A stretch of 62,428 bases of DNA, counting the filler, from a bacterium (GTDB lineage: Bacteria; JALSQH01): the NCBI GenBank assembly GCA_026985515.1. It is 7 parts of 7 records of this genome, joined end to end, with 100 filler letters (N's around TTAATTAATTAA, not from the genome) between each part and the next. Parts side by side here need not be neighbours in the genome. Positions count along the whole stretch, not along the records: positions 13,881 to 28,637 come from JALSQH010000207.1; positions 28,738 to 36,825 come from JALSQH010000208.1; positions 36,926 to 44,833 come from JALSQH010000210.1; positions 44,934 to 52,830 come from JALSQH010000211.1; 3 more parts are not named here. One strand, 5' to 3'. Below, one piece after another: positions 1 through 62,428 of the stretch. The position numbers were made by a program, and so were the translations under genes. Under the pieces are notes generated by a model. The model did not search any database. It was not told the origin of the DNA and was given only the letters and a program-made list of their open reading frames with translations. Position 1 is the stretch's first letter. Each line of letters starts with the position of its first letter.

Positions 1-453
1 TTTGGTTATGTCGATATGCAGAGAGTACTTCAGGAATCGGAGAGAGGCAAAAAGTTAATGGAACAGTTGCAGAAAGAGAAGGCATTCAAGGAAGAGGATC
101 TGAAGTTGAGACAGCAGGAGATCCAGAAATTGAAGGATGAGTATGATAAAACAAAAAACATGCTTTCCCCCCAGAAAAGAGCTGAAAAGGAGAATGAAAT
201 CATCAAGAAAATGCAGGATTTTCAGAATCTTGTGAATCAGTATCAGATGGAACTGCAGCAGAAACAGAGTGAATATACCAAACAGGCAATTGATGAGATA
301 AAGGATATAATTTCAGATTATGCGAAACAACATGGCTACAATTTGATTCTTTTAAAGGATGCTGTTCTCTACATGCCTTCTTCATCCGACATAACTGATG
401 ATATAATAGAAGAGTACAACAGATGGTACAGAAAAGTAAAGAGCAAAAAGTAG
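1..453 (+). CDS. skp: OmpH/Skp periplasmic outer-membrane-protein chaperone (5' end outside window)
   Basis: Frame open from base 1 ([10 protein letters not shown]), long coiled coil, C-terminal GYNLIL...DITDDII motif; directly upstream of lpxD. Confidence 0.88.
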
Positions 454-1454
454 CGCTGACACTTCGTGAAATTGCAGATGAGGTAAACGGTAGGGTTGTG
501 GGTGACCCGAATTATGTCGTAACAGGAATTTCAACTATTCAGGATGCAGATTCTAACTCCTTAACATTTCTTGCAAATCCAAAATACAGGAAATTCGTTT
601 CCACAACCAGGGCGGGAGCTATTCTTATTAACGAGGATCCCGGTGTCGCAGGAAAGAACTTCATTGTGGTTGATGACCCGTATCTTGCTTTTGCGAAAAT
701 CCTTGCGAAACACTTCTACACCCCACCAGTTCCTGCCGGGATTTCGAAGAGGGCAATTGTTTCAGAGAATGCGGTGATAGGGGAGAATGTCACTGTTGGG
801 GATGGAACCATAATTTCTGATGGGGTCTCAATCGGTGACGGTACCTACATCTATCCGGGTGTTTTCATAAGTGAGAACAGCAGAGTGGGTAAAAATGCAT
901 TGATTTACCCGGGTGTTATTGTCAGGGAGAACAGCATCATAGGAGACAATGTGATAATCCAGCCAGGTGTGGTGATTGGAGGAGATGGTTTTGGGTTTGT
1001 CCCGGGAAAGAATGGTCATTTCAAAATTCCTCAACTTGGTAATGTGGTCATAGAAGATGATGTGGAGATTGGAGCCAACACCACCATTGATAGAGGTGCC
1101 ATAGGGAGCACGGTAATCGGAAAAGGGACCAAAATAGATAATCTTGTCCAGATAGGTCACAATGTTACCATAGGAAAATATTGTCTGATAGCCGCTCAGG
1201 TCGGTATTGCTGGAAGTACTAAAATAGGAAATTTCGTTATGATAGGTGGGCAGGCTGGTATAGCGGGTCATCTTGAGATAGGTGATGGAGTTCAGATAGC
1301 TGCAAAGAGTGGTATAAATGCTTCCATTCCACCCGGTGAGATAGTTGGTGGAATTCCAGCGGTAAGGCACAGAGATTGGTTGAAGATTGTATCGGTATGG
1401 AAAAGGTTGCCCCAGCTCTGGGAGAGGGTAAAGAAACTGGAGGATAAAAGATGA
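423..1454 (+). CDS. lpxD: UDP-3-O-(3-hydroxyacyl)glucosamine N-acyltransferase
   Basis: [16 protein letters not shown], hexapeptide repeats, [29 protein letters not shown]. Confidence 0.97.
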
Positions 1455-1894
1455 ATGATTGGGAAGAAATTGTAGAACTGTTACCACATAGATTTCCCTT
1501 TGTGCTCATTGATAGAGTGGAGTCCTTTAAAGAGGGCAAAAAAATTGTCGCGGTAAAAAATGTCTCCTTTGATGAGCCATTTTTCTCAGGTCACTTTCCC
1601 TCAAATCCCCTGATGCCTGGTGTTCTTATTATTGAGTCTATGGCACAGGCCGGGGGACTTCTACTGGTGAAGAGTTATCCTGAGTTGAAAAATGCTCCAG
1701 CGTTTCTGGTGGGAATAGATAAAGCGAGGTTCAAAAAAGAGGTCAGACCGGGGGATCAGCTTTTAATTGAAGTTGTATTGAAGAGAAAGGTTGGATCAAT
1801 TTATAATCTCAAGTGTAAGGCCTCTGTGGAAGGGTCCATTGCCGCTGAGGCTGAAATACTTGTTTCCATAAATAAAGATCAGGAGAAGGAGTGA
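1451..1894 (+). CDS. fabZ: 3-hydroxyacyl-ACP dehydratase
   Basis: [32 protein letters not shown]; lpxD-fabZ-lpxA synteny. Confidence 0.97.
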
Positions 1895-1897
1895 AGT

Positions 1898-2701
1898 ATG
1901 AGTGTCAAAATTGATCCCAGAGCTATTGTGGAGAAGGGAGCAGAGTTGGGTGAGAATGTTGTTATTGATGCCTATGCCTTTGTGGGGAGTAAGGTTAAAA
2001 TTGGAGACAACACCTATGTGGGACCCGGGGTTATCATAAAAAATAGAACTACCATCGGGAAGAATAACAAATTCTTTGCCTATTCATCCATTGGTGAAAT
2101 ACCGCAGGATCTCAAATATCATGGAGAAGATACTGAACTGATAATCGGCGATAATAACACATTCAGAGAGTTTGTAACCATTAATATTGGAACTGAGGGT
2201 GGTGGGGGGGTGACCAGGATTGGAAATAATAATCTGTTTATGGCGTACACCCATGTCGCTCATGATTGCATAATAGGAGATTTCAATGTATTTTCCAATC
2301 TTGCCTCACTGGCTGGTCACATAGTTGTGGGAAATCATGTTGGTGTTGGTGGAATGTCCGGTATTCATCAGTTTGTTCACATAGGTGATTATGCCTATAT
2401 TGGTGGTGGTTCAATGGTTACTCAGGATGTTGTACCCTTTGTGATGGTGGCGGGAAACAGGGCAGAGGTTTATGGAATAAACAGAATTGGACTTGAGAGA
2501 AAGGGATTCAGTGAGGAACAGATTAAGATTGTAAAGAGGATATTTGAGATTTTTTTTAAATCTGGTCTCACTGTAAAGGAGGCTGTAAATAAAATTTCAA
2601 CAGAACTTCCCCAGACAAAAGAGGTAAAAATATTCCTTGACTTTGTCAGAAATGCTTCTGATCGGGGTTTCTGCCGGCTGGTTAAGAATAATTCCCGATA
2701 G
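1898..2701 (+). CDS. lpxA: UDP-N-acetylglucosamine acyltransferase
   Basis: PQDLKY, FREFVTINIGT, HVAHDC, IHQF motifs; hexapeptide repeats. Confidence 0.97.
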   Translation: MSVKIDPRAIVEKGAELGENVVIDAYAFVGSKVKIGDNTYVGPGVIIKNRTTIGKNNKFFAYSSIGEIPQDLKYHGEDTELIIGDNNTFREFVTINIGTEGGGGVTRIGNNNLFMAYTHVAHDCIIGDFNVFSNLASLAGHIVVGNHVGVGGMSGIHQFVHIGDYAYIGGGSMVTQDVVPFVMVAGNRAEVYGINRIGLERKGFSEEQIKIVKRIFEIFFKSGLTVKEAVNKISTELPQTKEVKIFLDFVRNASDRGFCRLVKNNSR

Positions 2702-2721
2702 GTCAGAGTGGGGAATTTGTT

Positions 2722-3846
2722 ATGAAAAAAATCCTCGTCATAACAGGTGAGGAGTCGGGGGACAAGCAGTTCTCTCTTTTCTGGAGAGAAATAAGTCCCT
2801 TTCTTTCTGAGGATTATTTACTCTGGGGCATAGGGGGGAATTTCTTCACTTCCATTGGAGGAGAGGTTGTTTTCCCTCAGGAGAACCTTTCTGTAATGGG
2901 TGTTACTGAGGTCCTTTTCAGAGCCAGAGACATCCTTGAGGCGGGGAAAAGGATTCTGAGTCATCCATATCTGACAGAAACTTCCGGAGTTGTACTTGTG
3001 GATTTCCCCGATTTTAATTTCAGAATTGGAAAGTTACTTGCAGGAAGAGGTTATCCTGTAATTTATTTTATCCCTCCCAAGGTGTGGGCATGGAGGAGGG
3101 GTAGAATAAAGGTTATGAAAAAGTTTGTTAAGCTTGCACTGCTCATTTTTCCCTTTGAATCAGAACTCTACTCTGCTGAGGGGATTGAGAATATCTATGT
3201 TGGAAATCCTGCTATCAGGTATCTCGGGAAAAGGTTGAAGAGTGCCGCAAGAGATTCAGTTCTTCTTCTGCCTGGTAGCAGAAATTTTGAGGTTGAGAAA
3301 CTCCTCCCCATAATGCTCAGGACTGTAAAAGTCCTTGATTTTTATGGATATAAATTGAAGAAGAAATTGATACTTGCCAGCAGTGTGGACAGAACAAAAA
3401 TTGTTACTCTGCTAACTGAAGCAGAGACCTGTGGGGAAATTGTGATAGTGGATGAAAAGAATCTGGTAGAAGTCCTTCCCACAGGAAGAATTGCCATAGC
3501 TGCCTCTGGTACCATTAATCTTGAACTCGCTGTGGCAGGAGTTCCACAGGTGGTTGTTTACAGGGTTTCACCTCTGACTTTTGCGATAGGTAAAAGGTTT
3601 GTTAAGCTTTCTCATGTTTCTCCAGTAAATATTGTGGCCGGCAGGGAGGTGGTGCCTGAATTGCTTCAGGATGAATGCAATGAGAAAAGAATCGTTGAGA
3701 AAGTGTTGAATTTTCTGGATAATGAGGAGCTGGTTAGCAGAGTCAGATCGGGCTATGAAGAGGTGACTGGAGTTCTTTCCTCCGGGGTTGAACCATCTCT
3801 AATTGCCAGCAAAGTAGAGGAAATTTTTGAGAAAAAGGGAAGATGA
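2722..3846 (+). CDS. lpxB: Lipid-A-disaccharide synthase
   Basis: TGEESGD, VDFPDFN, PPKVWAWR, LLPGSR, ASGT, VPELLQ. Confidence 0.95.
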   Translation: MKKILVITGEESGDKQFSLFWREISPFLSEDYLLWGIGGNFFTSIGGEVVFPQENLSVMGVTEVLFRARDILEAGKRILSHPYLTETSGVVLVDFPDFNFRIGKLLAGRGYPVIYFIPPKVWAWRRGRIKVMKKFVKLALLIFPFESELYSAEGIENIYVGNPAIRYLGKRLKSAARDSVLLLPGSRNFEVEKLLPIMLRTVKVLDFYGYKLKKKLILASSVDRTKIVTLLTEAETCGEIVIVDEKNLVEVLPTGRIAIAASGTINLELAVAGVPQVVVYRVSPLTFAIGKRFVKLSHVSPVNIVAGREVVPELLQDECNEKRIVEKVLNFLDNEELVSRVRSGYEEVTGVLSSGVEPSLIASKVEEIFEKKGR

Positions 3847-5561
3847 AAGTTTATCTTAGATTGTTGAGATATGTTTACCCCTACAGGACATCTCTGATAC
3901 TTGCCTCTCTTTTTATGTTACTTGTGGCGGGTCTCACTTCCCTCAGTGCCTACATTGTGAAACCTGTTATGGATTATATCTTTGTGCAGAAGAAGGAGAA
4001 TTTGATTATCCCCTTTGCAATTCTTATCATACTGATTTTCTTCTTCAAAGGTCTTTTTTCATACCTGCAGAGAGTTATAATGGGAAGGGTGGGAATGAGG
4101 GTTGTAACAGATCTCAGACAGGAACTCTTTGATCACCTGTTGACGCAGAATCTTGCCTTTTTCAGATCAGAGTCCTCTGGAAATCTTCTTTCAAGGATTG
4201 TTAACGATGTGTACATGGTCCAGTATGCCGTCACTCAGGCAATAACAGGACTTGTTCAGCATGTTTTTACAGTTGTGGGTCTTGTGGTTGTTGTTTTTTA
4301 TCTTAACTGGAAACTTGCCCTGGTGGCGATTATCGCTTTTCCCCTGGCAGTTTATCCTTTGATCTACTTCAGTTCCAAGATGAGGAAGTACAGCAGGGAA
4401 ACTCAAAGGTCGTATGCAAGAATGAGTGAAGCTATTCTGGAGGGATTGAAGGGCATCGAAATAGTTAAGGCTTTCAATACAGAGGAGTATGAGAGGAAGA
4501 GGTTTAGAAAGGCCAACGAGGAGATGTTCAGAATAGTAATGAAGAATGTGAAAGTTCAATCTCTCTCCAATCCTGTCATGGAGTTCATAGGCGCCCTGGG
4601 GGTTGCATCCATCATATCCCTCGGGGGTTACCTTGTTATACATGGAAGTATGACTGAAGGTGAATTCTTCTCCTTCATAGCATCACTCATGATGCTATAT
4701 GATCCCATCAGAAAAATGAATGGTCTGAATGCCCTCATTCAGGCTGGAGTTGCTGCTGGTGAGAGGATTTTCCAGATACTTGACCTGCCACCTGAAGATG
4801 TTGATAGAGGAGGCGAAATTGAGTTAAGGGAGTTCAGGAGGGAGATAAGATATGAGAATGTCTACTTTAAGTATGAGGATAGATGGATAATCAGGGGAGT
4901 TGATATGGAAATAAAGAGGGGTGAGATGGTGGCAATAGTTGGTTCCACAGGCAGTGGTAAAACAACCCTTGTCAATCTTCTTCCCAGGTTTTATGAAGTA
5001 ACAGATGGGAGGATCACGATTGATGGAATAGATATAAGGAAGATTTCCCTTTCCTCGCTGAGAAGAAATATCAGCGTTGTGACTCAGCAAACCATTCTTT
5101 TTAACGATACTGTGAAAAACAATATTCTCTATGGTAACTGGGGAGCCAGTTTTGAAGATGTGGTCAGAGCGGCAAAAATTGCAAATGCCCATGATTTCAT
5201 AATGAAACTCCCCGAAGGTTATGACACGATTATTGGTGAGGGGGGAGTTAAACTCTCGGGAGGGGAGAGGCAGAGAATTTCAATTGCCAGGGCAGTTTTG
5301 AAAAATGCTCCAATTTTAATACTTGATGAAGCTACAAGTTCACTGGATACTGAATCGGAGAGAGAAGTACAGGAGGCAATAGAGAGGTTGATGGAAAACA
5401 GAACTTCCATAGTAATTGCCCACAGATTATCCACCGTGAGAAGAGCAGATAGAATATATGTAATAAAGGATGGGAAGGTTGTTGAAGTGGGAAATCATGA
5501 GGAATTGCTGAGTCTTAAAGGAGAATATCACCGTTTGTACATGCTCCAGTTTGAGGATTGA
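3843..5561 (+). CDS. msbA: Lipid A export ABC transporter, permease + ATPase (MsbA)
   Basis: N-terminal TM domain, Walker A GSTGSGKT, LSGGERQR, DEATSSLD; located in lipid A operon. Confidence 0.9.
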   Translation: MKVYLRLLRYVYPYRTSLILASLFMLLVAGLTSLSAYIVKPVMDYIFVQKKENLIIPFAILIILIFFFKGLFSYLQRVIMGRVGMRVVTDLRQELFDHLLTQNLAFFRSESSGNLLSRIVNDVYMVQYAVTQAITGLVQHVFTVVGLVVVVFYLNWKLALVAIIAFPLAVYPLIYFSSKMRKYSRETQRSYARMSEAILEGLKGIEIVKAFNTEEYERKRFRKANEEMFRIVMKNVKVQSLSNPVMEFIGALGVASIISLGGYLVIHGSMTEGEFFSFIASLMMLYDPIRKMNGLNALIQAGVAAGERIFQILDLPPEDVDRGGEIELREFRREIRYENVYFKYEDRWIIRGVDMEIKRGEMVAIVGSTGSGKTTLVNLLPRFYEVTDGRITIDGIDIRKISLSSLRRNISVVTQQTILFNDTVKNNILYGNWGASFEDVVRAAKIANAHDFIMKLPEGYDTIIGEGGVKLSGGERQRISIARAVLKNAPILILDEATSSLDTESEREVQEAIERLMENRTSIVIAHRLSTVRRADRIYVIKDGKVVEVGNHEELLSLKGEYHRLYMLQFED

Positions 5562-6223
5562 TGAAGAGTATAAAGAGATTCTTAAAAGTTGTGTTACTTC
5601 CTGATCTTGTCTATCTTATTGTAAGATTGTGGTTGAAAACGGAAAAGTTTATCTATGTAAACCTCTCCGCACCAGATTACTACCACAAAAAAGGTCAGCC
5701 ACTGATTGTCCTTTCCTGGCATGGAAGAATAATCTTTGTTCCTCCAACACCCTGGAGCAACAGGGTTAAAATCCTTGTCAGTGCCTCTGAAGATGGAGAT
5801 ATGCTGATGAGATACCTTTCTAAATTCGGCTATGAATTTGTGAGGGGTTCGAGCAGAAGGGGTGGTGAACAGGCGAAGGAGCTTCTGTACAGAGCCCTTT
5901 TGGAAGGATACGATATTTTCATAACTCCTGATGGTCCCACAGGTCCCTCTCACAGATTCAAGCCGGGAGCGGTGGAGCTTGCTCTTAAAACTGGTGTCCC
6001 TATTTTCTTTCTTCTGGTAACCACCAATCGTCCTGTTGAGTTTAATACATGGGACAGGTTTTGCATTCCTGCTCCCTTCAGCAGGGTTTATGTTTTCCTC
6101 TTTGGTCCATACTATGTGAAGAACATGGATGATGTGAATTTCCTGGAAAAGGAAATGACGAGGCTTGAGAGAGAAATTGACTGGATAGCAGGGAGAAGGG
6201 GAGATGATCTACCAGGTTTTTAA
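5561..6223 (+). CDS. DUF374 lysophospholipid acyltransferase family protein (LpxJ-like late lipid A acyltransferase)
   Basis: WHGR, SASEDG, RGSSRRGG, ITPDGP, WDRFCIPAPFSR motifs; sits between msbA and waaA. Confidence 0.85.
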   Translation: MKSIKRFLKVVLLPDLVYLIVRLWLKTEKFIYVNLSAPDYYHKKGQPLIVLSWHGRIIFVPPTPWSNRVKILVSASEDGDMLMRYLSKFGYEFVRGSSRRGGEQAKELLYRALLEGYDIFITPDGPTGPSHRFKPGAVELALKTGVPIFFLLVTTNRPVEFNTWDRFCIPAPFSRVYVFLFGPYYVKNMDDVNFLEKEMTRLEREIDWIAGRRGDDLPGF

Positions 6224-7415
6224 TAGCCTTTTATACCCTTTTATTCTTCCCCCTGCCCTGGTGTGGGCGGATAGAAGGAGAGATTATCCACTGAAAATCT
6301 GGAAGCGAATTTCTCCTGAGATAGAGAAAAAGTACACCTATTTTTTCCATCTTGCATCACTGGGAGAGGCAAAAACAGTATCTCCTTTGCTGGAATTGTG
6401 GAAGGAAAAAAGAGAGGAAATTCTTTTTGAAACTGTTACACCAACCGGTTATGATGAGTTGAGAAAAAAAAATGTTGATGTGATTCTCTTTCCCTTTGAT
6501 TACTATCCTCTTCTTCGCCTCAATCTAAGGAGAAGTGGAGTGAAAGAGGTTTTTGTTTTTGAGACTGAGCTCTGGCCAGGACTTTTCTCTGCAGCCCTTG
6601 ATCTCAATTTAAGGATCAGAATGCTGAATGTAAAATTTTCATCTTCTACCATTTCAATGCTCAGGAGAACAGCTTTTTTCTGGAAAAGGAGGTTAAGAAA
6701 GGTTGATGAATGGTTCGTTGTTGATGAAGGGGTGAGAAATTTTTTGGTGGAATATGGCATAGAACCGGGTAAAATAAAGATTGTCCCGGATCTCAAGTAC
6801 CTGTCATCTTTTGAGGAGAAAAGCGTCCCTGAAGAAATTGAGGAAAAATTGAGGGCATGGGTGGGAAATAGAAGAAAAAAAATAATAGTAATGGGTAGCA
6901 TGCACAGGGGTGAAGAGGTTATTGTTGAGAAGGTAAATTTTAAAAAGTTCAGGGTGATCTATGTACCCCGGCATCTCAACTATCTTGATGAGTTGAAGCA
7001 TTATTTTTCTGAAAGGGGCCTGAGGGTTTCCCTTTTTTCTGATACTGCAGAGAAGGATTCAGACATCTTGCTGGTAGATAAATATGGTCTGTTGTCATTT
7101 CTCTACAATGCTGGTGACATTGCAGTTATAGGTGGTAGTTTTGTACCACACGGAGGCCACAACCCTCTTGAAGCTGTCAATTTTAAAAAACCAGTGATTT
7201 TTGGCAGGCACATGGAAAATTTTAAGGAAATCGCGGGAGATATAGTTGAATGTGGCGGAGGAAGTTTCTGTGATATGGAAGAAATTGGAGAACTTTTTGA
7301 AAATTATGAAAAATTCTTTCCCCCTGATAAAATTAGAAGTTGCTATGAAAGGTTGAAAAAAAAGAGTGAGATTGTAAGAGATGCATACTCACTGATTGTA
7401 ATGGGAACAAATTAA
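6204..7415 (+). CDS. waaA: 3-deoxy-D-manno-octulosonic acid (Kdo) transferase
   Basis: HLASLGE, TVTPTG, ETELWP, VPRH, GGSFVPHGGHNPLEA. Confidence 0.92.
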   Translation: MIYQVFNSLLYPFILPPALVWADRRRDYPLKIWKRISPEIEKKYTYFFHLASLGEAKTVSPLLELWKEKREEILFETVTPTGYDELRKKNVDVILFPFDYYPLLRLNLRRSGVKEVFVFETELWPGLFSAALDLNLRIRMLNVKFSSSTISMLRRTAFFWKRRLRKVDEWFVVDEGVRNFLVEYGIEPGKIKIVPDLKYLSSFEEKSVPEEIEEKLRAWVGNRRKKIIVMGSMHRGEEVIVEKVNFKKFRVIYVPRHLNYLDELKHYFSERGLRVSLFSDTAEKDSDILLVDKYGLLSFLYNAGDIAVIGGSFVPHGGHNPLEAVNFKKPVIFGRHMENFKEIAGDIVECGGGSFCDMEEIGELFENYEKFFPPDKIRSCYERLKKKSEIVRDAYSLIVMGTN

Positions 7416-7461
7416 AGTGAAATATGTCTAAACTCTACAAAATTCTCAAAGGGGTGAGGTC

Positions 7462-8382
7462 ATGATAGAGGTAAAGGAGCTAACCAAGAAATATGGAGAT
7501 TTTGTGGCTGTTGATAATATTTCTTTCAATGTTGAGAAGGGTCACATTCTTGGTTTTCTGGGTCCCAATGGAGCAGGTAAGACCACCACAATGAGGATAC
7601 TGACAACTTACATGCCACCCACCTCTGGAACGGCGATTATTGATGGACATGATATTCTTGAAGCTCCAGATGAGGTGAGGAAGAGAGTTGGTTATCTTCC
7701 TGAGAATCCACCCCTTTATAATGATCTGACTGTTGAGGAATACCTCAGGTATGTTGGCAAACTTAAAGGGTTGCCTAAGGGGAAGTTAAATGAGAGACTG
7801 GAATATGTTATTGAAACTGTGGGACTTAAAGAGAAGTACAGAAGCGTTATTGCAACATTATCCAAAGGTTACAGGCAACGTGTGGGGATTGCCCAGGCAA
7901 TAATACACGATCCGTCAGTTGTCATACTGGATGAGCCAACCATTGGACTCGATCCCAACCAGGTAATTGAGGTGAGAAGACTTATAAGGGGACTTGCAGG
8001 GAGCCACACTGTAATCCTTAGTACCCACATATTATCAGAGGTTACCAATACCTGTGACGATGTGGTCATAATCCATCGCGGGAAAATTGTGGCTGCAGAT
8101 TCCATTGAGGCACTCACAACAAAGGGGGAAGGGGTAATTCGGTACAGGGTAAGGGTAAAGTTCCCTGAAAAGGTTGATTCTGGTCAGGTTGAGAGTGAAT
8201 TTGATTTTGTTAAAGATGTGGATGTAAATCCCCATACAGGCGAGGTGATGCTCACTGTTGACCGGGATGAAAATATAGACAGGGTCGCAGAATATTTTGT
8301 AAATTCAGGTGCAGGGTTACTTGAGTTTGCGCCCATGGCAACGACCCTTGAAGAGATATTTACACGTCTGACCATCCAGTAG
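7462..8382 (+). CDS. ABC transporter ATP-binding protein (GldA-like)
   Basis: GPNGAGKTT, LSKGYRQRVGIAQA, DEPTIGLDPNQ. Confidence 0.92.
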   Translation: MIEVKELTKKYGDFVAVDNISFNVEKGHILGFLGPNGAGKTTTMRILTTYMPPTSGTAIIDGHDILEAPDEVRKRVGYLPENPPLYNDLTVEEYLRYVGKLKGLPKGKLNERLEYVIETVGLKEKYRSVIATLSKGYRQRVGIAQAIIHDPSVVILDEPTIGLDPNQVIEVRRLIRGLAGSHTVILSTHILSEVTNTCDDVVIIHRGKIVAADSIEALTTKGEGVIRYRVRVKFPEKVDSGQVESEFDFVKDVDVNPHTGEVMLTVDRDENIDRVAEYFVNSGAGLLEFAPMATTLEEIFTRLTIQ

Positions 8383-8395
8383 AAAGGAGGGAGAG

Positions 8396-9178
8396 ATGCG
8401 GAAAATATTCATTGTGGCAGGGAAGGAGTTGAAAAGCTACTTTATTTCTCCTGTTGCATATGTTGTACTTGGAGCATTTACACTTATTATGGGATGGTTT
8501 TACTTCAATCTTGTTGCCAGATTTATACAACTTTCAAAGATTTATGAATTGTTCAGAAGACCTGATATTTTGATGAGGATGAATCTCAATGACATGGTGA
8601 TTCAGCCCCTCTTCTACAATATGACGGTAATTCTCATCATTCTCACCCCCATTGTTACAATGAGACTCCTCGCTGAGGAGAAAAATTCTTACACAGATGA
8701 ATTGATCCTTACCTCACCCATTTCCACCTGGCAGATTGTTCTTGGCAAGTTCCTGGGGGCATTTATTTTTTTCCTGATAATGGTTGCAATAACTGCCATA
8801 TTTATGATTGAGCTTTTCGCTTACAGCAATCCCAGACCAGAATTTGGGCCGGTGGTTTCTGGTTATCTGGGGATAATTCTGATGGGTGCATCCTTCCTTG
8901 CTGTGGGAATTTTCACATCAAGTTTAACAAAAAATCAGATTGTTGCTGCGGTTAGCAGTTTCCTTATTCTTCTCATGTTCTATGTTATCAACATAATTTC
9001 ACCTTCAGTCAACTCCAAAACCCTGAGTGAAATACTTGATTATCTTTCCCTCATAAAGCAGTTTGAAGATTTTGGAAAGGGACTCATTGATCTGAGAAAT
9101 GTGGTTTACTATCTCAGCTTCATAACCATTGGCCTCTTCTTTACGAAACTCTCCCTTGATTCACTGAGGTGGAGGTAG
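8396..9178 (+). CDS. ABC-2 type permease (GldF-like)
   Basis: KELKSYFISPVAY, TMRLLAEEK, six hydrophobic segments. Confidence 0.9.
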   Translation: MRKIFIVAGKELKSYFISPVAYVVLGAFTLIMGWFYFNLVARFIQLSKIYELFRRPDILMRMNLNDMVIQPLFYNMTVILIILTPIVTMRLLAEEKNSYTDELILTSPISTWQIVLGKFLGAFIFFLIMVAITAIFMIELFAYSNPRPEFGPVVSGYLGIILMGASFLAVGIFTSSLTKNQIVAAVSSFLILLMFYVINIISPSVNSKTLSEILDYLSLIKQFEDFGKGLIDLRNVVYYLSFITIGLFFTKLSLDSLRWR

Positions 9179-9182
9179 GAAG

Positions 9183-10745
9183 ATGAAAGCGTTTTACAGA
9201 TTTCTTGGAATATCTGGGCTGGTTTTGTTCCTTTTTGGTATTCTCTCTCTCGTAATTTCGGGCAGCTTTAACCTCTATAACGAATTTCACATAATAGGTG
9301 GTGCCTTCTTGATAGCCATATATGTTGTCACAAATTTTCTCTCCCTCAAAGAAATGGTAAAATCAAGAACAACCCGCTACGGTACAGGTACGATCATCTA
9401 CGGACTTATCATTCTTGCAATAATTGTTATTGTTAATCTGATTGTTTACAAAAAGCCTCACAGATGGGATCTTACTGCCAATAAGATTTACAGCCTTTCT
9501 CCCGAAAGCAGAAAGGTTGCAAATATGGTTCCTAAAGGGACGGTAATACTGGCCTTCTTCGAGGGTGGAAATGCAGGTTCCCTCGAAGATCTTCTAAAAA
9601 CTTACGACTACGCCAGTGATAAATTGTCCTATGAAATTGTTGATCCTGAGAAGCATCCCGAACTTGCCGAAAAATATCAGGTTAACAGGGATAAAACTGT
9701 TGTTGTGGTGTACAAAGACAGGTTTTTCAAAGCCACCGAGAACACCGAGCAGGGAATCACAAATGCACTTCTTAAACTCGTGAAGGGTCAGCACAAAAAG
9801 ATTTACTTTCTTACAGATCATGGTGAGCATTCCATTGATGATGATTCTGCACAGGGGTATTCAATTTTGAAAAAGGCTCTTCAGGATGATAATTTTGTTG
9901 TTGAGAAGTTTTCCATACTGAAACAGGGTAAAATCCCTTCCGATGCGTCAGCCATTGTTATCGCAAGTCCATCAAAGGATTACCTGCCGGAGGAGTTAAA
10001 AGTTATTACGGATTATCTAAAGAATGGTGGCGCCGCTATCTTTATGATTGACCCGATGGAAGATGCAGGTTTCAAAGCATATTTGAAAAAATGGGGAGTC
10101 ATCCTTGATAATGACATCATAATTGACAGAAGCGTGAAGCTGTTTGGAGGTCCACAGCTTGGGGTGTTTCCCATTGTCACTGATTATGGGATCCATCCCA
10201 TAACTAAAGGTATGGATGGAAAAAGCACAATTTTTCCAATGGCAAGATCTCTTGAAAAGTTTGAACCACCCAAAGGAGTAACAAGTGAAACTTTTTACAC
10301 CGATTTGAAAATTACCCCCATTGCAAAAACATCTCCCACTGCCTGGGGTGAGACTGATCTGAAGAAATTATTTGAGAAACATCAGGCAGAAATAGACAGG
10401 AATGATAAAAAAGGACCCCTCACAATTGCAATGGTCGTGGAGAAGGATTTGAAGAAAAAGGGGAAAAATGAGGAACAGAAGAGCATCAGAATAGTGGTGA
10501 TTGGAAATTCAAGTTTCGTTACCAATAAGTTTATACAGTCTTTTTACAACATGGATTTCTTTCTCAACATGGTTAACTGGCTTGCAGGTGAGGAGAATTT
10601 CATAACTATCAGACCAAAAAGCACAAAGTACTCAAGGGTAAATTTCACTGAGGAGCAGATGACAAATATGTTCTATCTTTCCGTTTTGATACTTCCTGAA
10701 CTGATTATTCTTCTGGGGATCTTTGTGTGGAGCAAGAGGAGGTAA
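9183..10745 (+). CDS. GldG-family ABC auxiliary component
   Basis: RWDLTANKIYSLS, EQGITNAL, IYFLTDHGE, NMVNWL, C-terminal TM helix. Confidence 0.9.
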   Translation: MKAFYRFLGISGLVLFLFGILSLVISGSFNLYNEFHIIGGAFLIAIYVVTNFLSLKEMVKSRTTRYGTGTIIYGLIILAIIVIVNLIVYKKPHRWDLTANKIYSLSPESRKVANMVPKGTVILAFFEGGNAGSLEDLLKTYDYASDKLSYEIVDPEKHPELAEKYQVNRDKTVVVVYKDRFFKATENTEQGITNALLKLVKGQHKKIYFLTDHGEHSIDDDSAQGYSILKKALQDDNFVVEKFSILKQGKIPSDASAIVIASPSKDYLPEELKVITDYLKNGGAAIFMIDPMEDAGFKAYLKKWGVILDNDIIIDRSVKLFGGPQLGVFPIVTDYGIHPITKGMDGKSTIFPMARSLEKFEPPKGVTSETFYTDLKITPIAKTSPTAWGETDLKKLFEKHQAEIDRNDKKGPLTIAMVVEKDLKKKGKNEEQKSIRIVVIGNSSFVTNKFIQSFYNMDFFLNMVNWLAGEENFITIRPKSTKYSRVNFTEEQMTNMFYLSVLILPELIILLGIFVWSKRR

Positions 10746-10749
10746 ACAG

Positions 10750-12228
10750 ATGCTGAGAAGAATTGTAATTGCCCTTGTAATTTTGATACTCCTTGGGGGT
10801 TACCTGGCCTGGATGAATAAGAAGGAAGAGCAGCACAGAGAACATGAGGAAAAGGTTAAAAGGGTGGTTAAGCTTGATTTTAAGAAGCTGAAAAAGATTA
10901 CCATAAAGAGACCAGATTCCACAGTGGTGCTGGAGAAAAGGGGAGAGTACTGGTGGATTGTTTATCCAGTGGAGGATTATGCCGATAAATTTTCTGTATC
11001 AAACATTATTGATGCTTTCAGGGATAGAAAATATGAGAAAATTGTGACAAATAATCCAAAGGATCTTTCAATCTTCCAGCTTGATCATCCGAAGTATGAA
11101 ATAACCTTTGAAACCTCTGATGGGAAAAAGGTGACCCTGCAGATTGGAAGGAGATTGCCAACTTCATCCAAGATCTTCTACAAGTATCCCGAAAGCAAAA
11201 CAGTTTATCTTGTAAGAACTGGTTTCCTCTATGCTCTGAGAAAGAAGGTTAATGGGTACAGAAGTAAAAAGGTGTTCAAAATATTCTTTCAGAAACCCGC
11301 CACAGGTTCAGGTGCAATAGTAAGGATAAAAGTTACCCAGATTGGCGGAGATTCCTATACCCTTATTTCAAAATTGAAGAAGAAAAAGTATCCTGAGGAG
11401 GTTGAAAAATCGGGAGAGGCCAAGGAGAAAAACCTTGTCTGGTTTATCAGGGGAAAGGTTAATGACATAGCAGATTCTGGCAATGTGGGAGATCTTCTCA
11501 GAAAAATAAGGGATGTCACCCTTGCCGATTTTGTAATCAATGAGCCTTCAGAAAGGGATATAAAGAGATATGGACTTGACCATCCCCAGAAAAAGTTAGA
11601 GGTTTTTCTTGATTCGGGTCAGAAAGCAGTTCTTCTGATCGGGAAAGAGACTCCAAAACCAAAAAATGAGTTTTATGCAATGGTCGTGGGATATAGGCCA
11701 ATTTTTACAATCAGGAAGTATGATGTGGAGAAGTTATTTCCCTCTGTGGAGAGCCTGAGGTCAAAGAAAATTGCTGATTTCTTTGCCGATGAGATAACAG
11801 GTGTTGCTGTGAGAAAGTTTTCAAAAGAGGTACACCTGCACAGGACAAAGGACTGGAGATGGCTTGATGAAAAGGGCGTTGAGCATGACCCCAACGAAGT
11901 TTACAAATTCCTTACAACTCTCAATGGCCAGTATGGAAGCGAATTGATACAATCACCCGATGATAAGGTGGAGAAGAAAAGCATCGGATTTGTGAAAATT
12001 TATGATAAGAAAGGAAATAAAGTTGTGGACTTTGTGATTCATCAACCTGTAAAAATTGAAGATAGAGGTAAGGTTGTATGGCTGGAGTTCCCGGCCCGTG
12101 GAGTTTATATAAAGAAGCATTCATCAATTGGTGATCTGATACCTGATTCACTCTTCAAGTCCAAAAAGGAACTTGAAAAGGAGAAAGAAAAGGAAAAGGG
12201 AAGTAAAAAAGAAGGGGAGAAAAAGTAG
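10750..12228 (+). CDS. DUF4340 domain-containing protein
   Basis: N-terminal membrane anchor, repeated (F/Y)xLDHP...L.IG units; usual fourth gene of GldAFG-like operons; ATG 10750 chosen. Confidence 0.8.
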   Translation: MLRRIVIALVILILLGGYLAWMNKKEEQHREHEEKVKRVVKLDFKKLKKITIKRPDSTVVLEKRGEYWWIVYPVEDYADKFSVSNIIDAFRDRKYEKIVTNNPKDLSIFQLDHPKYEITFETSDGKKVTLQIGRRLPTSSKIFYKYPESKTVYLVRTGFLYALRKKVNGYRSKKVFKIFFQKPATGSGAIVRIKVTQIGGDSYTLISKLKKKKYPEEVEKSGEAKEKNLVWFIRGKVNDIADSGNVGDLLRKIRDVTLADFVINEPSERDIKRYGLDHPQKKLEVFLDSGQKAVLLIGKETPKPKNEFYAMVVGYRPIFTIRKYDVEKLFPSVESLRSKKIADFFADEITGVAVRKFSKEVHLHRTKDWRWLDEKGVEHDPNEVYKFLTTLNGQYGSELIQSPDDKVEKKSIGFVKIYDKKGNKVVDFVIHQPVKIEDRGKVVWLEFPARGVYIKKHSSIGDLIPDSLFKSKKELEKEKEKEKGSKKEGEKK

Positions 12229-13224
12229 TTATTCTCCCCCTGTTAAAAATCCAATTGTAAGGGAAACAACAGGCCCGAGCTGGTCTGTACTCCTTCCTCC
12301 GAAACCGCCACCTATGGTGAAAATTACGGGCTCAAAGATTCCTGTTATCTTCAACTGAGAAGAAATCCTTTTTTCTTTACTGTTGTCAGGATAGTTGGAA
12401 ATATTTGTATCACTGCTAATGAGGAAATTTTTTGATAACCTGAAAGTACCATCGATTCCTGTACAGGTACCAACATTTTTGATATATGATGCATAGAAAT
12501 GAAGGTGAGTGGAGTAGATTCTCCCGAGGTAGAGATCCCCCTTCGCTCCCCATGTGACATCGCTGCCCGCTATTCCAAGTATCGGGGTTATGGAAAAGCT
12601 TCTGAATTGAAAAACATATTTAACGAGGGCGATCTTATCAAAAGAATTCCTGGGTCTTACCTGAACATAATCCATAAAGAATCCATATCTTAATCTTATA
12701 CCACTTCTTGCATAGTAGAACCCAATGGATCCCCATGTGTAATTTCTGAGGTTGGAAAAATCTGTGTACTCCAGTGACATCCTGATTTCGTGCCTTTCAA
12801 AGAGATCTTTTTCCTGCTTCCTGAATTCCACAACCTTTACAAGGTCTCCTATTCTTATTTTCGTTTTATACCACTTTACTTTAGCAATACTGAAATCTAT
12901 ATCAACGTGGGTTACCTTCCCCTCACCAATAATCATCTTTTTCCTGTACACTTTTCCATTCAGAGGATTTCTTATAATTAGCTGTCTGTAAATTTTTACC
13001 CTGTCCCCCTTTGAAATATTCTCATTCATTCCTGCGTCGAAGTAGATTCGATGGTGATGAACCTGGAATATGGTGTAGAAACCAAGGGCTCTTTCAACCC
13101 TTTTTGCGGGAGGTTGAACAGGAACTGTGACACCTTTTGCGGATTCTGTGGTGTTGTCACTGTAACCGTAAAGATTTACACCGATGAGAAGTGCAATAAA
13201 AATGGTCAAGATTTTCCTTACCAT
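12229..13224 (-). CDS. Hypothetical exported protein, probably with a C-terminal outer-membrane beta-barrel
   Basis: GGAGG RBS before ATG 13224, signal peptide, FlgT-C-like small beta domain followed by amphipathic beta strands. Confidence 0.6.
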   Translation of the reverse strand: MVRKILTIFIALLIGVNLYGYSDNTTESAKGVTVPVQPPAKRVERALGFYTIFQVHHHRIYFDAGMNENISKGDRVKIYRQLIIRNPLNGKVYRKKMIIGEGKVTHVDIDFSIAKVKWYKTKIRIGDLVKVVEFRKQEKDLFERHEIRMSLEYTDFSNLRNYTWGSIGFYYARSGIRLRYGFFMDYVQVRPRNSFDKIALVKYVFQFRSFSITPILGIAGSDVTWGAKGDLYLGRIYSTHLHFYASYIKNVGTCTGIDGTFRLSKNFLISSDTNISNYPDNSKEKRISSQLKITGIFEPVIFTIGGGFGGRSTDQLGPVVSLTIGFLTGGE

Positions 13225-13338
13225 TTCCACCTCCCTTTTTTCTCAATTATAACAGAAATGGGAAAAGAGGGAAAAATTCTTCTTGCCTGAAAATTTTTTT
13301 ATGTTAAAATTACCTGACTCCTCTGGAGGGGGTTTGTT

Positions 13339-13780
13339 ATGAGAAACTACTTCATTTTTCTCCTCATTCTGGTTGTTGTTGGATGCAGAGTGCAGTCAGA
13401 CACCGGTGGTAACGATGAAAATGGCGGCGGTGGGACTGGGAAGATAGAGAGCTTTAATATCTTCTTACCCGCATTTTCAGATGTAAAAACGATCAATATT
13501 ACGAAGTCCGGTCTGGTTGTGACAGGAATGTATAATTCTTCTTCAACCCTTGCAGTCCTTTCAAATAGTGGGAAGGTGGTGCAATCTCTCAAGCTGAAAG
13601 ATAATCTCTTCATAAACGACACGGTGTATGACCCGGGTGAAAACGCCCTTTACCTTGCTGGTCAGTATGGAAATAAGTATGCCTATGTCGGGAAGTACAG
13701 TGTCACTTCAAATAAAATTGAATGGGAGAAAACATTTGGCTCTGATATTGAAAACAGAGAGTTTGTCATAAGAGGCGTCG
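13339..13780 (+). CDS. Lipoprotein, beta-propeller-like, N-terminal part (interrupted by linker)
   Basis: GGAGG RBS, lipobox VVGC, Gly-rich linker; runs into N gap. Confidence 0.75.
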
Positions 13781-13880
13781 NNNNNNNNNNNNNNNNNNNN
13801 NNNNNNNNNNNNNNNNNNNNNNNNTTAATTAATTAANNNNNNNNNNNNNNNNNNNNNNNNNNNNNNNNNNNNNNNNNNNN
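13781..13880. other. Artificial contig linker (44 N + TTAATTAATTAA + 44 N)
   Basis: Identical 100-nt construct with stops in all six frames occurs six times. Confidence 0.98.
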
Positions 13881-14640
13881 CGTCGAACTTTATGGTAATG
13901 ACGTTTTCTTCGTCGGTTATGGCAAGGTGAATTACACAATAGATGTGAGAATGGCTGGAAGTATCAAATCTGATGGTACCGGTCTCTCGTGGGGCTTGAT
14001 AGATCAACAGCCTGGAAGTGTCAGCAGTTACTACAATGATCTCGTGATTTTGAATGGACACTTTATTGTATCCGGGAGCACAGAGGATCAGTCATCAGAA
14101 CCATTTAAATTTGGTTGTCTCACTGCATATGGAGAGGTTCCAGATATTGGGAATGTTATGGACAATACGAATAATCTGATGGATATCAGGTTCTGCATTG
14201 GCTTTGGTAAAATGGCTGTATCACCTGAGTATAACGATTCAGTTTTTGTTATCGGGAAGGACGCTGATGATGAATATGGAACCAATGAGAGAACTTTTGT
14301 CGGCACGATTTCCTCAACTGCAATATGGCAGAATATTTCTTTCCCCATTAGCCCCACTGCAACAACATCTGTCGATTATGTGTTTGATGGAATAAGTGCT
14401 GCTGGCAGTAACCCAGTTAAGATTCTGGTTATCGGCAGTGCAGAATTCAAGTATCTGATAGAAAAGGTAAATTTTAACGGCCAGGAGTTCACAGAAGAAT
14501 CACAGATAATCAAAAATTGTCCCGATGATGGGGAACAGCACAGATGCTCCCTTTCCTCCGTCAGGTTCATTGACAGTGATAGATTTATTGTGACTGGTTC
14601 ATCAAATTACAGAGGGTGGGTTTTTACTGGAACTTACTGA
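13881..14640 (+). CDS. C-terminal part of a beta-propeller-like protein, probably the same gene as 13339..13780
   Basis: Frame open from the gap; CGTCG duplicated on both gap sides gives in-frame join FVIRGVELYGNDVFFVGYG. Confidence 0.7.
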
Positions 14641-14653
14641 TAAGTCCCATTAT

Positions 14654-14682
14654 TTGACATAATTTCCCATATTCCTTATAAT
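14654..14682 (+). promoter_or_regulatory. Sigma70 promoter of glutamate synthase operon
   Basis: TTGACA-N17-TATAAT, perfect consensus. Confidence 0.85.
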
Positions 14683-14729
14683 AACAATGCTCAATTTTAA
14701 CTTAACTTACTTGATAATGGAGTTCCCTG

Positions 14730-16307
14730 ATGTTGTTTTACGAAGAAAAGGATGCGAGAGAAACTCTTAAACTGCGAAGTCTCAAAAAGGGGGAATATCA
14801 TCAGGATTACCCGCTTTACACCGTTGTAAGGGATAATGACAAATGTATAAGATGTCTTGCCTGTGTCAGGCAGTGTTCCTACGAAGCCACTTTTTATGAT
14901 CCGGTAAGGAATGTAATATACAACAAAGATGAAGCCTGTGTGGGATGTCTCAGGTGTGTGGCAATCTGCCCCACTGATGCAATTACAGTTAAAAGAAATG
15001 ATACAAAGTACAGAGAAAATGAAAACTGGCGAGAAGAAACGATCAAGGCAATAAAGAAACAGGCAGATTTTGGTGCTGCGAGGCTGACTGGTCTGGGAAA
15101 TGATAAAGGTTATAAAATTTATTTTGATCACATGGTCCTTGATGCTTCACAGGTTACCAATCCTTCCATTGACCCTCTCAGGGAACCAATGGAATTGAGA
15201 ACCTTTCTGGGGCGAAAGCCTGATTCTGTAAAGGTGGAATTCAGGAATGGGAAATTACATCTTAAGGAAAAGATACCACCCCAGTTAAAGCTGGAGGTTC
15301 CTGTAATTTTTGCTCCCATGTCTTATGGGTCAATAAATTTCAATTTTCAGGCAGCCCTTGCCATTGCAGCAAGGGAAGCTGGAACATACTTTAATACCGG
15401 TGAAGGTGGGCTACATCAGAAATTGAGGGAGTTTGGTTCCAATGCAATAGTCCAGGTTGCTTCAGGAAGGTTTGGGGTTGATATTGACTATCTTGAAGCA
15501 GCGGCAGCAGTGGAAATAAAGATTGGACAGGGTGCGAAGCCAGGCATAGGTGGACATCTCCCCGGTGAAAAGGTAACGGCAGACATTTCAAGGACAAGGA
15601 TGATTCCCGAGGGGTCTGACGCCATTTCTCCTGCGCCGCATCATGATATTTACTCAATTGAGGATCTGAGGCTGTTGATTTACGCCATCAAAGAAGCTAC
15701 CAGATACACGAAACCGGTGTCGGTGAAAATTGCGGCGGTTCACAATGTCGCTGCCATTGCCAGTGGAATAGCAAGGGCAGGAGCGGACATCATTGTGATT
15801 GACGGATTCAGAGGAGGAACTGGAGCCGCCCCAACAATTATCAGGGATCATGTGGGTATTCCAATAGAACTTGCCATTGCTCAGGTGGATCAGAGATTGA
15901 GGGATGAAGGCATAAGAAACTGGGTTTCACTGATAGCAGCAGGTGGTATAAGGAGCAGTGCGGATATTGTTAAAATAATCGCCCTGGGCGCCGATGCGGT
16001 TTACATTGGAACTGCTGCCATGGTTGCTGTAGGGTGCACACTCTGTCAACAATGTCACAGAGGGATCTGTGCCTGGGGAATCACTACCAACAGGCCAGAT
16101 CTTGCAAAGAGAATAAATGTTGACATAGCTGCTGAACAGCTCTACAACCTTCTCAGAGGCTGGGCAATTGAGATAAGGGAGATGCTTGGTCTTATGGGGG
16201 TTAACTCCATTGAATCACTGAGGGGTAACAGACTGAAATTGAGGGGTGTGGGTCTTACTCAGGAAGAACTTGATGTTCTTGGTATAAAACACGCAGGATT
16301 ACAGTAG
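14730..16307 (+). CDS. Glutamate synthase FMN domain protein (GltB2-type) with N-terminal 2x[4Fe-4S] domain
   Basis: Two CxxCxxCxxxC motifs, MSYGS, NTGEGG, QVASGRFGV, EIKIGQGAKPGIGGHLPGEKV, CTLCQQC...C. Confidence 0.93.
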   Translation: MLFYEEKDARETLKLRSLKKGEYHQDYPLYTVVRDNDKCIRCLACVRQCSYEATFYDPVRNVIYNKDEACVGCLRCVAICPTDAITVKRNDTKYRENENWREETIKAIKKQADFGAARLTGLGNDKGYKIYFDHMVLDASQVTNPSIDPLREPMELRTFLGRKPDSVKVEFRNGKLHLKEKIPPQLKLEVPVIFAPMSYGSINFNFQAALAIAAREAGTYFNTGEGGLHQKLREFGSNAIVQVASGRFGVDIDYLEAAAAVEIKIGQGAKPGIGGHLPGEKVTADISRTRMIPEGSDAISPAPHHDIYSIEDLRLLIYAIKEATRYTKPVSVKIAAVHNVAAIASGIARAGADIIVIDGFRGGTGAAPTIIRDHVGIPIELAIAQVDQRLRDEGIRNWVSLIAAGGIRSSADIVKIIALGADAVYIGTAAMVAVGCTLCQQCHRGICAWGITTNRPDLAKRINVDIAAEQLYNLLRGWAIEIREMLGLMGVNSIESLRGNRLKLRGVGLTQEELDVLGIKHAGLQ

Positions 16308-16315
16308 GTGAGGAA

Positions 16316-16882
16316 ATGAAAGTAGTATTTCCCATTGAAGAGAGATGCATAGATTGTCACCTGTGTGAGGTTGCCTGTATTGTTGAACATTCAGAAACGA
16401 AAGACCCCATTCTGGCATACATGGTTGAGGGGCTTTCCTTCAATGAGGAGTGGAGTGCCTTTACCCCTGATCCGCATGAGGCCCTTGAAGCTGGTAAGCC
16501 AAAGCCACTGAACAGGACAAGGGTGAGGAATAACGGCGCTGGTGTATCTTTCTCAATGATGTGCAGGCACTGTGAGGAACCCAAATGCGTGGAAGCCTGC
16601 AAAAATGGAAGTCTCTATATTGCAGAGGATGGGAGAATTCTCCTGAATGAAGATAAATGCGTTGGTTGCTGGATGTGCATTATGGCATGTCCGTGGGGGG
16701 CAATTTCCCGAAATCCCACAAGGGGAAATGTGAAGGGTCTTGAGCGAACTGCTATTTCACATAAGTGTGATCTCTGTCCCGACAGAGAAATTCCTGCGTG
16801 TGTTATGGCATGTCCCACTGAAGCTCTGATCTACATTGAGAAAGAGGAGATCAAAAATTATGAGGTACGTTTTAGTAGGTAA
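16316..16882 (+). CDS. 4Fe-4S dicluster ferredoxin-like electron-transfer protein (CooF/HydN-like)
   Basis: CIDCHLCEVAC, CRHCEEPKCVEAC, CVGCWMCIMACP, KCDLC...PACVMACP. Confidence 0.92.
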   Translation: MKVVFPIEERCIDCHLCEVACIVEHSETKDPILAYMVEGLSFNEEWSAFTPDPHEALEAGKPKPLNRTRVRNNGAGVSFSMMCRHCEEPKCVEACKNGSLYIAEDGRILLNEDKCVGCWMCIMACPWGAISRNPTRGNVKGLERTAISHKCDLCPDREIPACVMACPTEALIYIEKEEIKNYEVRFSR

Positions 16883-18122
16883 CTCCATAGCTGCCACTGG
16901 AGCCATTGAAGCGATCAGAAGGGTGGATAAGGACAACGAGATTGTTGTGATCTCAGATGAACCTCATTTCGTATATACAAGGGCTCTGATTCATGAGTAT
17001 CTTGCCAGTATGGTAACTGAAGATATGATGTATTACAGACCCCGCGATTTCTATGAGAAAAATGGCGTGACTCCTCTGCTGGGTAGAAAAGCTGTTTCTG
17101 TTGATTTTGAGAAAAAAGAGGTGAAACTTGAAGATGGAGAGGAGATAAAATATGATAAGTTACTTCTTGCCACGGGAGGAAAGCCATTCATCCCTCCGGG
17201 AATAGAAGATCTGGCAAAGATCAGGTATTTCACATTTACAAAATGGAAAGATGCTGATGAATTGAGGGAAGCTGTAGCAGATGCTGAAAATATAGTGGTC
17301 CTTGGTGCAGGTTTGATAGGCCTTCAATGTGTTGATGGTCTCCTTCATATGGGAAAAAGGGCCACGGTTGTTGAGCTTGCTGATACAATTCTCCCTATGG
17401 CTCTTGACAGAAAAGCTTCAGATATCATAAAAGACGCTCTCGAAAAGGAGGGAGTTAAATTTTATCTGAACAATACGATCACAAAAGTTTACCACAGGAA
17501 TGGTGAGTTAAAAGAGGTTCAGCTTAAAAGTGGTGAGAGGTTGCCTGCTGATATTCTTGTCATTGCAGTGGGTGTCAGGCCAAGGACCGATATAGTAATG
17601 GATACAAAAATAGAAATTGACAGAGGAATTGTTGTAAATGAGTTGATGGAAACCAATATACCGGATGTTTATGCAGCTGGAGATGTTGCGCAGGGAAAGG
17701 AGATTATAACTGGCATAAAAATGGTGATACCCATAATTCCAGTTGCTTATGCTCATGGTAAATATGCCGGTTTTAATATGGCAGGTGAAGAGAGAGTTTT
17801 CCCCGGTGCCCTTTCAATGAACTCCCTTCAATTTGCCAATATACCGGTAATTTCTTACGGTTTCATAAAGCCTCCTGAGGGTTCTGAAGAGCTTACCTAT
17901 TTTGATCCTGACAGGCTGATTTACAAAAGAATTCTGATTCAGAATGACAGAATTGTGGGTGCTCTTTTCCTCAGGGCTGTGGATAGAGTTGGAATATTTC
18001 GTTATCTCATTGAGAGGAAACTTGATGTAACAAGTTTTAAGGAGCATCTACTGAAGGATGATTTTGACTATCCATATCTTCCCAAAAAATACAGACTGGA
18101 GATGTGGAGAGAGCCATATTGA
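16860..18122 (+). CDS. FAD/NAD(P)-dependent pyridine nucleotide-disulfide oxidoreductase (NirB N-terminal/FNOR-like)
   Basis: VGNSIAA, LLLATGG, VLGAGLIG, VYAAGDVA; ATG 16860 follows AAAGAGGAG. Confidence 0.9.
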   Translation: MRYVLVGNSIAATGAIEAIRRVDKDNEIVVISDEPHFVYTRALIHEYLASMVTEDMMYYRPRDFYEKNGVTPLLGRKAVSVDFEKKEVKLEDGEEIKYDKLLLATGGKPFIPPGIEDLAKIRYFTFTKWKDADELREAVADAENIVVLGAGLIGLQCVDGLLHMGKRATVVELADTILPMALDRKASDIIKDALEKEGVKFYLNNTITKVYHRNGELKEVQLKSGERLPADILVIAVGVRPRTDIVMDTKIEIDRGIVVNELMETNIPDVYAAGDVAQGKEIITGIKMVIPIIPVAYAHGKYAGFNMAGEERVFPGALSMNSLQFANIPVISYGFIKPPEGSEELTYFDPDRLIYKRILIQNDRIVGALFLRAVDRVGIFRYLIERKLDVTSFKEHLLKDDFDYPYLPKKYRLEMWREPY

Positions 18123-18132
18123 GGGAGCAGAG

Positions 18133-19233
18133 ATGAGCTGGAACTATGTAAAGGATATATCAAATTGTGGATTATTTGGTGTGATAAGCAAAAAGAAGAG
18201 GCTGATAAATGGAGAGATAGCCAGGAGAGCAATTGCGAATATGCATGACAGGGGCAACGGACTTGGTGGTGGATTTGCTGCATATGGAATTTACCCTGAT
18301 TACAAAGACTTCTATGCTTTTCATATCATGTATGATTCCCTCAAAGCGATAGATGAAACTGAGGAATTCCTGAGGGATAATCTGGAAGTGGTGCATGAGG
18401 AGGATATTCCGACGAGGGAAACAGACAAGATAAAATGGAGTCCCTATTTGAAAAGGTACTTTGTTCTTCCTGCCAATAACCCCAAGGAAAGGGAACTTGA
18501 GCTTTTAAGAGGAATGGATGATGATTATATTGTCAGGGTTGTGATGATAATTAATGATAGAATTGAGGGAGCCTATGTCTTTTCAAGCGGGAAAAATATG
18601 GGTGCATTCAAGGGGGTTGGATTCCCTGAGGATCTTGCCGAATTCTACAGACTTGACGAGTATGATGGGTATATCTGGATAGCCCACAACAGATTTCCAA
18701 CAAACACCCCCGGATGGTGGGGTGGTGCCCATCCCTTTACCCTTCTTGACTGGGCAATTGTACATAATGGTGAGATCTCTTCATACGGAATAAATAGAAG
18801 ATACCTTGAAATGTTTGGTTACAAATTAACCCTTCATACTGATACGGAGGTGGTGGCTTACCTGATGGACCTCATTGTGAGGAAACATGGGCTTCCCTTT
18901 GAGATAGCGGCAAAGATTTTCGCACCTCCCTTCTGGAAGGATATAGATGAAATGGATGAGGATGAGAGGGAAGCTTACACTGCATTGCGGGCTGTTTATG
19001 GGTCAGCTGTTCTCAATGGTCCTTTTGCAATACTCTTTGCCTTTCATAATGGACTCATGGGCTTGAACGACAGGGTGAAGTTGAGACCTCTGGTTGTGGG
19101 AGAGAAGGATGATCTGGTATACATGTCAAGTGAGGAAGCAGGCATAAGGGAGGTTGAGCCAGATCTTGACAGAGTTTACGCCCCACCTGCCGGTGAACCT
19201 GTACTGGTGTTTACAGAGGAGGAGAAGGATTAA
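18133..19233 (+). CDS. Class II (Ntn) glutamine amidotransferase, glutamate synthase domain 1 (GltB1-type)
   Basis: CGLFG near N-terminus, DRGNGLGGG, HNRFPTNTPGWWGGAHPF, VHNGEIS, TDTEV. Confidence 0.93.
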   Translation: MSWNYVKDISNCGLFGVISKKKRLINGEIARRAIANMHDRGNGLGGGFAAYGIYPDYKDFYAFHIMYDSLKAIDETEEFLRDNLEVVHEEDIPTRETDKIKWSPYLKRYFVLPANNPKERELELLRGMDDDYIVRVVMIINDRIEGAYVFSSGKNMGAFKGVGFPEDLAEFYRLDEYDGYIWIAHNRFPTNTPGWWGGAHPFTLLDWAIVHNGEISSYGINRRYLEMFGYKLTLHTDTEVVAYLMDLIVRKHGLPFEIAAKIFAPPFWKDIDEMDEDEREAYTALRAVYGSAVLNGPFAILFAFHNGLMGLNDRVKLRPLVVGEKDDLVYMSSEEAGIREVEPDLDRVYAPPAGEPVLVFTEEEKD

Positions 19234-19970
19234 TGGTGGTAATAGATGCAAAGGGTGTTTACTACAGGGATCTGAATGAAAGAGTGAGAAGGGAAATAGA
19301 AAAGGGTGAAAAATATATAAAACTTGTAAATGTTAATGGTCAGAGATACATAGGTGCCGGGCTGAAAAACAAAGATGTTTATATTGAGGTGGAAGGTACC
19401 GCAGGGGAAGATCTTGGTGTCTTCATGGATGGACCAACAATAAGAATTCATGGAAACGCCCAGGATGGTGTCGGCAACACCATGAATTCTGGTAAGATCA
19501 TTATTGAAGGTATGGCTGGAGATGTTCTTGGTTATGGTATGAGAGGTGGCAGGGTGTACATACGGGACAATGTTGGTTACAGGGTGGGAATCCATATGAA
19601 GGGTTATTTCAACAAGATTCCCATAATAGTAATTGGCGGGAAGGCGGGTGATTTTTTTGGTGAATATATGGCTGGTGGAAGGATGATTCTTCTTGGTATA
19701 ACCGGAGGGAACATACCCATCACGGGAGATTATGTTGGAACAGGAATGCATGGAGGTGCAATTTTTATCAGAGGGCACGTCCCGAAGAACAGGCTTGGTA
19801 AAGAAGTTGGAATAAGGGAACCTGATGAAGATGATATGAGGTTTCTCAGGGAAGTTCTTGAAGATTTTGCTAAGGAGCTTAATTTTGATTTTGAGGAGAT
19901 AATGTCTGAGCCCTTCATAAAGTTGTTGCCTGTCTCCAAGAGGCCCTACGGCAGACATTATGTTTATTAG
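19233..19970 (+). CDS. Glutamate synthase domain 3 (GXGXG beta-helix, GltB3-type)
   Basis: NGQRYIG, GNAQDGVGNTM, GEYMAGG, GTGMHGG. Confidence 0.92.
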   Translation: MVVIDAKGVYYRDLNERVRREIEKGEKYIKLVNVNGQRYIGAGLKNKDVYIEVEGTAGEDLGVFMDGPTIRIHGNAQDGVGNTMNSGKIIIEGMAGDVLGYGMRGGRVYIRDNVGYRVGIHMKGYFNKIPIIVIGGKAGDFFGEYMAGGRMILLGITGGNIPITGDYVGTGMHGGAIFIRGHVPKNRLGKEVGIREPDEDDMRFLREVLEDFAKELNFDFEEIMSEPFIKLLPVSKRPYGRHYVY

Positions 19971-20661
19971 AAAACTTCTTTTCTCCATTCTTCTGATTTT
20001 TCTACTTTCAGGATGTATCCAGTATGAGGAAACGATTCACATTTTCCCATCTGGATGGGTCAGAGTGTCCATTGATCTGCGTGCTCCCGCCACCATTTTT
20101 CGCCAGATGGTGGCCAGGGGAGGAAGCAAGTTTTTTAAACTATTGATGCAACCAAGACACAGGGTGATAAATCAACTTCCCTCTTCTGTTCAGCTGATGG
20201 AGTGGTATCTTGATAAAAGCACCGCTAACTGGCACTTTCATACCAATTTCTATGTAAAATCTTCCTCAGCGGGCCAGTTATCCGGGCTCTTTGAAGGTCA
20301 GAAAATTAACATATCCATTTCTAATGGAAATGTCAATTTCAGACGCTTCATAGATATGACGAGGTTTGGGAGAATTATCGCCAATTTGAAACAATCTCCC
20401 CTGATTAAAAGGGAACTGCTGTTAGCCTCCCACTTCCGCTTCAGGATTGTGGTGCCAACCAGGATTATTTCTACCAATGCCACCGTCACCACTGAAGACA
20501 CCGCTGAATGGGATTTTAAACTCCTTGATCTGGTTGCTCAGCCACAGGTTATGAAGATAACCTTTCCTCTCCCGCCTTTTTACTACTATCCCCTTTTCTG
20601 GCTCCTTTATGGACTGGTAAGCATGGTTTTCTACTTATGGCTGTTGTTTAAGAAGCTTTGA
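19960..20661 (+). CDS. Lipoprotein with C-terminal TM helix (LppM-like)
   Basis: Lipobox LLSGC, PTRIISTNA motif, hydrophobic C-terminus. Confidence 0.6.
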   Translation: MFIRKLLFSILLIFLLSGCIQYEETIHIFPSGWVRVSIDLRAPATIFRQMVARGGSKFFKLLMQPRHRVINQLPSSVQLMEWYLDKSTANWHFHTNFYVKSSSAGQLSGLFEGQKINISISNGNVNFRRFIDMTRFGRIIANLKQSPLIKRELLLASHFRFRIVVPTRIISTNATVTTEDTAEWDFKLLDLVAQPQVMKITFPLPPFYYYPLFWLLYGLVSMVFYLWLLFKKL

Positions 20662-20787
20662 GATAATTCTCTTGAATTTCCTTAGAAGTTTAAAAAAGAA
20701 AAGTAGAGCTTAATTGATGTGGTTAGAGGGCTACAGAATCAGAAAAACGATAGATAAGATTAAAAATAAATTATGTAACCTGTTGAT

Positions 20788-20838
20788 TTAACATATGTTA
20801 ATCATTGACAAATAAAATTTTTTCTGTCAAGATATAAT
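20788..20838 (+). promoter_or_regulatory. Promoter region with palindromic operator-like sites upstream of the S8 peptidase gene
   Basis: Perfect palindrome TTAACATATGTTAA (20788-20801); TTGACA-N14-TGTCAA (20805-20830); TATAAT at 20833. Confidence 0.5.
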
Positions 20839-20896
20839 TGAAAATAGAAGAAGGGGAGGTCGAAATGAAAAATGTTAAATTTCAAAAGCTTATCTC

Positions 20897-20920
20897 CTCA
20901 TTCATTCAGTCAGTCATTCA
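20897..20920 (+). repeat. Imperfect tetranucleotide tract (NTCA)6 in signal-peptide coding region
   Basis: CTCA TTCA TTCA GTCA GTCA TTCA, starting at the last base of codon 11 of the ATG 20865 frame. Confidence 0.8.
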
Positions 20921-21583
20921 TTGATAATTTTATTGTTCTTGATTGTGGGATCAACCTCAGGGAATTCAGCCACATTTGAGTTTTTAAATCAGGTAAGGGG
21001 TATTGATACAGGAAATGGTCTTGTTGGATGTGAAGCTGTTTATATAAGGGGAAAGGATCTGGTTGGAGGTTACAGTTTTGCAGATGCAGTTACCAATCCA
21101 TGGGGTAAAATTTCATCAGAAGGAAGTGTGGTTATACTTGGTAAAAATAGGATAGAAGGTGATATTTATCTCCCCAATCTTTCAGACTATTGGGATTTTG
21201 GCAGAAATAAAGTTGAAGGCGAGTTAAAGAGTGTAGATATAGTTTCCAGTTGCGATGCTATTGAGAAAGTTGAGGATTGGATTTATAAGGCGTCACTTGA
21301 TAATAATAACGATGAATGGAACTTTGGAGAGGATCTTTTTGGATATTTAGAATATGAAAAAGGTCATCACCATAAAAAGGGAAGGTTAAGGTGGGTTAAT
21401 GAGTATAGTATTTCTTCACCTCAGGAAGGGATTTTTTATTTTGATCATTTGAGGATGGGAGGAAAGGTAAATGTCAAGGTAGGTTCATTGTTAACATTGT
21501 TTGTTAAAGGGGATTTTGAGGTTCTGGGTAAGAGTAAGGTGAATTATGGAGGAGATCCGGCGAGTTTAATAGTTGTAGTTGGG

Positions 21584-21691
21584 GGTGATGTAAGGATATG
21601 TGGAAAAAGTAGTTTTTCAGGGACGATTATCAGCAAAGGGGATGTTAGGATATGTGGTAGGAGCCGGTTCAAAGGGAGTATTATAAGTAAG
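21584..21691 (+). repeat. 54-bp tandem coding duplication (GDVRICG..18-aa unit)
   Basis: GDVRICGKSSFSGTIISK / GDVRICGRSRFKGSIISK. Confidence 0.75.
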
Positions 21692-24216
21692 AGACTTTTC
21701 ATTGATGGCCATAATGAGGCATTGTGGGATGTGAATGAGGGGGTGAATTATTTCATTTATTACAATGAGTGGGGGACTGGAGAGACAATAAGGTATTATT
21801 TTGAGTCAGGGAAGTATATGGTGAAGGTTACAGAGGGGAGTTTAGCGAAGGTAGAAGGAAAGTTGTATGAATTGGGGATTACATATGATGTAGATGATGT
21901 GGGATATTTCCTATTTTTTAAATCTAATATGCCTTTAAGTGAACTTAAGCAGGAACTTTTACCAGTAGGAGCAAGTTTTGTAGGTCAGTTTTTTACTAAA
22001 AGTAATGATGATAGAGGATGGATTCCTAATCCGGTTTTGTTAGTAAGATATAAAGACGATGTTACCAAGCAGGAGGTTATAGATTTTAATAAGAGAATAG
22101 GGGTTAAGAGTGTTGAGGTTCTATCCTGGGACACCCTTATCTTTGCATTGACAGTAACTGCTGATAATGTGTATGAGTTAATGGAAAAAAGAAAAGAATA
22201 TGAAGAATCGGATCTTGTGGAGTGGGTGGATATAGATGAAGCAGGAATTGTAGAAGGAAAGTATCATGAGAAAGTTTTAAATAAGGAACTCGATGATAAT
22301 ACTTATTCAGAATATAATTATATGGGCTTAACTGGTTTCTTTACGAGAAATACTCCTGATGTTCTTGATTTTTTAGTGGGCTACAAAAATGAATCCATTG
22401 AATTCCCCATATATGGAGCCAATCGATACAATAGGCCTGTGAGAATTGGGGTAATTGGATATGGAGTTTATGATGCTCATGAGGATCTTAGACACTCTCT
22501 GTGCGGTTTTGGTAAGACATTTGTTGAAGGTGATAAAAATGGGTACATTCCTAATTATATTAGAAATCCCAGTGAAAACGACAATAACCAGCATGAAATC
22601 TGGATTACTGGTTTGATAGCTGCTGATTCATTCAATCATAAGGGCGTATGGGGTCTGACATTTGGTAGTAGCTGTGTCGTGCCAATTCAAGATGTTTATC
22701 GTAGAAAAACTCATTGGTGGGAAGAAGGTGAATATATAAATGTAAGTAAAGTTTCCTGGACGGTGAAAGGCATAAACTATGCTAAGGATGTAGTTGATAT
22801 TCTTAATATATCCTGGAAATATGAGGAGAGCAATGCATTGAGAGACGCAATATTGGATGCAGCCAAGAAGATTTTGATTGTTGCCAGTGCTGGTAATGAA
22901 GATAAGAATAGATGTAATTTCCCCGCCAACTTGGCTGGAAGAAGCAACGGCATATTGTGTGTTGGAGCTGTGTCTGGAGGAAATTAAATATCGTGATGGT
23001 GCGAGTAATTATGGCAAATACTTAAGTTTAGTTGCTCCTGATGGGATAGTAGTACCCACATATTTGGTAGACAATACAGGGAATGCAAGCATATATAAAT
23101 ATTTGATGTTTTGGGGAACCTCTTGTGCTGCTCCATATGTAGCTTCTGTTGCAGCAATTTTGAAATTTTTCGATCCTCAATTGACTCCAGAAATATTAAA
23201 AGAACTTTTAATAAAAACTGCTTCAAATGAGAAAATTAAGAATTATAGCAAATGGGAATATGGTGCAGGTGTTGTTGATATAGGAAAGGCATTCAAAGTA
23301 CTTTTGTTTCAAGAAGAAGACTATTCTTTATATCCTAATGTGATTCTAAGCTTCTCATCTTTTAATTTAAATTTTAACAAAGCAGGTTATGATTATTCCG
23401 AAATGGATGTTCCAAAAGGTAAAATTGGAATAAAGACAGGCTTCTTATCTAATTTCAGAAAGGAAAATTATGACTTAACTTTACCTGCAGAAGTGTATGT
23501 AATTTTAGGTAAAAATAGTACATCCTATAATTGGTTTAAATTTCATATCGGAAGTAATATGCCGAAAAGTGAGAGTGACATATTTTCTAAGGTGCATATG
23601 GTTTTACCAGTGGATGCTTCTGCACGATTTTTATTCCTTTACATAGCTAATTTGGGAGAGCCGGTAGGATTTGAAGATGAAGGGAGGATTGTTATTTTAG
23701 GGAGTTCCTTTTCAGATTCAATAGATACCCATTTTAAGGTTTTACCAAAAAATGCTAATACTCCTCCCAACCAGGGGTGTTCCATAGAATATAATTTTAG
23801 CGAGGCTCCTTTTGGAGAGAACATTATTGATGCTTTTAGAAAGGTGAGAGATTCTTATCTTGCTAAGGTTTCTTATGGATTAGAAGCGATAAACTTATAC
23901 TATGAATGGAGTTCTGAGTTTAATAATATATTAGATAATAATCCAGATTTGAAAGAAGAATTTCATGATATTATTTATGAGATTTTTGGTATTAATAACT
24001 TAACCGTGAAGAATGCGCAAACTCTTGCGAATGAACTCTGGAACTTACGATTGAGCGAGGAGGAGAGGATACGGATACAGAATTTTGTTAGAATGATAAT
24101 TCCTTTTTTATCGTCAAAGCCTCGTACTTTTGCCCTGGTGGCCGAAAAAGTTTTTTCGTTACCTGAAACCAATTCTTTATCTGTCGGTGAAATTATTGAA
24201 GAGATTTTGAGATATT

Positions 24217-26199
24217 ATGAAAAGAGGTAGAATGATGTCATCCAGACGATATTTAAGAAAATTACCAATAATTGCTTTAGTAATGTTAATACTGAGTAAG
24301 GTATCCTGTTGCCCCGATTTTTATAATACCCCTGGATTTTTCCTGTTTCATTATAATGAAGATTTTTATCCCCCGTTTTTCCCTGGTGAGGAAACCCAAG
24401 CAATTTTTTCTGTTGATTATTTTTATACCGTTGATTTTAATAGCAACGGCTGGTCTGACATTGAAGCCAATGAATTGCTTAAAGATAGACCAGATGTTTT
24501 TCAGAATGACCTTGGCTACTTTGAGAATTTGACTTCGGGAAGCATTTATGGTGGATCTGCAGGAGGTTATATCTACATGATAGGTAGAAGTTATTGTCGA
24601 AATAAAGATTATCCAGTCAATCAATGGAAGAATTTTGTTAAGATATTAGGTAATAGTGGTAATTATTTATGGTATCTAAAAGATAGTAAACTTTATATGT
24701 TGGATCTCTCCAAAAGAAAATCTATGTTTTTGTCAAAAGATGTTACGGGTCTGTTGATTAGAGGTAAGTTGAAAAATTTTTATGAGAAAGGTGGTAACTT
24801 ATACGTTGTAATTGTGGATTTCGCAACTTCAGAGGAATTTAAGAATTATTTCTATGAGAAATTGGAAAACTTAGAAAAACATCCCAATAAATTTTTTGTT
24901 AATCAGGATAAAGTCAAATTCGGTCTTAAGGTAATGACAAAGGAAGATATTGTATATAAGTGGCTGACTATGATGGTTGACAAGGGATATTATCCATCAG
25001 AACTTACTGAAAACGGACTTTGGGGGAGGAAACTTGAGTTATATTCTGTAAGTAATACTGGTATGGTTCTTCAATGGAAATATCTTGATAGACCGATGAG
25101 TTTCTTCAGGGATTTTAATATTATGCTTGCAAGTGAGGAAGATAATATGGGGGTGTCTGGCATAGAGGGAGAGCTAACTGATGAAGTTGAGTTGGTAATT
25201 TTGGGTAGCAGATATATCATTTTAGCAGCCAAGTTTTTAACTGGAGATGGTGCTAATTTTGTAAATTATTTTAAGTGGCTGAAGGTTAATGAAGAATGTA
25301 GGAAAATCTTTTCATTGTCATTTAGGTCATTTAAAAGTAAGATTCTTAAAAATAAAGTAAATGTAAAATGTTTTAATTCTGGTTACTATTGTAATGGATC
25401 ATTTTTACATAAGGAAAAACATTATTTTCATAATTGCATAAAATGGGATCGCAAAATAAAGGTGCCAGATTTTTCTTTTTACAAAAATGAATCTGATCTT
25501 ATAGGAATGGAACTTGAAACTAACTCAGATCGGTTGATGGGTGTATATTCCTTTTTTGGTGAAGGTAAAAATGCAATAAAGTTTTTCTCTTTAATATATC
25601 CTGATTGTTTCAGTGTATCTTCCTTAAAGTGGGAGAATCGAATGGTTTATGACAGCTCTTTTTATTCTCTGGATTCTTCTAAGAAAGTTATCAATCTCAT
25701 TCCCTTTTTCTCTGGCAACTCTATCTACTTCCAGTGTGAGCTTTCTTCATCCACAAATCTTGTTGGTGGTCTTTGCAGATATGATATGGACTCAAAGGAG
25801 CTCACCCACCTCCGTTCCGACATCCCTCCCGCAAATACGGTGGATTTTCCTCCCGAAGAAGACTGGGATGATAATAAGCTCTATGTTACGGGTGATGGAA
25901 GATATGCTTTAATTGTGCCCATTCATTTTACCAAGAAGTGTTTAACGAATGATCCAGAAAAGTGTATCTACTGCAACAGGGATATTTCTCCCAATGTGTG
26001 GGATTTTGGGAGTTTTAGTAAGATCTATGCCTACAGCTTAACAGACTCCACCCGACCCCCTGTGGAGATAGATGTAACGGGTTATGATGGTTATCTTGTT
26101 CCTTCCCCTGATCATATGCAGTTTGCCTTCAGCATGGGAGATAAGATTGGAATTCTTGATGGGAAAACTTTAGAGGTGAGGGTGCTGGAGGTCAGGTAA
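24217..26199 (+). CDS. Hypothetical exported protein, possible lipoprotein, with beta-propeller-like C-terminus
   Basis: 660-aa ORF; basic N-terminus + hydrophobic stretch + SCC; C-terminal GDGRY and PSPDHMQFAF propeller-like turns; true start may be 24232/24235. Confidence 0.7.
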   Translation: MKRGRMMSSRRYLRKLPIIALVMLILSKVSCCPDFYNTPGFFLFHYNEDFYPPFFPGEETQAIFSVDYFYTVDFNSNGWSDIEANELLKDRPDVFQNDLGYFENLTSGSIYGGSAGGYIYMIGRSYCRNKDYPVNQWKNFVKILGNSGNYLWYLKDSKLYMLDLSKRKSMFLSKDVTGLLIRGKLKNFYEKGGNLYVVIVDFATSEEFKNYFYEKLENLEKHPNKFFVNQDKVKFGLKVMTKEDIVYKWLTMMVDKGYYPSELTENGLWGRKLELYSVSNTGMVLQWKYLDRPMSFFRDFNIMLASEEDNMGVSGIEGELTDEVELVILGSRYIILAAKFLTGDGANFVNYFKWLKVNEECRKIFSLSFRSFKSKILKNKVNVKCFNSGYYCNGSFLHKEKHYFHNCIKWDRKIKVPDFSFYKNESDLIGMELETNSDRLMGVYSFFGEGKNAIKFFSLIYPDCFSVSSLKWENRMVYDSSFYSLDSSKKVINLIPFFSGNSIYFQCELSSSTNLVGGLCRYDMDSKELTHLRSDIPPANTVDFPPEEDWDDNKLYVTGDGRYALIVPIHFTKKCLTNDPEKCIYCNRDISPNVWDFGSFSKIYAYSLTDSTRPPVEIDVTGYDGYLVPSPDHMQFAFSMGDKIGILDGKTLEVRVLEVR

Positions 26200-26374
26200 A
26201 TCTTATTTTCTTACGCTTCTTTTGCTAACTGATAAATTTAACAGTGTTATGCCTTGAAAAATTTGCTCTCTGGCAATAAATAAGGAGATAGTAGTATTTA
26301 ATTTTCAAAAAGCTTTTCCTGCGTCGTTTTTTATAATTGAATTTTGTATTTTAAAAAGTCCATATGTCCTTCTC

Positions 26375-26478
26375 CCACAATATCTTGTCCCTTCTTCTTG
26401 ACATATACAATTTTTTGTGCTATAAAATATAAACACAAGATATGGTGTTGCTAAAATATAAACCACAATATTTAGAAG
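26375..26478 (+). promoter_or_regulatory. nrdD promoter with NrdR boxes
   Basis: TTGACA(26398)-N17-TATAAA(26421); 16-bp matches to acaCwAtATaTwGtgt at 26375, 26433, 26463 and a weaker one at 26405. Confidence 0.85.
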
Positions 26479-26487
26479 GAGGGGAAA

Positions 26488-28608
26488 ATGGGACATGTCA
26501 GGTACATCAGGAAAAGGGATGGCAAGGTGGTTGAATTCAAAATAACAAAAATTGCAGATGCTATTTTCAAGGCGGCCAGCGCCGTAGGGGGTAATGATTA
26601 CGGTGAATCAATTAGGATTGCAAGACTTGTAAAAGCGGCTGTGGATGCCATTTATGGAGATGAAAGAATTCCAACTGTTGAGGAAATTCAGGATCTCGTT
26701 GAGAAATTCCTCATTGAAGAGGGTCATGCAAAAACTGCCAAGGCTTACATTCTCTACAGGGAGCAGAGAAGCAGAGTAAGGGAATTTTCATCTCTCTTTG
26801 ATGAGGCACTTGATATGATAGATGATTATCTTGAACAGAGAGACTGGCGTGTCAATGAAAACAGTAACATGAGTTATTCGCTTCAGGGACTGAACAATTA
26901 TATTTCTTCCGCTATCACTGCCAGGTACTGGCTTAACAGAATCTACCCCGAGGAGGTGAGGGAGGCTCACAATAAGGGATTTTTTCACATTCATGATCTT
27001 GGTATCTTAAGTGTTTACTGTTGCGGATGGGATCTTGAAGATCTACTTCTCAGAGGACTTGGTGGTGTGGAGGGTAAAGTTGAGAGTGCTCCCCCGAAAC
27101 ATTTCCGAACTGCTCTGGGACAGATAGTCAACTTTTTTTATACACTTCAGGGGGAGGCTGCGGGAGCTCAGGCATTTTCAAATTTCGATACACTTCTTGC
27201 CCCATTCATCAGGTATGATGGTCTCACCTACAGAGAGGTGAAACAGGCAATGCAGGAATTTATTTTTAACCTGAATGTACCTACAAGGGTAGGTTTTCAG
27301 ACTCCCTTTACAAATCTTACCTTTGATATAATTCCGCCAAAATCTCTCAGGGATGAGCATGTTATCATTGGTGGTGAGAGAAAGAAGGAGACCTATGGAG
27401 AATTTCAGGATGAAATCTACATGATTAACGAAGCGTTTGCCGAAGTTATGCTTGAAGGGGATGCCAGGGGGAGGATTTTCACTTTTCCAATACCAACATA
27501 CAATATAACACCTGACTTCCCATGGGATGAACCGAGACTTAACAAGCTGTGGGAAATGACAGCCAAGTATGGAATTCCCTACTTCAGTAATTTTGTAAAT
27601 AGCGACATGGACCCGGATGATGCAAGAAGCATGTGTTGTCGTTTGAGGCTTGATAACAGAGAAATAAGAAAACAGGCCAGAAAGCTCTCAGCAAACATAT
27701 TCAATCCGGTAATGAACAAGACATTTTCAACCTCTGAGAGGAACTCGTCTGAACTTGAGCCACCGGATAAGAGAGGGGGTGGTCTTTTCGGTGCCAATCC
27801 CATGACTGGAAGTATCGGTGTGGTAACGATAAATCTTCCCAGACTGGCATATTTATCTAAAAGCAGGGAAGAATTTTTCAATCTCATAGAAAAATATATG
27901 GAAATTGCCAGAACGTCGCTGGAGATAAAGAGAAAGATTCTCGATCGCTTTACAGAAATGGGACTTTACCCATATTCGAAGGTTTACCTCAGATCTATAA
28001 AGGAGGCCTTTGGTTCATACTGGGCAAATCATTTTTCCACAATTGGTTTAATAGGGATGCATGAAGCTTCACTCAATCTGATAGGTAAGGGAATAGAAAC
28101 CGAAGAGGGTAGAGAACTGGCCATAGAAACCCTTAATTTTATGAGAAAGGTGCTTGATAGATTCAAGGAGGAGACGGGGCATCTCTATAACCTTGAAGCT
28201 ACCCCTGCCGAAGGGGCAAGTTACAGACTTGCAAGGAAAGACAAAGAAGAGTTTCCAGATATCATTACTTCAGGGGAAGCAGAGCCTTTTTACACCAATT
28301 CCACTCAGCTTCCTGTGGATTATACTGAGGACATTTTTGCGGCTCTTGAGCATCAGGATCAGTTACAGGTTATCTATACCGGTGGGACGGTTTTCCATGG
28401 TTTCCTCGGAGAGAGAGTTGAAAGTATAGAGGCCACGAAGCAACTTGTAAGGAAAATTGCAGAAAATTTTCATCTTCCTTACTACACAATAACCCCTACA
28501 TTCAGTATCTGTCCCGTACATGGTTACATTCCTGGAGAGTATGAGTTCTGTCCCTATCCTCATACAGAGGAAGAGCTTGAAAAGTATGGGATCATTATTG
28601 ACGAATAA
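26488..28608 (+). CDS. nrdD: Anaerobic (class III) ribonucleoside-triphosphate reductase, ATP-cone + catalytic domain; lacks glycyl-radical C-terminus
   Basis: ATP cone IRKRDG, DWRVNENSN, HIHDLG, YCCGW, SMCCRL, NLEATPAEG, YTGGTVFH, CPVHG...CP. Confidence 0.95.
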   Translation: MGHVRYIRKRDGKVVEFKITKIADAIFKAASAVGGNDYGESIRIARLVKAAVDAIYGDERIPTVEEIQDLVEKFLIEEGHAKTAKAYILYREQRSRVREFSSLFDEALDMIDDYLEQRDWRVNENSNMSYSLQGLNNYISSAITARYWLNRIYPEEVREAHNKGFFHIHDLGILSVYCCGWDLEDLLLRGLGGVEGKVESAPPKHFRTALGQIVNFFYTLQGEAAGAQAFSNFDTLLAPFIRYDGLTYREVKQAMQEFIFNLNVPTRVGFQTPFTNLTFDIIPPKSLRDEHVIIGGERKKETYGEFQDEIYMINEAFAEVMLEGDARGRIFTFPIPTYNITPDFPWDEPRLNKLWEMTAKYGIPYFSNFVNSDMDPDDARSMCCRLRLDNREIRKQARKLSANIFNPVMNKTFSTSERNSSELEPPDKRGGGLFGANPMTGSIGVVTINLPRLAYLSKSREEFFNLIEKYMEIARTSLEIKRKILDRFTEMGLYPYSKVYLRSIKEAFGSYWANHFSTIGLIGMHEASLNLIGKGIETEEGRELAIETLNFMRKVLDRFKEETGHLYNLEATPAEGASYRLARKDKEEFPDIITSGEAEPFYTNSTQLPVDYTEDIFAALEHQDQLQVIYTGGTVFHGFLGERVESIEATKQLVRKIAENFHLPYYTITPTFSICPVHGYIPGEYEFCPYPHTEEELEKYGIIIDE

Positions 28609-28625
28609 AAAAGGAGGTTTGTACC

Positions 28626-28637
28626 ATGAAAAAGAAG
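28626..28637 (+). CDS. Start of a gene (MKKK...) truncated by linker; candidate separate NrdD glycyl-radical peptide or NrdG
   Basis: AAGGAGG RBS at 28611-28617 followed by ATG, 17 nt after nrdD stop. Confidence 0.45.
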
Positions 28638-28737
28638 NNNNNNNNNNNNNNNNNNNNNNNNNNNNNNNNNNNNNNNNNNNNTTAATTAATTAANNNNNNN
28701 NNNNNNNNNNNNNNNNNNNNNNNNNNNNNNNNNNNNN
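28638..28737. other. Artificial contig linker
   Basis: 44 N + TTAATTAATTAA + 44 N. Confidence 0.98.
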
Positions 28738-28878
28738 AGGGATAATCCATGGTCTGAGGAGGGTTTTTACCCGAAAATAAAGGGGCATTTCCTTGATCCT
28801 CCTGAATGGCACTATTTACCATTTTACAGGGAGCTGCACCTTGAAAAAGTTGATCTTCTCCTTCCTCCTGATAAGTAA
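28738..28878 (+). CDS. 3' fragment of a possible YidD-like protein
   Basis: Open frame RDNPWSEEGFYPKIKGHFLDPP...*, resembling the RxNPW...DP tail of YidD-type proteins. Confidence 0.4.
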   Translation, partial: RDNPWSEEGFYPKIKGHFLDPPEWHYLPFYRELHLEKVDLLLPPDK

Positions 28879-29668
28879 CTATCTCTTTGCATGGGGTGAT
28901 AGGGGATTGATTGAAGAGACCTTTTTGAGGGGAGATTACTTTAACACGATTTCATTTTCGAAAGAATTGTTTTTCTATTCAAACTCTGCAACCGACAGAT
29001 GTTTTGCCTCAATGTTCATTTCTGAATCCTTTGCACGGTATGGGAACTATGGGAGGAGCTTCCGCTGGTTAAAGAGGGTGAGGAAGTTTTGTGAGAGTGA
29101 AAAATACACACTTTTTCTCGCTTACCTTTCTGCCGAGGCGAATGTGAATGGTTCTCTCAAGTTAATCAGGAGAAATTCAAGAAAATTGTATACATCTTCT
29201 GAGTGGTGTTATACAGGGATTGTCGTCCTTGCAAAAAATCTCAAGTTTAGAAAGGCAATAAAACTGAGCAATTTCTGTGCACGGGAGGGAATAATCTCAC
29301 ATAAGTTGCCTGAATTATTAGAGGAGAAGGTGAGGGTCTTGAAAGTAATGGACAGATTTTATTCACAGGTGTGGAAACTGGGAGTAATCCCGGGTGTTCC
29401 ACAGTTTCTTCTCGGGAGAGCTAAGGAAGGCATCGGAGAAGATTTTATTATAGCAGTTTCGATGGCAGGGTTAATTTATTCTTATTCTCACGGTGGTTTT
29501 TTCGAACTCTGGTTGTTTCCTCTGATAAACTATTATTTTGGTGGAATGATTCACTCATATAATCTTGCAAGAGAAAAAGAGAAACAAAATTACGAGATTT
29601 TTTCTCAATGGCTAAACGAAAATTTCTTGTATAAACCTGAAGTTTTCAGTAAGATTATTGAAAAATGA
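28841..29668 (+). CDS. Hypothetical TPR-like exported/membrane protein
   Basis: TTG start after AGGGAG, signal peptide MKKLIFSFLL, helical repeats, IPG.PQF.LG + TM segments. Confidence 0.6.
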   Translation: MKKLIFSFLLISNYLFAWGDRGLIEETFLRGDYFNTISFSKELFFYSNSATDRCFASMFISESFARYGNYGRSFRWLKRVRKFCESEKYTLFLAYLSAEANVNGSLKLIRRNSRKLYTSSEWCYTGIVVLAKNLKFRKAIKLSNFCAREGIISHKLPELLEEKVRVLKVMDRFYSQVWKLGVIPGVPQFLLGRAKEGIGEDFIIAVSMAGLIYSYSHGGFFELWLFPLINYYFGGMIHSYNLAREKEKQNYEIFSQWLNENFLYKPEVFSKIIEK

Positions 29669-30201
29669 AGAGCTTACTGAAATCCAGATTGATAAAAGCT
29701 ATAGTTTCACTTGAACTTAATTGGTTTAAGACATTGAAAACAGAGCAAACTTACTGCCAGGAAAATGAAGAATCTTTCAAGAGAATCAGGTCCGTCACTT
29801 TTCAAACCTGGTCATTAAAGACCCTTTTCCTCTACTGGAGGTATCTTGTCTCTCTGAAAAAGGAGGGAAGAAATCCAGTAGCAGAAAAGTACCTCATAAT
29901 GGATGGAAGACTTCCCGGATCTACCAGAAGGATAATAAAAGATATTGTGGAAATAGAATCTGGATGGATGGATGAAGTAAGAAGGGAGTATCCATCATTT
30001 TTTAAAGATGATCTCTCATCATTTAAAAGGTACCTATCCGCCGAATTGTCAACCTATTCAGATGAGGTTCTCGCCAGTTATATGGACGATTTGAATAATG
30101 CCCTGGAAAATGGCAGGAACCTTGTGAAGGAAAGATATGAATTTCTCGCAAGATCACTGAGTTTTTCTTCTCTCGCAGAAATGGCTGGTGCCAGAAAATA
30201 A
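29665..30201 (+). CDS. DUF4125 family protein
   Basis: CQENEESFKRIR, TWS, GRNPVAEKY, YLSAELSTYS, duplicated helical halves. Confidence 0.8.
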   Translation: MKSLLKSRLIKAIVSLELNWFKTLKTEQTYCQENEESFKRIRSVTFQTWSLKTLFLYWRYLVSLKKEGRNPVAEKYLIMDGRLPGSTRRIIKDIVEIESGWMDEVRREYPSFFKDDLSSFKRYLSAELSTYSDEVLASYMDDLNNALENGRNLVKERYEFLARSLSFSSLAEMAGARK

Positions 30202-30204
30202 TTC

Positions 30205-30232
30205 TTGACAAATTTAGTAAAATATTTAAAAT
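30205..30232 (+). promoter_or_regulatory. Sigma70 promoter, short or no leader
   Basis: TTGACA-N16-TAAAAT, 9 nt before ATG 30242, no SD. Confidence 0.6.
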
Positions 30233-30241
30233 AACTCTGGT

Positions 30242-32062
30242 ATGAAAAAGATAGGTATATCTTCGACATTGCCCATTGAAGTTCTCTATGCTGCAGAGTA
30301 CAGGGTTTATGATCTCAACAATCTTTTTATAAATTCTCACTTACCTCAGGGTCTTATAGAGTTTGCCCATGAAACCGGTCTGTCTCGAACCACCTGCGGC
30401 TGGACAAAGGGGGTTTTTGCTGCTGCTCTTAAATTCGGATTTGATAAGGTGGTTAATGTTGTGAGTGGTGATTGTTCAAATAATCATGTTATGGGTGAAA
30501 TTTTAAAGAAAAGAGGGGTGGAGGTTATACCTTTTTTCTATCCATATCCCCGGAACAGAGATGATTTAAAAAAGGAAGTGGAAAGTCTTATGCGGAGATT
30601 TGGTGTGACCTGGAGTGATGTGGAGGGTGTCTTTAACAGATTTTCGCGAATAAGGAGCAAGCTCCTTATGCTGGAAAAAATTACGATTGAAGAGGGAAAG
30701 ATCAATGGTAACGAGTTACTGGCATATCTCATTTCCGGAAGTGATATGAGAGGAAATCCTGAATCATTTGAGAAGGAGATTGATTCATTTTTATGTACAG
30801 TTGAGAAAAGGCCATCTTTGAGAAGAAAAATCAGGGCAGGAGTCATAGGCATTCCACCCATGTTCACTGACCTGTTTTCTTTTCTGGAAGAACATGATGT
30901 ACAGGTAGTATACATTGAAACTGCAAAAGAATTCGGGAGAGTAGGGGAATTCAGTGATATCATTGATGTCTACCATACCTACTCATATCCTTATGAGCTT
31001 TCTTACAGACTGGAAAGAATTAAAGACGAGATTAAAAAGAGGGGAATTGATATTCTCATTCATTATGTTCAGTCATTCTGCTTTCACAGAAATGAACATC
31101 TCTTCTTCTCTGAGAATATAAGTATTCCTGTGCTGCGTGTAGAAGGGGATCTTCCCGGTCCCATGGATGAAGCAACTCGTGTGAGGGTTGAATCATTTTT
31201 AAAAAGCGCAGGTTTAAAAAGTGGGGGGGAAAGAAATAACTACACTTACCATGGGGACGGTAAAATCGATATACCTCTGCTCGCAGTAGATGCTGGAAGC
31301 AGGAATGTTAAGATGGCCTTGAAAAAAGGGAAGGATCTTTCATTAAAAGTTGTTGATACAATTGCCTTTATAAAGAAACATATTATGCCTGCTGAAAATG
31401 GTAGAGTGGATCTATCAAGAGTGATTGTGAATTACTTTGATGAGAATGTAAAAAACTTCATTGCACTTGCAACAGGATACGGCAGACATCAGTTAAAATG
31501 GGAGAATGTGAAGGTTATTCCGGAGATAGAAGCTCATTTCTGGGGGGTAAGAAGTGAAATAGATGAAGATGATTTCACGATTCTTGATATGGGAGGACAG
31601 GATACAAAAGTAATAAGAGTCAGAAAAGGAATAATTGATGATTTCATTATGAATGATAAGTGTGCAGCAGGGGGAGGAAGATACCTTGAAAACATGGCAA
31701 GGATACTTGAAATACCTCTGGAGGAGATGGGGAATTACTTTGAGAACCCGGAAAAACTGGATATAACCTGCGCCACATTTGGTGAAACAGAACTTGTGGG
31801 CAAAATGATAAAGGGGGTACCCATTGAAAGGCTGGCTGCAGGTGTAAACTGGTCAGTTTTCAGAAGATCTCTTTACCTTGTTAAAAAGCTTTATTCACCT
31901 GTTCTTGTGCTGTCTGGTGGGGTTGCACTGAACAGAGCAATTGTGAAATATTTTGAAGAAAGCGGTGAATTTGAAAAGGTTATTGTTGTGAGAGAGCCTC
32001 AATTTACAGGGGTAAAAGGACTTATTTTTTATGGAGAAAAGGAACTGGAGAAAATAGTGTGA
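30242..32062 (+). CDS. Fusion of 2-hydroxyacyl-CoA dehydratase (HgdB/FldB-like) and ATP-dependent activase (HgdC/BcrAD-like)
   Basis: N-half: TTCGWTKG, SGDCSN, QSFCFHR, RVEGD; C-half: VDAGSRNVK, ATGYGR, LDMGGQDTK, MNDKCAAGGGRYLE, TCATFGETE, GGVA. Confidence 0.88.
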   Translation: MKKIGISSTLPIEVLYAAEYRVYDLNNLFINSHLPQGLIEFAHETGLSRTTCGWTKGVFAAALKFGFDKVVNVVSGDCSNNHVMGEILKKRGVEVIPFFYPYPRNRDDLKKEVESLMRRFGVTWSDVEGVFNRFSRIRSKLLMLEKITIEEGKINGNELLAYLISGSDMRGNPESFEKEIDSFLCTVEKRPSLRRKIRAGVIGIPPMFTDLFSFLEEHDVQVVYIETAKEFGRVGEFSDIIDVYHTYSYPYELSYRLERIKDEIKKRGIDILIHYVQSFCFHRNEHLFFSENISIPVLRVEGDLPGPMDEATRVRVESFLKSAGLKSGGERNNYTYHGDGKIDIPLLAVDAGSRNVKMALKKGKDLSLKVVDTIAFIKKHIMPAENGRVDLSRVIVNYFDENVKNFIALATGYGRHQLKWENVKVIPEIEAHFWGVRSEIDEDDFTILDMGGQDTKVIRVRKGIIDDFIMNDKCAAGGGRYLENMARILEIPLEEMGNYFENPEKLDITCATFGETELVGKMIKGVPIERLAAGVNWSVFRRSLYLVKKLYSPVLVLSGGVALNRAIVKYFEESGEFEKVIVVREPQFTGVKGLIFYGEKELEKIV

Positions 32063-33042
32063 AAGGAATTGGACTATTATCAGGTGGTCTTGATAGTGCC
32101 ATTGCCGTTTATTTGATGAAGGAGCAGGGAGTGGATATTGTGGGAATCAACATCGATACAGGTTTTATCTCCGAGGATCTTGAAAAACTTGAGAAATTAT
32201 CAGAGAGATTTAACTTCAGGGTAGAAAGGATTGATGTTTTTGAAGAGTATAAAAAAATTCTTGACAATCCACGATTTGGTTTTGGTAAGAATATGAACCC
32301 CTGTATCGATTGCAGAATACTGATGTACAGGGTGGCAAAGAAGAAGATGCAGGAGGAAAAGGCGGATTTCATTTTTACAGGTGAAGTACTGGGGCAGAGG
32401 CCCTTTTCTCAGACCCTGTATGCAGTGAAGCAGATTGAAGAAAAGAGTGACACTGCTGGCATGGTGATCAGACCCCTTTCAGCTTTTTATTTCAGACCCA
32501 CGGGTGTGGAATTGTCTGGCAGGATTAACAGAAGTAAATTCCTTTCTATCAAAGGACGGAACAGGAAAGTACAGCTTAAACTTGCAGAATTGTGGAAACT
32601 GAATGAGTTCAATTCACCTTCAGGTGGGTGTCTTCTCACCGATCCAGGTTTTTCCCGGAAGCTGAAGGAGTGGATAAGGATTGCAGGTGGGGCAACCAAT
32701 CTGACACGGGAGATGGTTGAAATTATGAAAATTGGAAGGCACATCAAACTATCAGACAGATCTATTCTTGTGGTGGGGAGAAACAGATCAGAAAATAGCA
32801 GGTTAGAAGAGATGTCAGGAAATTATGTAACGCTTAAGACCATGGAATTTCCGGGACCCACTGCCATTATTTTTGGTGATCTGACGGAGAGAGAAATCCG
32901 TCATGCTTCTGAAATTGTGGCAAGATACAGTGATGCGCCTGCGGGAGGAGAAGTTAGAGTGAAAGTGATGGACCAAGAAGGTAAAAACAGTTTTGTTAGA
33001 ATAAAAGTGGATAAAAAATTGAAATACAGTATTATAACCTGA
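32059..33042 (+). CDS. PP-loop tRNA thiolase-like protein (ThiI/MnmA-like, no THUMP) with DUF814-like C-terminus
   Basis: LSGGLDS, NPCIDCR, TGEVLGQRPFSQ, RPLSA, GGCLLTDP, GRH, VGRN. Confidence 0.85.
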   Translation: MKGIGLLSGGLDSAIAVYLMKEQGVDIVGINIDTGFISEDLEKLEKLSERFNFRVERIDVFEEYKKILDNPRFGFGKNMNPCIDCRILMYRVAKKKMQEEKADFIFTGEVLGQRPFSQTLYAVKQIEEKSDTAGMVIRPLSAFYFRPTGVELSGRINRSKFLSIKGRNRKVQLKLAELWKLNEFNSPSGGCLLTDPGFSRKLKEWIRIAGGATNLTREMVEIMKIGRHIKLSDRSILVVGRNRSENSRLEEMSGNYVTLKTMEFPGPTAIIFGDLTEREIRHASEIVARYSDAPAGGEVRVKVMDQEGKNSFVRIKVDKKLKYSIIT

Positions 33043-33057
33043 CAAAAGGGGGATGTT

Positions 33058-33363
33058 ATGGAAAAAATTACAGAGGAAAAAGTCCTTGAAGTTTTAAAGG
33101 GTGTTATTGATCCAGAAATTGGTATGGATGTGGTGAATCTTGGTCTTGTGTATGATGTGCAGATCACAGATGATAATGTCGTGAAGGTAAAAATGACAAT
33201 GACTGTGCCAGGTTGCCCACTTCAGAACCAGATTCTGATGGCGGCAGAACAGGCTATACTTTCAATACCTGGTGTTAAAGATGCCATTGTGGAACTGGTA
33301 TGGGAGCCTCCATGGAATCCAAATATGATGTCTGAGGAAGCAAAGAAGAGGCTGGGTTATTGA
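33058..33363 (+). CDS. DUF59/SufT metal-sulfur cluster assembly factor
   Basis: VIDPEIGMDVVNLGLVY, TMTVPGCP, VWEPPW. Confidence 0.92.
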   Translation: MEKITEEKVLEVLKGVIDPEIGMDVVNLGLVYDVQITDDNVVKVKMTMTVPGCPLQNQILMAAEQAILSIPGVKDAIVELVWEPPWNPNMMSEEAKKRLGY

Positions 33364-33393
33364 GTTCTTAAAAATTAAAAAAAGGAGTCTGAA

Positions 33394-34452
33394 ATGGAAG
33401 AAAGAATTTTAGAAGTGCTGAGAAAGGTCAAGTATCCTGGTTATTCAAGGGACATAGTCTCTTTTGGAATGGTTAAATCAATTAATTATGACAATGGAAG
33501 GCTCGAACTGGAAATTGAAGTTGTAACAAAGGATCCTGAAGTCCCCAAAAAGCTTGAGGAATCCATTACAAATGTAATCTATCAGGAATTGAGAAATGAG
33601 GTAAAGGAACTTGATCTCAAAATAAATCTCGCAAAGGGAGAACCAACCAGGGGGAAAGAGGCTGAGAATCCATTCATTGGACAGTCTGCCATACCGGGTG
33701 TCAAATATCTTATTGCAGTTGCCTCAGGTAAGGGTGGAGTTGGCAAAACTTTTGTGGCAGTTAATCTTGCTGCCGCCCTACACAAACTTGGACATAAGGT
33801 TGGAATAATGGATGCGGATGTGTATGGTCCAAATGTACCTCTTATGCTGGGCCTTGTTGGGGAAAGACCCCGTGCTACAGAGGACAAGAAAATCTATCCC
33901 ATCGAAAAGGATGGTATGAAAGTTATTTCGATGGGATTTTTTGTTGAGGAAGGAGTTCCAATAATCTGGAGGGGACCTCTTGTAAATAAGTTGCTGGAGC
34001 AGTTTATAAATGATGTAATATGGGGTGAACTTGATTTCCTGATAGTTGATATGCCTCCAGGAACCGGTGATGTCCAGCTTACAATGGCACAGAAATCAAA
34101 GTTAAATGGAGCAATAATGGTTACAACGCCACAGGATATTGCTCTCAGCGATGTTCTGAGAGGCGAGGAGATGTTTAAAAAGGTAAATGTGCCAGTTCTT
34201 GGTGTTGTGGAAAATATGAGTTACTTTGTGTGTCCACACTGTGGAAAGAAAACTGATATTTTCAGCCATGGGGGTGCCAAAAAACTTGCTGAGAAGGCTG
34301 GCATAGACCTCCTGGGTGAATTACCACTTGATCCCACATTGAGAGAATTCAGCGACGAGGGTAAACCTATTGTTCTTGTGGATCCTGAGCATCCTGTAGC
34401 GAAAACATTTTTTGAGATAGCTGAAAAGGTTTACAAAAAGTTATCGGGATAG
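33394..34452 (+). CDS. mrp: Mrp/ApbC/NBP35 Fe-S cluster carrier ATPase
   Basis: VASGKGGVGK, DADVYGP, IWRGP, DMPPGTGD, ENMSYFVCPHC. Confidence 0.94.
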   Translation: MEERILEVLRKVKYPGYSRDIVSFGMVKSINYDNGRLELEIEVVTKDPEVPKKLEESITNVIYQELRNEVKELDLKINLAKGEPTRGKEAENPFIGQSAIPGVKYLIAVASGKGGVGKTFVAVNLAAALHKLGHKVGIMDADVYGPNVPLMLGLVGERPRATEDKKIYPIEKDGMKVISMGFFVEEGVPIIWRGPLVNKLLEQFINDVIWGELDFLIVDMPPGTGDVQLTMAQKSKLNGAIMVTTPQDIALSDVLRGEEMFKKVNVPVLGVVENMSYFVCPHCGKKTDIFSHGGAKKLAEKAGIDLLGELPLDPTLREFSDEGKPIVLVDPEHPVAKTFFEIAEKVYKKLSG

Positions 34453-34471
34453 TAAAATAAACAAAGGAAAA

Positions 34472-35890
34472 ATGCTTAAAGGAAATCTTTTAAAAACTGA
34501 TTTTCCGGAAATACTCATGAGAATATATGAATCAAAGCTAACGGGAGAATTGCAGGTTGAGAATGGCAACATAAGAAAGGTGGTTTTTTTTCTTGGAGGA
34601 CATCCGGTTTTTGCAAGATCCAACGCTGTTGAGGATAGGATTGGAAGATTAATTTATGAAAGTGGAAAAGTTTCTAAAGAGAAGCTGGAGGAAGCCCTCA
34701 GACTTGCAAAAAAGTACAACAAAAAGGTTGGACTTGTGCTGGTTAAAATGAATATTCTTACTGCTGGAGAATTGTATGAACTTGTTATACAACAGGTAAG
34801 AAAGATAATTGATTCGCTCTTTCAGTGGGAGTCAGGGAGGTATATTTTTACTGAGAGATCATCTCTTCCACAGGAGGTAATAACCCTTGAAGAGAATCCG
34901 GCAAGTATTATTTTTAATGGTATTATCAGAAACTACACTGAAGAAAGAGTAATCAAGAGGCTTGGCACACTGAATGCTGTTTTCAAAAAAATAAAGAGTC
35001 CATTTTTCAAACTACCCTCTCTTCCTTTAACGGAATCTGGCATTGAAATTCTACAAGCCATTGATGGTAAGAAGAATCTGAAAACACTTATAAAAGAACT
35101 GCCTTATTCCAGAAAGGAAATTTTGACGACTGTTTATGCTCTGATGGTTCTGAAATTTATTGAACCTGTGGAGATGCTTGAAACTGCTGAGGATCTATAC
35201 AGAAAGGAAAGACTTGTTGAAATTCTGAATAAATTTGAATCCACCAACCTGTTTCAATGGCTCGGAGTAACTCCAGATGCTACAAGGGAAGAAATAATAG
35301 AAGCTTACTCAAGGCTGTCACGTAAATTTGGAAAAGAGTTTCTTCCTGCATTTATTTCTGAAGAAGTCGCAGATCTCTGTGAGAAAATTTTTGAAAAGAT
35401 AACAGAAGCATATTCATTTTTAGTGGATGAAGATTTAAAAAAATATTACGCAGGTCTCATAAAAAGCGGAGTAAGTACAGAAAAAGCTTTGAATCTTCTA
35501 AAGAAAAAATACGCCCGACAGCTCTTTGAGGAGGGAAAAGAGCTGTACAGGAACAACAAACTTCACGAAGCACATAGAAAGTTTATGGAAGCCATAAAGT
35601 ATGACCCCACTGAGGCGGATTACTACACTGCTGTTGCACTTACCGATCTCACCGATATAGAAGGGTATGAACCTGACTTTGATGAAGCTGAGAGGATGCT
35701 GAAAGAAGCACTAAATCTCCAGATGCACCAGCCCCGCAATTACTTCTACCTTGGTCAGATGTATAAACATCTTGGAAATTATATTCTTGCCAAAAAGTAT
35801 CTTACCCAGGCTCTTGAAGTGGACCCTAACTACGTTTATGCCAAAAAGGCACTTGAAGAGGTGAAGAAACTCGAGAAAATGAGGGGATAA
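34472..35890 (+). CDS. DUF4388 + degenerate J-domain + TPR protein
   Basis: N-terminal KGNL..TDFPEIL...TGEL, LFQWESGRY; LGVTPDATREEIIEAY; C-terminal TPRs. Confidence 0.8.
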   Translation: MLKGNLLKTDFPEILMRIYESKLTGELQVENGNIRKVVFFLGGHPVFARSNAVEDRIGRLIYESGKVSKEKLEEALRLAKKYNKKVGLVLVKMNILTAGELYELVIQQVRKIIDSLFQWESGRYIFTERSSLPQEVITLEENPASIIFNGIIRNYTEERVIKRLGTLNAVFKKIKSPFFKLPSLPLTESGIEILQAIDGKKNLKTLIKELPYSRKEILTTVYALMVLKFIEPVEMLETAEDLYRKERLVEILNKFESTNLFQWLGVTPDATREEIIEAYSRLSRKFGKEFLPAFISEEVADLCEKIFEKITEAYSFLVDEDLKKYYAGLIKSGVSTEKALNLLKKKYARQLFEEGKELYRNNKLHEAHRKFMEAIKYDPTEADYYTAVALTDLTDIEGYEPDFDEAERMLKEALNLQMHQPRNYFYLGQMYKHLGNYILAKKYLTQALEVDPNYVYAKKALEEVKKLEKMRG

Positions 35891-35891
35891 A

Positions 35892-36434
35892 ATGAGTGTG
35901 AGAGAAATTAAAATTTTTCCAGATAAGATATTGAGACAGGAAGCAAGAGAAATTGAAAACATAGATTCATCCATCAATGATCTTGCGAGGGATATGCTTG
36001 AAACAATGTATAAAGCTCCTGGTATTGGTCTTGCTGCCAATCAGGTGGGGGTTGATTTAAGATTAATAGTGGTTGATGTTGCTCCCAGAGAGGATAGGGG
36101 AAAGAACCCAATTATCCTTGTTAATCCTGTTATTGTGGAGAGGGAAGGGGAGATAGTCTGGGAGGAAGGCTGTCTCAGTGTACCCGGGATGAATGCAGAG
36201 GTTGAGAGAAATTACAGAGTTCTGGTTAAGGGTTTCGATTTAAATGAGAGGGAAGTTACTATTGAAGGTGAGGAATTGCTTGCGGTTGTGCTCCAGCATG
36301 AAATAGATCATTTAAATGGTGTCCTTTATTTTGACCAACTCAGCAGACTGAAAAAGGAATTTTTTCTGAAAAGTTACAGGAAGTATCTCAGAGAGCATGT
36401 TGACACTGAAAAATCCAAAAGGATCAGGGTGTGA
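35892..36434 (+). CDS. def: Peptide deformylase
   Basis: GIGLAANQVG, EGCLS, QHEIDHL. Confidence 0.97.
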   Translation: MSVREIKIFPDKILRQEAREIENIDSSINDLARDMLETMYKAPGIGLAANQVGVDLRLIVVDVAPREDRGKNPIILVNPVIVEREGEIVWEEGCLSVPGMNAEVERNYRVLVKGFDLNEREVTIEGEELLAVVLQHEIDHLNGVLYFDQLSRLKKEFFLKSYRKYLREHVDTEKSKRIRV

Positions 36435-36825
36435 CCTATCATTTAAGTTTTAATCAGAGGTTTTTTGAGATACTTGCAAAAGCCTATCTTGATTCTTTCA
36501 ATGGGACTCTTTCTGCATCAAGAGGAGATACGAGGAAAAGTGTTTCCCTTATGTTTGGAAAAATTATAAGTGCATCTTCCAATGCAAAAATAGATAGACT
36601 GGAACTCTGGTTTTACAAGAAGAAGTTTCTCTCAAAAGATGAAATAGCAAAATTCTCCCAACTTGCGAGAAAAAAGAAAATAAGCTTCTGGAAAGCCATT
36701 GTACTATCAAAAAGATTCTCTGATCAGCAGTTATCAGAATTGATTACCGAGAGGATAGTTGAAATTCTATATGACCTTTTTACATGGACCGAGGGGACAG
36801 TTGAAGTTCTTGAAGGCGAATACAC
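36431..36825 (+). CDS. DUF4388 domain protein (3' truncated by linker)
   Basis: NGTL...KSV.L..G.I..ASSN...DRL and LFTWTEG parallel the DUF4388 of 34472. Confidence 0.7.
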
Positions 36826-36925
36826 NNNNNNNNNNNNNNNNNNNNNNNNNNNNNNNNNNNNNNNNNNNNTTAATTAATTAANNNNNNNNNNNNNNNNNNN
36901 NNNNNNNNNNNNNNNNNNNNNNNNN
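36826..36925. other. Artificial contig linker
   Basis: 44 N + TTAATTAATTAA + 44 N. Confidence 0.98.
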
Positions 36926-37380
36926 CCTCAATGGCTGAATCTTTTAATGAGGAAAGGGTTAATATCCATAACAGCGATATACTTGACTATGTGAAAGATT
37001 GTGAGAATTCTTATGATGTCATAATTCTTGACACATCTGACCCTGTTGGGCCTGCTGAAGGTCTTTATTCGAGTGAGTTCTATTCTCAGCTTAAAAGGTG
37101 CCTGAGCAAAGGGGGAATTGTGGCAATTCAGAGTGAATCACCATGGTGGCATGAGGATATTATTTCAACTCTTTCAAGAATTTTAAAAAGTGTCTTCGGG
37201 AAAACCATTTTTTACACTGCACCTGTTCTCTCATATCCAGGTGGATTGTGGCTTTTCGCCATAACGGGGGATGAATTTGATCTCACACCAAAGAGAAGTT
37301 TACCCGAAGGCCTGAGATTCATAAAGGAAGATTTTCTCAAAAATCGTTATCTGCCCCCTTTTATTGAGAAGATGCTTTAA
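36926..37380 (+). CDS. speE: Polyamine aminopropyltransferase (spermidine synthase), 5' truncated
   Basis: YDVIILDTSDPVGPAEGL, QSESP, YPGGLW. Confidence 0.88.
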
Positions 37381-38579
37381 ACTATTTCTGTAAATTTCAT
37401 CTGGTGTGTCCAGCTTCCGTAGAGGAGACCTCTTCTTGCCATTTCTCCCAGTTTTCTGATATACTTCTTTGGCCATATAACCGGTTTTTCATTTTCCCAG
37501 GGCGTACCGGGTAGTGGCATGAAGTAATGACCATGGATTTTTGCTCCCATTTCAATGAGTTTCTCCATCAGCTCAATAGTGGCCTCAATGTCCTCTTCTT
37601 CCTCCCCGGGATTGCCAAATATAAAGTCAACATTGGCAGTCAGGCCATTGTCAACTATTATTTTTACCGCCCTTATCACATCTTCAACGGTGTGGGCCCT
37701 TTTCATTTTTTTAAGAATTCTGTTGCTCCCACTCTGGGCTCCCACCACAATGTTGTCGTTGGCACAGAACTTTTTAACTGTTTCCACCTTTTCTGGTGTT
37801 ACATAGTCGGGTCTTACCTCTGATGGAAAAGAACCAATAAAAAGTCTTCCCTTCCCCCTCACGGCTCTGTAGAGCATTTTTACCATTGATACAAATGGTA
37901 ACCAGTCATTCGGGGAAGAATCAAGGTATCCAAAGGCGTTGGGTGTGATGAATCTGAAGTCCTTTTTTCCTATCTCAAGATAAAATTTCACTATTCTTTC
38001 AAGATCCTCCATTGATCTGTGCCTTGGTCTTCTCCCCATGAGAACCGGTGTCTGACAGTACTGACAGAGGTAGGGGCAACCCCTTGTTACTTCTATTGAA
38101 GGGAAGATACGATGTCTGATGGAAAAACCTGGTGATTGATCCAGGGAGGTAAGGCGATGCTGCTCGTTGCACTTCACATTTCCATTGATTTTGTAACATA
38201 TACCAGGTACTTCCTCTATTTCTCTTTTCCCCTGCAAAAGTTCAATAATTCCTGTAAAGCTTTCCTCCCCCTCACCGGTGGCGACAATGTCAAAACCTGA
38301 ATCAAGGAGTTCTTTCCATCTTCCTGCAGGGTGGGGTCCCCCTGCAATGAGCATTGATACTTTCCCTTTCACCTCTTCAATCAGAGTTTTTATTTCTTTC
38401 CATCTGATTGAAAGAAAAGAGATGGCGAGAACTTCTCCCTCATAAGTTTCAGGTTTCTGTTTATTTTTCAGAATAACTGGAGTTACGGGATAATCTATCC
38501 CCTTTTCTTCAAGATAACCCAGGAGTGTGGCAATTGCCTTTCTGCTTTCCCTGAAACCGGCGATTTTTACTGGTATCAT
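37377..38579 (-). CDS. B12-binding domain/radical SAM protein (TIGR04013-like)
   Basis: IAGGPHP, GEGE, EVTRGCPYLCQYCQTP, FITPNAFGY, FPSEVRP, GAQSGS, H.FMPLPGTP. Confidence 0.88.
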   Translation of the reverse strand: MIPVKIAGFRESRKAIATLLGYLEEKGIDYPVTPVILKNKQKPETYEGEVLAISFLSIRWKEIKTLIEEVKGKVSMLIAGGPHPAGRWKELLDSGFDIVATGEGEESFTGIIELLQGKREIEEVPGICYKINGNVKCNEQHRLTSLDQSPGFSIRHRIFPSIEVTRGCPYLCQYCQTPVLMGRRPRHRSMEDLERIVKFYLEIGKKDFRFITPNAFGYLDSSPNDWLPFVSMVKMLYRAVRGKGRLFIGSFPSEVRPDYVTPEKVETVKKFCANDNIVVGAQSGSNRILKKMKRAHTVEDVIRAVKIIVDNGLTANVDFIFGNPGEEEEDIEATIELMEKLIEMGAKIHGHYFMPLPGTPWENEKPVIWPKKYIRKLGEMARRGLLYGSWTHQMKFTEIV

Positions 38580-38671
38580 ACACTTATTTTTACCACATAT
38601 CCGGGATGAAGTCACACGTATAAAGTTGCATCATGCAAAAGAAAAGATGATTACTGGATGCTACCGGCTGT

Positions 38672-39256
38672 TTACTCCCAGATAACCTCTATTTCAGCAT
38701 AAGGGATGCCGTTTTCCCATTTTCCCCAACCGAGCCTCACAAATTCGGCCTTTTTTGCTCCAGCCTGCTCAAGTAACTGGAGAGCCCAGCCAATTCCCCT
38801 CTGGGCAATTACCCACAGTGTTTCATGATCTTCCTTTGCAAAGGGAACCCCAACTCTGAAAATCCCCCTGTTTTCAGTTACCAGGACCGTCTCCCCGATA
38901 CCACCTGCAAAGATTTTTGGCATCACTGCCGAGGGAACATATTTGATAACATCCCTGGGAGTTTCAAGTTTTCGCCCGATCAGGTCCCTGTATAGCTGGA
39001 AAACGGAAATTGAGGAGGACCTTCTTCCAAGTTCCCTTATGAAGCTTCCCTCTCCATCTCCAAAAAGAAAATCTGCCACCTTGTTGGCTTCCTTGTAAAT
39101 CTCCTTTGAATACAGGGAACTCGGTAAGATCAGACCTTCCATAACCTTTCGAGTTTCATCTGAGAGAAGTCTCAGGTAGCTCTGCCAGCCTTTGTCACCA
39201 AACTTTTCCTTTATTACTTCCTGAATAACCTTTAAATTTGTTCCTTTTACATGCAT
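38672..39256 (-). CDS. Hypothetical protein (DUF2378/V4R/H-NOX-like fold suspected); paralog of 49454..50050
   Basis: GGAG RBS; VKG start, E.GR motif, C-terminal GKWENGIPYAEIEVIWE. Confidence 0.6.
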   Translation of the reverse strand: MHVKGTNLKVIQEVIKEKFGDKGWQSYLRLLSDETRKVMEGLILPSSLYSKEIYKEANKVADFLFGDGEGSFIRELGRRSSSISVFQLYRDLIGRKLETPRDVIKYVPSAVMPKIFAGGIGETVLVTENRGIFRVGVPFAKEDHETLWVIAQRGIGWALQLLEQAGAKKAEFVRLGWGKWENGIPYAEIEVIWE

Positions 39257-39319
39257 TCTCCCACACCTCCAATTTCATTATATCACCTTTTTTACCAAAT
39301 GGGAAATTGATGGATAAAA

Positions 39320-39369
39320 TTGACTTAAATGTCAAGTTCTTGACTTAGTCCACAATTTTGTTCTAAGAT
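39320..39369 (+). promoter_or_regulatory. Promoter and inverted-repeat operator upstream of the acyl-CoA synthetase
   Basis: TTGAC-N6-GTCAA at 39320-39335; TTGACT(39340)-N18-TAAGAT(39364). Confidence 0.5.
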
Positions 39370-39389
39370 GTAGAAAAAGGGAGGGAAAT

Positions 39390-41168
39390 ATGTATAATAG
39401 TCTGCCCGAGGTAATAAGGTCAAATGCTGAGAGGTATCCTGATCAGGTGGTTTTCTTTTATAAAAAGTTGGGGAAGTGGCAACCTGTAACATGGAGAGAA
39501 TTTCTGGAAACAGTTAAGTATATAGCGGCAGGGCTTCTATTTCTCGGGTTTAAGGAGGGGGAAATTGGAACCATTTTTTCATACAACAGACCGGAGTGGT
39601 TTTACTTTGATTTTGCCTTTCAGTGGATAAAGGGGATATCGACACCGATTTATATGAACTCCACCGGTGAACAGGCTGCTTATATAATCAGGCACACTGA
39701 GAGCAGATTTCTTTTTGTGGATACGAGGGAGAGGTGGCTTAAATTGAAGCCCTTTGTTAGGGAAACAAGTCTGGAGAAAGTTTTTGTACCTGAGAGGTGG
39801 GAATCCTCTCCACTCCTGATGAGTGTGGATAAACTGATAGCCAGAGGCAGGACCCACTGGAAGGAGTACAGGGATAGAGTTGAAAATCTCATGAAATCAA
39901 TTCTTCCCGATGATCTCTACACGGTGGTTTACACATCGGGGACCACCGGCACTCCAAAGGGGGTTATGCTTACCCACTACAACACGCTTTATGTACTGGA
40001 AACTTCCTCAAAACTTGCACCTCTTTATCCGGAGGATACAGGTCTCTCATATCTCCCCCTTGCCCATGTGGCACAGAGGATGGCTGATTATGCTGCTCTT
40101 TATAACCGTGTGCCGGGGTATTTTGCCGAATCTCTGGAGAAATTTCCTGACAACCTTCGTGAGGTGAAGCCTTCAATAATTGTGGCGGTACCCAGAATTC
40201 TGGAGAAGATCTATTCCAGAATTCACATGGCGGTCGATGAAGCTCCCCCTTTTGCTCAGAGAGTATTCAGATGGGCAGAGAGAACGGCCGTTGAGATGTA
40301 CAGAGCAAAGATATATAAGAGGAAAGTTCCCCCTGGCCTGAAGATCAGATGGAATCTTGCCAACAGAATTGTTTTCAAGAAAATAAAGGAGAATCTGGGG
40401 GGAAATCTCCGGTTAATCCTCTGCGGGGGAGCACCCCTCAGCAGACATGTGGGAGAGTTTTTCTATGGTATTGGAATTCCTGTGCTTGAAATTTATGGTC
40501 TCACAGAGGTGAGTGCCCCAATAACATATGGTCTTGAGGACTCCGTCAGGTATGGGACGGTAAATAAAGTTTTTCCTGGTGGAGAGGTGAAAATAGCTGA
40601 AGATGGTGAAATCCTCTACCGGGGACCAAACCTTTTTATTGGTTATTACAAAAATTCCGCTGCAACATCAGAGGCGATTGATAAGGATGGCTGGTTTCAC
40701 ACTGGAGATCTGGGAATGATCGATGAGGATGGATACCTTGTAATCACAGGGAGGAAGAAGGATCTAATTGTAACTTCCGGTGGCAAGAATATTGCACCAG
40801 CCCCCATAGAGGAGGAGATAAAAAAATTGCCTATAATAAGTCAGGCTGTGGTGGTGGGTAACAATAGAAAGTATCTGGTGGCTCTCATTACAATTGATGA
40901 TATGGAACTGGAGGAATTGAAACAAAAAATGGGTGTGAACGAGGGAAATAGAGAGGAACTCTTCAGGAAACTTGGCATCTACGAGATGGTGGAGAGGCAC
41001 ATAAAAAGTGTAAATGAAAAACTGGCTTCCTACGAAACAATCAAGAAGTTTGACATACTGCCCGAGGATTTCTCCATTGAGCGAGGAGAAATAACCCCGA
41101 CCCTCAAGGTCAAAAGAAACGTGGTTGAGGAGAAGTTCAGAGATATAATTGACTCCCTCTACGATTAG
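39390..41168 (+). CDS. fadD: Long-chain fatty acid--CoA ligase (AMP-dependent synthetase)
   Basis: YTSGTTGTPKG, YLPLAH, YGLTE, GWFHTGDLG, GRKKDLI, TPTLKVKR. Confidence 0.9.
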   Translation: MYNSLPEVIRSNAERYPDQVVFFYKKLGKWQPVTWREFLETVKYIAAGLLFLGFKEGEIGTIFSYNRPEWFYFDFAFQWIKGISTPIYMNSTGEQAAYIIRHTESRFLFVDTRERWLKLKPFVRETSLEKVFVPERWESSPLLMSVDKLIARGRTHWKEYRDRVENLMKSILPDDLYTVVYTSGTTGTPKGVMLTHYNTLYVLETSSKLAPLYPEDTGLSYLPLAHVAQRMADYAALYNRVPGYFAESLEKFPDNLREVKPSIIVAVPRILEKIYSRIHMAVDEAPPFAQRVFRWAERTAVEMYRAKIYKRKVPPGLKIRWNLANRIVFKKIKENLGGNLRLILCGGAPLSRHVGEFFYGIGIPVLEIYGLTEVSAPITYGLEDSVRYGTVNKVFPGGEVKIAEDGEILYRGPNLFIGYYKNSAATSEAIDKDGWFHTGDLGMIDEDGYLVITGRKKDLIVTSGGKNIAPAPIEEEIKKLPIISQAVVVGNNRKYLVALITIDDMELEELKQKMGVNEGNREELFRKLGIYEMVERHIKSVNEKLASYETIKKFDILPEDFSIERGEITPTLKVKRNVVEEKFRDIIDSLYD

Positions 41169-41215
41169 AAAAATCGGGCACTTTATGGTAATATTTCCCT
41201 GAAAAGGAGGGTACG

Positions 41216-42613
41216 ATGGATACGGTTATTGTTCTCGCTGCAGGGAAGGGTAAGAGAATGAAATCATCCCTTCCCAAAGTACTTCATCCCTTCCTGGGAA
41301 AACCAATGCTTGGAAGAGTCATTGAGAGTGTGAGAAAAACTGAAGCAGATAAATTGATAGTCGTAATCCCGCCTTTTGAAGTTGTGGAGAGGTTCGTTAA
41401 AGATAATTACGAGGATGTTGAAACAGTTATTCAGGATGAGCCCCTCGGAACCGGAGATGCTGTAAAAAGGGCGCTTCCCCTTATTGAGGAAGAGGGATAT
41501 TCGCTGATTGTCCCGGGGGATGTGCCCCTGATGGATACCTCTACTCTGAAAGAGTTGTCTGGTTTTAAAGGGAAAGCAGATCTTGTCGTTGTTACAACAG
41601 TTCTGGAAGATCCATTTGGATATGGAAGGATTGTCAGAGATAAAGAAGGTAATATTGAAAGAATTGTAGAAGAGAAGGATGCCGATGAAGATGTGAGGAA
41701 AATCAGGGAGGTTAATACTGGAGTTTATCTGGTGAGAAATGAATTGCTGCATAGATATCTTGATTTGCTTGGAAAGGAGAATGCACAGGGAGAGTACTAT
41801 CTCACAGATATTGTGGCTCTTGCAGTGAAGGATGGGGGGGTTGTAAAACCATTCCTCGTTGAGGATCATGTTCAGTTTTCGGGTGTTAATACAAGAAGTC
41901 AACTGGTGGAACTGGAAAAAATTTACCTGAGGAGAATAGTTGATAAGTGGCTTGAAAATGGGGTAACAATTCATTTTCCGGAAACTGTTTATATTGAGCC
42001 TGAGGTTGAAATTGGGAAGGATACTGAAATTTTTTCTGGTGTATATTTGATCGGGAGAACGAAAATAGGAGAGAATTGCAGGATACAGGCGGGTGTAAGG
42101 ATTGAAAATTCCACTATAGGAAATGGAGTTGTGATTAAAGATAACTCTTACATTGAAGAATCGATCGTGGGGGATGAGTGTAAAATTGGTCCCATGGCTC
42201 ACCTGAGACCGGGTACACGGCTGGCTGAGAAGGTCAGCATTGGTAATTTTGTTGAGACAAAGAAGGCTGAAATAGGCAGAGGAACCAAAATAAATCATCT
42301 TTCATACATAGGGGATGCGGAGGTTGGCGAGGATGTCAACATAGGAGCGGGAACAATTACATGTAACTATGATGGGTTCTTCAAGTACAAAACTATTATT
42401 GGCGACAGGGTTTTTATTGGAAGTGATACTCAGCTGGTGGCTCCTGTGAAACTGGAAGATGATGTTTATATTGGGGCAGGTTCCACCATCACAAAGGATG
42501 TGCCAAAGGGAAACCTCAGTTTAACGAGGGCTGAGCAAAAGTTTGTTCCGGGATATACTTACAGGAAAAGGGAAAAAATGAAGAAGTTAAAGGAGGAAAA
42601 GAAAAATCAGTGA
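41216..42613 (+). CDS. glmU: Bifunctional UDP-GlcNAc pyrophosphorylase / glucosamine-1-phosphate acetyltransferase
   Basis: LAAGKGKRMKS, GTGDAV, EYYLTD, GNFVETK, HLSYIGDA, TCNYDG. Confidence 0.97.
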   Translation: MDTVIVLAAGKGKRMKSSLPKVLHPFLGKPMLGRVIESVRKTEADKLIVVIPPFEVVERFVKDNYEDVETVIQDEPLGTGDAVKRALPLIEEEGYSLIVPGDVPLMDTSTLKELSGFKGKADLVVVTTVLEDPFGYGRIVRDKEGNIERIVEEKDADEDVRKIREVNTGVYLVRNELLHRYLDLLGKENAQGEYYLTDIVALAVKDGGVVKPFLVEDHVQFSGVNTRSQLVELEKIYLRRIVDKWLENGVTIHFPETVYIEPEVEIGKDTEIFSGVYLIGRTKIGENCRIQAGVRIENSTIGNGVVIKDNSYIEESIVGDECKIGPMAHLRPGTRLAEKVSIGNFVETKKAEIGRGTKINHLSYIGDAEVGEDVNIGAGTITCNYDGFFKYKTIIGDRVFIGSDTQLVAPVKLEDDVYIGAGSTITKDVPKGNLSLTRAEQKFVPGYTYRKREKMKKLKEEKKNQ

Positions 42614-43629
42614 CCCTCTTTTCTCCTCTTCTCATCAAGAATTCTGGCACCTTCCATGAGTAGATTCTCAATGGTGCGGGCAATGATCCTTTTTCTTGGT
42701 TTTACATTTGTTTCTATTTCAAAGTAGCCATCTTCCCATCCGAAGAGTTCATAAAAGGCCATTTCTCCTTCAATATCTCCATATTTGACATAAACTACTT
42801 CACCCTCCTCCATATCAATTTCTCCCACCTCTCCATCTCTGAAGAGGGTGATACGGCAGGTTTTTCTGTTGTTGCTCAGAATTTGTAACATATCGGGAAG
42901 AGGAAGATCAGCGAGCTGCCCTTTAATTGTGGCGTTTTCAGTGTTTTCATTCTCCATCTGGTCAATGTCAAGTCCTGTAATGGAGTCTGATCCCACTTCA
43001 ATAACTTCACTTTCATCCCCCGAAAAGAGGAGGTCATCCACACTTCCCGTGTGGTATATTCCTGGAAAGGCCTCTTCATCACTCTCGGGACCAAGATACA
43101 CATCTTCCTGAGTGTCAAGATTCACCACTTCCTCCCCTGTGTGCTGGGGATAGATTCTCTGAATGAGCTGATAAACTGTAAATTCAAAGGTCAGTACCAG
43201 TTCAACTTTTGAAACACCTGTTTTTTCTTTTATTTCTTCTTTCACCCAATCAATATCCTGGTCAAAGGCAACCGCCACCAGGAGGGTGTCACTCTCGACA
43301 TTATAGTCCAGAGGGATTGCCACCAATTTTTCCGCCATTTCCGGAGGAATGAATGAAAGTACTTCGGGAGAGATGTCGAGTTTAAGGAGATAATCTGTGG
43401 GAAAATACTCAGTGCCTTTTTCAAGGGAGAGAACCTTAAGCATCTCCTCTTCATCTACAAGCTTCATATTGTAGAGAACCTCTGCAAAGGATCTGTTTTC
43501 CTTTTCCCAGTAGGAAATTGCTATCTGGAGCTGTTCCTTTGTGATAATATTCCGCTTTAACAGGAACTCACCTAATTTTTTTACTTTCTCCAGCTCCTTC
43601 TCTTTTTCGGGATCTCTGAATTCATTCAT
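42607..43629 (-). CDS. MshEN/T2SSE-N-like domain + acidic linker + C-terminal DUF4388
   Basis: KLGEFLL...IT.EQL..A; IP.EMAEK..AIP; KGQLADLPLPDMLQIL, FGWEDGYF, ENLLMEGARILDE. Confidence 0.82.
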   Translation of the reverse strand: MNEFRDPEKEKELEKVKKLGEFLLKRNIITKEQLQIAISYWEKENRSFAEVLYNMKLVDEEEMLKVLSLEKGTEYFPTDYLLKLDISPEVLSFIPPEMAEKLVAIPLDYNVESDTLLVAVAFDQDIDWVKEEIKEKTGVSKVELVLTFEFTVYQLIQRIYPQHTGEEVVNLDTQEDVYLGPESDEEAFPGIYHTGSVDDLLFSGDESEVIEVGSDSITGLDIDQMENENTENATIKGQLADLPLPDMLQILSNNRKTCRITLFRDGEVGEIDMEEGEVVYVKYGDIEGEMAFYELFGWEDGYFEIETNVKPRKRIIARTIENLLMEGARILDEKRRKEGH

Positions 43630-44833
43630 GAAGTCTCAACCACCTCAAAATAAGATTGAAGACCCTTTCCACCCTCTTCCCCATACAGAGATCAACATGA
43701 CCGAATCCTTTGAAAACAACAAATTTTCTGTCACCACTACCAATTTTTTTAAAGACTCTCACTTTAATATTATCTTTATTTGCCAGCTTGTCAAGTTCAC
43801 CGGCGATAAAGAGGATGGGAAGTGTAATTCTTTTGAGGTGTTTTTCATAATCGTAATTGTTGCAGGGAGACCCGTCACACAACTCCTTAAAGTTTCCATA
43901 CCTGAGCCAGTTGTAGAACTGGTGAATCAGTTGAGGAGAAATGTTATCAAGTCCATGCTGGTACATGAAGTAAATATCCTTCAGTTCTGTATTTTTTACA
44001 TTCCATATATTTCCAAGGACAAACTGGAACGGGGTCATATGCAGATTTTTTTCAATATATTTGTGAATATACCCGAGATCAGGCAGTCTTTTCATCCCCA
44101 GAAAAGAGGAGAAGATAGGTGACATAATACTCATAACAAGGGTAAAGGTGGAGTTACTCAGGATAATTTCAGGTGGAAGGTTGAGGGAATCTGTTAAAGA
44201 TTCATTATGAGTCACAGGATAGAGAAACTTTTTCAGTGTATTCCAGGGGATTGTAACCATTGTTTCCAGAAGGAGGTTGTAATCTGAGTAGTTATACTTG
44301 GTTAATGATTCAAGTCCCCCATTTTCCAGATTGACTGGATATGAGAGACCTGCAGGACTTCCAACTGCAACTACACCTCTCAGATTCCTGTTTCTTTTGA
44401 TTGATAATTCTTCAGATGATGATACTGTAAACCCATAATTTTCCTTTACAGGATAGACTCCCTCAAGATAGGCATAGATGAGCATACCACCCATGGAGTG
44501 GCCTATCCAGAAGGGTCTTTTCCCGGTAGTTTCCATTACCTTTCTGATCATTGCAGGTACATCATACACTGCAAAGGTGTCAAAATCCCAGTTTCCAGGT
44601 CCCCTTGATGGGCCGCTTTGAAATTCTCCCTCTCCATGTCCCCTCAAATTGAAAAGCCAGACATCGTAGCCGTGGTCAGCAAGAAATTTTCCCAGACTCT
44701 TCCCCGGTATATCCCAGGTGTAGTAGTTTGAGGCAAAGCCATGGAGAAGGATAACAGGGATCCCATTTTTGTTCATATATCTTTTTGCCACAAGTGTAAT
44801 ACCATCATCAGTTACTGCTGTTTCTTTTCTTAT
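43622..44833 (-). CDS. Alpha/beta hydrolase (lipase-like), 5' truncated by linker
   Basis: LLHGF, LRGHG, nucleophile GHSMG, GELDKL, GHVDL. Confidence 0.88.
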   Translation of the reverse strand: MRKETAVTDDGITLVAKRYMNKNGIPVILLHGFASNYYTWDIPGKSLGKFLADHGYDVWLFNLRGHGEGEFQSGPSRGPGNWDFDTFAVYDVPAMIRKVMETTGKRPFWIGHSMGGMLIYAYLEGVYPVKENYGFTVSSSEELSIKRNRNLRGVVAVGSPAGLSYPVNLENGGLESLTKYNYSDYNLLLETMVTIPWNTLKKFLYPVTHNESLTDSLNLPPEIILSNSTFTLVMSIMSPIFSSFLGMKRLPDLGYIHKYIEKNLHMTPFQFVLGNIWNVKNTELKDIYFMYQHGLDNISPQLIHQFYNWLRYGNFKELCDGSPCNNYDYEKHLKRITLPILFIAGELDKLANKDNIKVRVFKKIGSGDRKFVVFKGFGHVDLCMGKRVERVFNLILRWLRLHE

Positions 44834-44933
44834 NNNNNNNNNNNNNNNNNNNNNNNNNNNNNNNNNNNNNNNNNNNNTTAATTAATTAANNNNNNNNNNN
44901 NNNNNNNNNNNNNNNNNNNNNNNNNNNNNNNNN
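44834..44933. other. Artificial contig linker
   Basis: 44 N + TTAATTAATTAA + 44 N. Confidence 0.98.
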
Positions 44934-46119
44934 GGGGGTTAAGCAGGAGAGTAATCTCCTTACCCTGGCAAGAGCTATTGAAGACAGGGATGCAGAAATT
45001 GTTGGAGCTGAAATTATCCCTGACAATTCTGAGGCAATAGAGACTTCTCTTAAAAGGGCAGTTTCATCAAATGTGGATTATATTGTTGTTTCTGGTGGTC
45101 TTGGCCCCACCGATGATGATATTACGAGGGAAAGTGTTGCTCATCTTCTGGGTACGAAGCTTATCCTGGATAATACCTGCTGGGAAGAGATAGTTGAGAA
45201 GTTTAAAAAAAGGGGGTTGCCGGTAGCTGAGAGAAACAAAAAGCAGGCAATGATTCCTGAGGGAATGAAAGCTGTGAGGAATCCCGCTGGAACTGCCTGC
45301 GGTTTTTATGGGGAAGTTAATGGGAAAATCCTCATCGTTTTACCCGGGGTTCCTGTTGAATTTAAAGAGATGCTGTTTACCCTCGTTGAGTCACTTCTTC
45401 CTTTAAAGAGAAGTGAAAATCTTCTTGTGCTGAGGCTCTTTGGTATAAGTGAATCTGGACTCAACGAACTTCTTGAAAAAACAATTTTGAAAATTTATCC
45501 AGATTTGAAATTAACATTTCTCCCTGATTATCCTGAAATAGAATTGAGAATAAGATTCACAACTGTTGAAGAAGATGAATTGAAGGAAGAATTGAGAAGA
45601 GTGGTGGGTAACTATGTGTATTCATGGAAGGGGGAGATTCTTCCTGTAGTTTTTGGTAAAGAGTTGAAATGGAGGGGTTTATTTTTTGCTGTGGCGGAGT
45701 CGTGCACTGGAGGGCTTGTTGCAAAAAGCATAACCGATATTCCTGGAAGTTCAGAGTACTTTGACAGGGGATTTGTGACTTATTCCAATCAGGCCAAGAT
45801 GGATCATCTTGGAGTAAGGGAGGAAACTCTCAGAAAGTTCGGGGCGGTAAGTGAGGAAACGGCGAGAGAGATGGTTCTGGGTGTCCTTGAACACAGCAGG
45901 GCTGATATTGCAGCATCAATCACGGGGATCGCTGGACCCACAGGTGGAACACCTGAAAAGCCTGTGGGGACAGTATATACTGCCATTGCAGACAGAGAAG
46001 GGAGAATAGAGGTCGTGAGAAACTTTTTCCCGGGTAACCGGGAGCAGGTGAGAAAGGCAACAATGACAAAGGTCCTCTTTGGAGTGGTAAAATGGCTCGA
46101 AAGGTTTTACCCGCTGTAA
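44934..46119 (+). CDS. cinA: CinA / NMN deamidase (MoCF-like domain + PncC), 5' truncated
   Basis: SGGLGPTDDDITRE, NPAGTA, LPGVP.E, AESCTGG, TYSNQAK, TGIAGP.GG. Confidence 0.93.
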
Positions 46120-46676
46120 GAAATTTTGTTGCAATACCTGTGGAGGGTGAACTGGGGGAGCTGTTAATAGAGAAAGTTGCGGAATGGAGAAGGATCCAGC
46201 CAGATTTAAAGTGGGAGAAAAGGGGGAATTTCCATATCACACTGAAGTTCATTGGAGATTCTACAGAAAGAGAACTGGTAAAAATTGAAGAAATTATATC
46301 TGAGGTTTTTTCAGATATTCACAGGTTTTCAGTTCCCGTTGGATCTGTTGGAGCTTTCCCTGATTTTAAAAGGGCAAGGGTTGTGTGGGTTGGGGCGCTT
46401 TTCCCCGATAGTTTTGTGGAAAGAGTGGAAAAGTTTGACAGGCTTCTTTACGAATACCTTGGAATTCCAAGGGAGAAAAAGGAGTTTACCCCCCACATCA
46501 CCATTGCAAGGGTAAAACGCTCTTCTATTAAACGGGAACTTCTTGATGGATTCAGGGAGTTCAATGAATTTGTAAATGGGAAAGAACTGAGTGTTGATAA
46601 AGTTGTGCATTTCAAAAGTGAACTGAAACCCTCTGGCGCAGTTCACACTCCTCTCTTTACCCTGGACCTCAGGTAA
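46092..46676 (+). CDS. thpR: RNA 2',3'-cyclic phosphodiesterase (2H phosphoesterase)
   Basis: Two HxT motifs: HITLKF and PHITIAR; cinA-thpR synteny. Confidence 0.93.
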   Translation: MARKVLPAVRNFVAIPVEGELGELLIEKVAEWRRIQPDLKWEKRGNFHITLKFIGDSTERELVKIEEIISEVFSDIHRFSVPVGSVGAFPDFKRARVVWVGALFPDSFVERVEKFDRLLYEYLGIPREKKEFTPHITIARVKRSSIKRELLDGFREFNEFVNGKELSVDKVVHFKSELKPSGAVHTPLFTLDLR

Positions 46677-46713
46677 TTTGAATCTTTTGCTCAGGATAAT
46701 CTATACTCAAAAG

Positions 46714-46896
46714 AAGAGAGGCGATAGCTCCAGCCCTGACCCTTCATTTGATTCTTTTTAATGTATTTTGGCGATGAAAATCACATGCAAGTTGGAGGGT
46801 CTTTCCACATCTCTGCTACTTAGAAAGATGATGAAGGGGGTTGGGTATTGGAGATGCTGTTTCAAAAAAATTGAGGTTGGGTACCAACCTCAAATT
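46714..46896 (+). ncRNA. Candidate structured non-coding RNA (long rod hairpin plus 3' hairpin)
   Basis: TTGAAT(46678)-N18-TATACT(46702) upstream; arms 46726-46776 and 46808-46858 pair extensively with G-U pairs on the + strand. Confidence 0.4.
46871..46893. terminator. Perfect hairpin, intrinsic terminator-like
   Basis: TTGAGGTTGG-GTA-CCAACCTCAA; A7 run on the left makes a U-tract on the minus strand. Confidence 0.6.
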
Positions 46897-46937
46897 GAAT
46901 TGTCAACTGTTTCAAAAAGTATATACTTTAAGTAGTT

Positions 46938-47282
46938 ATGTTTGGGAAGTTCTTTTTGAAAGTCAGATCAGGCGGGAAAGTTCATTTTGATTATGTTATA
47001 GCCTACAGGCAGGCAATAGGTATTGTTGATCTCAAGGCACTTGACAGATTTATGAAAACGAATGATGTGGATAAACTCCTTTTAATTGCCGAGAACCCCC
47101 TTACTCAGGGTACCATCAATTATCTGAATGATCTTTCATGGAAAGAAAAGGTTGAAGTTGTCGTTACGGATAGGCTTTTGAAGACCGTTTCGGAGCTTAA
47201 GAAGAAGTACAGGGAGAAAGAGATTAAAGTCATAAACCTTGATGAGTTTGGAGAAAGACCCTTTCAGTACGACAGTTGTTAG
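46938..47282 (+). CDS. Hypothetical protein
   Basis: 114-aa ORF with host-like codon usage filling the space before cstA. Confidence 0.55.
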   Translation: MFGKFFLKVRSGGKVHFDYVIAYRQAIGIVDLKALDRFMKTNDVDKLLLIAENPLTQGTINYLNDLSWKEKVEVVVTDRLLKTVSELKKKYREKEIKVINLDEFGERPFQYDSC

Positions 47283-47296
47283 ATGGAGGTTAAAAA

Positions 47297-48985
47297 ATGA
47301 ATGGACTTTTGTGGGCCATCATTATGCTTGCGTGGCTCTGGGGTGGGTATTTCATTTATGGAAAGATAATTGAGAAAAAATTGATTCAGCCTGATGACAG
47401 CAGATCCACACCTGCGGTGGAGTACAATGACGGAGTTGACTATTCCCCTGCAAAGACCCCAATACTTTTTGGTCACCATTTCTCCTCAATTGCGGGTGCG
47501 GGACCCATTGTTGGACCCATTATAGCGGTGCTTTACTTTGGATGGCTTGCAGCCAGCCTCTGGGTTGCTCTGGGGGCAGTTTTTATGGGAGCCGTCCATG
47601 ATTATACAGCACTTATGGTTTCCGTGAGAAATAAGGGAAGTTCCCTTGCAGATGTGGCAGAGACCGCCGTAAGTCACAGAGCAAAGGTTATATTTGCCAT
47701 ATTTATCTGGATAACCCTTGTTCTTGTGGTGGCTGTTTTTGGCGTAGTTACAGCAAAAACCTTCATAGGTCAGCCCCAGATTGTTGTTCCCACCTTTGCC
47801 CTTATTTTAATTGCCATTTTCTTTGGCTGGCTTGTTTACAGGATGGGAGTGCCCATATGGATAGGCACAGTTGCGGCACTGATTCTGGTTGCAATTTTCC
47901 TTTATGCTGGTGATATTTACCCCATCTCTCTTCCCAGAAATGCCACCCTTGGTTTTCTTGCTTCTTCCCCTTCAATGATATGGTTTGTTATACTCATGAT
48001 TTACGCCCTTTTTGCTTCCGTTCTTCCTGTGTGGTTACTCCTCCAGCCGAGGGATTACCTCAGCATGTGGCTTCTTTTCCTCGGAATGGGGCTTGGTTAC
48101 ATTGGATTGATCTTTGCTCATCCCACAATTAACGCACCAGCCTTCACCTCCTTTACTTCAAAGGGTGGTCCTCTCTGGCCCATGCTCTTTGTGATCATAG
48201 CGTGTGGTGCAATTTCCGGGTTTCATTCTCTTGTGGCAGGGGGTACAACCTCAAAGCAGCTGGAGAAGGAGAGTTCAGGTAAGATTATTGGTTATGGTGC
48301 AATGATAATGGAAGCCACTCTGGCAACTCTCGTTATTGTTATAGGTGCTGCCGCCCTTAAGTGGGATCCCTCAGGAAAGTTACACCTGGGTTACCAGTTT
48401 CTTATGAATAAAAGTGCCGGTGGGGGACCCATCAAAGCCTTTGCTGTTGGTTTCGGACAGCTTGTTAAGGAGATTCCAGGACTGAACAGTAAAATCGGGA
48501 TTTATGTCGGAATGCTGATGCTCAATGGCTTTGTGATAACAACGCTGGATACTGCTACAAGACTTGCAAGGTTTGTGCTTCAGGAGCTTACCAGAGACAC
48601 AATTCCTTTCATTGCAAACAGATGGATCGCCACAATTGTAACCATCGCTTTTGCCTGGTACTTTGGTGCTACGGGCAGCTGGAAAACAATATGGCCTGTC
48701 TTTGGTGCTTCCAACCAGTTAGTTGCTGCTCTGGCTCTTACTGTTGTAAGTGCATATTTCCTTGGAGTGAAAAAACCTCTCAAGTACACAGTTATACCTG
48801 CCATTCTCATGCTTGTAACAACAATGGGTGCACTGCTCTACCAGGCTTACAAATTCATTTTCGTTGTTCCCAAACTGCAGATTGCAATAACTGCCTTGAT
48901 ACTCTTTGCCCTTGCACTTTTTATCTTCCTTGAGGCAAAGGATGTTTTTATAGCTCTCTTCAGGACTCAGAAGCAGACTTCCTGA
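47297..48985 (+). CDS. cstA: Carbon starvation protein A family transporter
   Basis: DGVDY, FGHHFSSIAGAGPIVGP, LPVWLLLQPRDY, IACGAISGFH, TTLDTATR, FGASNQL. Confidence 0.95.
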   Translation: MNGLLWAIIMLAWLWGGYFIYGKIIEKKLIQPDDSRSTPAVEYNDGVDYSPAKTPILFGHHFSSIAGAGPIVGPIIAVLYFGWLAASLWVALGAVFMGAVHDYTALMVSVRNKGSSLADVAETAVSHRAKVIFAIFIWITLVLVVAVFGVVTAKTFIGQPQIVVPTFALILIAIFFGWLVYRMGVPIWIGTVAALILVAIFLYAGDIYPISLPRNATLGFLASSPSMIWFVILMIYALFASVLPVWLLLQPRDYLSMWLLFLGMGLGYIGLIFAHPTINAPAFTSFTSKGGPLWPMLFVIIACGAISGFHSLVAGGTTSKQLEKESSGKIIGYGAMIMEATLATLVIVIGAAALKWDPSGKLHLGYQFLMNKSAGGGPIKAFAVGFGQLVKEIPGLNSKIGIYVGMLMLNGFVITTLDTATRLARFVLQELTRDTIPFIANRWIATIVTIAFAWYFGATGSWKTIWPVFGASNQLVAALALTVVSAYFLGVKKPLKYTVIPAILMLVTTMGALLYQAYKFIFVVPKLQIAITALILFALALFIFLEAKDVFIALFRTQKQTS

Positions 48986-49424
48986 TCTCCATGAGGATTT
49001 TTAGCATATTCTTCTGATGAGTGCCTCTCCAGTAAATTTTCCCGCAGGAGGGGCACATTTTGAATTCTTTATGCTTTTTTGAAATGTACGATGGAACTTT
49101 TCCTCTGACCTCTTCAGGGGATATCTGTTTAAGCTCCACATTGCAGTTGAGGCATCTTGTAAAAGCATTTTCAAGAGGGTCAATCTTGAATTTTTTTACC
49201 ACCTCCACTGCCTGATTGAAGGGGATGTCATCCACAACAACGAAGAACTCGTGTGTTCCGGTGGGAAAGTTTCTCCTCCGGGTGAGAATAATTCTTTTTT
49301 CTTTCTCTGCAATCTGGATAAGCTCTTCAGGTACAGATGTGTTAACATATTTACAATCCACTCCCATGCTGCGGAGAAGTCTGCATAACTTACCAAGGTT
49401 TCTGTCTGCAAGAAAGGAGATCAC
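48960..49424 (-). CDS. Mut7-C RNase domain (PIN-like) protein
   Basis: FLADRNLGKL.R.LR..G, RIILTR, RCLNCN, CPSCGKIYWRGTH. Confidence 0.9.
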   Translation of the reverse strand: MISFLADRNLGKLCRLLRSMGVDCKYVNTSVPEELIQIAEKEKRIILTRRRNFPTGTHEFFVVVDDIPFNQAVEVVKKFKIDPLENAFTRCLNCNVELKQISPEEVRGKVPSYISKKHKEFKMCPSCGKIYWRGTHQKNMLKILMEIRKSASES

Positions 49425-49453
49425 ACTTTATTTTACCACTATTGCCAGAAGAG

Positions 49454-50050
49454 TTAAGTTTCTTCTTCCCACGCAATTGTAAGTTCAATGTAAGGTGTTT
49501 TGTCCTCCCACTCCCCTAGTCTTACAGATTTCAGTCTGATATTTTTGCAACCTTTCATTTCGAGAAGAGAAGATATACCTCCAATTGTCATATGTTGTAA
49601 CACCAGTCTGAGCCCGGGAATCTGATACAGGTAGGGTAAGCCAAGCCTGAAGGTACCCTCATTCTTACCACCTTTCACAAATTCTGCTCTTCCATTTTCA
49701 AAGATTTCTGGAACAATTTTTTCCGGGGCATATTTGAGTACATCAATTGGCGTTTTGAAAAGAATATTAAGATTTCTCACAAGTTCTCTTTTGATTATTA
49801 GTTTTGCTTCTTCTCTTCCAACTTCCTGAATAAATTTTCCAAGTCCATTTCCGTAACGATTTTCAGCAAGATTAAGAAGGCTGGTGAGACGAGAGAGAGG
49901 ATATTTAACATTCTCGAGCACCTCTTTTTTGAGTAGATCCTTCAGTTCTTCTGGCAGGGTTTCAAGAAATTTTTCATAGTCCTTTTTCCCATAAAGGGTA
50001 AGAATAGCGTTTCTCACAGCATAAAAATTTGATGCATGAACATTTACCAT
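49454..50050 (-). CDS. Hypothetical protein; paralog of 38672..39256
   Basis: AAAGGAGG RBS before ATG 50050; EVGR, TP.DV.KY.P, C-terminal GEWEDKTPYIELTIAWE. Confidence 0.6.
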   Translation of the reverse strand: MVNVHASNFYAVRNAILTLYGKKDYEKFLETLPEELKDLLKKEVLENVKYPLSRLTSLLNLAENRYGNGLGKFIQEVGREEAKLIIKRELVRNLNILFKTPIDVLKYAPEKIVPEIFENGRAEFVKGGKNEGTFRLGLPYLYQIPGLRLVLQHMTIGGISSLLEMKGCKNIRLKSVRLGEWEDKTPYIELTIAWEEET

Positions 50051-50145
50051 TGTATCACCTCCTTTGTTCATTATATGGGTTTGGTGAAAAAATCAAAACA
50101 ATGTTTTAATTTGACCATTTAAAGGATTTGAGGTAATATTTCATT

Positions 50146-51492
50146 GTGAGAAGACTGAGTTTAGCAGCCGTATTTTTATCCTTCTTTTTCTTATTCTCCT
50201 GTGGACCCCGGAAGAGTGAAAATTATCCGCCGGAAACTCTGCCAGAAATAAACTATTATTATCCGAATCTGGTTACAAATTACGGTATTGCAGGTTTTGG
50301 AAGGTCAAGTATTGATTTTCAGTTCAGGAAAATGGCAGAGGCGGGTCTCCAGATCGTGAGAAGGGAAATAACCTGGAGCGATGTTGAAAGAGAAAGGGGC
50401 AATTTTGATTTTTCATGGTATGATCAGATTGTGGACCTTGCCAGATCTTATGGATTGAGATATCTGGGTATACTTGCTTATGGAAACAGGTGGGCCTCAG
50501 AAGAGGGAAGTCAGATTGGAGGTCATGAGGGTGATTTTTATCCTCCCGATGATCTTGAAGATTTTGCAAATTATGTGTACACCACTGTTCAGCATTACCG
50601 CGGAAGGATAAAAATGTGGGAGGTGTGGAATGAACCAAATGGAGGTTACAGGTTCTGGAAGAGCAGTCTTGTGGGTGACCCGAAGGGTTACGCGGAACTG
50701 TTAAAAGTGGCCTACACTTCTGTGAAAAAGGCATGTCCGGAATGTATTGTTTCATATGCCGGGCTTTTCTATCATCAGGAAGCGATTATGGGAGCAGTTA
50801 CATTTTTAGAAAAAAGTTTTGAGGCTGCCCCTGACCTCGGTGATTACTTTGATGTTATGGCGTATCATCCATATCCATTTTACCCTCCCCTTGCCGCTCC
50901 CGAAAGTGACCAGTTTATAGAGGTTCCAATTTACACGATGAATGAAAATATTCTCTCGGTGCTGAAGATGAACGGTGTTAATAAGCCATTGTGGATAACT
51001 GAAATTGGCTGGCCCACAATCTATTCTCTCACAGAAGAGATGCAGGCTGAGTACCTGGTGAGGAGTTTTGCCCTCGCCTATGCAACAGGCGCCAGCATGT
51101 ATCTCTACTTCACATTCTGGGATTCCGATATCAGTCGAGCAATTGTACCCCCCGAGGCGGAGTTTGGATTATACAACTATCCCTATTCCACCACAGATTA
51201 TGAGTCTCTTGCCAAGAAAGGCTGGTTTGCATACACAGAGGTGGTGAAAATTCTCGGGGGAAAATGGTTTTCGGGAATCTGTAAAGATGTGAAGCTTGAT
51301 CCCCTCACCCAGTTTGCACTTAAATTTACATCTGCGACGGAGAGGGTCTGTGTTGTATGGAGTAAGGGGGGAAGGGAAAAACTTAAAATTGCCAATCGTC
51401 CTGATTTAATACTGGATATTTATGGTAGAAGTGTTACGCTCCCGGAGATAAGCGAATCTCCACTCTATCTCATATGGAAGGAGAATCGTTGA
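50146..51492 (+). CDS. Lipoprotein glycoside hydrolase, clan GH-A (GH5/GH39-like)
   Basis: Lipobox LFSC, WEVWNEPN acid/base, HPY, LWITEIGW nucleophile. Confidence 0.85.
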   Translation: MRRLSLAAVFLSFFFLFSCGPRKSENYPPETLPEINYYYPNLVTNYGIAGFGRSSIDFQFRKMAEAGLQIVRREITWSDVERERGNFDFSWYDQIVDLARSYGLRYLGILAYGNRWASEEGSQIGGHEGDFYPPDDLEDFANYVYTTVQHYRGRIKMWEVWNEPNGGYRFWKSSLVGDPKGYAELLKVAYTSVKKACPECIVSYAGLFYHQEAIMGAVTFLEKSFEAAPDLGDYFDVMAYHPYPFYPPLAAPESDQFIEVPIYTMNENILSVLKMNGVNKPLWITEIGWPTIYSLTEEMQAEYLVRSFALAYATGASMYLYFTFWDSDISRAIVPPEAEFGLYNYPYSTTDYESLAKKGWFAYTEVVKILGGKWFSGICKDVKLDPLTQFALKFTSATERVCVVWSKGGREKLKIANRPDLILDIYGRSVTLPEISESPLYLIWKENR

Positions 51493-51522
51493 AATTTCGA
51501 TCTTTCCAGATATGATAAAAAC

Positions 51523-52497
51523 ATGGTTGCAGTTATTCTGCTCAACTGGAATAACAGCAGAGATACTCTGGAATGCCTGAGATCTCTTATCTCTGACAGG
51601 TTTCCTCATAAGAGAATCATTGTTGTTGATAATGATTCATCAGCCAGAGATTATGAAAATCTTATTGCTGGAATAAGGGGGATGGGAAACAGTTTTAGGG
51701 AAATAAGGGAAGAAGAGATTGAGGAAGTTGATCCATCCACTCTGGATGATTTTCTTATTGTTGTGAAAAACAGGGAAAACTACGGATTTGCCGGCGGTAA
51801 CAACAGGGGTATAAAACTTGCCCTGAAATTTAGAGATGTAAAATATTTATGGCTGTTGAACAACGATACAGTGGTGAAGGATGACACTCTCCTGAATCTT
51901 GTAAAGAGAATTGAAAAAGATAACAGAACTGGATTCGTTGGGTCAGTACTTCTTTATTTCTCATATCCTGATAAAATTCAGGCAGTTGGGGGCGGAAAGT
52001 TTTACCCGTGGTTTGGAAGTGCAAGGTTGATCATGAAGGGAAAAAGTGTGCGGGGGAGGAAGTTCAGGGAGTTGAGAGAAGAGGAGGTTTTGAAAAGAAT
52101 AAACTACATTATGGGTGCCTCACTTATGGTGAGAAGAGAGGTTATTGAGCAGGCTGGTCTGCTTGATGAGGTTTTTTTTCTATATGGAGAAGAGGTTGAC
52201 TGGCAGTTAAGAGGGAGGAAGAAAGGCTGGAAAACAGGAGTTTCTCTGGATAGTTATGTGTATCATAAAGTCAGTGGCACTGTAAAAAGCAGGAGTTCCC
52301 TCTACAGATTTCACATGATGAGAAGCAGTACAATTGTGATTCTGAGGCATTATAGTTTTCTCTATCTCGGTTCCGCCCTTATATTTCAACTACTTTATTC
52401 TCTTGCAAAAATGGAGGGCATTTCCGGAATAAAGGATATTTTGAAGGGGTTTGGATCAGGATTAAGGGAATATTTTAAGAATCGAGCCACTTTGTGA
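51523..52497 (+). CDS. Glycosyltransferase family 2
   Basis: ILLNWN, VVDNDS, NYGFAGGNN, LLNND, FFLYGEEVD. Confidence 0.92.
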   Translation: MVAVILLNWNNSRDTLECLRSLISDRFPHKRIIVVDNDSSARDYENLIAGIRGMGNSFREIREEEIEEVDPSTLDDFLIVVKNRENYGFAGGNNRGIKLALKFRDVKYLWLLNNDTVVKDDTLLNLVKRIEKDNRTGFVGSVLLYFSYPDKIQAVGGGKFYPWFGSARLIMKGKSVRGRKFRELREEEVLKRINYIMGASLMVRREVIEQAGLLDEVFFLYGEEVDWQLRGRKKGWKTGVSLDSYVYHKVSGTVKSRSSLYRFHMMRSSTIVILRHYSFLYLGSALIFQLLYSLAKMEGISGIKDILKGFGSGLREYFKNRATL

Positions 52498-52705
52498 AAT
52501 AACACTTGATTGAGGATCCCGGCATAAAATCAGAAAAAACCTTAGAGGAAAAATCCACGGGGTCCAAAGATTTATGGATGAGATACCGGTTTGAGAAGGG
52601 TATGGGGAGTTGGTGATAAGGAGGGTGGATAACCCCAACTACTTGACTTTTCCTAAAAATTGTAGTATCAAGAAATTGTGAAATGATTTAAATGGGAGGG
52701 TTGAT

Positions 52706-52830
52706 ATGAAAAACTTTAAATTTCAATTAGTTAACTCTCTTCCTTCCTTCCTTCCTTCCTTCCTTCCTTTTAGCACTTTTTCTTCTATTTAACCCGCTTT
52801 TAAATTGGGACCTGCATGCAGGTAAGAAGT
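52706..52830 (+). CDS. 5' end of a secreted-protein gene frameshifted in its signal peptide by a (CTTC)7 tract; rest lost in linker
   Basis: GGGAGG RBS, ATG 52706 MKNFKFQLVNS; current frame stops at 52790; the +1 frame reads LALFLLFNPLLNWDLHA-GKK. Confidence 0.65.
52739..52769 (+). repeat. Perfect simple sequence repeat (CTTC)7 + CTT
   Basis: Read directly; starts at codon 12 of the ATG 52706 frame. Confidence 0.95.
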
Positions 52831-52930
52831 NNNNNNNNNNNNNNNNNNNNNNNNNNNNNNNNNNNNNNNNNNNNTTAATTAATTAANNNNNNNNNNNNNN
52901 NNNNNNNNNNNNNNNNNNNNNNNNNNNNNN
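52831..52930. other. Artificial contig linker
   Basis: 44 N + TTAATTAATTAA + 44 N. Confidence 0.98.
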
Positions 52931-52967
52931 TAAAATTTATTATTTTAAAAAACATACATTATATTCC

Positions 52968-52990
52968 GCCGTCACCCAAAAGGTGACGGC
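52968..52990. terminator. GC-rich hairpin, possible terminator
   Basis: GCCGTCACC-CAAAA-GGTGACGGC; no clear U-tract. Confidence 0.45.
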
Positions 52991-53272
52991 CGGTAAGAAG
53001 CTGATTTATAGTCAAAAAAGCATACGCTGGTTTAACCATATTTCTATTTGAGATTTTGGGAAGATCCTGTATGGGGAACATTAAGATACTTTCCACATGG
53101 TACCGGTAGTTTAGGTATTTACCCCTTTTCTTAGGAAATTTTTACCATAATCACAGGATTAAAATTTATTATCTGCCTTATTTTATTGAAAAGGGTAATT
53201 AATTCATCTAAATTTTTAGCTTTTCAAATGGTTTTTCCTCCTGTATCTTTGCAAGAGGATGAAAATAACTCA

Positions 53273-53301
53273 TTGACAGGTAACAGTTTACCTGATACTA
53301 T
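53273..53301 (+). promoter_or_regulatory. Promoter with internal inverted repeat upstream of MNT gene
   Basis: TTGACA-N17-TACTAT; CAGGTAA-CAGT-TTACCTG at 53277-53294. Confidence 0.65.
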
Positions 53302-53330
53302 TGAAAAAAGGCCTCTGGTAGGGTGTTATA

Positions 53331-53612
53331 ATGAAGAGGGAAATAATTGATAAAGTAGTTTCAATCTTGAAAAAATATGAAGCCGGAAAAATAGAGATCT
53401 TTGGCTCATATGCCAGAGGTGAAGAGACGTCTGAGAGTGACCTTGATATTATTGTGGAATTCGACGAAAGAAAAAGTCTTCTTCAACTTGTGGGGATAGA
53501 ACAGGAACTGGAAGATGCACTGGGAATAGAGGTAGATTTACTAACCAGGGAATCCATCAGCCCATATTTAATTGAAAAAATAGAAGAAGAAGCTATGGTT
53601 GTAATGGAATGA
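53331..53612 (+). CDS. Minimal nucleotidyltransferase (MNT/MntA-type antitoxin)
   Basis: FGSYARGE..SDLDIIVEF, EVDLLT; 93 aa. Confidence 0.9.
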   Translation: MKREIIDKVVSILKKYEAGKIEIFGSYARGEETSESDLDIIVEFDERKSLLQLVGIEQELEDALGIEVDLLTRESISPYLIEKIEEEAMVVME

Positions 53613-53750
53613 GGAATAGATTCTCACTTATATTAAGGGACTCAATTCTTCCAGTATGTTTGTGGCAATAGATGCCCCTTTAATCATTCCCAATGAAAAG
53701 GGTTATCGCGAGGCAGATAGAATTGTTGCCAGGGAATTTCACTTGATACC

Positions 53751-54989
53751 ATGAAGAAGATAAAGGTAAGAGTTTTTTCTGTTGAGAATCTGACTCTTGG
53801 AGGGATTGTAACGGGTATTGTTCTTGGTGTTTTCCTGCCGGAAGGAGGAAGTGTTGCAAAGATTCTCGGTGACATTTTTATAAGGCTTTTAAAAATGCTC
53901 ATAATTCCGCTTGTCTCTGTATCCATCATTTCCGCAATTCTAACCATAGAAAAAAAGGGGATTCTGAAGCAGATTGGTTTTTACACTATTGCATACTACC
54001 TGACAACAACCGCACTGGCTGTTACAACAGGTTTAATCCTCGTGGTGGTAATTCACCCCTCGGTACCTCTCAGGGGAGTAACGCACACCCTCTCTGGATC
54101 TGCCACCTGGAAAGATCTTCTACTTAGTTTTTTCCCTGAAAATATTGTTAAGAGCTTTGCAGAAGGAAAAGTGCTGCAGGTTATCCTCTTTGCAATCCTC
54201 TTTTCTGTAGCAGTCAATTTCCTTCCAGCGAAACAGAAGGGCATTTTAAAGGATCTGTTTCAGGCTTTCAATGAGGCTTTCATGGTAATAACCAGATGGA
54301 TTATTCTTCTAACGCCTGCAGGTGTTTTTGGGCTTGTGTATTACATAACATCCAGATATGGAGTTAAGAGCTTTGCTGAACTTGGCTGGTATATAGTCAC
54401 GGTGGTTACTGGACTGCTCTTCCATGCATTTGTGACTCTTCCCCTCCTGGGCTATTTTCTTGGCAGGTTTAATCCATATAAGTATTCTTCCAGTGTATCT
54501 GAGGCACTGTTAATTGCTCTTTCAACTGCTTCAAGTTCCGCCACCCTTCCAGTTTCCTTAAAGGTGGCAGAGGAGAAGGGAAAGGTGTCACCAGTTGTGG
54601 CTGCACTTGTTCTTCCCCTGGGAGCAACGATTAACATGGATGGAACCGCACTGTATGAAGCAGTAGCCACAGTTTTCATAGCAAATTCATATGGAGTTTC
54701 TCTTACAGCTGCTCAACTTATTGTCGTTTTTCTCACGGCAACCCTTGTTTCCATTGGTGCTGCAGGTATACAGGGAGCAGGAATGGTGATGATGACAATC
54801 GTACTGACTTCAGTGGGGCTACCTGTAGAGGGTATAGGCCTCATAGTTGTGGTGGACAGATTTCTCGATATGTTGAGAACTTCCGTGAATGTCTGGGGGG
54901 ATCTGACCGGTGCGAAGATTATAACAAGATTCTATGGAGGTGAAGATGATATGGCATCTGGTAATGTGGCGGGTGAAGGGGGAGGGTGA
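53751..54989 (+). CDS. Dicarboxylate/amino acid:cation symporter (GltP/SDF family)
   Basis: FIRLLKM, STASSSATLP, GATINMDGT, DRFLDMLRT.VNVWGD. Confidence 0.93.
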   Translation: MKKIKVRVFSVENLTLGGIVTGIVLGVFLPEGGSVAKILGDIFIRLLKMLIIPLVSVSIISAILTIEKKGILKQIGFYTIAYYLTTTALAVTTGLILVVVIHPSVPLRGVTHTLSGSATWKDLLLSFFPENIVKSFAEGKVLQVILFAILFSVAVNFLPAKQKGILKDLFQAFNEAFMVITRWIILLTPAGVFGLVYYITSRYGVKSFAELGWYIVTVVTGLLFHAFVTLPLLGYFLGRFNPYKYSSSVSEALLIALSTASSSATLPVSLKVAEEKGKVSPVVAALVLPLGATINMDGTALYEAVATVFIANSYGVSLTAAQLIVVFLTATLVSIGAAGIQGAGMVMMTIVLTSVGLPVEGIGLIVVVDRFLDMLRTSVNVWGDLTGAKIITRFYGGEDDMASGNVAGEGGG

Positions 54990-55242
54990 AGAGAAAAGAA
55001 GGAATATGGAAGAGATAGTGAAGATGTTGAGACAGCTTAAGGAAGTTATTCCTGAAGTGAAGGTGCTCCACACAGGTGTAAATTTTTCCACATCTTCCAG
55101 TGCCTTTGATGTGGGACTTATTACCGGATTTTCCAGCAATGTAGACCTTGAAAATTACAAAATTCATCCAGTGCATTTAAAAATTGTTGAGAGAATTAGA
55201 AAGTTAACATTGAAGGCAATAGTAGTTGATTTTGAAGATTAA
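54946..55242 (+). CDS. Dabb family stress-responsive A/B barrel protein
   Basis: MIWHLVMW, L..L...IP, Y.IHP.H, C-terminal VVDFE; GGAGG RBS. Confidence 0.85.
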   Translation: MIWHLVMWRVKGEGEEKRRNMEEIVKMLRQLKEVIPEVKVLHTGVNFSTSSSAFDVGLITGFSSNVDLENYKIHPVHLKIVERIRKLTLKAIVVDFED

Positions 55243-55312
55243 GAATATCTTATCAGAAAAATTTTGGTAAATAATATGTTGATGTTATAATTGAATTTAG
55301 TAGTGAGAAGCA

Positions 55313-56584
55313 ATGCTCAGTAATTATATAAAACCATCTGCGTTGGAGAATTTTCTCTTTTTGTTATCAGAAGCGGTGGATTTAGGTACCGGAAATCTTG
55401 CTCATCACCAGATAAGAACAGCATATATATCTTTTGAGATAGCGAACAAATTAAGGTTGAACCGGCGAGACGTCAATGAAATAACAATCTCTTCTCTTTT
55501 CCATGATATCGGGGCACTCTCAGTTGATGATAATTTACTTGATTCTCTGAAAGAATTCAAAGGTGATGACCCTCATTGCAAGGTTGGTGAGATAATTTTG
55601 AGAGATTTTCCTTTTTTGATAAAAGGGCCTATATATGTTAGATATCATCATACTCCTTATGACAAATTGTTGGAATTGGGTGTAGAAGCAAAATATCACA
55701 CTGGAGCACAAATTATTTTTCTATCGGACTACATTGAAAGGCAGATCAGGAAGTATAATATTGACTGTTTATTATATTTTAAAGGTGTCATTTTAAACCG
55801 TGTAACTGAATTATTGTCTATGGGGAAGGTAAATAAAGATATTTTCGAGGCTTTTATCGAAGTTAGTCAAAAAGAGTCGTTCTGGTTTAATCTTCGTTCT
55901 CCAAGTGTACTGCAATTTCTTTTACAGGAGGGGGAATTCTTGGGAGTTAAAAATAATGTTAGACTTTCTGATATATTAACATTTATTGTAAATGTAGTTG
56001 ATATTAAATCGAATTATACTATAGCCCATTCATCTGGGGTATCGGTCGCTTCAAGAAATATTGGTATTGTTATGGGACTTGATGTAGATGACGTAGAAAA
56101 ACTTCAACTGGCAGGATATCTACATGATATTGGGAAAATTGCAGCTCCTTCAAGAATACTAAATAAAAAAGGAAAATTAACACGGGAAGAGTATCTTATT
56201 ATACAAAGGCATCCTTATTATACTTACAGACTCCTCAATGCGATCGATGAGTTGAAATCATTTGTTTTTGCCGCTTTTCATCATGAGAATGAAAAGGGTA
56301 CCGGGTATCCTTTCGGGTTATCAGGGAAGGATCTTGATAAGTTTTCTAGGATTGTAAATGCAGCAGATCTGTTTACTGCCTTGTATGAAGATCGTCCGTA
56401 TAGAAAAAGAATGAGTGATAAAACGATAAAAGAGATTTTCCAACAAAGAGCGTCAGAAGGGTTGATGAAAAAATCAATTGCGAAAAGAGTTATTAACCAT
56501 TTTGGAGAAATAGCTCTTGCAATTAGAGAGGAACAGGAAAAAATAAGGGAATGGTACTCATCAAGGTTTGGTTCATTGTTATAA
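55313..56584 (+). CDS. Tandem HD / HD-GYP domain phosphodiesterase
   Basis: LFHDIG and YLHDIGK; HHENEKGTGYP; AADLFTALYEDRPYR. Confidence 0.9.
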   Translation: MLSNYIKPSALENFLFLLSEAVDLGTGNLAHHQIRTAYISFEIANKLRLNRRDVNEITISSLFHDIGALSVDDNLLDSLKEFKGDDPHCKVGEIILRDFPFLIKGPIYVRYHHTPYDKLLELGVEAKYHTGAQIIFLSDYIERQIRKYNIDCLLYFKGVILNRVTELLSMGKVNKDIFEAFIEVSQKESFWFNLRSPSVLQFLLQEGEFLGVKNNVRLSDILTFIVNVVDIKSNYTIAHSSGVSVASRNIGIVMGLDVDDVEKLQLAGYLHDIGKIAAPSRILNKKGKLTREEYLIIQRHPYYTYRLLNAIDELKSFVFAAFHHENEKGTGYPFGLSGKDLDKFSRIVNAADLFTALYEDRPYRKRMSDKTIKEIFQQRASEGLMKKSIAKRVINHFGEIALAIREEQEKIREWYSSRFGSLL

Positions 56585-56605
56585 ATAGTTAGAGAATTGC
56601 TCATT

Positions 56606-56634
56606 TTGCAACCACACGTCATTTTTGATAAAAT
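56606..56634 (+). promoter_or_regulatory. Promoter of the tRNA-tig-clpPX transcript
   Basis: TTGCAA-N17-TAAAAT with extended TG, 12 nt before tRNA-Pro. Confidence 0.6.
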
Positions 56635-56646
56635 ATTTTTTGGTGT

Positions 56647-56723
56647 CGGGGCGTAGCGCAGCATGGTAGCGCACCTGCCTTGGGAGCAGGGAGTCGGAGG
56701 TTCAAGTCCTCTCGCCCCGACCA
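56647..56723 (+). tRNA. tRNA-Pro(TGG)
   Basis: Acceptor CGGGGCG/CGCCCCG, anticodon stem CCTGC/GCAGG, TTCAAGT loop, CCA. Confidence 0.96.
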
Positions 56724-56735
56724 ATTAATCTGGCT

Positions 56736-56812
56736 GCGCCAGTGGCTCAATAGGATAGAGCAGCGGCCTTCTAAGCCGCGGGTTGGGGGTTCGAGTCCCT
56801 CCTGGCGCGCCA
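56736..56812 (+). tRNA. tRNA-Arg(TCT)
   Basis: GCGCCAG/CTGGCGC, GCGGC-CTTCTAA-GCCGC, CCA. Confidence 0.96.
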
Positions 56813-56823
56813 CTATTTTTCAT

Positions 56824-56900
56824 GGTGGGCGTAGCTCAACAGGTAGAGCGCTGGACTGTGGCTCCAGTGGCTGTGGGTTCAAGTCCCATCGCCCACCCCA
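56824..56900 (+). tRNA. tRNA-His(GTG)
   Basis: G-1 plus GTGGGCG/CGCCCAC, CTGGA-CTGTGGC-TCCAG, C73, CCA. Confidence 0.96.
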
Positions 56901-56918
56901 TAAATTGGCATATAAAAC

Positions 56919-56992
<74 letters not shown>

Positions 56993-57005
56993 CATTGGAT
57001 AGGGT

Positions 57006-57081
57006 GGGCCGCTAGCTCAGCTGGTAGAGCAGCAGACTCTTAATCTGCGGGTCGCAGGTTCGAATCCTGCGCGGCTCACCA
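57006..57081 (+). tRNA. tRNA-Lys(CTT)
   Basis: GGGCCGC/GCGGCTC, GCAGA-CTCTTAA-TCTGC, CCA. Confidence 0.96.
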
Positions 57082-57105
57082 TTTTTTATTATTGTGACAC
57101 CTGAG

Positions 57106-57191
57106 GCGGGGGTGGCGGAACTGGTAGACGCGCTGGACTTAGGATCCAGTGCCGATGAGGCGTGAGGGTTCGAGTCCCTCTCCCCGCACCA
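57106..57191 (+). tRNA. tRNA-Leu(TAG)
   Basis: GCGGGGG/TCCCCGC, CTGGA-CTTAGGA-TCCAG, long variable arm, CCA. Confidence 0.96.
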
Positions 57192-57213
57192 GAAATAGAT
57201 GAAAGGAGTGGAA

Positions 57214-58581
57214 ATGCCTGAGATCAATTTAAAGGACATTTCTCCAACCAGGAAAGAGATCGAAGTAAAGTACTCTGATACGGAGGTTAAATCCGCCATT
57301 GATGAATCTCTCTCAGAAATTCAGAAAAGTGCGACCCTTCCCGGTTTCAGGAAGGGGAGAGCACCCATCAATCTTATCAGAAGAAGGTATCTGAAAGCAG
57401 TTCTGGAGAAAGTTAAGGAGGATCTTTTTGAAGAGGGGTATGTTGAAGGGGTTAAGAAGGGCGAATGGAGAGTTCTCAAACTTCTTAAAACAGATATTGG
57501 AGAGGTTAAAGAGGGGGGGCCATTTACTTTTAAAGCTGAAGTAGAGGTTGCTCCAAAGGTTGAGAACCTCCAGTATGAGAATCTTGATGTTGATTTGAAC
57601 AAAAAGCCTGAGGAGGTCAAGGAGGAGGAGATTGAAAAAGTTATAAACAAAATGCGTCGTGATATTGCAGATGTTGTACCGGTTGAGGAGGAGAGGGAAG
57701 TAAAGGCTGGAGATGTGGTAAATGTTAATATTTCTGTTGAGAGAAAGGATTCTCCCGGTGAGTTTATGACCCTTTACGAAAATCAGGATGTACTGATTGA
57801 GGAAGATGAAGCCTTTCATACCGAGCTCAAAAGGAGCCTCATAGGTAAAAAACCTGGTGAGGAGTATGAACTTGAGGTTGAGGTTGATAAAGAGAAGGAA
57901 CTTGATGAAACAAGGGATAAGGTCAAGTACAAGGTAAAAGTAAACGAAATAAAGGTTCTTGACCTCCCCGAGGTAAATAAGGAATTTGCAGAAAAATTTG
58001 GATTTGAGAGTGTGGATGCCCTTAAGGATTACATAAGAGAGATGTTGCAGAAGGAAAAAGAGAAAAACTTTAATCAGGAGTTGACACAGGAGATCCTGGA
58101 TGCTCTTGTCAAAGCAAATCCCATTCCAGAGTTACCTGAGGTAACGACCAGCGAATACATAGAGGAGGAGTACAGGAAGGCGGGAGTGGATACTCTCCCT
58201 GAAGAGAGAAGGGAAGAGGTTAAACAGAAAATAGCGGATAATGTTAAGAAAGGGTTGAGGGAAACCTTTGTTGTCCTGCAGGTGGCTGAGAAGGAAAACA
58301 TCTCAGTTTCTGAAGCTGAGGTAGATGAATTTTTTGAGGAACAGGCAAAGTATCAGCCGGGTCAGATTACTCCTGAGCAGTTAAAACAGCTCTACATCCA
58401 GTCAGGGTTGATTAATAAGGTTAGAAGTGATATCCTATATAAGAAGGTTGTAGATAGAATAAAGGAGATTTTAAAAGGTAGCGAGGAGAAAAAAGAGAAA
58501 AATGAAGAAAAAGAACCAAGTGGAGAACTTCCTGGTCCCGATAGTGATAGAACAGAGCCACAGGGGGGAGAGGGCGTATGA
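57214..58581 (+). CDS. tig: Trigger factor
   Basis: Signature [10 protein letters not shown]; tRNA-Leu-tig-clpP-clpX synteny; AAGGAG RBS before ATG 57214. Confidence 0.93.
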
Positions 58582-59128
58582 TATCTTTTCGCGTCTTCTC
58601 AAAGACAGGATCATCTTCCTGGGAACTGCCATTACTGACGAAATAGCCAATCTCGTAATTGCACAGCTTCTATTCCTTGAATCTGAAGACCCAGAAAAGG
58701 ATATTTATCTCTACATCAACTCCCCCGGAGGAGTGGTAACGGCTGGAATGGCAATTTACGATACGATGCAATACATCAAGCCAGATGTTCAGACGATATG
58801 TATGGGTCAGGCAGCAAGTATGGGAGCTGTACTGCTTGCGGCGGGGGCTCCCGGTAAGAGATATGCTTTGCCTCATTCCAGAATAATGATTCACCAGCCC
58901 ATGGGTGGTTTTGAGGGTCAGGCGAGTGAAATAGAGATACACGCGAGGGAAATATTGAGAATAAGAGAGGAGTTGAACAAAATACTTGCCAGACATACCG
59001 GGCAGCCGATAGAGAAGATCAGGGAAGACACCGAGAGGGATTACTTCTTGTCAGCAGAAGAGGCAAAGGAGTATGGCATCATAGATGAAATTGTTGCAAG
59101 AAGAGAACCAGCAACTGTAAGGGAGTAG
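58502..59128 (+). CDS. clpP: ATP-dependent Clp protease proteolytic subunit (start 58502 or GTG 58520)
   Basis: [35 protein letters not shown]. Confidence 0.97.
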
Positions 59129-59130
59129 CA

Positions 59131-60402
59131 ATGGATAAGTTTAAGGGGAATTTTAATCAGAGTGAACCCAGGTGTTCCTTCTGCGGGAAACCCCAGAGTG
59201 AAGTGAGAAGACTCATAGCCGGTCCTGGCGTTTATATATGTGATAGTTGTGTTGCTCTGTGCAATGATATACTCGCTGAGGATTTCCACAGGGAGAGCAA
59301 GAGTTCATCTTTTGGTCAAAATGCAATTCCCACTCCCCAGGAAATAAAGGAATTCCTTGACCAGTATGTAATTGGTCAGGAGAGAGCCAAGAAAATCTTA
59401 TCGGTGGCTGTTCACAATCATTACAAAAGGATTTACTCAAGTCAGAATAGATGGAGTGATATTAAAATTCAGAAAAGCAATATAATGCTTATTGGTCCAA
59501 CTGGTTCAGGGAAAACCCTTCTTGCCCAGACCCTTGCCAAGTTTCTTAATGTTCCCTTTACCATTGCTGATGCCACGACCTTAACAGAGGCTGGATATGT
59601 TGGAGAAGATGTGGAAAACATACTTCTTGGATTGCTGCAGGCGGCAAATTTTGATGTGGAGAAGGCTGAAAAGGGAATAGTTTATATCGACGAGATAGAT
59701 AAAATTGCCAGAGTTGGTGACGGCCCAAGTATTACGAGGGATGTTTCGGGAGAGGGTGTGCAGCAGGCACTGCTTAAGATTCTTGAGGGAACAGTTGCCA
59801 ATGTTCCACCCAAGGGGGGTAGAAAACACCCACAGCAGGAGTTTATTCCTGTAAATACGGAGAATATACTCTTCATTGTGGGTGGTGCCTTTGTGGGTCT
59901 TGAAGATATCATAATGAGAAGGATAGGTCAATCTGGCATTGGATTTGGTGTGGATGTAAAATCGAAGAAGCATGAATCACTTGGTAAAATTCTCGAAGAA
60001 GTTGAACCTGAGGACCTCATAAAATTCGGTATGATACCTGAGTTTGTGGGCAGGATTCCTGTGGTTGCAACGCTTTATGAGTTAACAGAGAATGACCTCA
60101 TCAGAATACTCACCGAACCCAAAGACGCCCTTGTAAAACAGTACACTAAACTCTTTGAACTGGAAGATGTTGAATTAAAATTCACTCCTGAGGCTCTCAA
60201 GGCAGTGGCGCAGGAGGCAATAAGGAAGGGAACTGGCGCAAGAGGGTTGAGGGCAATAATGGAAAAGTTTATGCTTGATATAATGTATGATTTACCCTCC
60301 TGGGATGATGTGAAGGAGTGTATAATCACTGAGGATGTGGTTAAAGGAACAGGGAAACCTGTTCTGGTTTATTCCGGTAAGAAGAAGAATTTCATCAGCT
60401 GA
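59131..60402 (+). CDS. clpX: ATP-dependent Clp protease ATP-binding subunit
   Basis: CSFCGK zinc finger, [36 protein letters not shown] loop. Confidence 0.98.
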
Positions 60403-60754
60403 GCTTTTTGAGGAACTGTTTCAGATCATAAGGGAGGGGAGCCTGCAGTTTCAGTAGTTTCTGAGTGACAGGGTGTGTTATATCAATCACTTCTGCGTGA
60501 AGAAATAATCTTTTTAATCCCTGTTTTTTCATCCTGATGTTGAATTCCCTTTCTCCATACCTCCAGTCTCCAGCAAGTGGGTGTCCTGTGTAGTTCATGT
60601 GAACCCTGATCTGATGTGTTCTTCCAGTGAGAATCTCAATTCTGAGTAATGTACAGCAGGAGAAGGATTGTATGGGAAAGAACCTGGTAAGTGCCTCCTT
60701 TCCCTCTTCTTCCACGGTAACACCTTTTTTCCTCTTTAAAAGAGGAAGTCTTAT
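60395..60754 (-). CDS. RluA-family pseudouridine synthase, 5' truncated by linker
   Basis: [32 protein letters not shown]. Confidence 0.9.
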
Positions 60755-60854
60755 NNNNNNNNNNNNNNNNNNNNNNNNNNNNNNNNNNNNNNNNNNNNTT
60801 AATTAATTAANNNNNNNNNNNNNNNNNNNNNNNNNNNNNNNNNNNNNNNNNNNN
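60755..60854. other. Artificial contig linker
   Basis: 44 N + TTAATTAATTAA + 44 N. Confidence 0.98.
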
Positions 60855-61556
60855 ATATCTCTGAAACTCAATTCCATACTCCCCCACCCTACCCCTCGCG
60901 GTTATCCAGCTTTTAAAAAGGGAGGATATCAAAAAATTCGTAACGGAATGACTGAGATAGGCGTAACCATTGAGAGAATAACTTTTACCCTGATAAATAA
61001 ATTTCCCTTTCACTTCACCGTTTAAAATGGGGATCATAACCCTGAGAAATCTTTTATTTTCGTTAAATCTCACACCCCCATAGGAATCACCTCTATTGAG
61101 AATGATCACCTCACCTTTTAGATCAGGCTCGTTGAGTCTCACAGTAATCTTTTGAGGGAGAAAAATAAAGGTGTTCTTACCAACTCTTATTTCAGGATAA
61201 TTCTCTCGATGATGAAGTAAGCTCCTCTTATACTCCCTGTGAAAAAGGAAAACTTCCTCCACCCCACCATGATAATAGGCAATGTCTATGGTGGTTGTAA
61301 ATTTGTGAAAACCAAGATTGGTAACAGAAAGAAGTATGAAAAAAGTGTCTCCCCTTTTATTTATTCCGCAGGCAAACCAGCTCTCACCGTAGTTTCTATC
61401 CTCCATGGGATGAATTCCCATATCTTTCAGAGAGATATGGGTTGCCGAAGATGGATAAAGGGAGAATTTTACCTCACTTCTGAGGGAAAAACTAAAAATC
61501 AAAAGTAAGAGGGACAGTCCCATCAAAAAATTTGTGGAACTCCTCCGGGAGATCAT
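60855..61556 (-). CDS. Hypothetical exported beta-rich protein (AttH/Svf1/lipocalin-like), 3' truncated
   Basis: Signal-like LSLLLLIFSFS, ESWF, V.G......GK...L.G.AY..H pattern; start 61556 or 61523. Confidence 0.55.
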
Positions 61557-62428
61557 GCCAGTCAACTTTTTGAAGAATATCATCAAATTTTCTCCTGTTG
61601 TTGTATGTGTGCCAGAAAAGTACATTTTCAACCCTGTTTTTAGAGATGTAATCCACAAGGCCGGCGAAGGTTTTGGATGTGTAGGTGCCATCAAGCATGA
61701 TGCCTTCAGTCCTGAGGAGAATTTCCCTTAGCTTCATTCCTTCGGGTATGTATCTGCCATACTCCCCACCAAAGAAATCATGGATAATTTCAAAATTTAT
61801 CAGGTTGCTCTCATCTGGAAGTGGAATGTTAGGATCAAAGGTTCTCAGATACTTCCATGTTTTTAAAGCCTTTTTTCTCATTACCCATCCATTGGAAACA
61901 ATCCTGTCAACAACCCTCACTCCAATGATTTTTATATTCAATCCCGAGAGGTAACTTCCCAGCAGTAATCCTGCCATGGTTCCACAGGAACCAAGAGTCA
62001 CAAAGATGAGATCTGGGCGAGGAAGTTCGTCTCTATCAATTTGCTCCTTAAGTTCAAACATGGCGTTAACAAAACCCACTGTCCCTATCTCATTGGAGGC
62101 ACCGGGAGGAATGAAGTATGGGAAGTAACCATCCCTTCTTCTCCACTCCCACATCTTCTTAAAACCTTTAAGGGCGGTGTTGACATACCCGCCCCCATAC
62201 ACCAGTTCCGCACTGAAGAAGTAATCAAGGAGGAGATTCTCCCTAACATGGGCAGTTAGAGACTGATCAAAAAGGGGCAAAAGTACTTTAAAACCAAGAT
62301 GACTTCCATAAATGGCGGTGGCGAGGGCATGATTTGAACCAATTCCCCCTGTGGTCACCACACTCCTTTTGCCTCTGCTCATTGCATCTCCAAAGGTGAA
62401 TTCCAGTTTCCTGACCTTGTTTCCCCCG
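61492..62428 (-). CDS. PLP-dependent D-cysteine desulfhydrase/ACC deaminase family enzyme (5' end outside window)
   Basis: GNKVRKLEF, GGIGSNH, GSCGTMAG, LDGTYTSK (Thr, not the ACC-deaminase Glu), LFWHT. Confidence 0.88.
   Translation of the reverse strand, partial: GGNKVRKLEFTFGDAMSRGKRSVVTTGGIGSNHALATAIYGSHLGFKVLLPLFDQSLTAHVRENLLLDYFFSAELVYGGGYVNTALKGFKKMWEWRRRDGYFPYFIPPGASNEIGTVGFVNAMFELKEQIDRDELPRPDLIFVTLGSCGTMAGLLLGSYLSGLNIKIIGVRVVDRIVSNGWVMRKKALKTWKYLRTFDPNIPLPDESNLINFEIIHDFFGGEYGRYIPEGMKLREILLRTEGIMLDGTYTSKTFAGLVDYISKNRVENVLFWHTYNNRRKFDDILQKVDWHDLPEEFHKFFDGTVPLTFDF

What the first reader, a model, noticed from the sequence alone, without database searches (positions are those of the whole stretch)
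20865..52830. Candidate phase-variation system: unlinked secreted-protein genes share an MKNxKFQxxxS leader followed by a tetranucleotide slippage tract
Seen: ATG 20865 encodes MKNVKFQKLIS and ATG 52706 encodes MKNFKFQLVNS (ATGAAAAAYKTTAAATTTCAA), each behind a strong GGAGG RBS in AT-rich DNA. In both, a 4-nt repeat begins at the codon 11/12 boundary: (NTCA)6 in one, (CTTC)7 in the other. In both, the hydrophobic core and Ala cleavage site of a signal peptide lie just downstream but out of frame, and a change of one unit restores the frame. Known: tetranucleotide slipped-strand contingency loci are described mainly in host-adapted pathogens such as Haemophilus and Neisseria. Inference: this is a reusable leader-plus-repeat ON/OFF cassette for exported proteins in an apparently environmental anaerobe. 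The repeat unit differs while position and period are kept, which suggests selection for switchability. Gene callers miss both true starts.
Basis: partly seen in the sequence, partly recalled or inferred. Interest (0 to 1): 0.85.

Follow-up and report, generated by a model that had tools for sequence, protein, structure and literature searches.

The report
Repeat on/off switches in secretion leaders
Secreted-protein genes of an uncultured hydrothermal-vent bacterium start with the same 11-codon leader followed by a four-base repeat that currently puts them out of frame, which is the kind of mutational on/off switch known from pathogens such as Neisseria and Haemophilus.

Summary
Two starts (20865, 52706) share 25 of 33 leader bases and a GGAGG ribosome-binding site. 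A 4-nt tract begins at base 34 after the ATG at both sites. These are the only two 4-nt arrays in the window. In both, the hydrophobic core and cleavage site of the signal peptide lie in another frame with no usable start. One unit gained (site 1) or lost (site 2) restores the frame.

New support:
- A third copy, L128, has a contig-name prefix and composition matching the window. It carries the site-2 cassette with (CTTC)4 instead of (CTTC)7, while the flanking coding bases are identical.
- A public protein, P0006, reads from a homologous leader through two LPSF periods into the same signal peptide in one frame, an ON form.

Limits:
- All three DNA copies are OFF.
- The read tool skipped the tract, so switching within a population is untested.
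- The site-1 tract is interrupted. Its gene, a subtilase-like protein, has a second frameshift and lacks the catalytic Asp, so it may be decaying.

Verdict: a probable slipped-strand contingency family, and a new member of a known kind. This scan noted similar leader-repeat switches earlier in other uncultured bacteria.

The parts
20855..20859 (+). GGAGG ribosome-binding site of site 1, 5 nt before the ATG
20865..20897 (+). 11-codon leader MKNVKFQKLIS (the n-region of the signal peptide); 25 of 33 bases identical to the site-2 leader
20898..20922 (+). Interrupted 4-nt tract (TCAT)2(TCAG)2(TCAT)2+T; free of stops in all three frames of this strand
20922..20927 (+). TGA-TAA stops that end the leader frame in the present (OFF) state
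20921..20971 (+). Hydrophobic core and ...SGNSA cleavage region of the signal peptide, in frame 2. The only start-like codons are TTG 20921 and GTG 20945, and neither has an RBS
20972..22987 (+). Mature part of gene 1, first ORF: DUF7305 (residues 103-265) and the first two thirds of a Peptidase_S8 domain (residues 507-685)
22975..22990 (+). Second frame break (+1) inside the S8 domain. It is not at a repeat
22878..24230 (+). Second ORF of gene 1: the rest of the S8 domain (profile 191-288, with the GTSCAAP serine motif) and a C-terminal extension
24217..26199 (+). Downstream gene overlapping the end of gene 1 by 14 nt. It encodes 660 aa with its own signal-peptide-like N-terminus and no family hit, and is probably co-transcribed
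52636..52705 (+). Upstream part of the cassette shared with L128 (9 mismatches). It starts at a TTGACT box and includes GGAGG at 52695-52699
52706..52738 (+). 11-codon leader MKNFKFQLVNS
52739..52769 (+). Perfect (CTTC)7+CTT tract. It codes only L, P, S and F in every frame of this strand
52790..52792 (+). TAA that ends the leader frame in the present (OFF) state
52770..52820 (+). Hydrophobic core and ...WDLHA cleavage region in frame 1. There is no start codon in this frame after the TAG at 52728-52730
52821..52830 (+). First codons of the mature protein (GKK), cut by the contig end. L128 continues it for 65 more codons

Best explanation
These are slipped-strand (simple-sequence-repeat) contingency loci.

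Architecture: a lineage-specific 5' module consists of an RBS, an 11-codon leader that supplies the start and the charged n-region of a signal peptide, and then a 4-nt repeat tract starting at base 34. This module sits in front of the hydrophobic core, the cleavage site and the mature part of several exported proteins.

Mechanism: gain or loss of 4-nt units during replication moves the leader in or out of frame with the rest of the gene. In frame, the tract is translated as a short L/P/S/F or S/F/I/H/V/Q stretch. That stretch only lengthens the signal peptide and is removed with it, so tract length is free to vary. Out of frame, translation stops within 0 to 9 codons after the tract.

What is shown:
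- the architecture;
- the frame arithmetic;
- a length difference between near-identical copies;
- an in-frame homologue.

What is inferred:
- that changes are frequent and reversible in living populations;
- that this is selected for.

The CTTC loci (site 2, L128) look like working switches. Site 1 looks like an old member whose tract has been interrupted and whose gene is starting to decay.
For: 1. Shared architecture beyond chance. The only two matches of the leader pattern are followed, at the same offset of 33, by the only two period-4 arrays among the 12 arrays in the window. No simulated sequence had a perfect array of 5 or more units (0 of 300).

2. In both genes the signal-peptide core and cleavage site are in a frame with no RBS-served start. 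One unit more (site 1) or one unit less (site 2) joins it to the leader.

3. Both tracts are free of stops in all three frames, and stops follow quickly in the wrong frames.

4. Length difference:
- L128 has the same cassette from -70 on. Its leader and the 61 nt after the tract are identical to the window, but the tract is (CTTC)4, not 7.
- L128 has a different upstream context, with an IS481-family transposase gene.
- Its GC is 0.395 and its tetranucleotide correlation with the window is 0.94, against 0.68-0.80 for 14 control loci.
- Its k-mer depth in the source run is like that of the window contigs: 8.2 against 7.66 and 8.63.
L128 is therefore probably a second locus of the same genome.

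5. ON form. P0006 is one of 4 hits at E <= 0.001 among 1.84 billion representatives. It matches the window's frame-0 leader product at 16 of 20 residues and the frame-1 product at 21 of 29 within one open frame. It has exactly two LPSF periods between them. Two periods are what six CTTC units would give, and six is the ON number predicted for site 2.

6. P0007, a relative of the mature part (19 of 38 identical), also starts with an 11-residue leader with Q at position 7. A single PSSFL stretch stands where the tract lies. Homologues therefore start at the leader.

7. The two adjacent TCAG units inside the TCAT run at site 1 are what a point change followed by duplication of a unit would leave. 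This is an inference.

8. A further contig in the source run joins a third upstream context to the RBS plus leader (36 nt, 5 mismatches).
Against: - All three DNA copies seen (site 1, site 2, L128) are OFF.
- The 7-versus-4 difference is 12 nt, so it does not change the frame.
- No read-level data on tract length exist. One search had only contigs, and the tool left 52727-52830 out as a repeat.
- The site-1 tract has at most 2 identical units in a row, which should slip rarely.
- Gene 1 has a second, non-repeat frameshift near 22975-22990. Its S8 domain has Gly where two solved subtilases have the catalytic Asp. Both fit decay.
- The DNA of P0006 was not seen, so its LPSF periods could be coded without a CTTC tract.
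- The family is tiny in the databases.
- L128 could be a strain variant rather than a paralogue.
- No + strand promoter passed the scan's criteria at either site.
Confidence: 0.6

Rival explanations
1. These are ordinary pseudogenes. The genes were knocked out by one-off indels in low-complexity leader DNA and are decaying. The tracts are mutational debris, not an evolved reversible switch.
For: All 3 of 3 DNA copies are out of frame. Gene 1 has a second frameshift that is not at a repeat, and Gly stands at the catalytic Asp position in alignments to 2 solved subtilases. The site-1 tract is interrupted.
Against: Two different repeat units start at exactly the same offset behind homologous leaders. 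A perfect 7-unit array is never produced by chance (0 of 300). Near-identical copies differ only in unit number. An in-frame homologue keeps two periods of the tract-coded peptide. Apart from the two breaks, 1,138 codons of gene 1 are open.
Confidence: 0.22
2. Assembly or consensus artefact. The tract lengths, and hence the frames, are mis-assembled at about 8x depth near a contig end. The real genes are in frame.
For: Depth is low, about 7.7-8.6 k-mer depth in the source run. Site 2 lies 61 nt from a contig end. Gene 1 shows another single-base frame break.
Against: The tracts are 25 and 31 nt, far shorter than a read. Two independent contigs, L193 and L128, assemble clean tracts of 7 and 4 units with identical flanks. 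The other large ORFs examined in the window gave full-length family matches.
Confidence: 0.06
3. Programmed ribosomal frameshifting. The ribosome slips on the repetitive tract, so the genes are expressed as they stand.
For: Repetitive, slippery-looking codons lie right where the frame must change. A GGAGG also stands just before the second break in gene 1.
Against: The shift needed is -1 (or +2) at site 1 but +1 at site 2 and L128. There is no common slippery motif. P0006 achieves the join in one ordinary frame. No Rfam element was found at either site.
Confidence: 0.04
4. The short leader ORFs of 19, 24 and 28 codons are the real products, either small hydrophobic peptides or regulatory upstream ORFs. 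The downstream ORFs start independently.
For: Each short ORF has a strong RBS and an early stop.
Against: The downstream frames have no RBS-served start before or within the signal-peptide core. At site 2 and L128 there is no ATG, GTG or TTG in the frame-1 stretch read; the first listed in L128 is a TTG at 3301. Both homologues encode leader and core as one protein.
Confidence: 0.04

Closest known systems
Neisseria opa genes, with (CTCTT)n coding repeats in the signal-peptide region (recalled from my own knowledge; Opa phase variation is mentioned in passages of PMC11868660)
   Same: A multi-copy family with a conserved 5' end. A non-triplet, all-pyrimidine repeat lies inside the signal-peptide coding part. 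The repeat is translated into hydrophobic residues when in frame, and unit number sets ON or OFF at the level of translation.
   Different: The unit here is 4 nt, not 5. The mature proteins are unrelated to Opa: there is no Pfam hit for the site-2 product, and gene 1 is a subtilase-like protein. The organism is an uncultured vent bacterium, not a host-restricted pathogen. No switching has been measured here.
Haemophilus influenzae tetranucleotide contingency loci, such as lic and hgp (PMC2651432 seen as search listing and abstract only; locus names recalled)
   Same: Tetranucleotide units near the 5' end of the reading frame act as translational switches, with several loci per genome.
   Different: There is no sequence relationship. 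Here the tract sits at a fixed position behind a shared 11-codon leader, and the unit sequence differs between loci. The tracts are shorter (4-7 units) than I recall for typical Haemophilus tracts.
Helicobacter pylori outer-membrane protein genes with CT dinucleotide repeats in the signal sequence, such as sabA, oipA and hopZ (recalled; not checked in a paper here)
   Same: A pyrimidine repeat in the signal-sequence coding region acts as a frame switch for exported proteins.
   Different: The unit is a dinucleotide, the leader is different, and the organism is host-adapted.
Leader-repeat switches noted earlier by this scan in other uncultured bacteria (e1-1429427, (TCAC)8 before a secreted glycosidase-like gene; e1-1199483, (CAGA)7 in a pilin leader)
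   Same: The same layout is found in environmental, uncultured lineages: a strong RBS plus ATG, a tetranucleotide tract a few codons in, and a frameshifted exported-protein gene.
   Different: They come from other genomes, with other units and other leaders. They are unchecked AI notes, not independent evidence.

Membership tests
Simple-sequence-repeat translational phase-variation (contingency) locus | A tandem repeat of non-triplet unit inside the 5' part of the reading frame | tested here: met
   Period-4 arrays at 20898-20922 and 52739-52769, each starting at codon 12
Simple-sequence-repeat translational phase-variation (contingency) locus | A change of unit number joins or separates the start codon and the body of the gene | tested here: met
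   Frame arithmetic. The in-frame homologue P0006 bridges both window frames
Simple-sequence-repeat translational phase-variation (contingency) locus | An uninterrupted tract long enough to slip often | tested here: inconclusive
   Site 2 has 7 perfect units and L128 has 4. Site 1 has at most 2 identical units in a row. The thresholds for this organism are unknown
Simple-sequence-repeat translational phase-variation (contingency) locus | Tract-length polymorphism among cells, strains or copies | tested here: inconclusive
   7 against 4 units between two copies with identical coding flanks. No population data, because contigs only were laid and the repeat was skipped
Simple-sequence-repeat translational phase-variation (contingency) locus | High-frequency, reversible switching of expression | not testable with these tools
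   Needs cultures, reporters or deep reads
Neisseria Opa family | An Opa-type outer-membrane protein with a CTCTT pentamer repeat | tested here: not met
   No Pfam family for P0005, P0006 or P0007, even at E up to 5 apart from one chance-level row. The unit is 4 nt. It works like opa but is not a member
Peptidase S8 (subtilase), for gene 1 | The S8 domain is present | tested here: met
   PF00082 scores above its cut-off in both ORFs, covering profile 4-180 and 191-288. 41 solved subtilase sequences match
Peptidase S8 (subtilase), for gene 1 | A complete Asp-His-Ser catalytic triad in one frame | tested here: not met
   Gly aligns with the catalytic Asp of 2 solved proteases. The first His of the HGTH motif, which I recall as the catalytic one, is kept, and the GTSCAAP serine motif is present. 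The domain is split by a frameshift
Programmed ribosomal frameshift site | A conserved slippery site with the same direction of shift in all family members | tested here: not met
   -1 is needed at site 1, but +1 at site 2 and L128

The most novel reading that the evidence does not exclude
A free-living, deep-branching hydrothermal-vent bacterium keeps a portable 5' module (promoter region, RBS, 11-codon leader, tetranucleotide tract at base 34). The module has been placed in front of unrelated exported proteins at four or more loci. The repeat unit is replaced over time (TCAT/TCAG against CTTC) while position and period are kept. This would make a multi-gene 'phasome', used against phages, predators or fluctuating vent chemistry rather than against a host immune system.
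Probability: 0.35. Interest if true: 0.6.

Novelty: new member of a known kind. Interest (0 to 1): 0.45.

Why it matters
Repeat-driven on/off switching of surface and secreted proteins has been studied almost only in host-adapted pathogens. A family of such switches in an uncultured vent anaerobe would show that the strategy also serves free-living bacteria, most plausibly against phages or changing surroundings.

It also has a practical side. Gene callers start these genes inside or after the signal peptide, as in P0004, or miss them altogether. Exported proteins are then mis-annotated as cytoplasmic or truncated, and assemblies break at the shared cassette.

Tried and rejected
- Own genome: none is held, so no genome-wide count of cassettes or repeats was possible.
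- Reads: 3 runs were found, all kept as contigs. When they were laid, the tool left 52727-52830 out as a repeat, so nothing can be said about tract length. Runs X2 and X3 (shares 0.31 and 0.26) have no cover beyond 52570. Only one stretch could be laid, so site 1 and the second frameshift were not checked against reads.
No close genome was identified, so the genome search could not be aimed.
My script examined all 119. Apart from the window's own two contigs (L094, L193), only L128 has a 4-nt tract. The other 116 are unrelated gene starts or AT-rich DNA, so the 21-nt leader alone is not diagnostic.
- Protein searches:
  - The N-terminal 330 residues of gene 1 hit only itself (1 of 3,244 candidates).
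  - P0005 against longer proteins gave nothing (0 of 126).
  - P0006 hit only itself (1 of 391).
  - P0006 and P0007 are each the sole member of their cluster.
  - Of the 4 representative hits, P0008 (a 9-fold tandem-repeat protein) and P0009 (4,179 aa, no aligned stretch) look spurious and were dropped.
- Family libraries: nothing in Pfam or NCBIfam for P0005, P0006, P0007 or gene 3.
- Atlas: no usable hit for P0005. For gene 1 there were only sub-threshold leads to a fervidolysin-type pro-domain.
- Promoter scans: no + strand sigma-70-like site at either locus by the tool's criteria. The TTGACT box at 52637 is only my reading.
- Rfam: nothing at either site.
- Literature: three searches listed no paper on repeat-driven phase variation in hydrothermal-vent or comparable uncultured bacteria among the rows shown. 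This is not proof that none exists, and supplements were closed.
- Not run: structure prediction and complex prediction, since no claim here rests on them.


Full report
**What the window is**

The 62,428 bases are seven contigs joined by N44-TTAATTAATTAA-N44 linkers. Site 1 lies in the second contig (13881-28637). That contig is identical to locus L094. Site 2 lies 125 nt before the end of the fifth contig (44934-52830), which is identical to locus L193. No whole genome is held.

The best-holding public run, which may be the source, is labelled a hydrothermal vent metagenome. The window encodes an anaerobic ribonucleotide reductase. GC is 0.41. No close relative could therefore be named.

- ATG 20865 gives MKNVKFQKLIS and ATG 52706 gives MKNFKFQLVNS.
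- The 21-nt pattern occurs exactly twice, against none expected. Over the full 33-nt leader, 25 bases agree (alignment A1).
- GGAGG stands 5 nt (site 1) and 6 nt (site 2) before the ATG.
- Of the 12 tandem arrays that Tandem Repeats Finder lists in the window, only two have period 4. Both begin at offset 33 from these two ATGs: 20898-20922 (6.2 copies, 90% matches) and 52739-52769 (7.8 copies, 100%).
- In 300 Markov simulations, no perfect 4-nt array of 5 or more units appeared.

At site 1 the leader frame ends in TGA-TAA right after the tract. The core and cleavage region (...IILLFLIVGSTSGNSA) and a 688-codon ORF are in frame 2. At site 2 the leader frame ends after 28 codons. The core (...LLALFLLFNPLLNWDLHA) is in frame 1, where no start codon follows the last stop. 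One more unit (or two fewer) at site 1 joins the frames. One fewer (or two more) does so at site 2. Both tracts are free of stops in all three frames.

The site-1 tract is (TCAT)2(TCAG)2(TCAT)2, so it is interrupted. 'Unlinked' means only 'on different contigs'.

**What the genes are**

Gene 1 encodes a DUF7305 domain followed by a Peptidase_S8 domain. The S8 domain is split. Profile positions 4-180 lie in ORF 20921-22987 and positions 191-288 in ORF 22878-24230. A second break (+1) therefore lies at about 22975-22990, and it is not at any repeat.

In alignments to two solved subtilases, Gly stands where the catalytic Asp should be. The first His of the HGTH motif, which I recall as the catalytic one, is kept, and the GTSCAAP serine motif is present.

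A 660-codon gene with its own signal-like N-terminus overlaps the end of gene 1 and has no family hit.

The site-2 gene is cut after three mature codons. Its continuation in L128 has no Pfam, NCBIfam or Atlas match.

**More members and a length difference**

My script looked at all of them. 116 are unrelated starts without a repeat, two are the window's own contigs, and one, L128, is new.

L128 matches the window only from 70 nt before the ATG to the end of the window's contig. The upstream part has 9 mismatches. The leader and the 61 nt after the tract are identical. The tract is (CTTC)4 instead of (CTTC)7.

Further upstream L128 is unrelated to the window. It holds an IS481-family transposase gene flanked by a 20-nt inverted repeat, and a protein-disulfide-oxidoreductase/thioredoxin gene.

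Several features point to a second locus of the same or a very close genome:
- The L128 contig name has the same prefix as the window's contigs.
- Its GC is 0.395.
- Its tetranucleotide usage correlates 0.94 with the window, against 0.68-0.80 for 14 control loci.
- Its depth in the source run is 8.2, against 7.66 and 8.63 for the window's pieces.

The identical sequence after the tract also explains why the window's contig stops there: two assembly paths merge (inference).

In the source run, a third small contig joins yet another upstream context to the RBS and leader (36 nt, 5 mismatches). Its loose end matches nothing I hold.

**An ON form**

An exhaustive profile search with the L128 product gave 4 hits at E <= 0.001 among 1.84 billion representatives. 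Two are relevant.

P0006 (130 aa, a single-member cluster on an NCBI contig of 4,533 nt) begins MKHYKFQLLNP, continues with LPSFLPSF, and then runs into LLTIFLIFSLLFSWDLHAEKKFH.... It matches the window's frame-0 leader product at 16 of 20 residues. It matches the frame-1 core at 21 of 29 residues. Both matches lie in one open frame.

Two LPSF periods correspond to six CTTC units, which is exactly an ON number for site 2. I could not see its DNA, so this last step is inference. Beyond about 25 mature residues, P0006 diverges from the L128 product. The cassette therefore heads different mature proteins.

P0007 (111 aa) is related to the mature part (19 of 38 identical). It also starts with an 11-residue leader with Q at position 7, followed by a single PSSFL stretch where the tract lies. 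This is a version without the repeat. Neither homologue starts downstream of the tract.

**Mechanism**

The best reading is classical slipped-strand mispairing. Unit gain or loss at the tract couples or uncouples the RBS-served leader and the rest of the signal peptide. The tract-coded residues (L, P, S, F, or S, F, I, H, V, Q) sit between the charged n-region and the core and leave with the cleaved peptide, so length can drift without touching the mature protein.

- Shown: the layout, the frame logic, a unit-number difference between copies with identical flanks, and one in-frame relative.
- Inferred: frequency, reversibility and benefit.

The paired TCAG units inside the TCAT run look like a point change that was later duplicated by slippage. 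That suggests past activity at a tract that is now poor at slipping. Together with the second frameshift and the missing Asp, this makes gene 1 a likely locked-off, decaying member.

**Against this reading**

- All three DNA copies are OFF.
- 7 against 4 units is frame-neutral.
- No population-level data could be had. The laid runs are contigs and the tool skipped 52727-52830. The two runs from another study do not cover the site.
- The family is very small in public data.
- No + strand promoter met the scan's criteria.

**Rivals**

- Plain pseudogenes: this fits gene 1 best.
- Assembly error: unlikely, because the tracts are far shorter than reads and two contigs agree on the flanks.
- Ribosomal frameshifting: opposite directions would be needed at the two sites.
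- Independent leader peptides: the downstream frames have no start.

**Comparison with what is known**

The layout works like Neisseria opa, where a pyrimidine coding repeat in the leader peptide is shared by a gene family. It also works like the tetranucleotide loci of Haemophilus influenzae and the CT repeats in Helicobacter outer-membrane protein genes. These three are recalled from my own knowledge.

- Opa phase variation and the H. influenzae genome appear in passages I read of PMC11868660.
- Enrichment of repeats near N-termini, chiefly in some pathogens, is stated in the abstract and passages of PMC3315296.
- PMC2651432 was seen only as a listing with its abstract.

The locus is not a member of the Opa family.

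Three literature searches showed no paper on such switches in vent or similar uncultured bacteria among the rows listed. Supplements were closed.

This scan's own notes describe similar leader-tract switches in other uncultured bacteria (e1-1429427, e1-1199483). These are unchecked leads, but they show the theme recurs.

**Verdict**

This is a real, non-random feature. It is most likely a small family of repeat-driven on/off switches for exported proteins in an uncultured vent bacterium. That makes it a new member of a known kind, with switching itself still to be shown. Interest is moderate.

Noticed in passing
window 13781-13880, 28638-28737, 36826-36925, 44834-44933, 52831-52930, 60755-60854: Six N44-TTAATTAATTAA-N44 linkers. 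The window is seven concatenated contigs, so order, orientation and distance between its parts carry no meaning.
   Followed up: yes
window 22975-22990: A second (+1) frame break splits the Peptidase_S8 domain of gene 1 between two ORFs. No repeat lies there, and a GGAGG stands just upstream of the stop. It could not be checked against reads.
   Followed up: partly
window about 22430-22450 (residues VIGYGV of ORF 20921-22987): Gly aligns with the catalytic Asp of two solved subtilases, while the His and Ser motifs are kept. The domain may be catalytically dead.
   Followed up: partly
L128:1711-3094: An IS481-family transposase gene (386 aa), with a 20-nt inverted repeat at 1748-1767 and 3056-3075, ends about 20 nt before the shared cassette. 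An insertion sequence may have helped move or copy the cassette.
   Followed up: partly
L128:245-1330 (- strand): A 361-aa fusion of a protein disulfide oxidoreductase (TIGR02187, 192 bits, above its cut-off) with a thioredoxin domain.
   Followed up: no
window 56647-57191: A cluster of six tRNA genes (Pro, Arg, His, Arg, Lys, Leu) lies directly upstream of the trigger factor gene and the ORFs I took for clpP (not scanned against any family) and clpX.
   Followed up: no
P0007 residues 1-18: A distant relative has an 11-residue leader and a single PSSFL stretch at the place of the tract. This hints that the repeat arose by expansion of a native signal-peptide segment, or has collapsed back to one unit.
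   Followed up: partly
run X1, record 7, aligned to window 52691-52726: A 153-nt contig joins a further, unknown upstream sequence to the RBS and leader with 5 mismatches. It is probably a fourth cassette-bearing locus. Its part after the leader was masked by the tool.
   Followed up: partly
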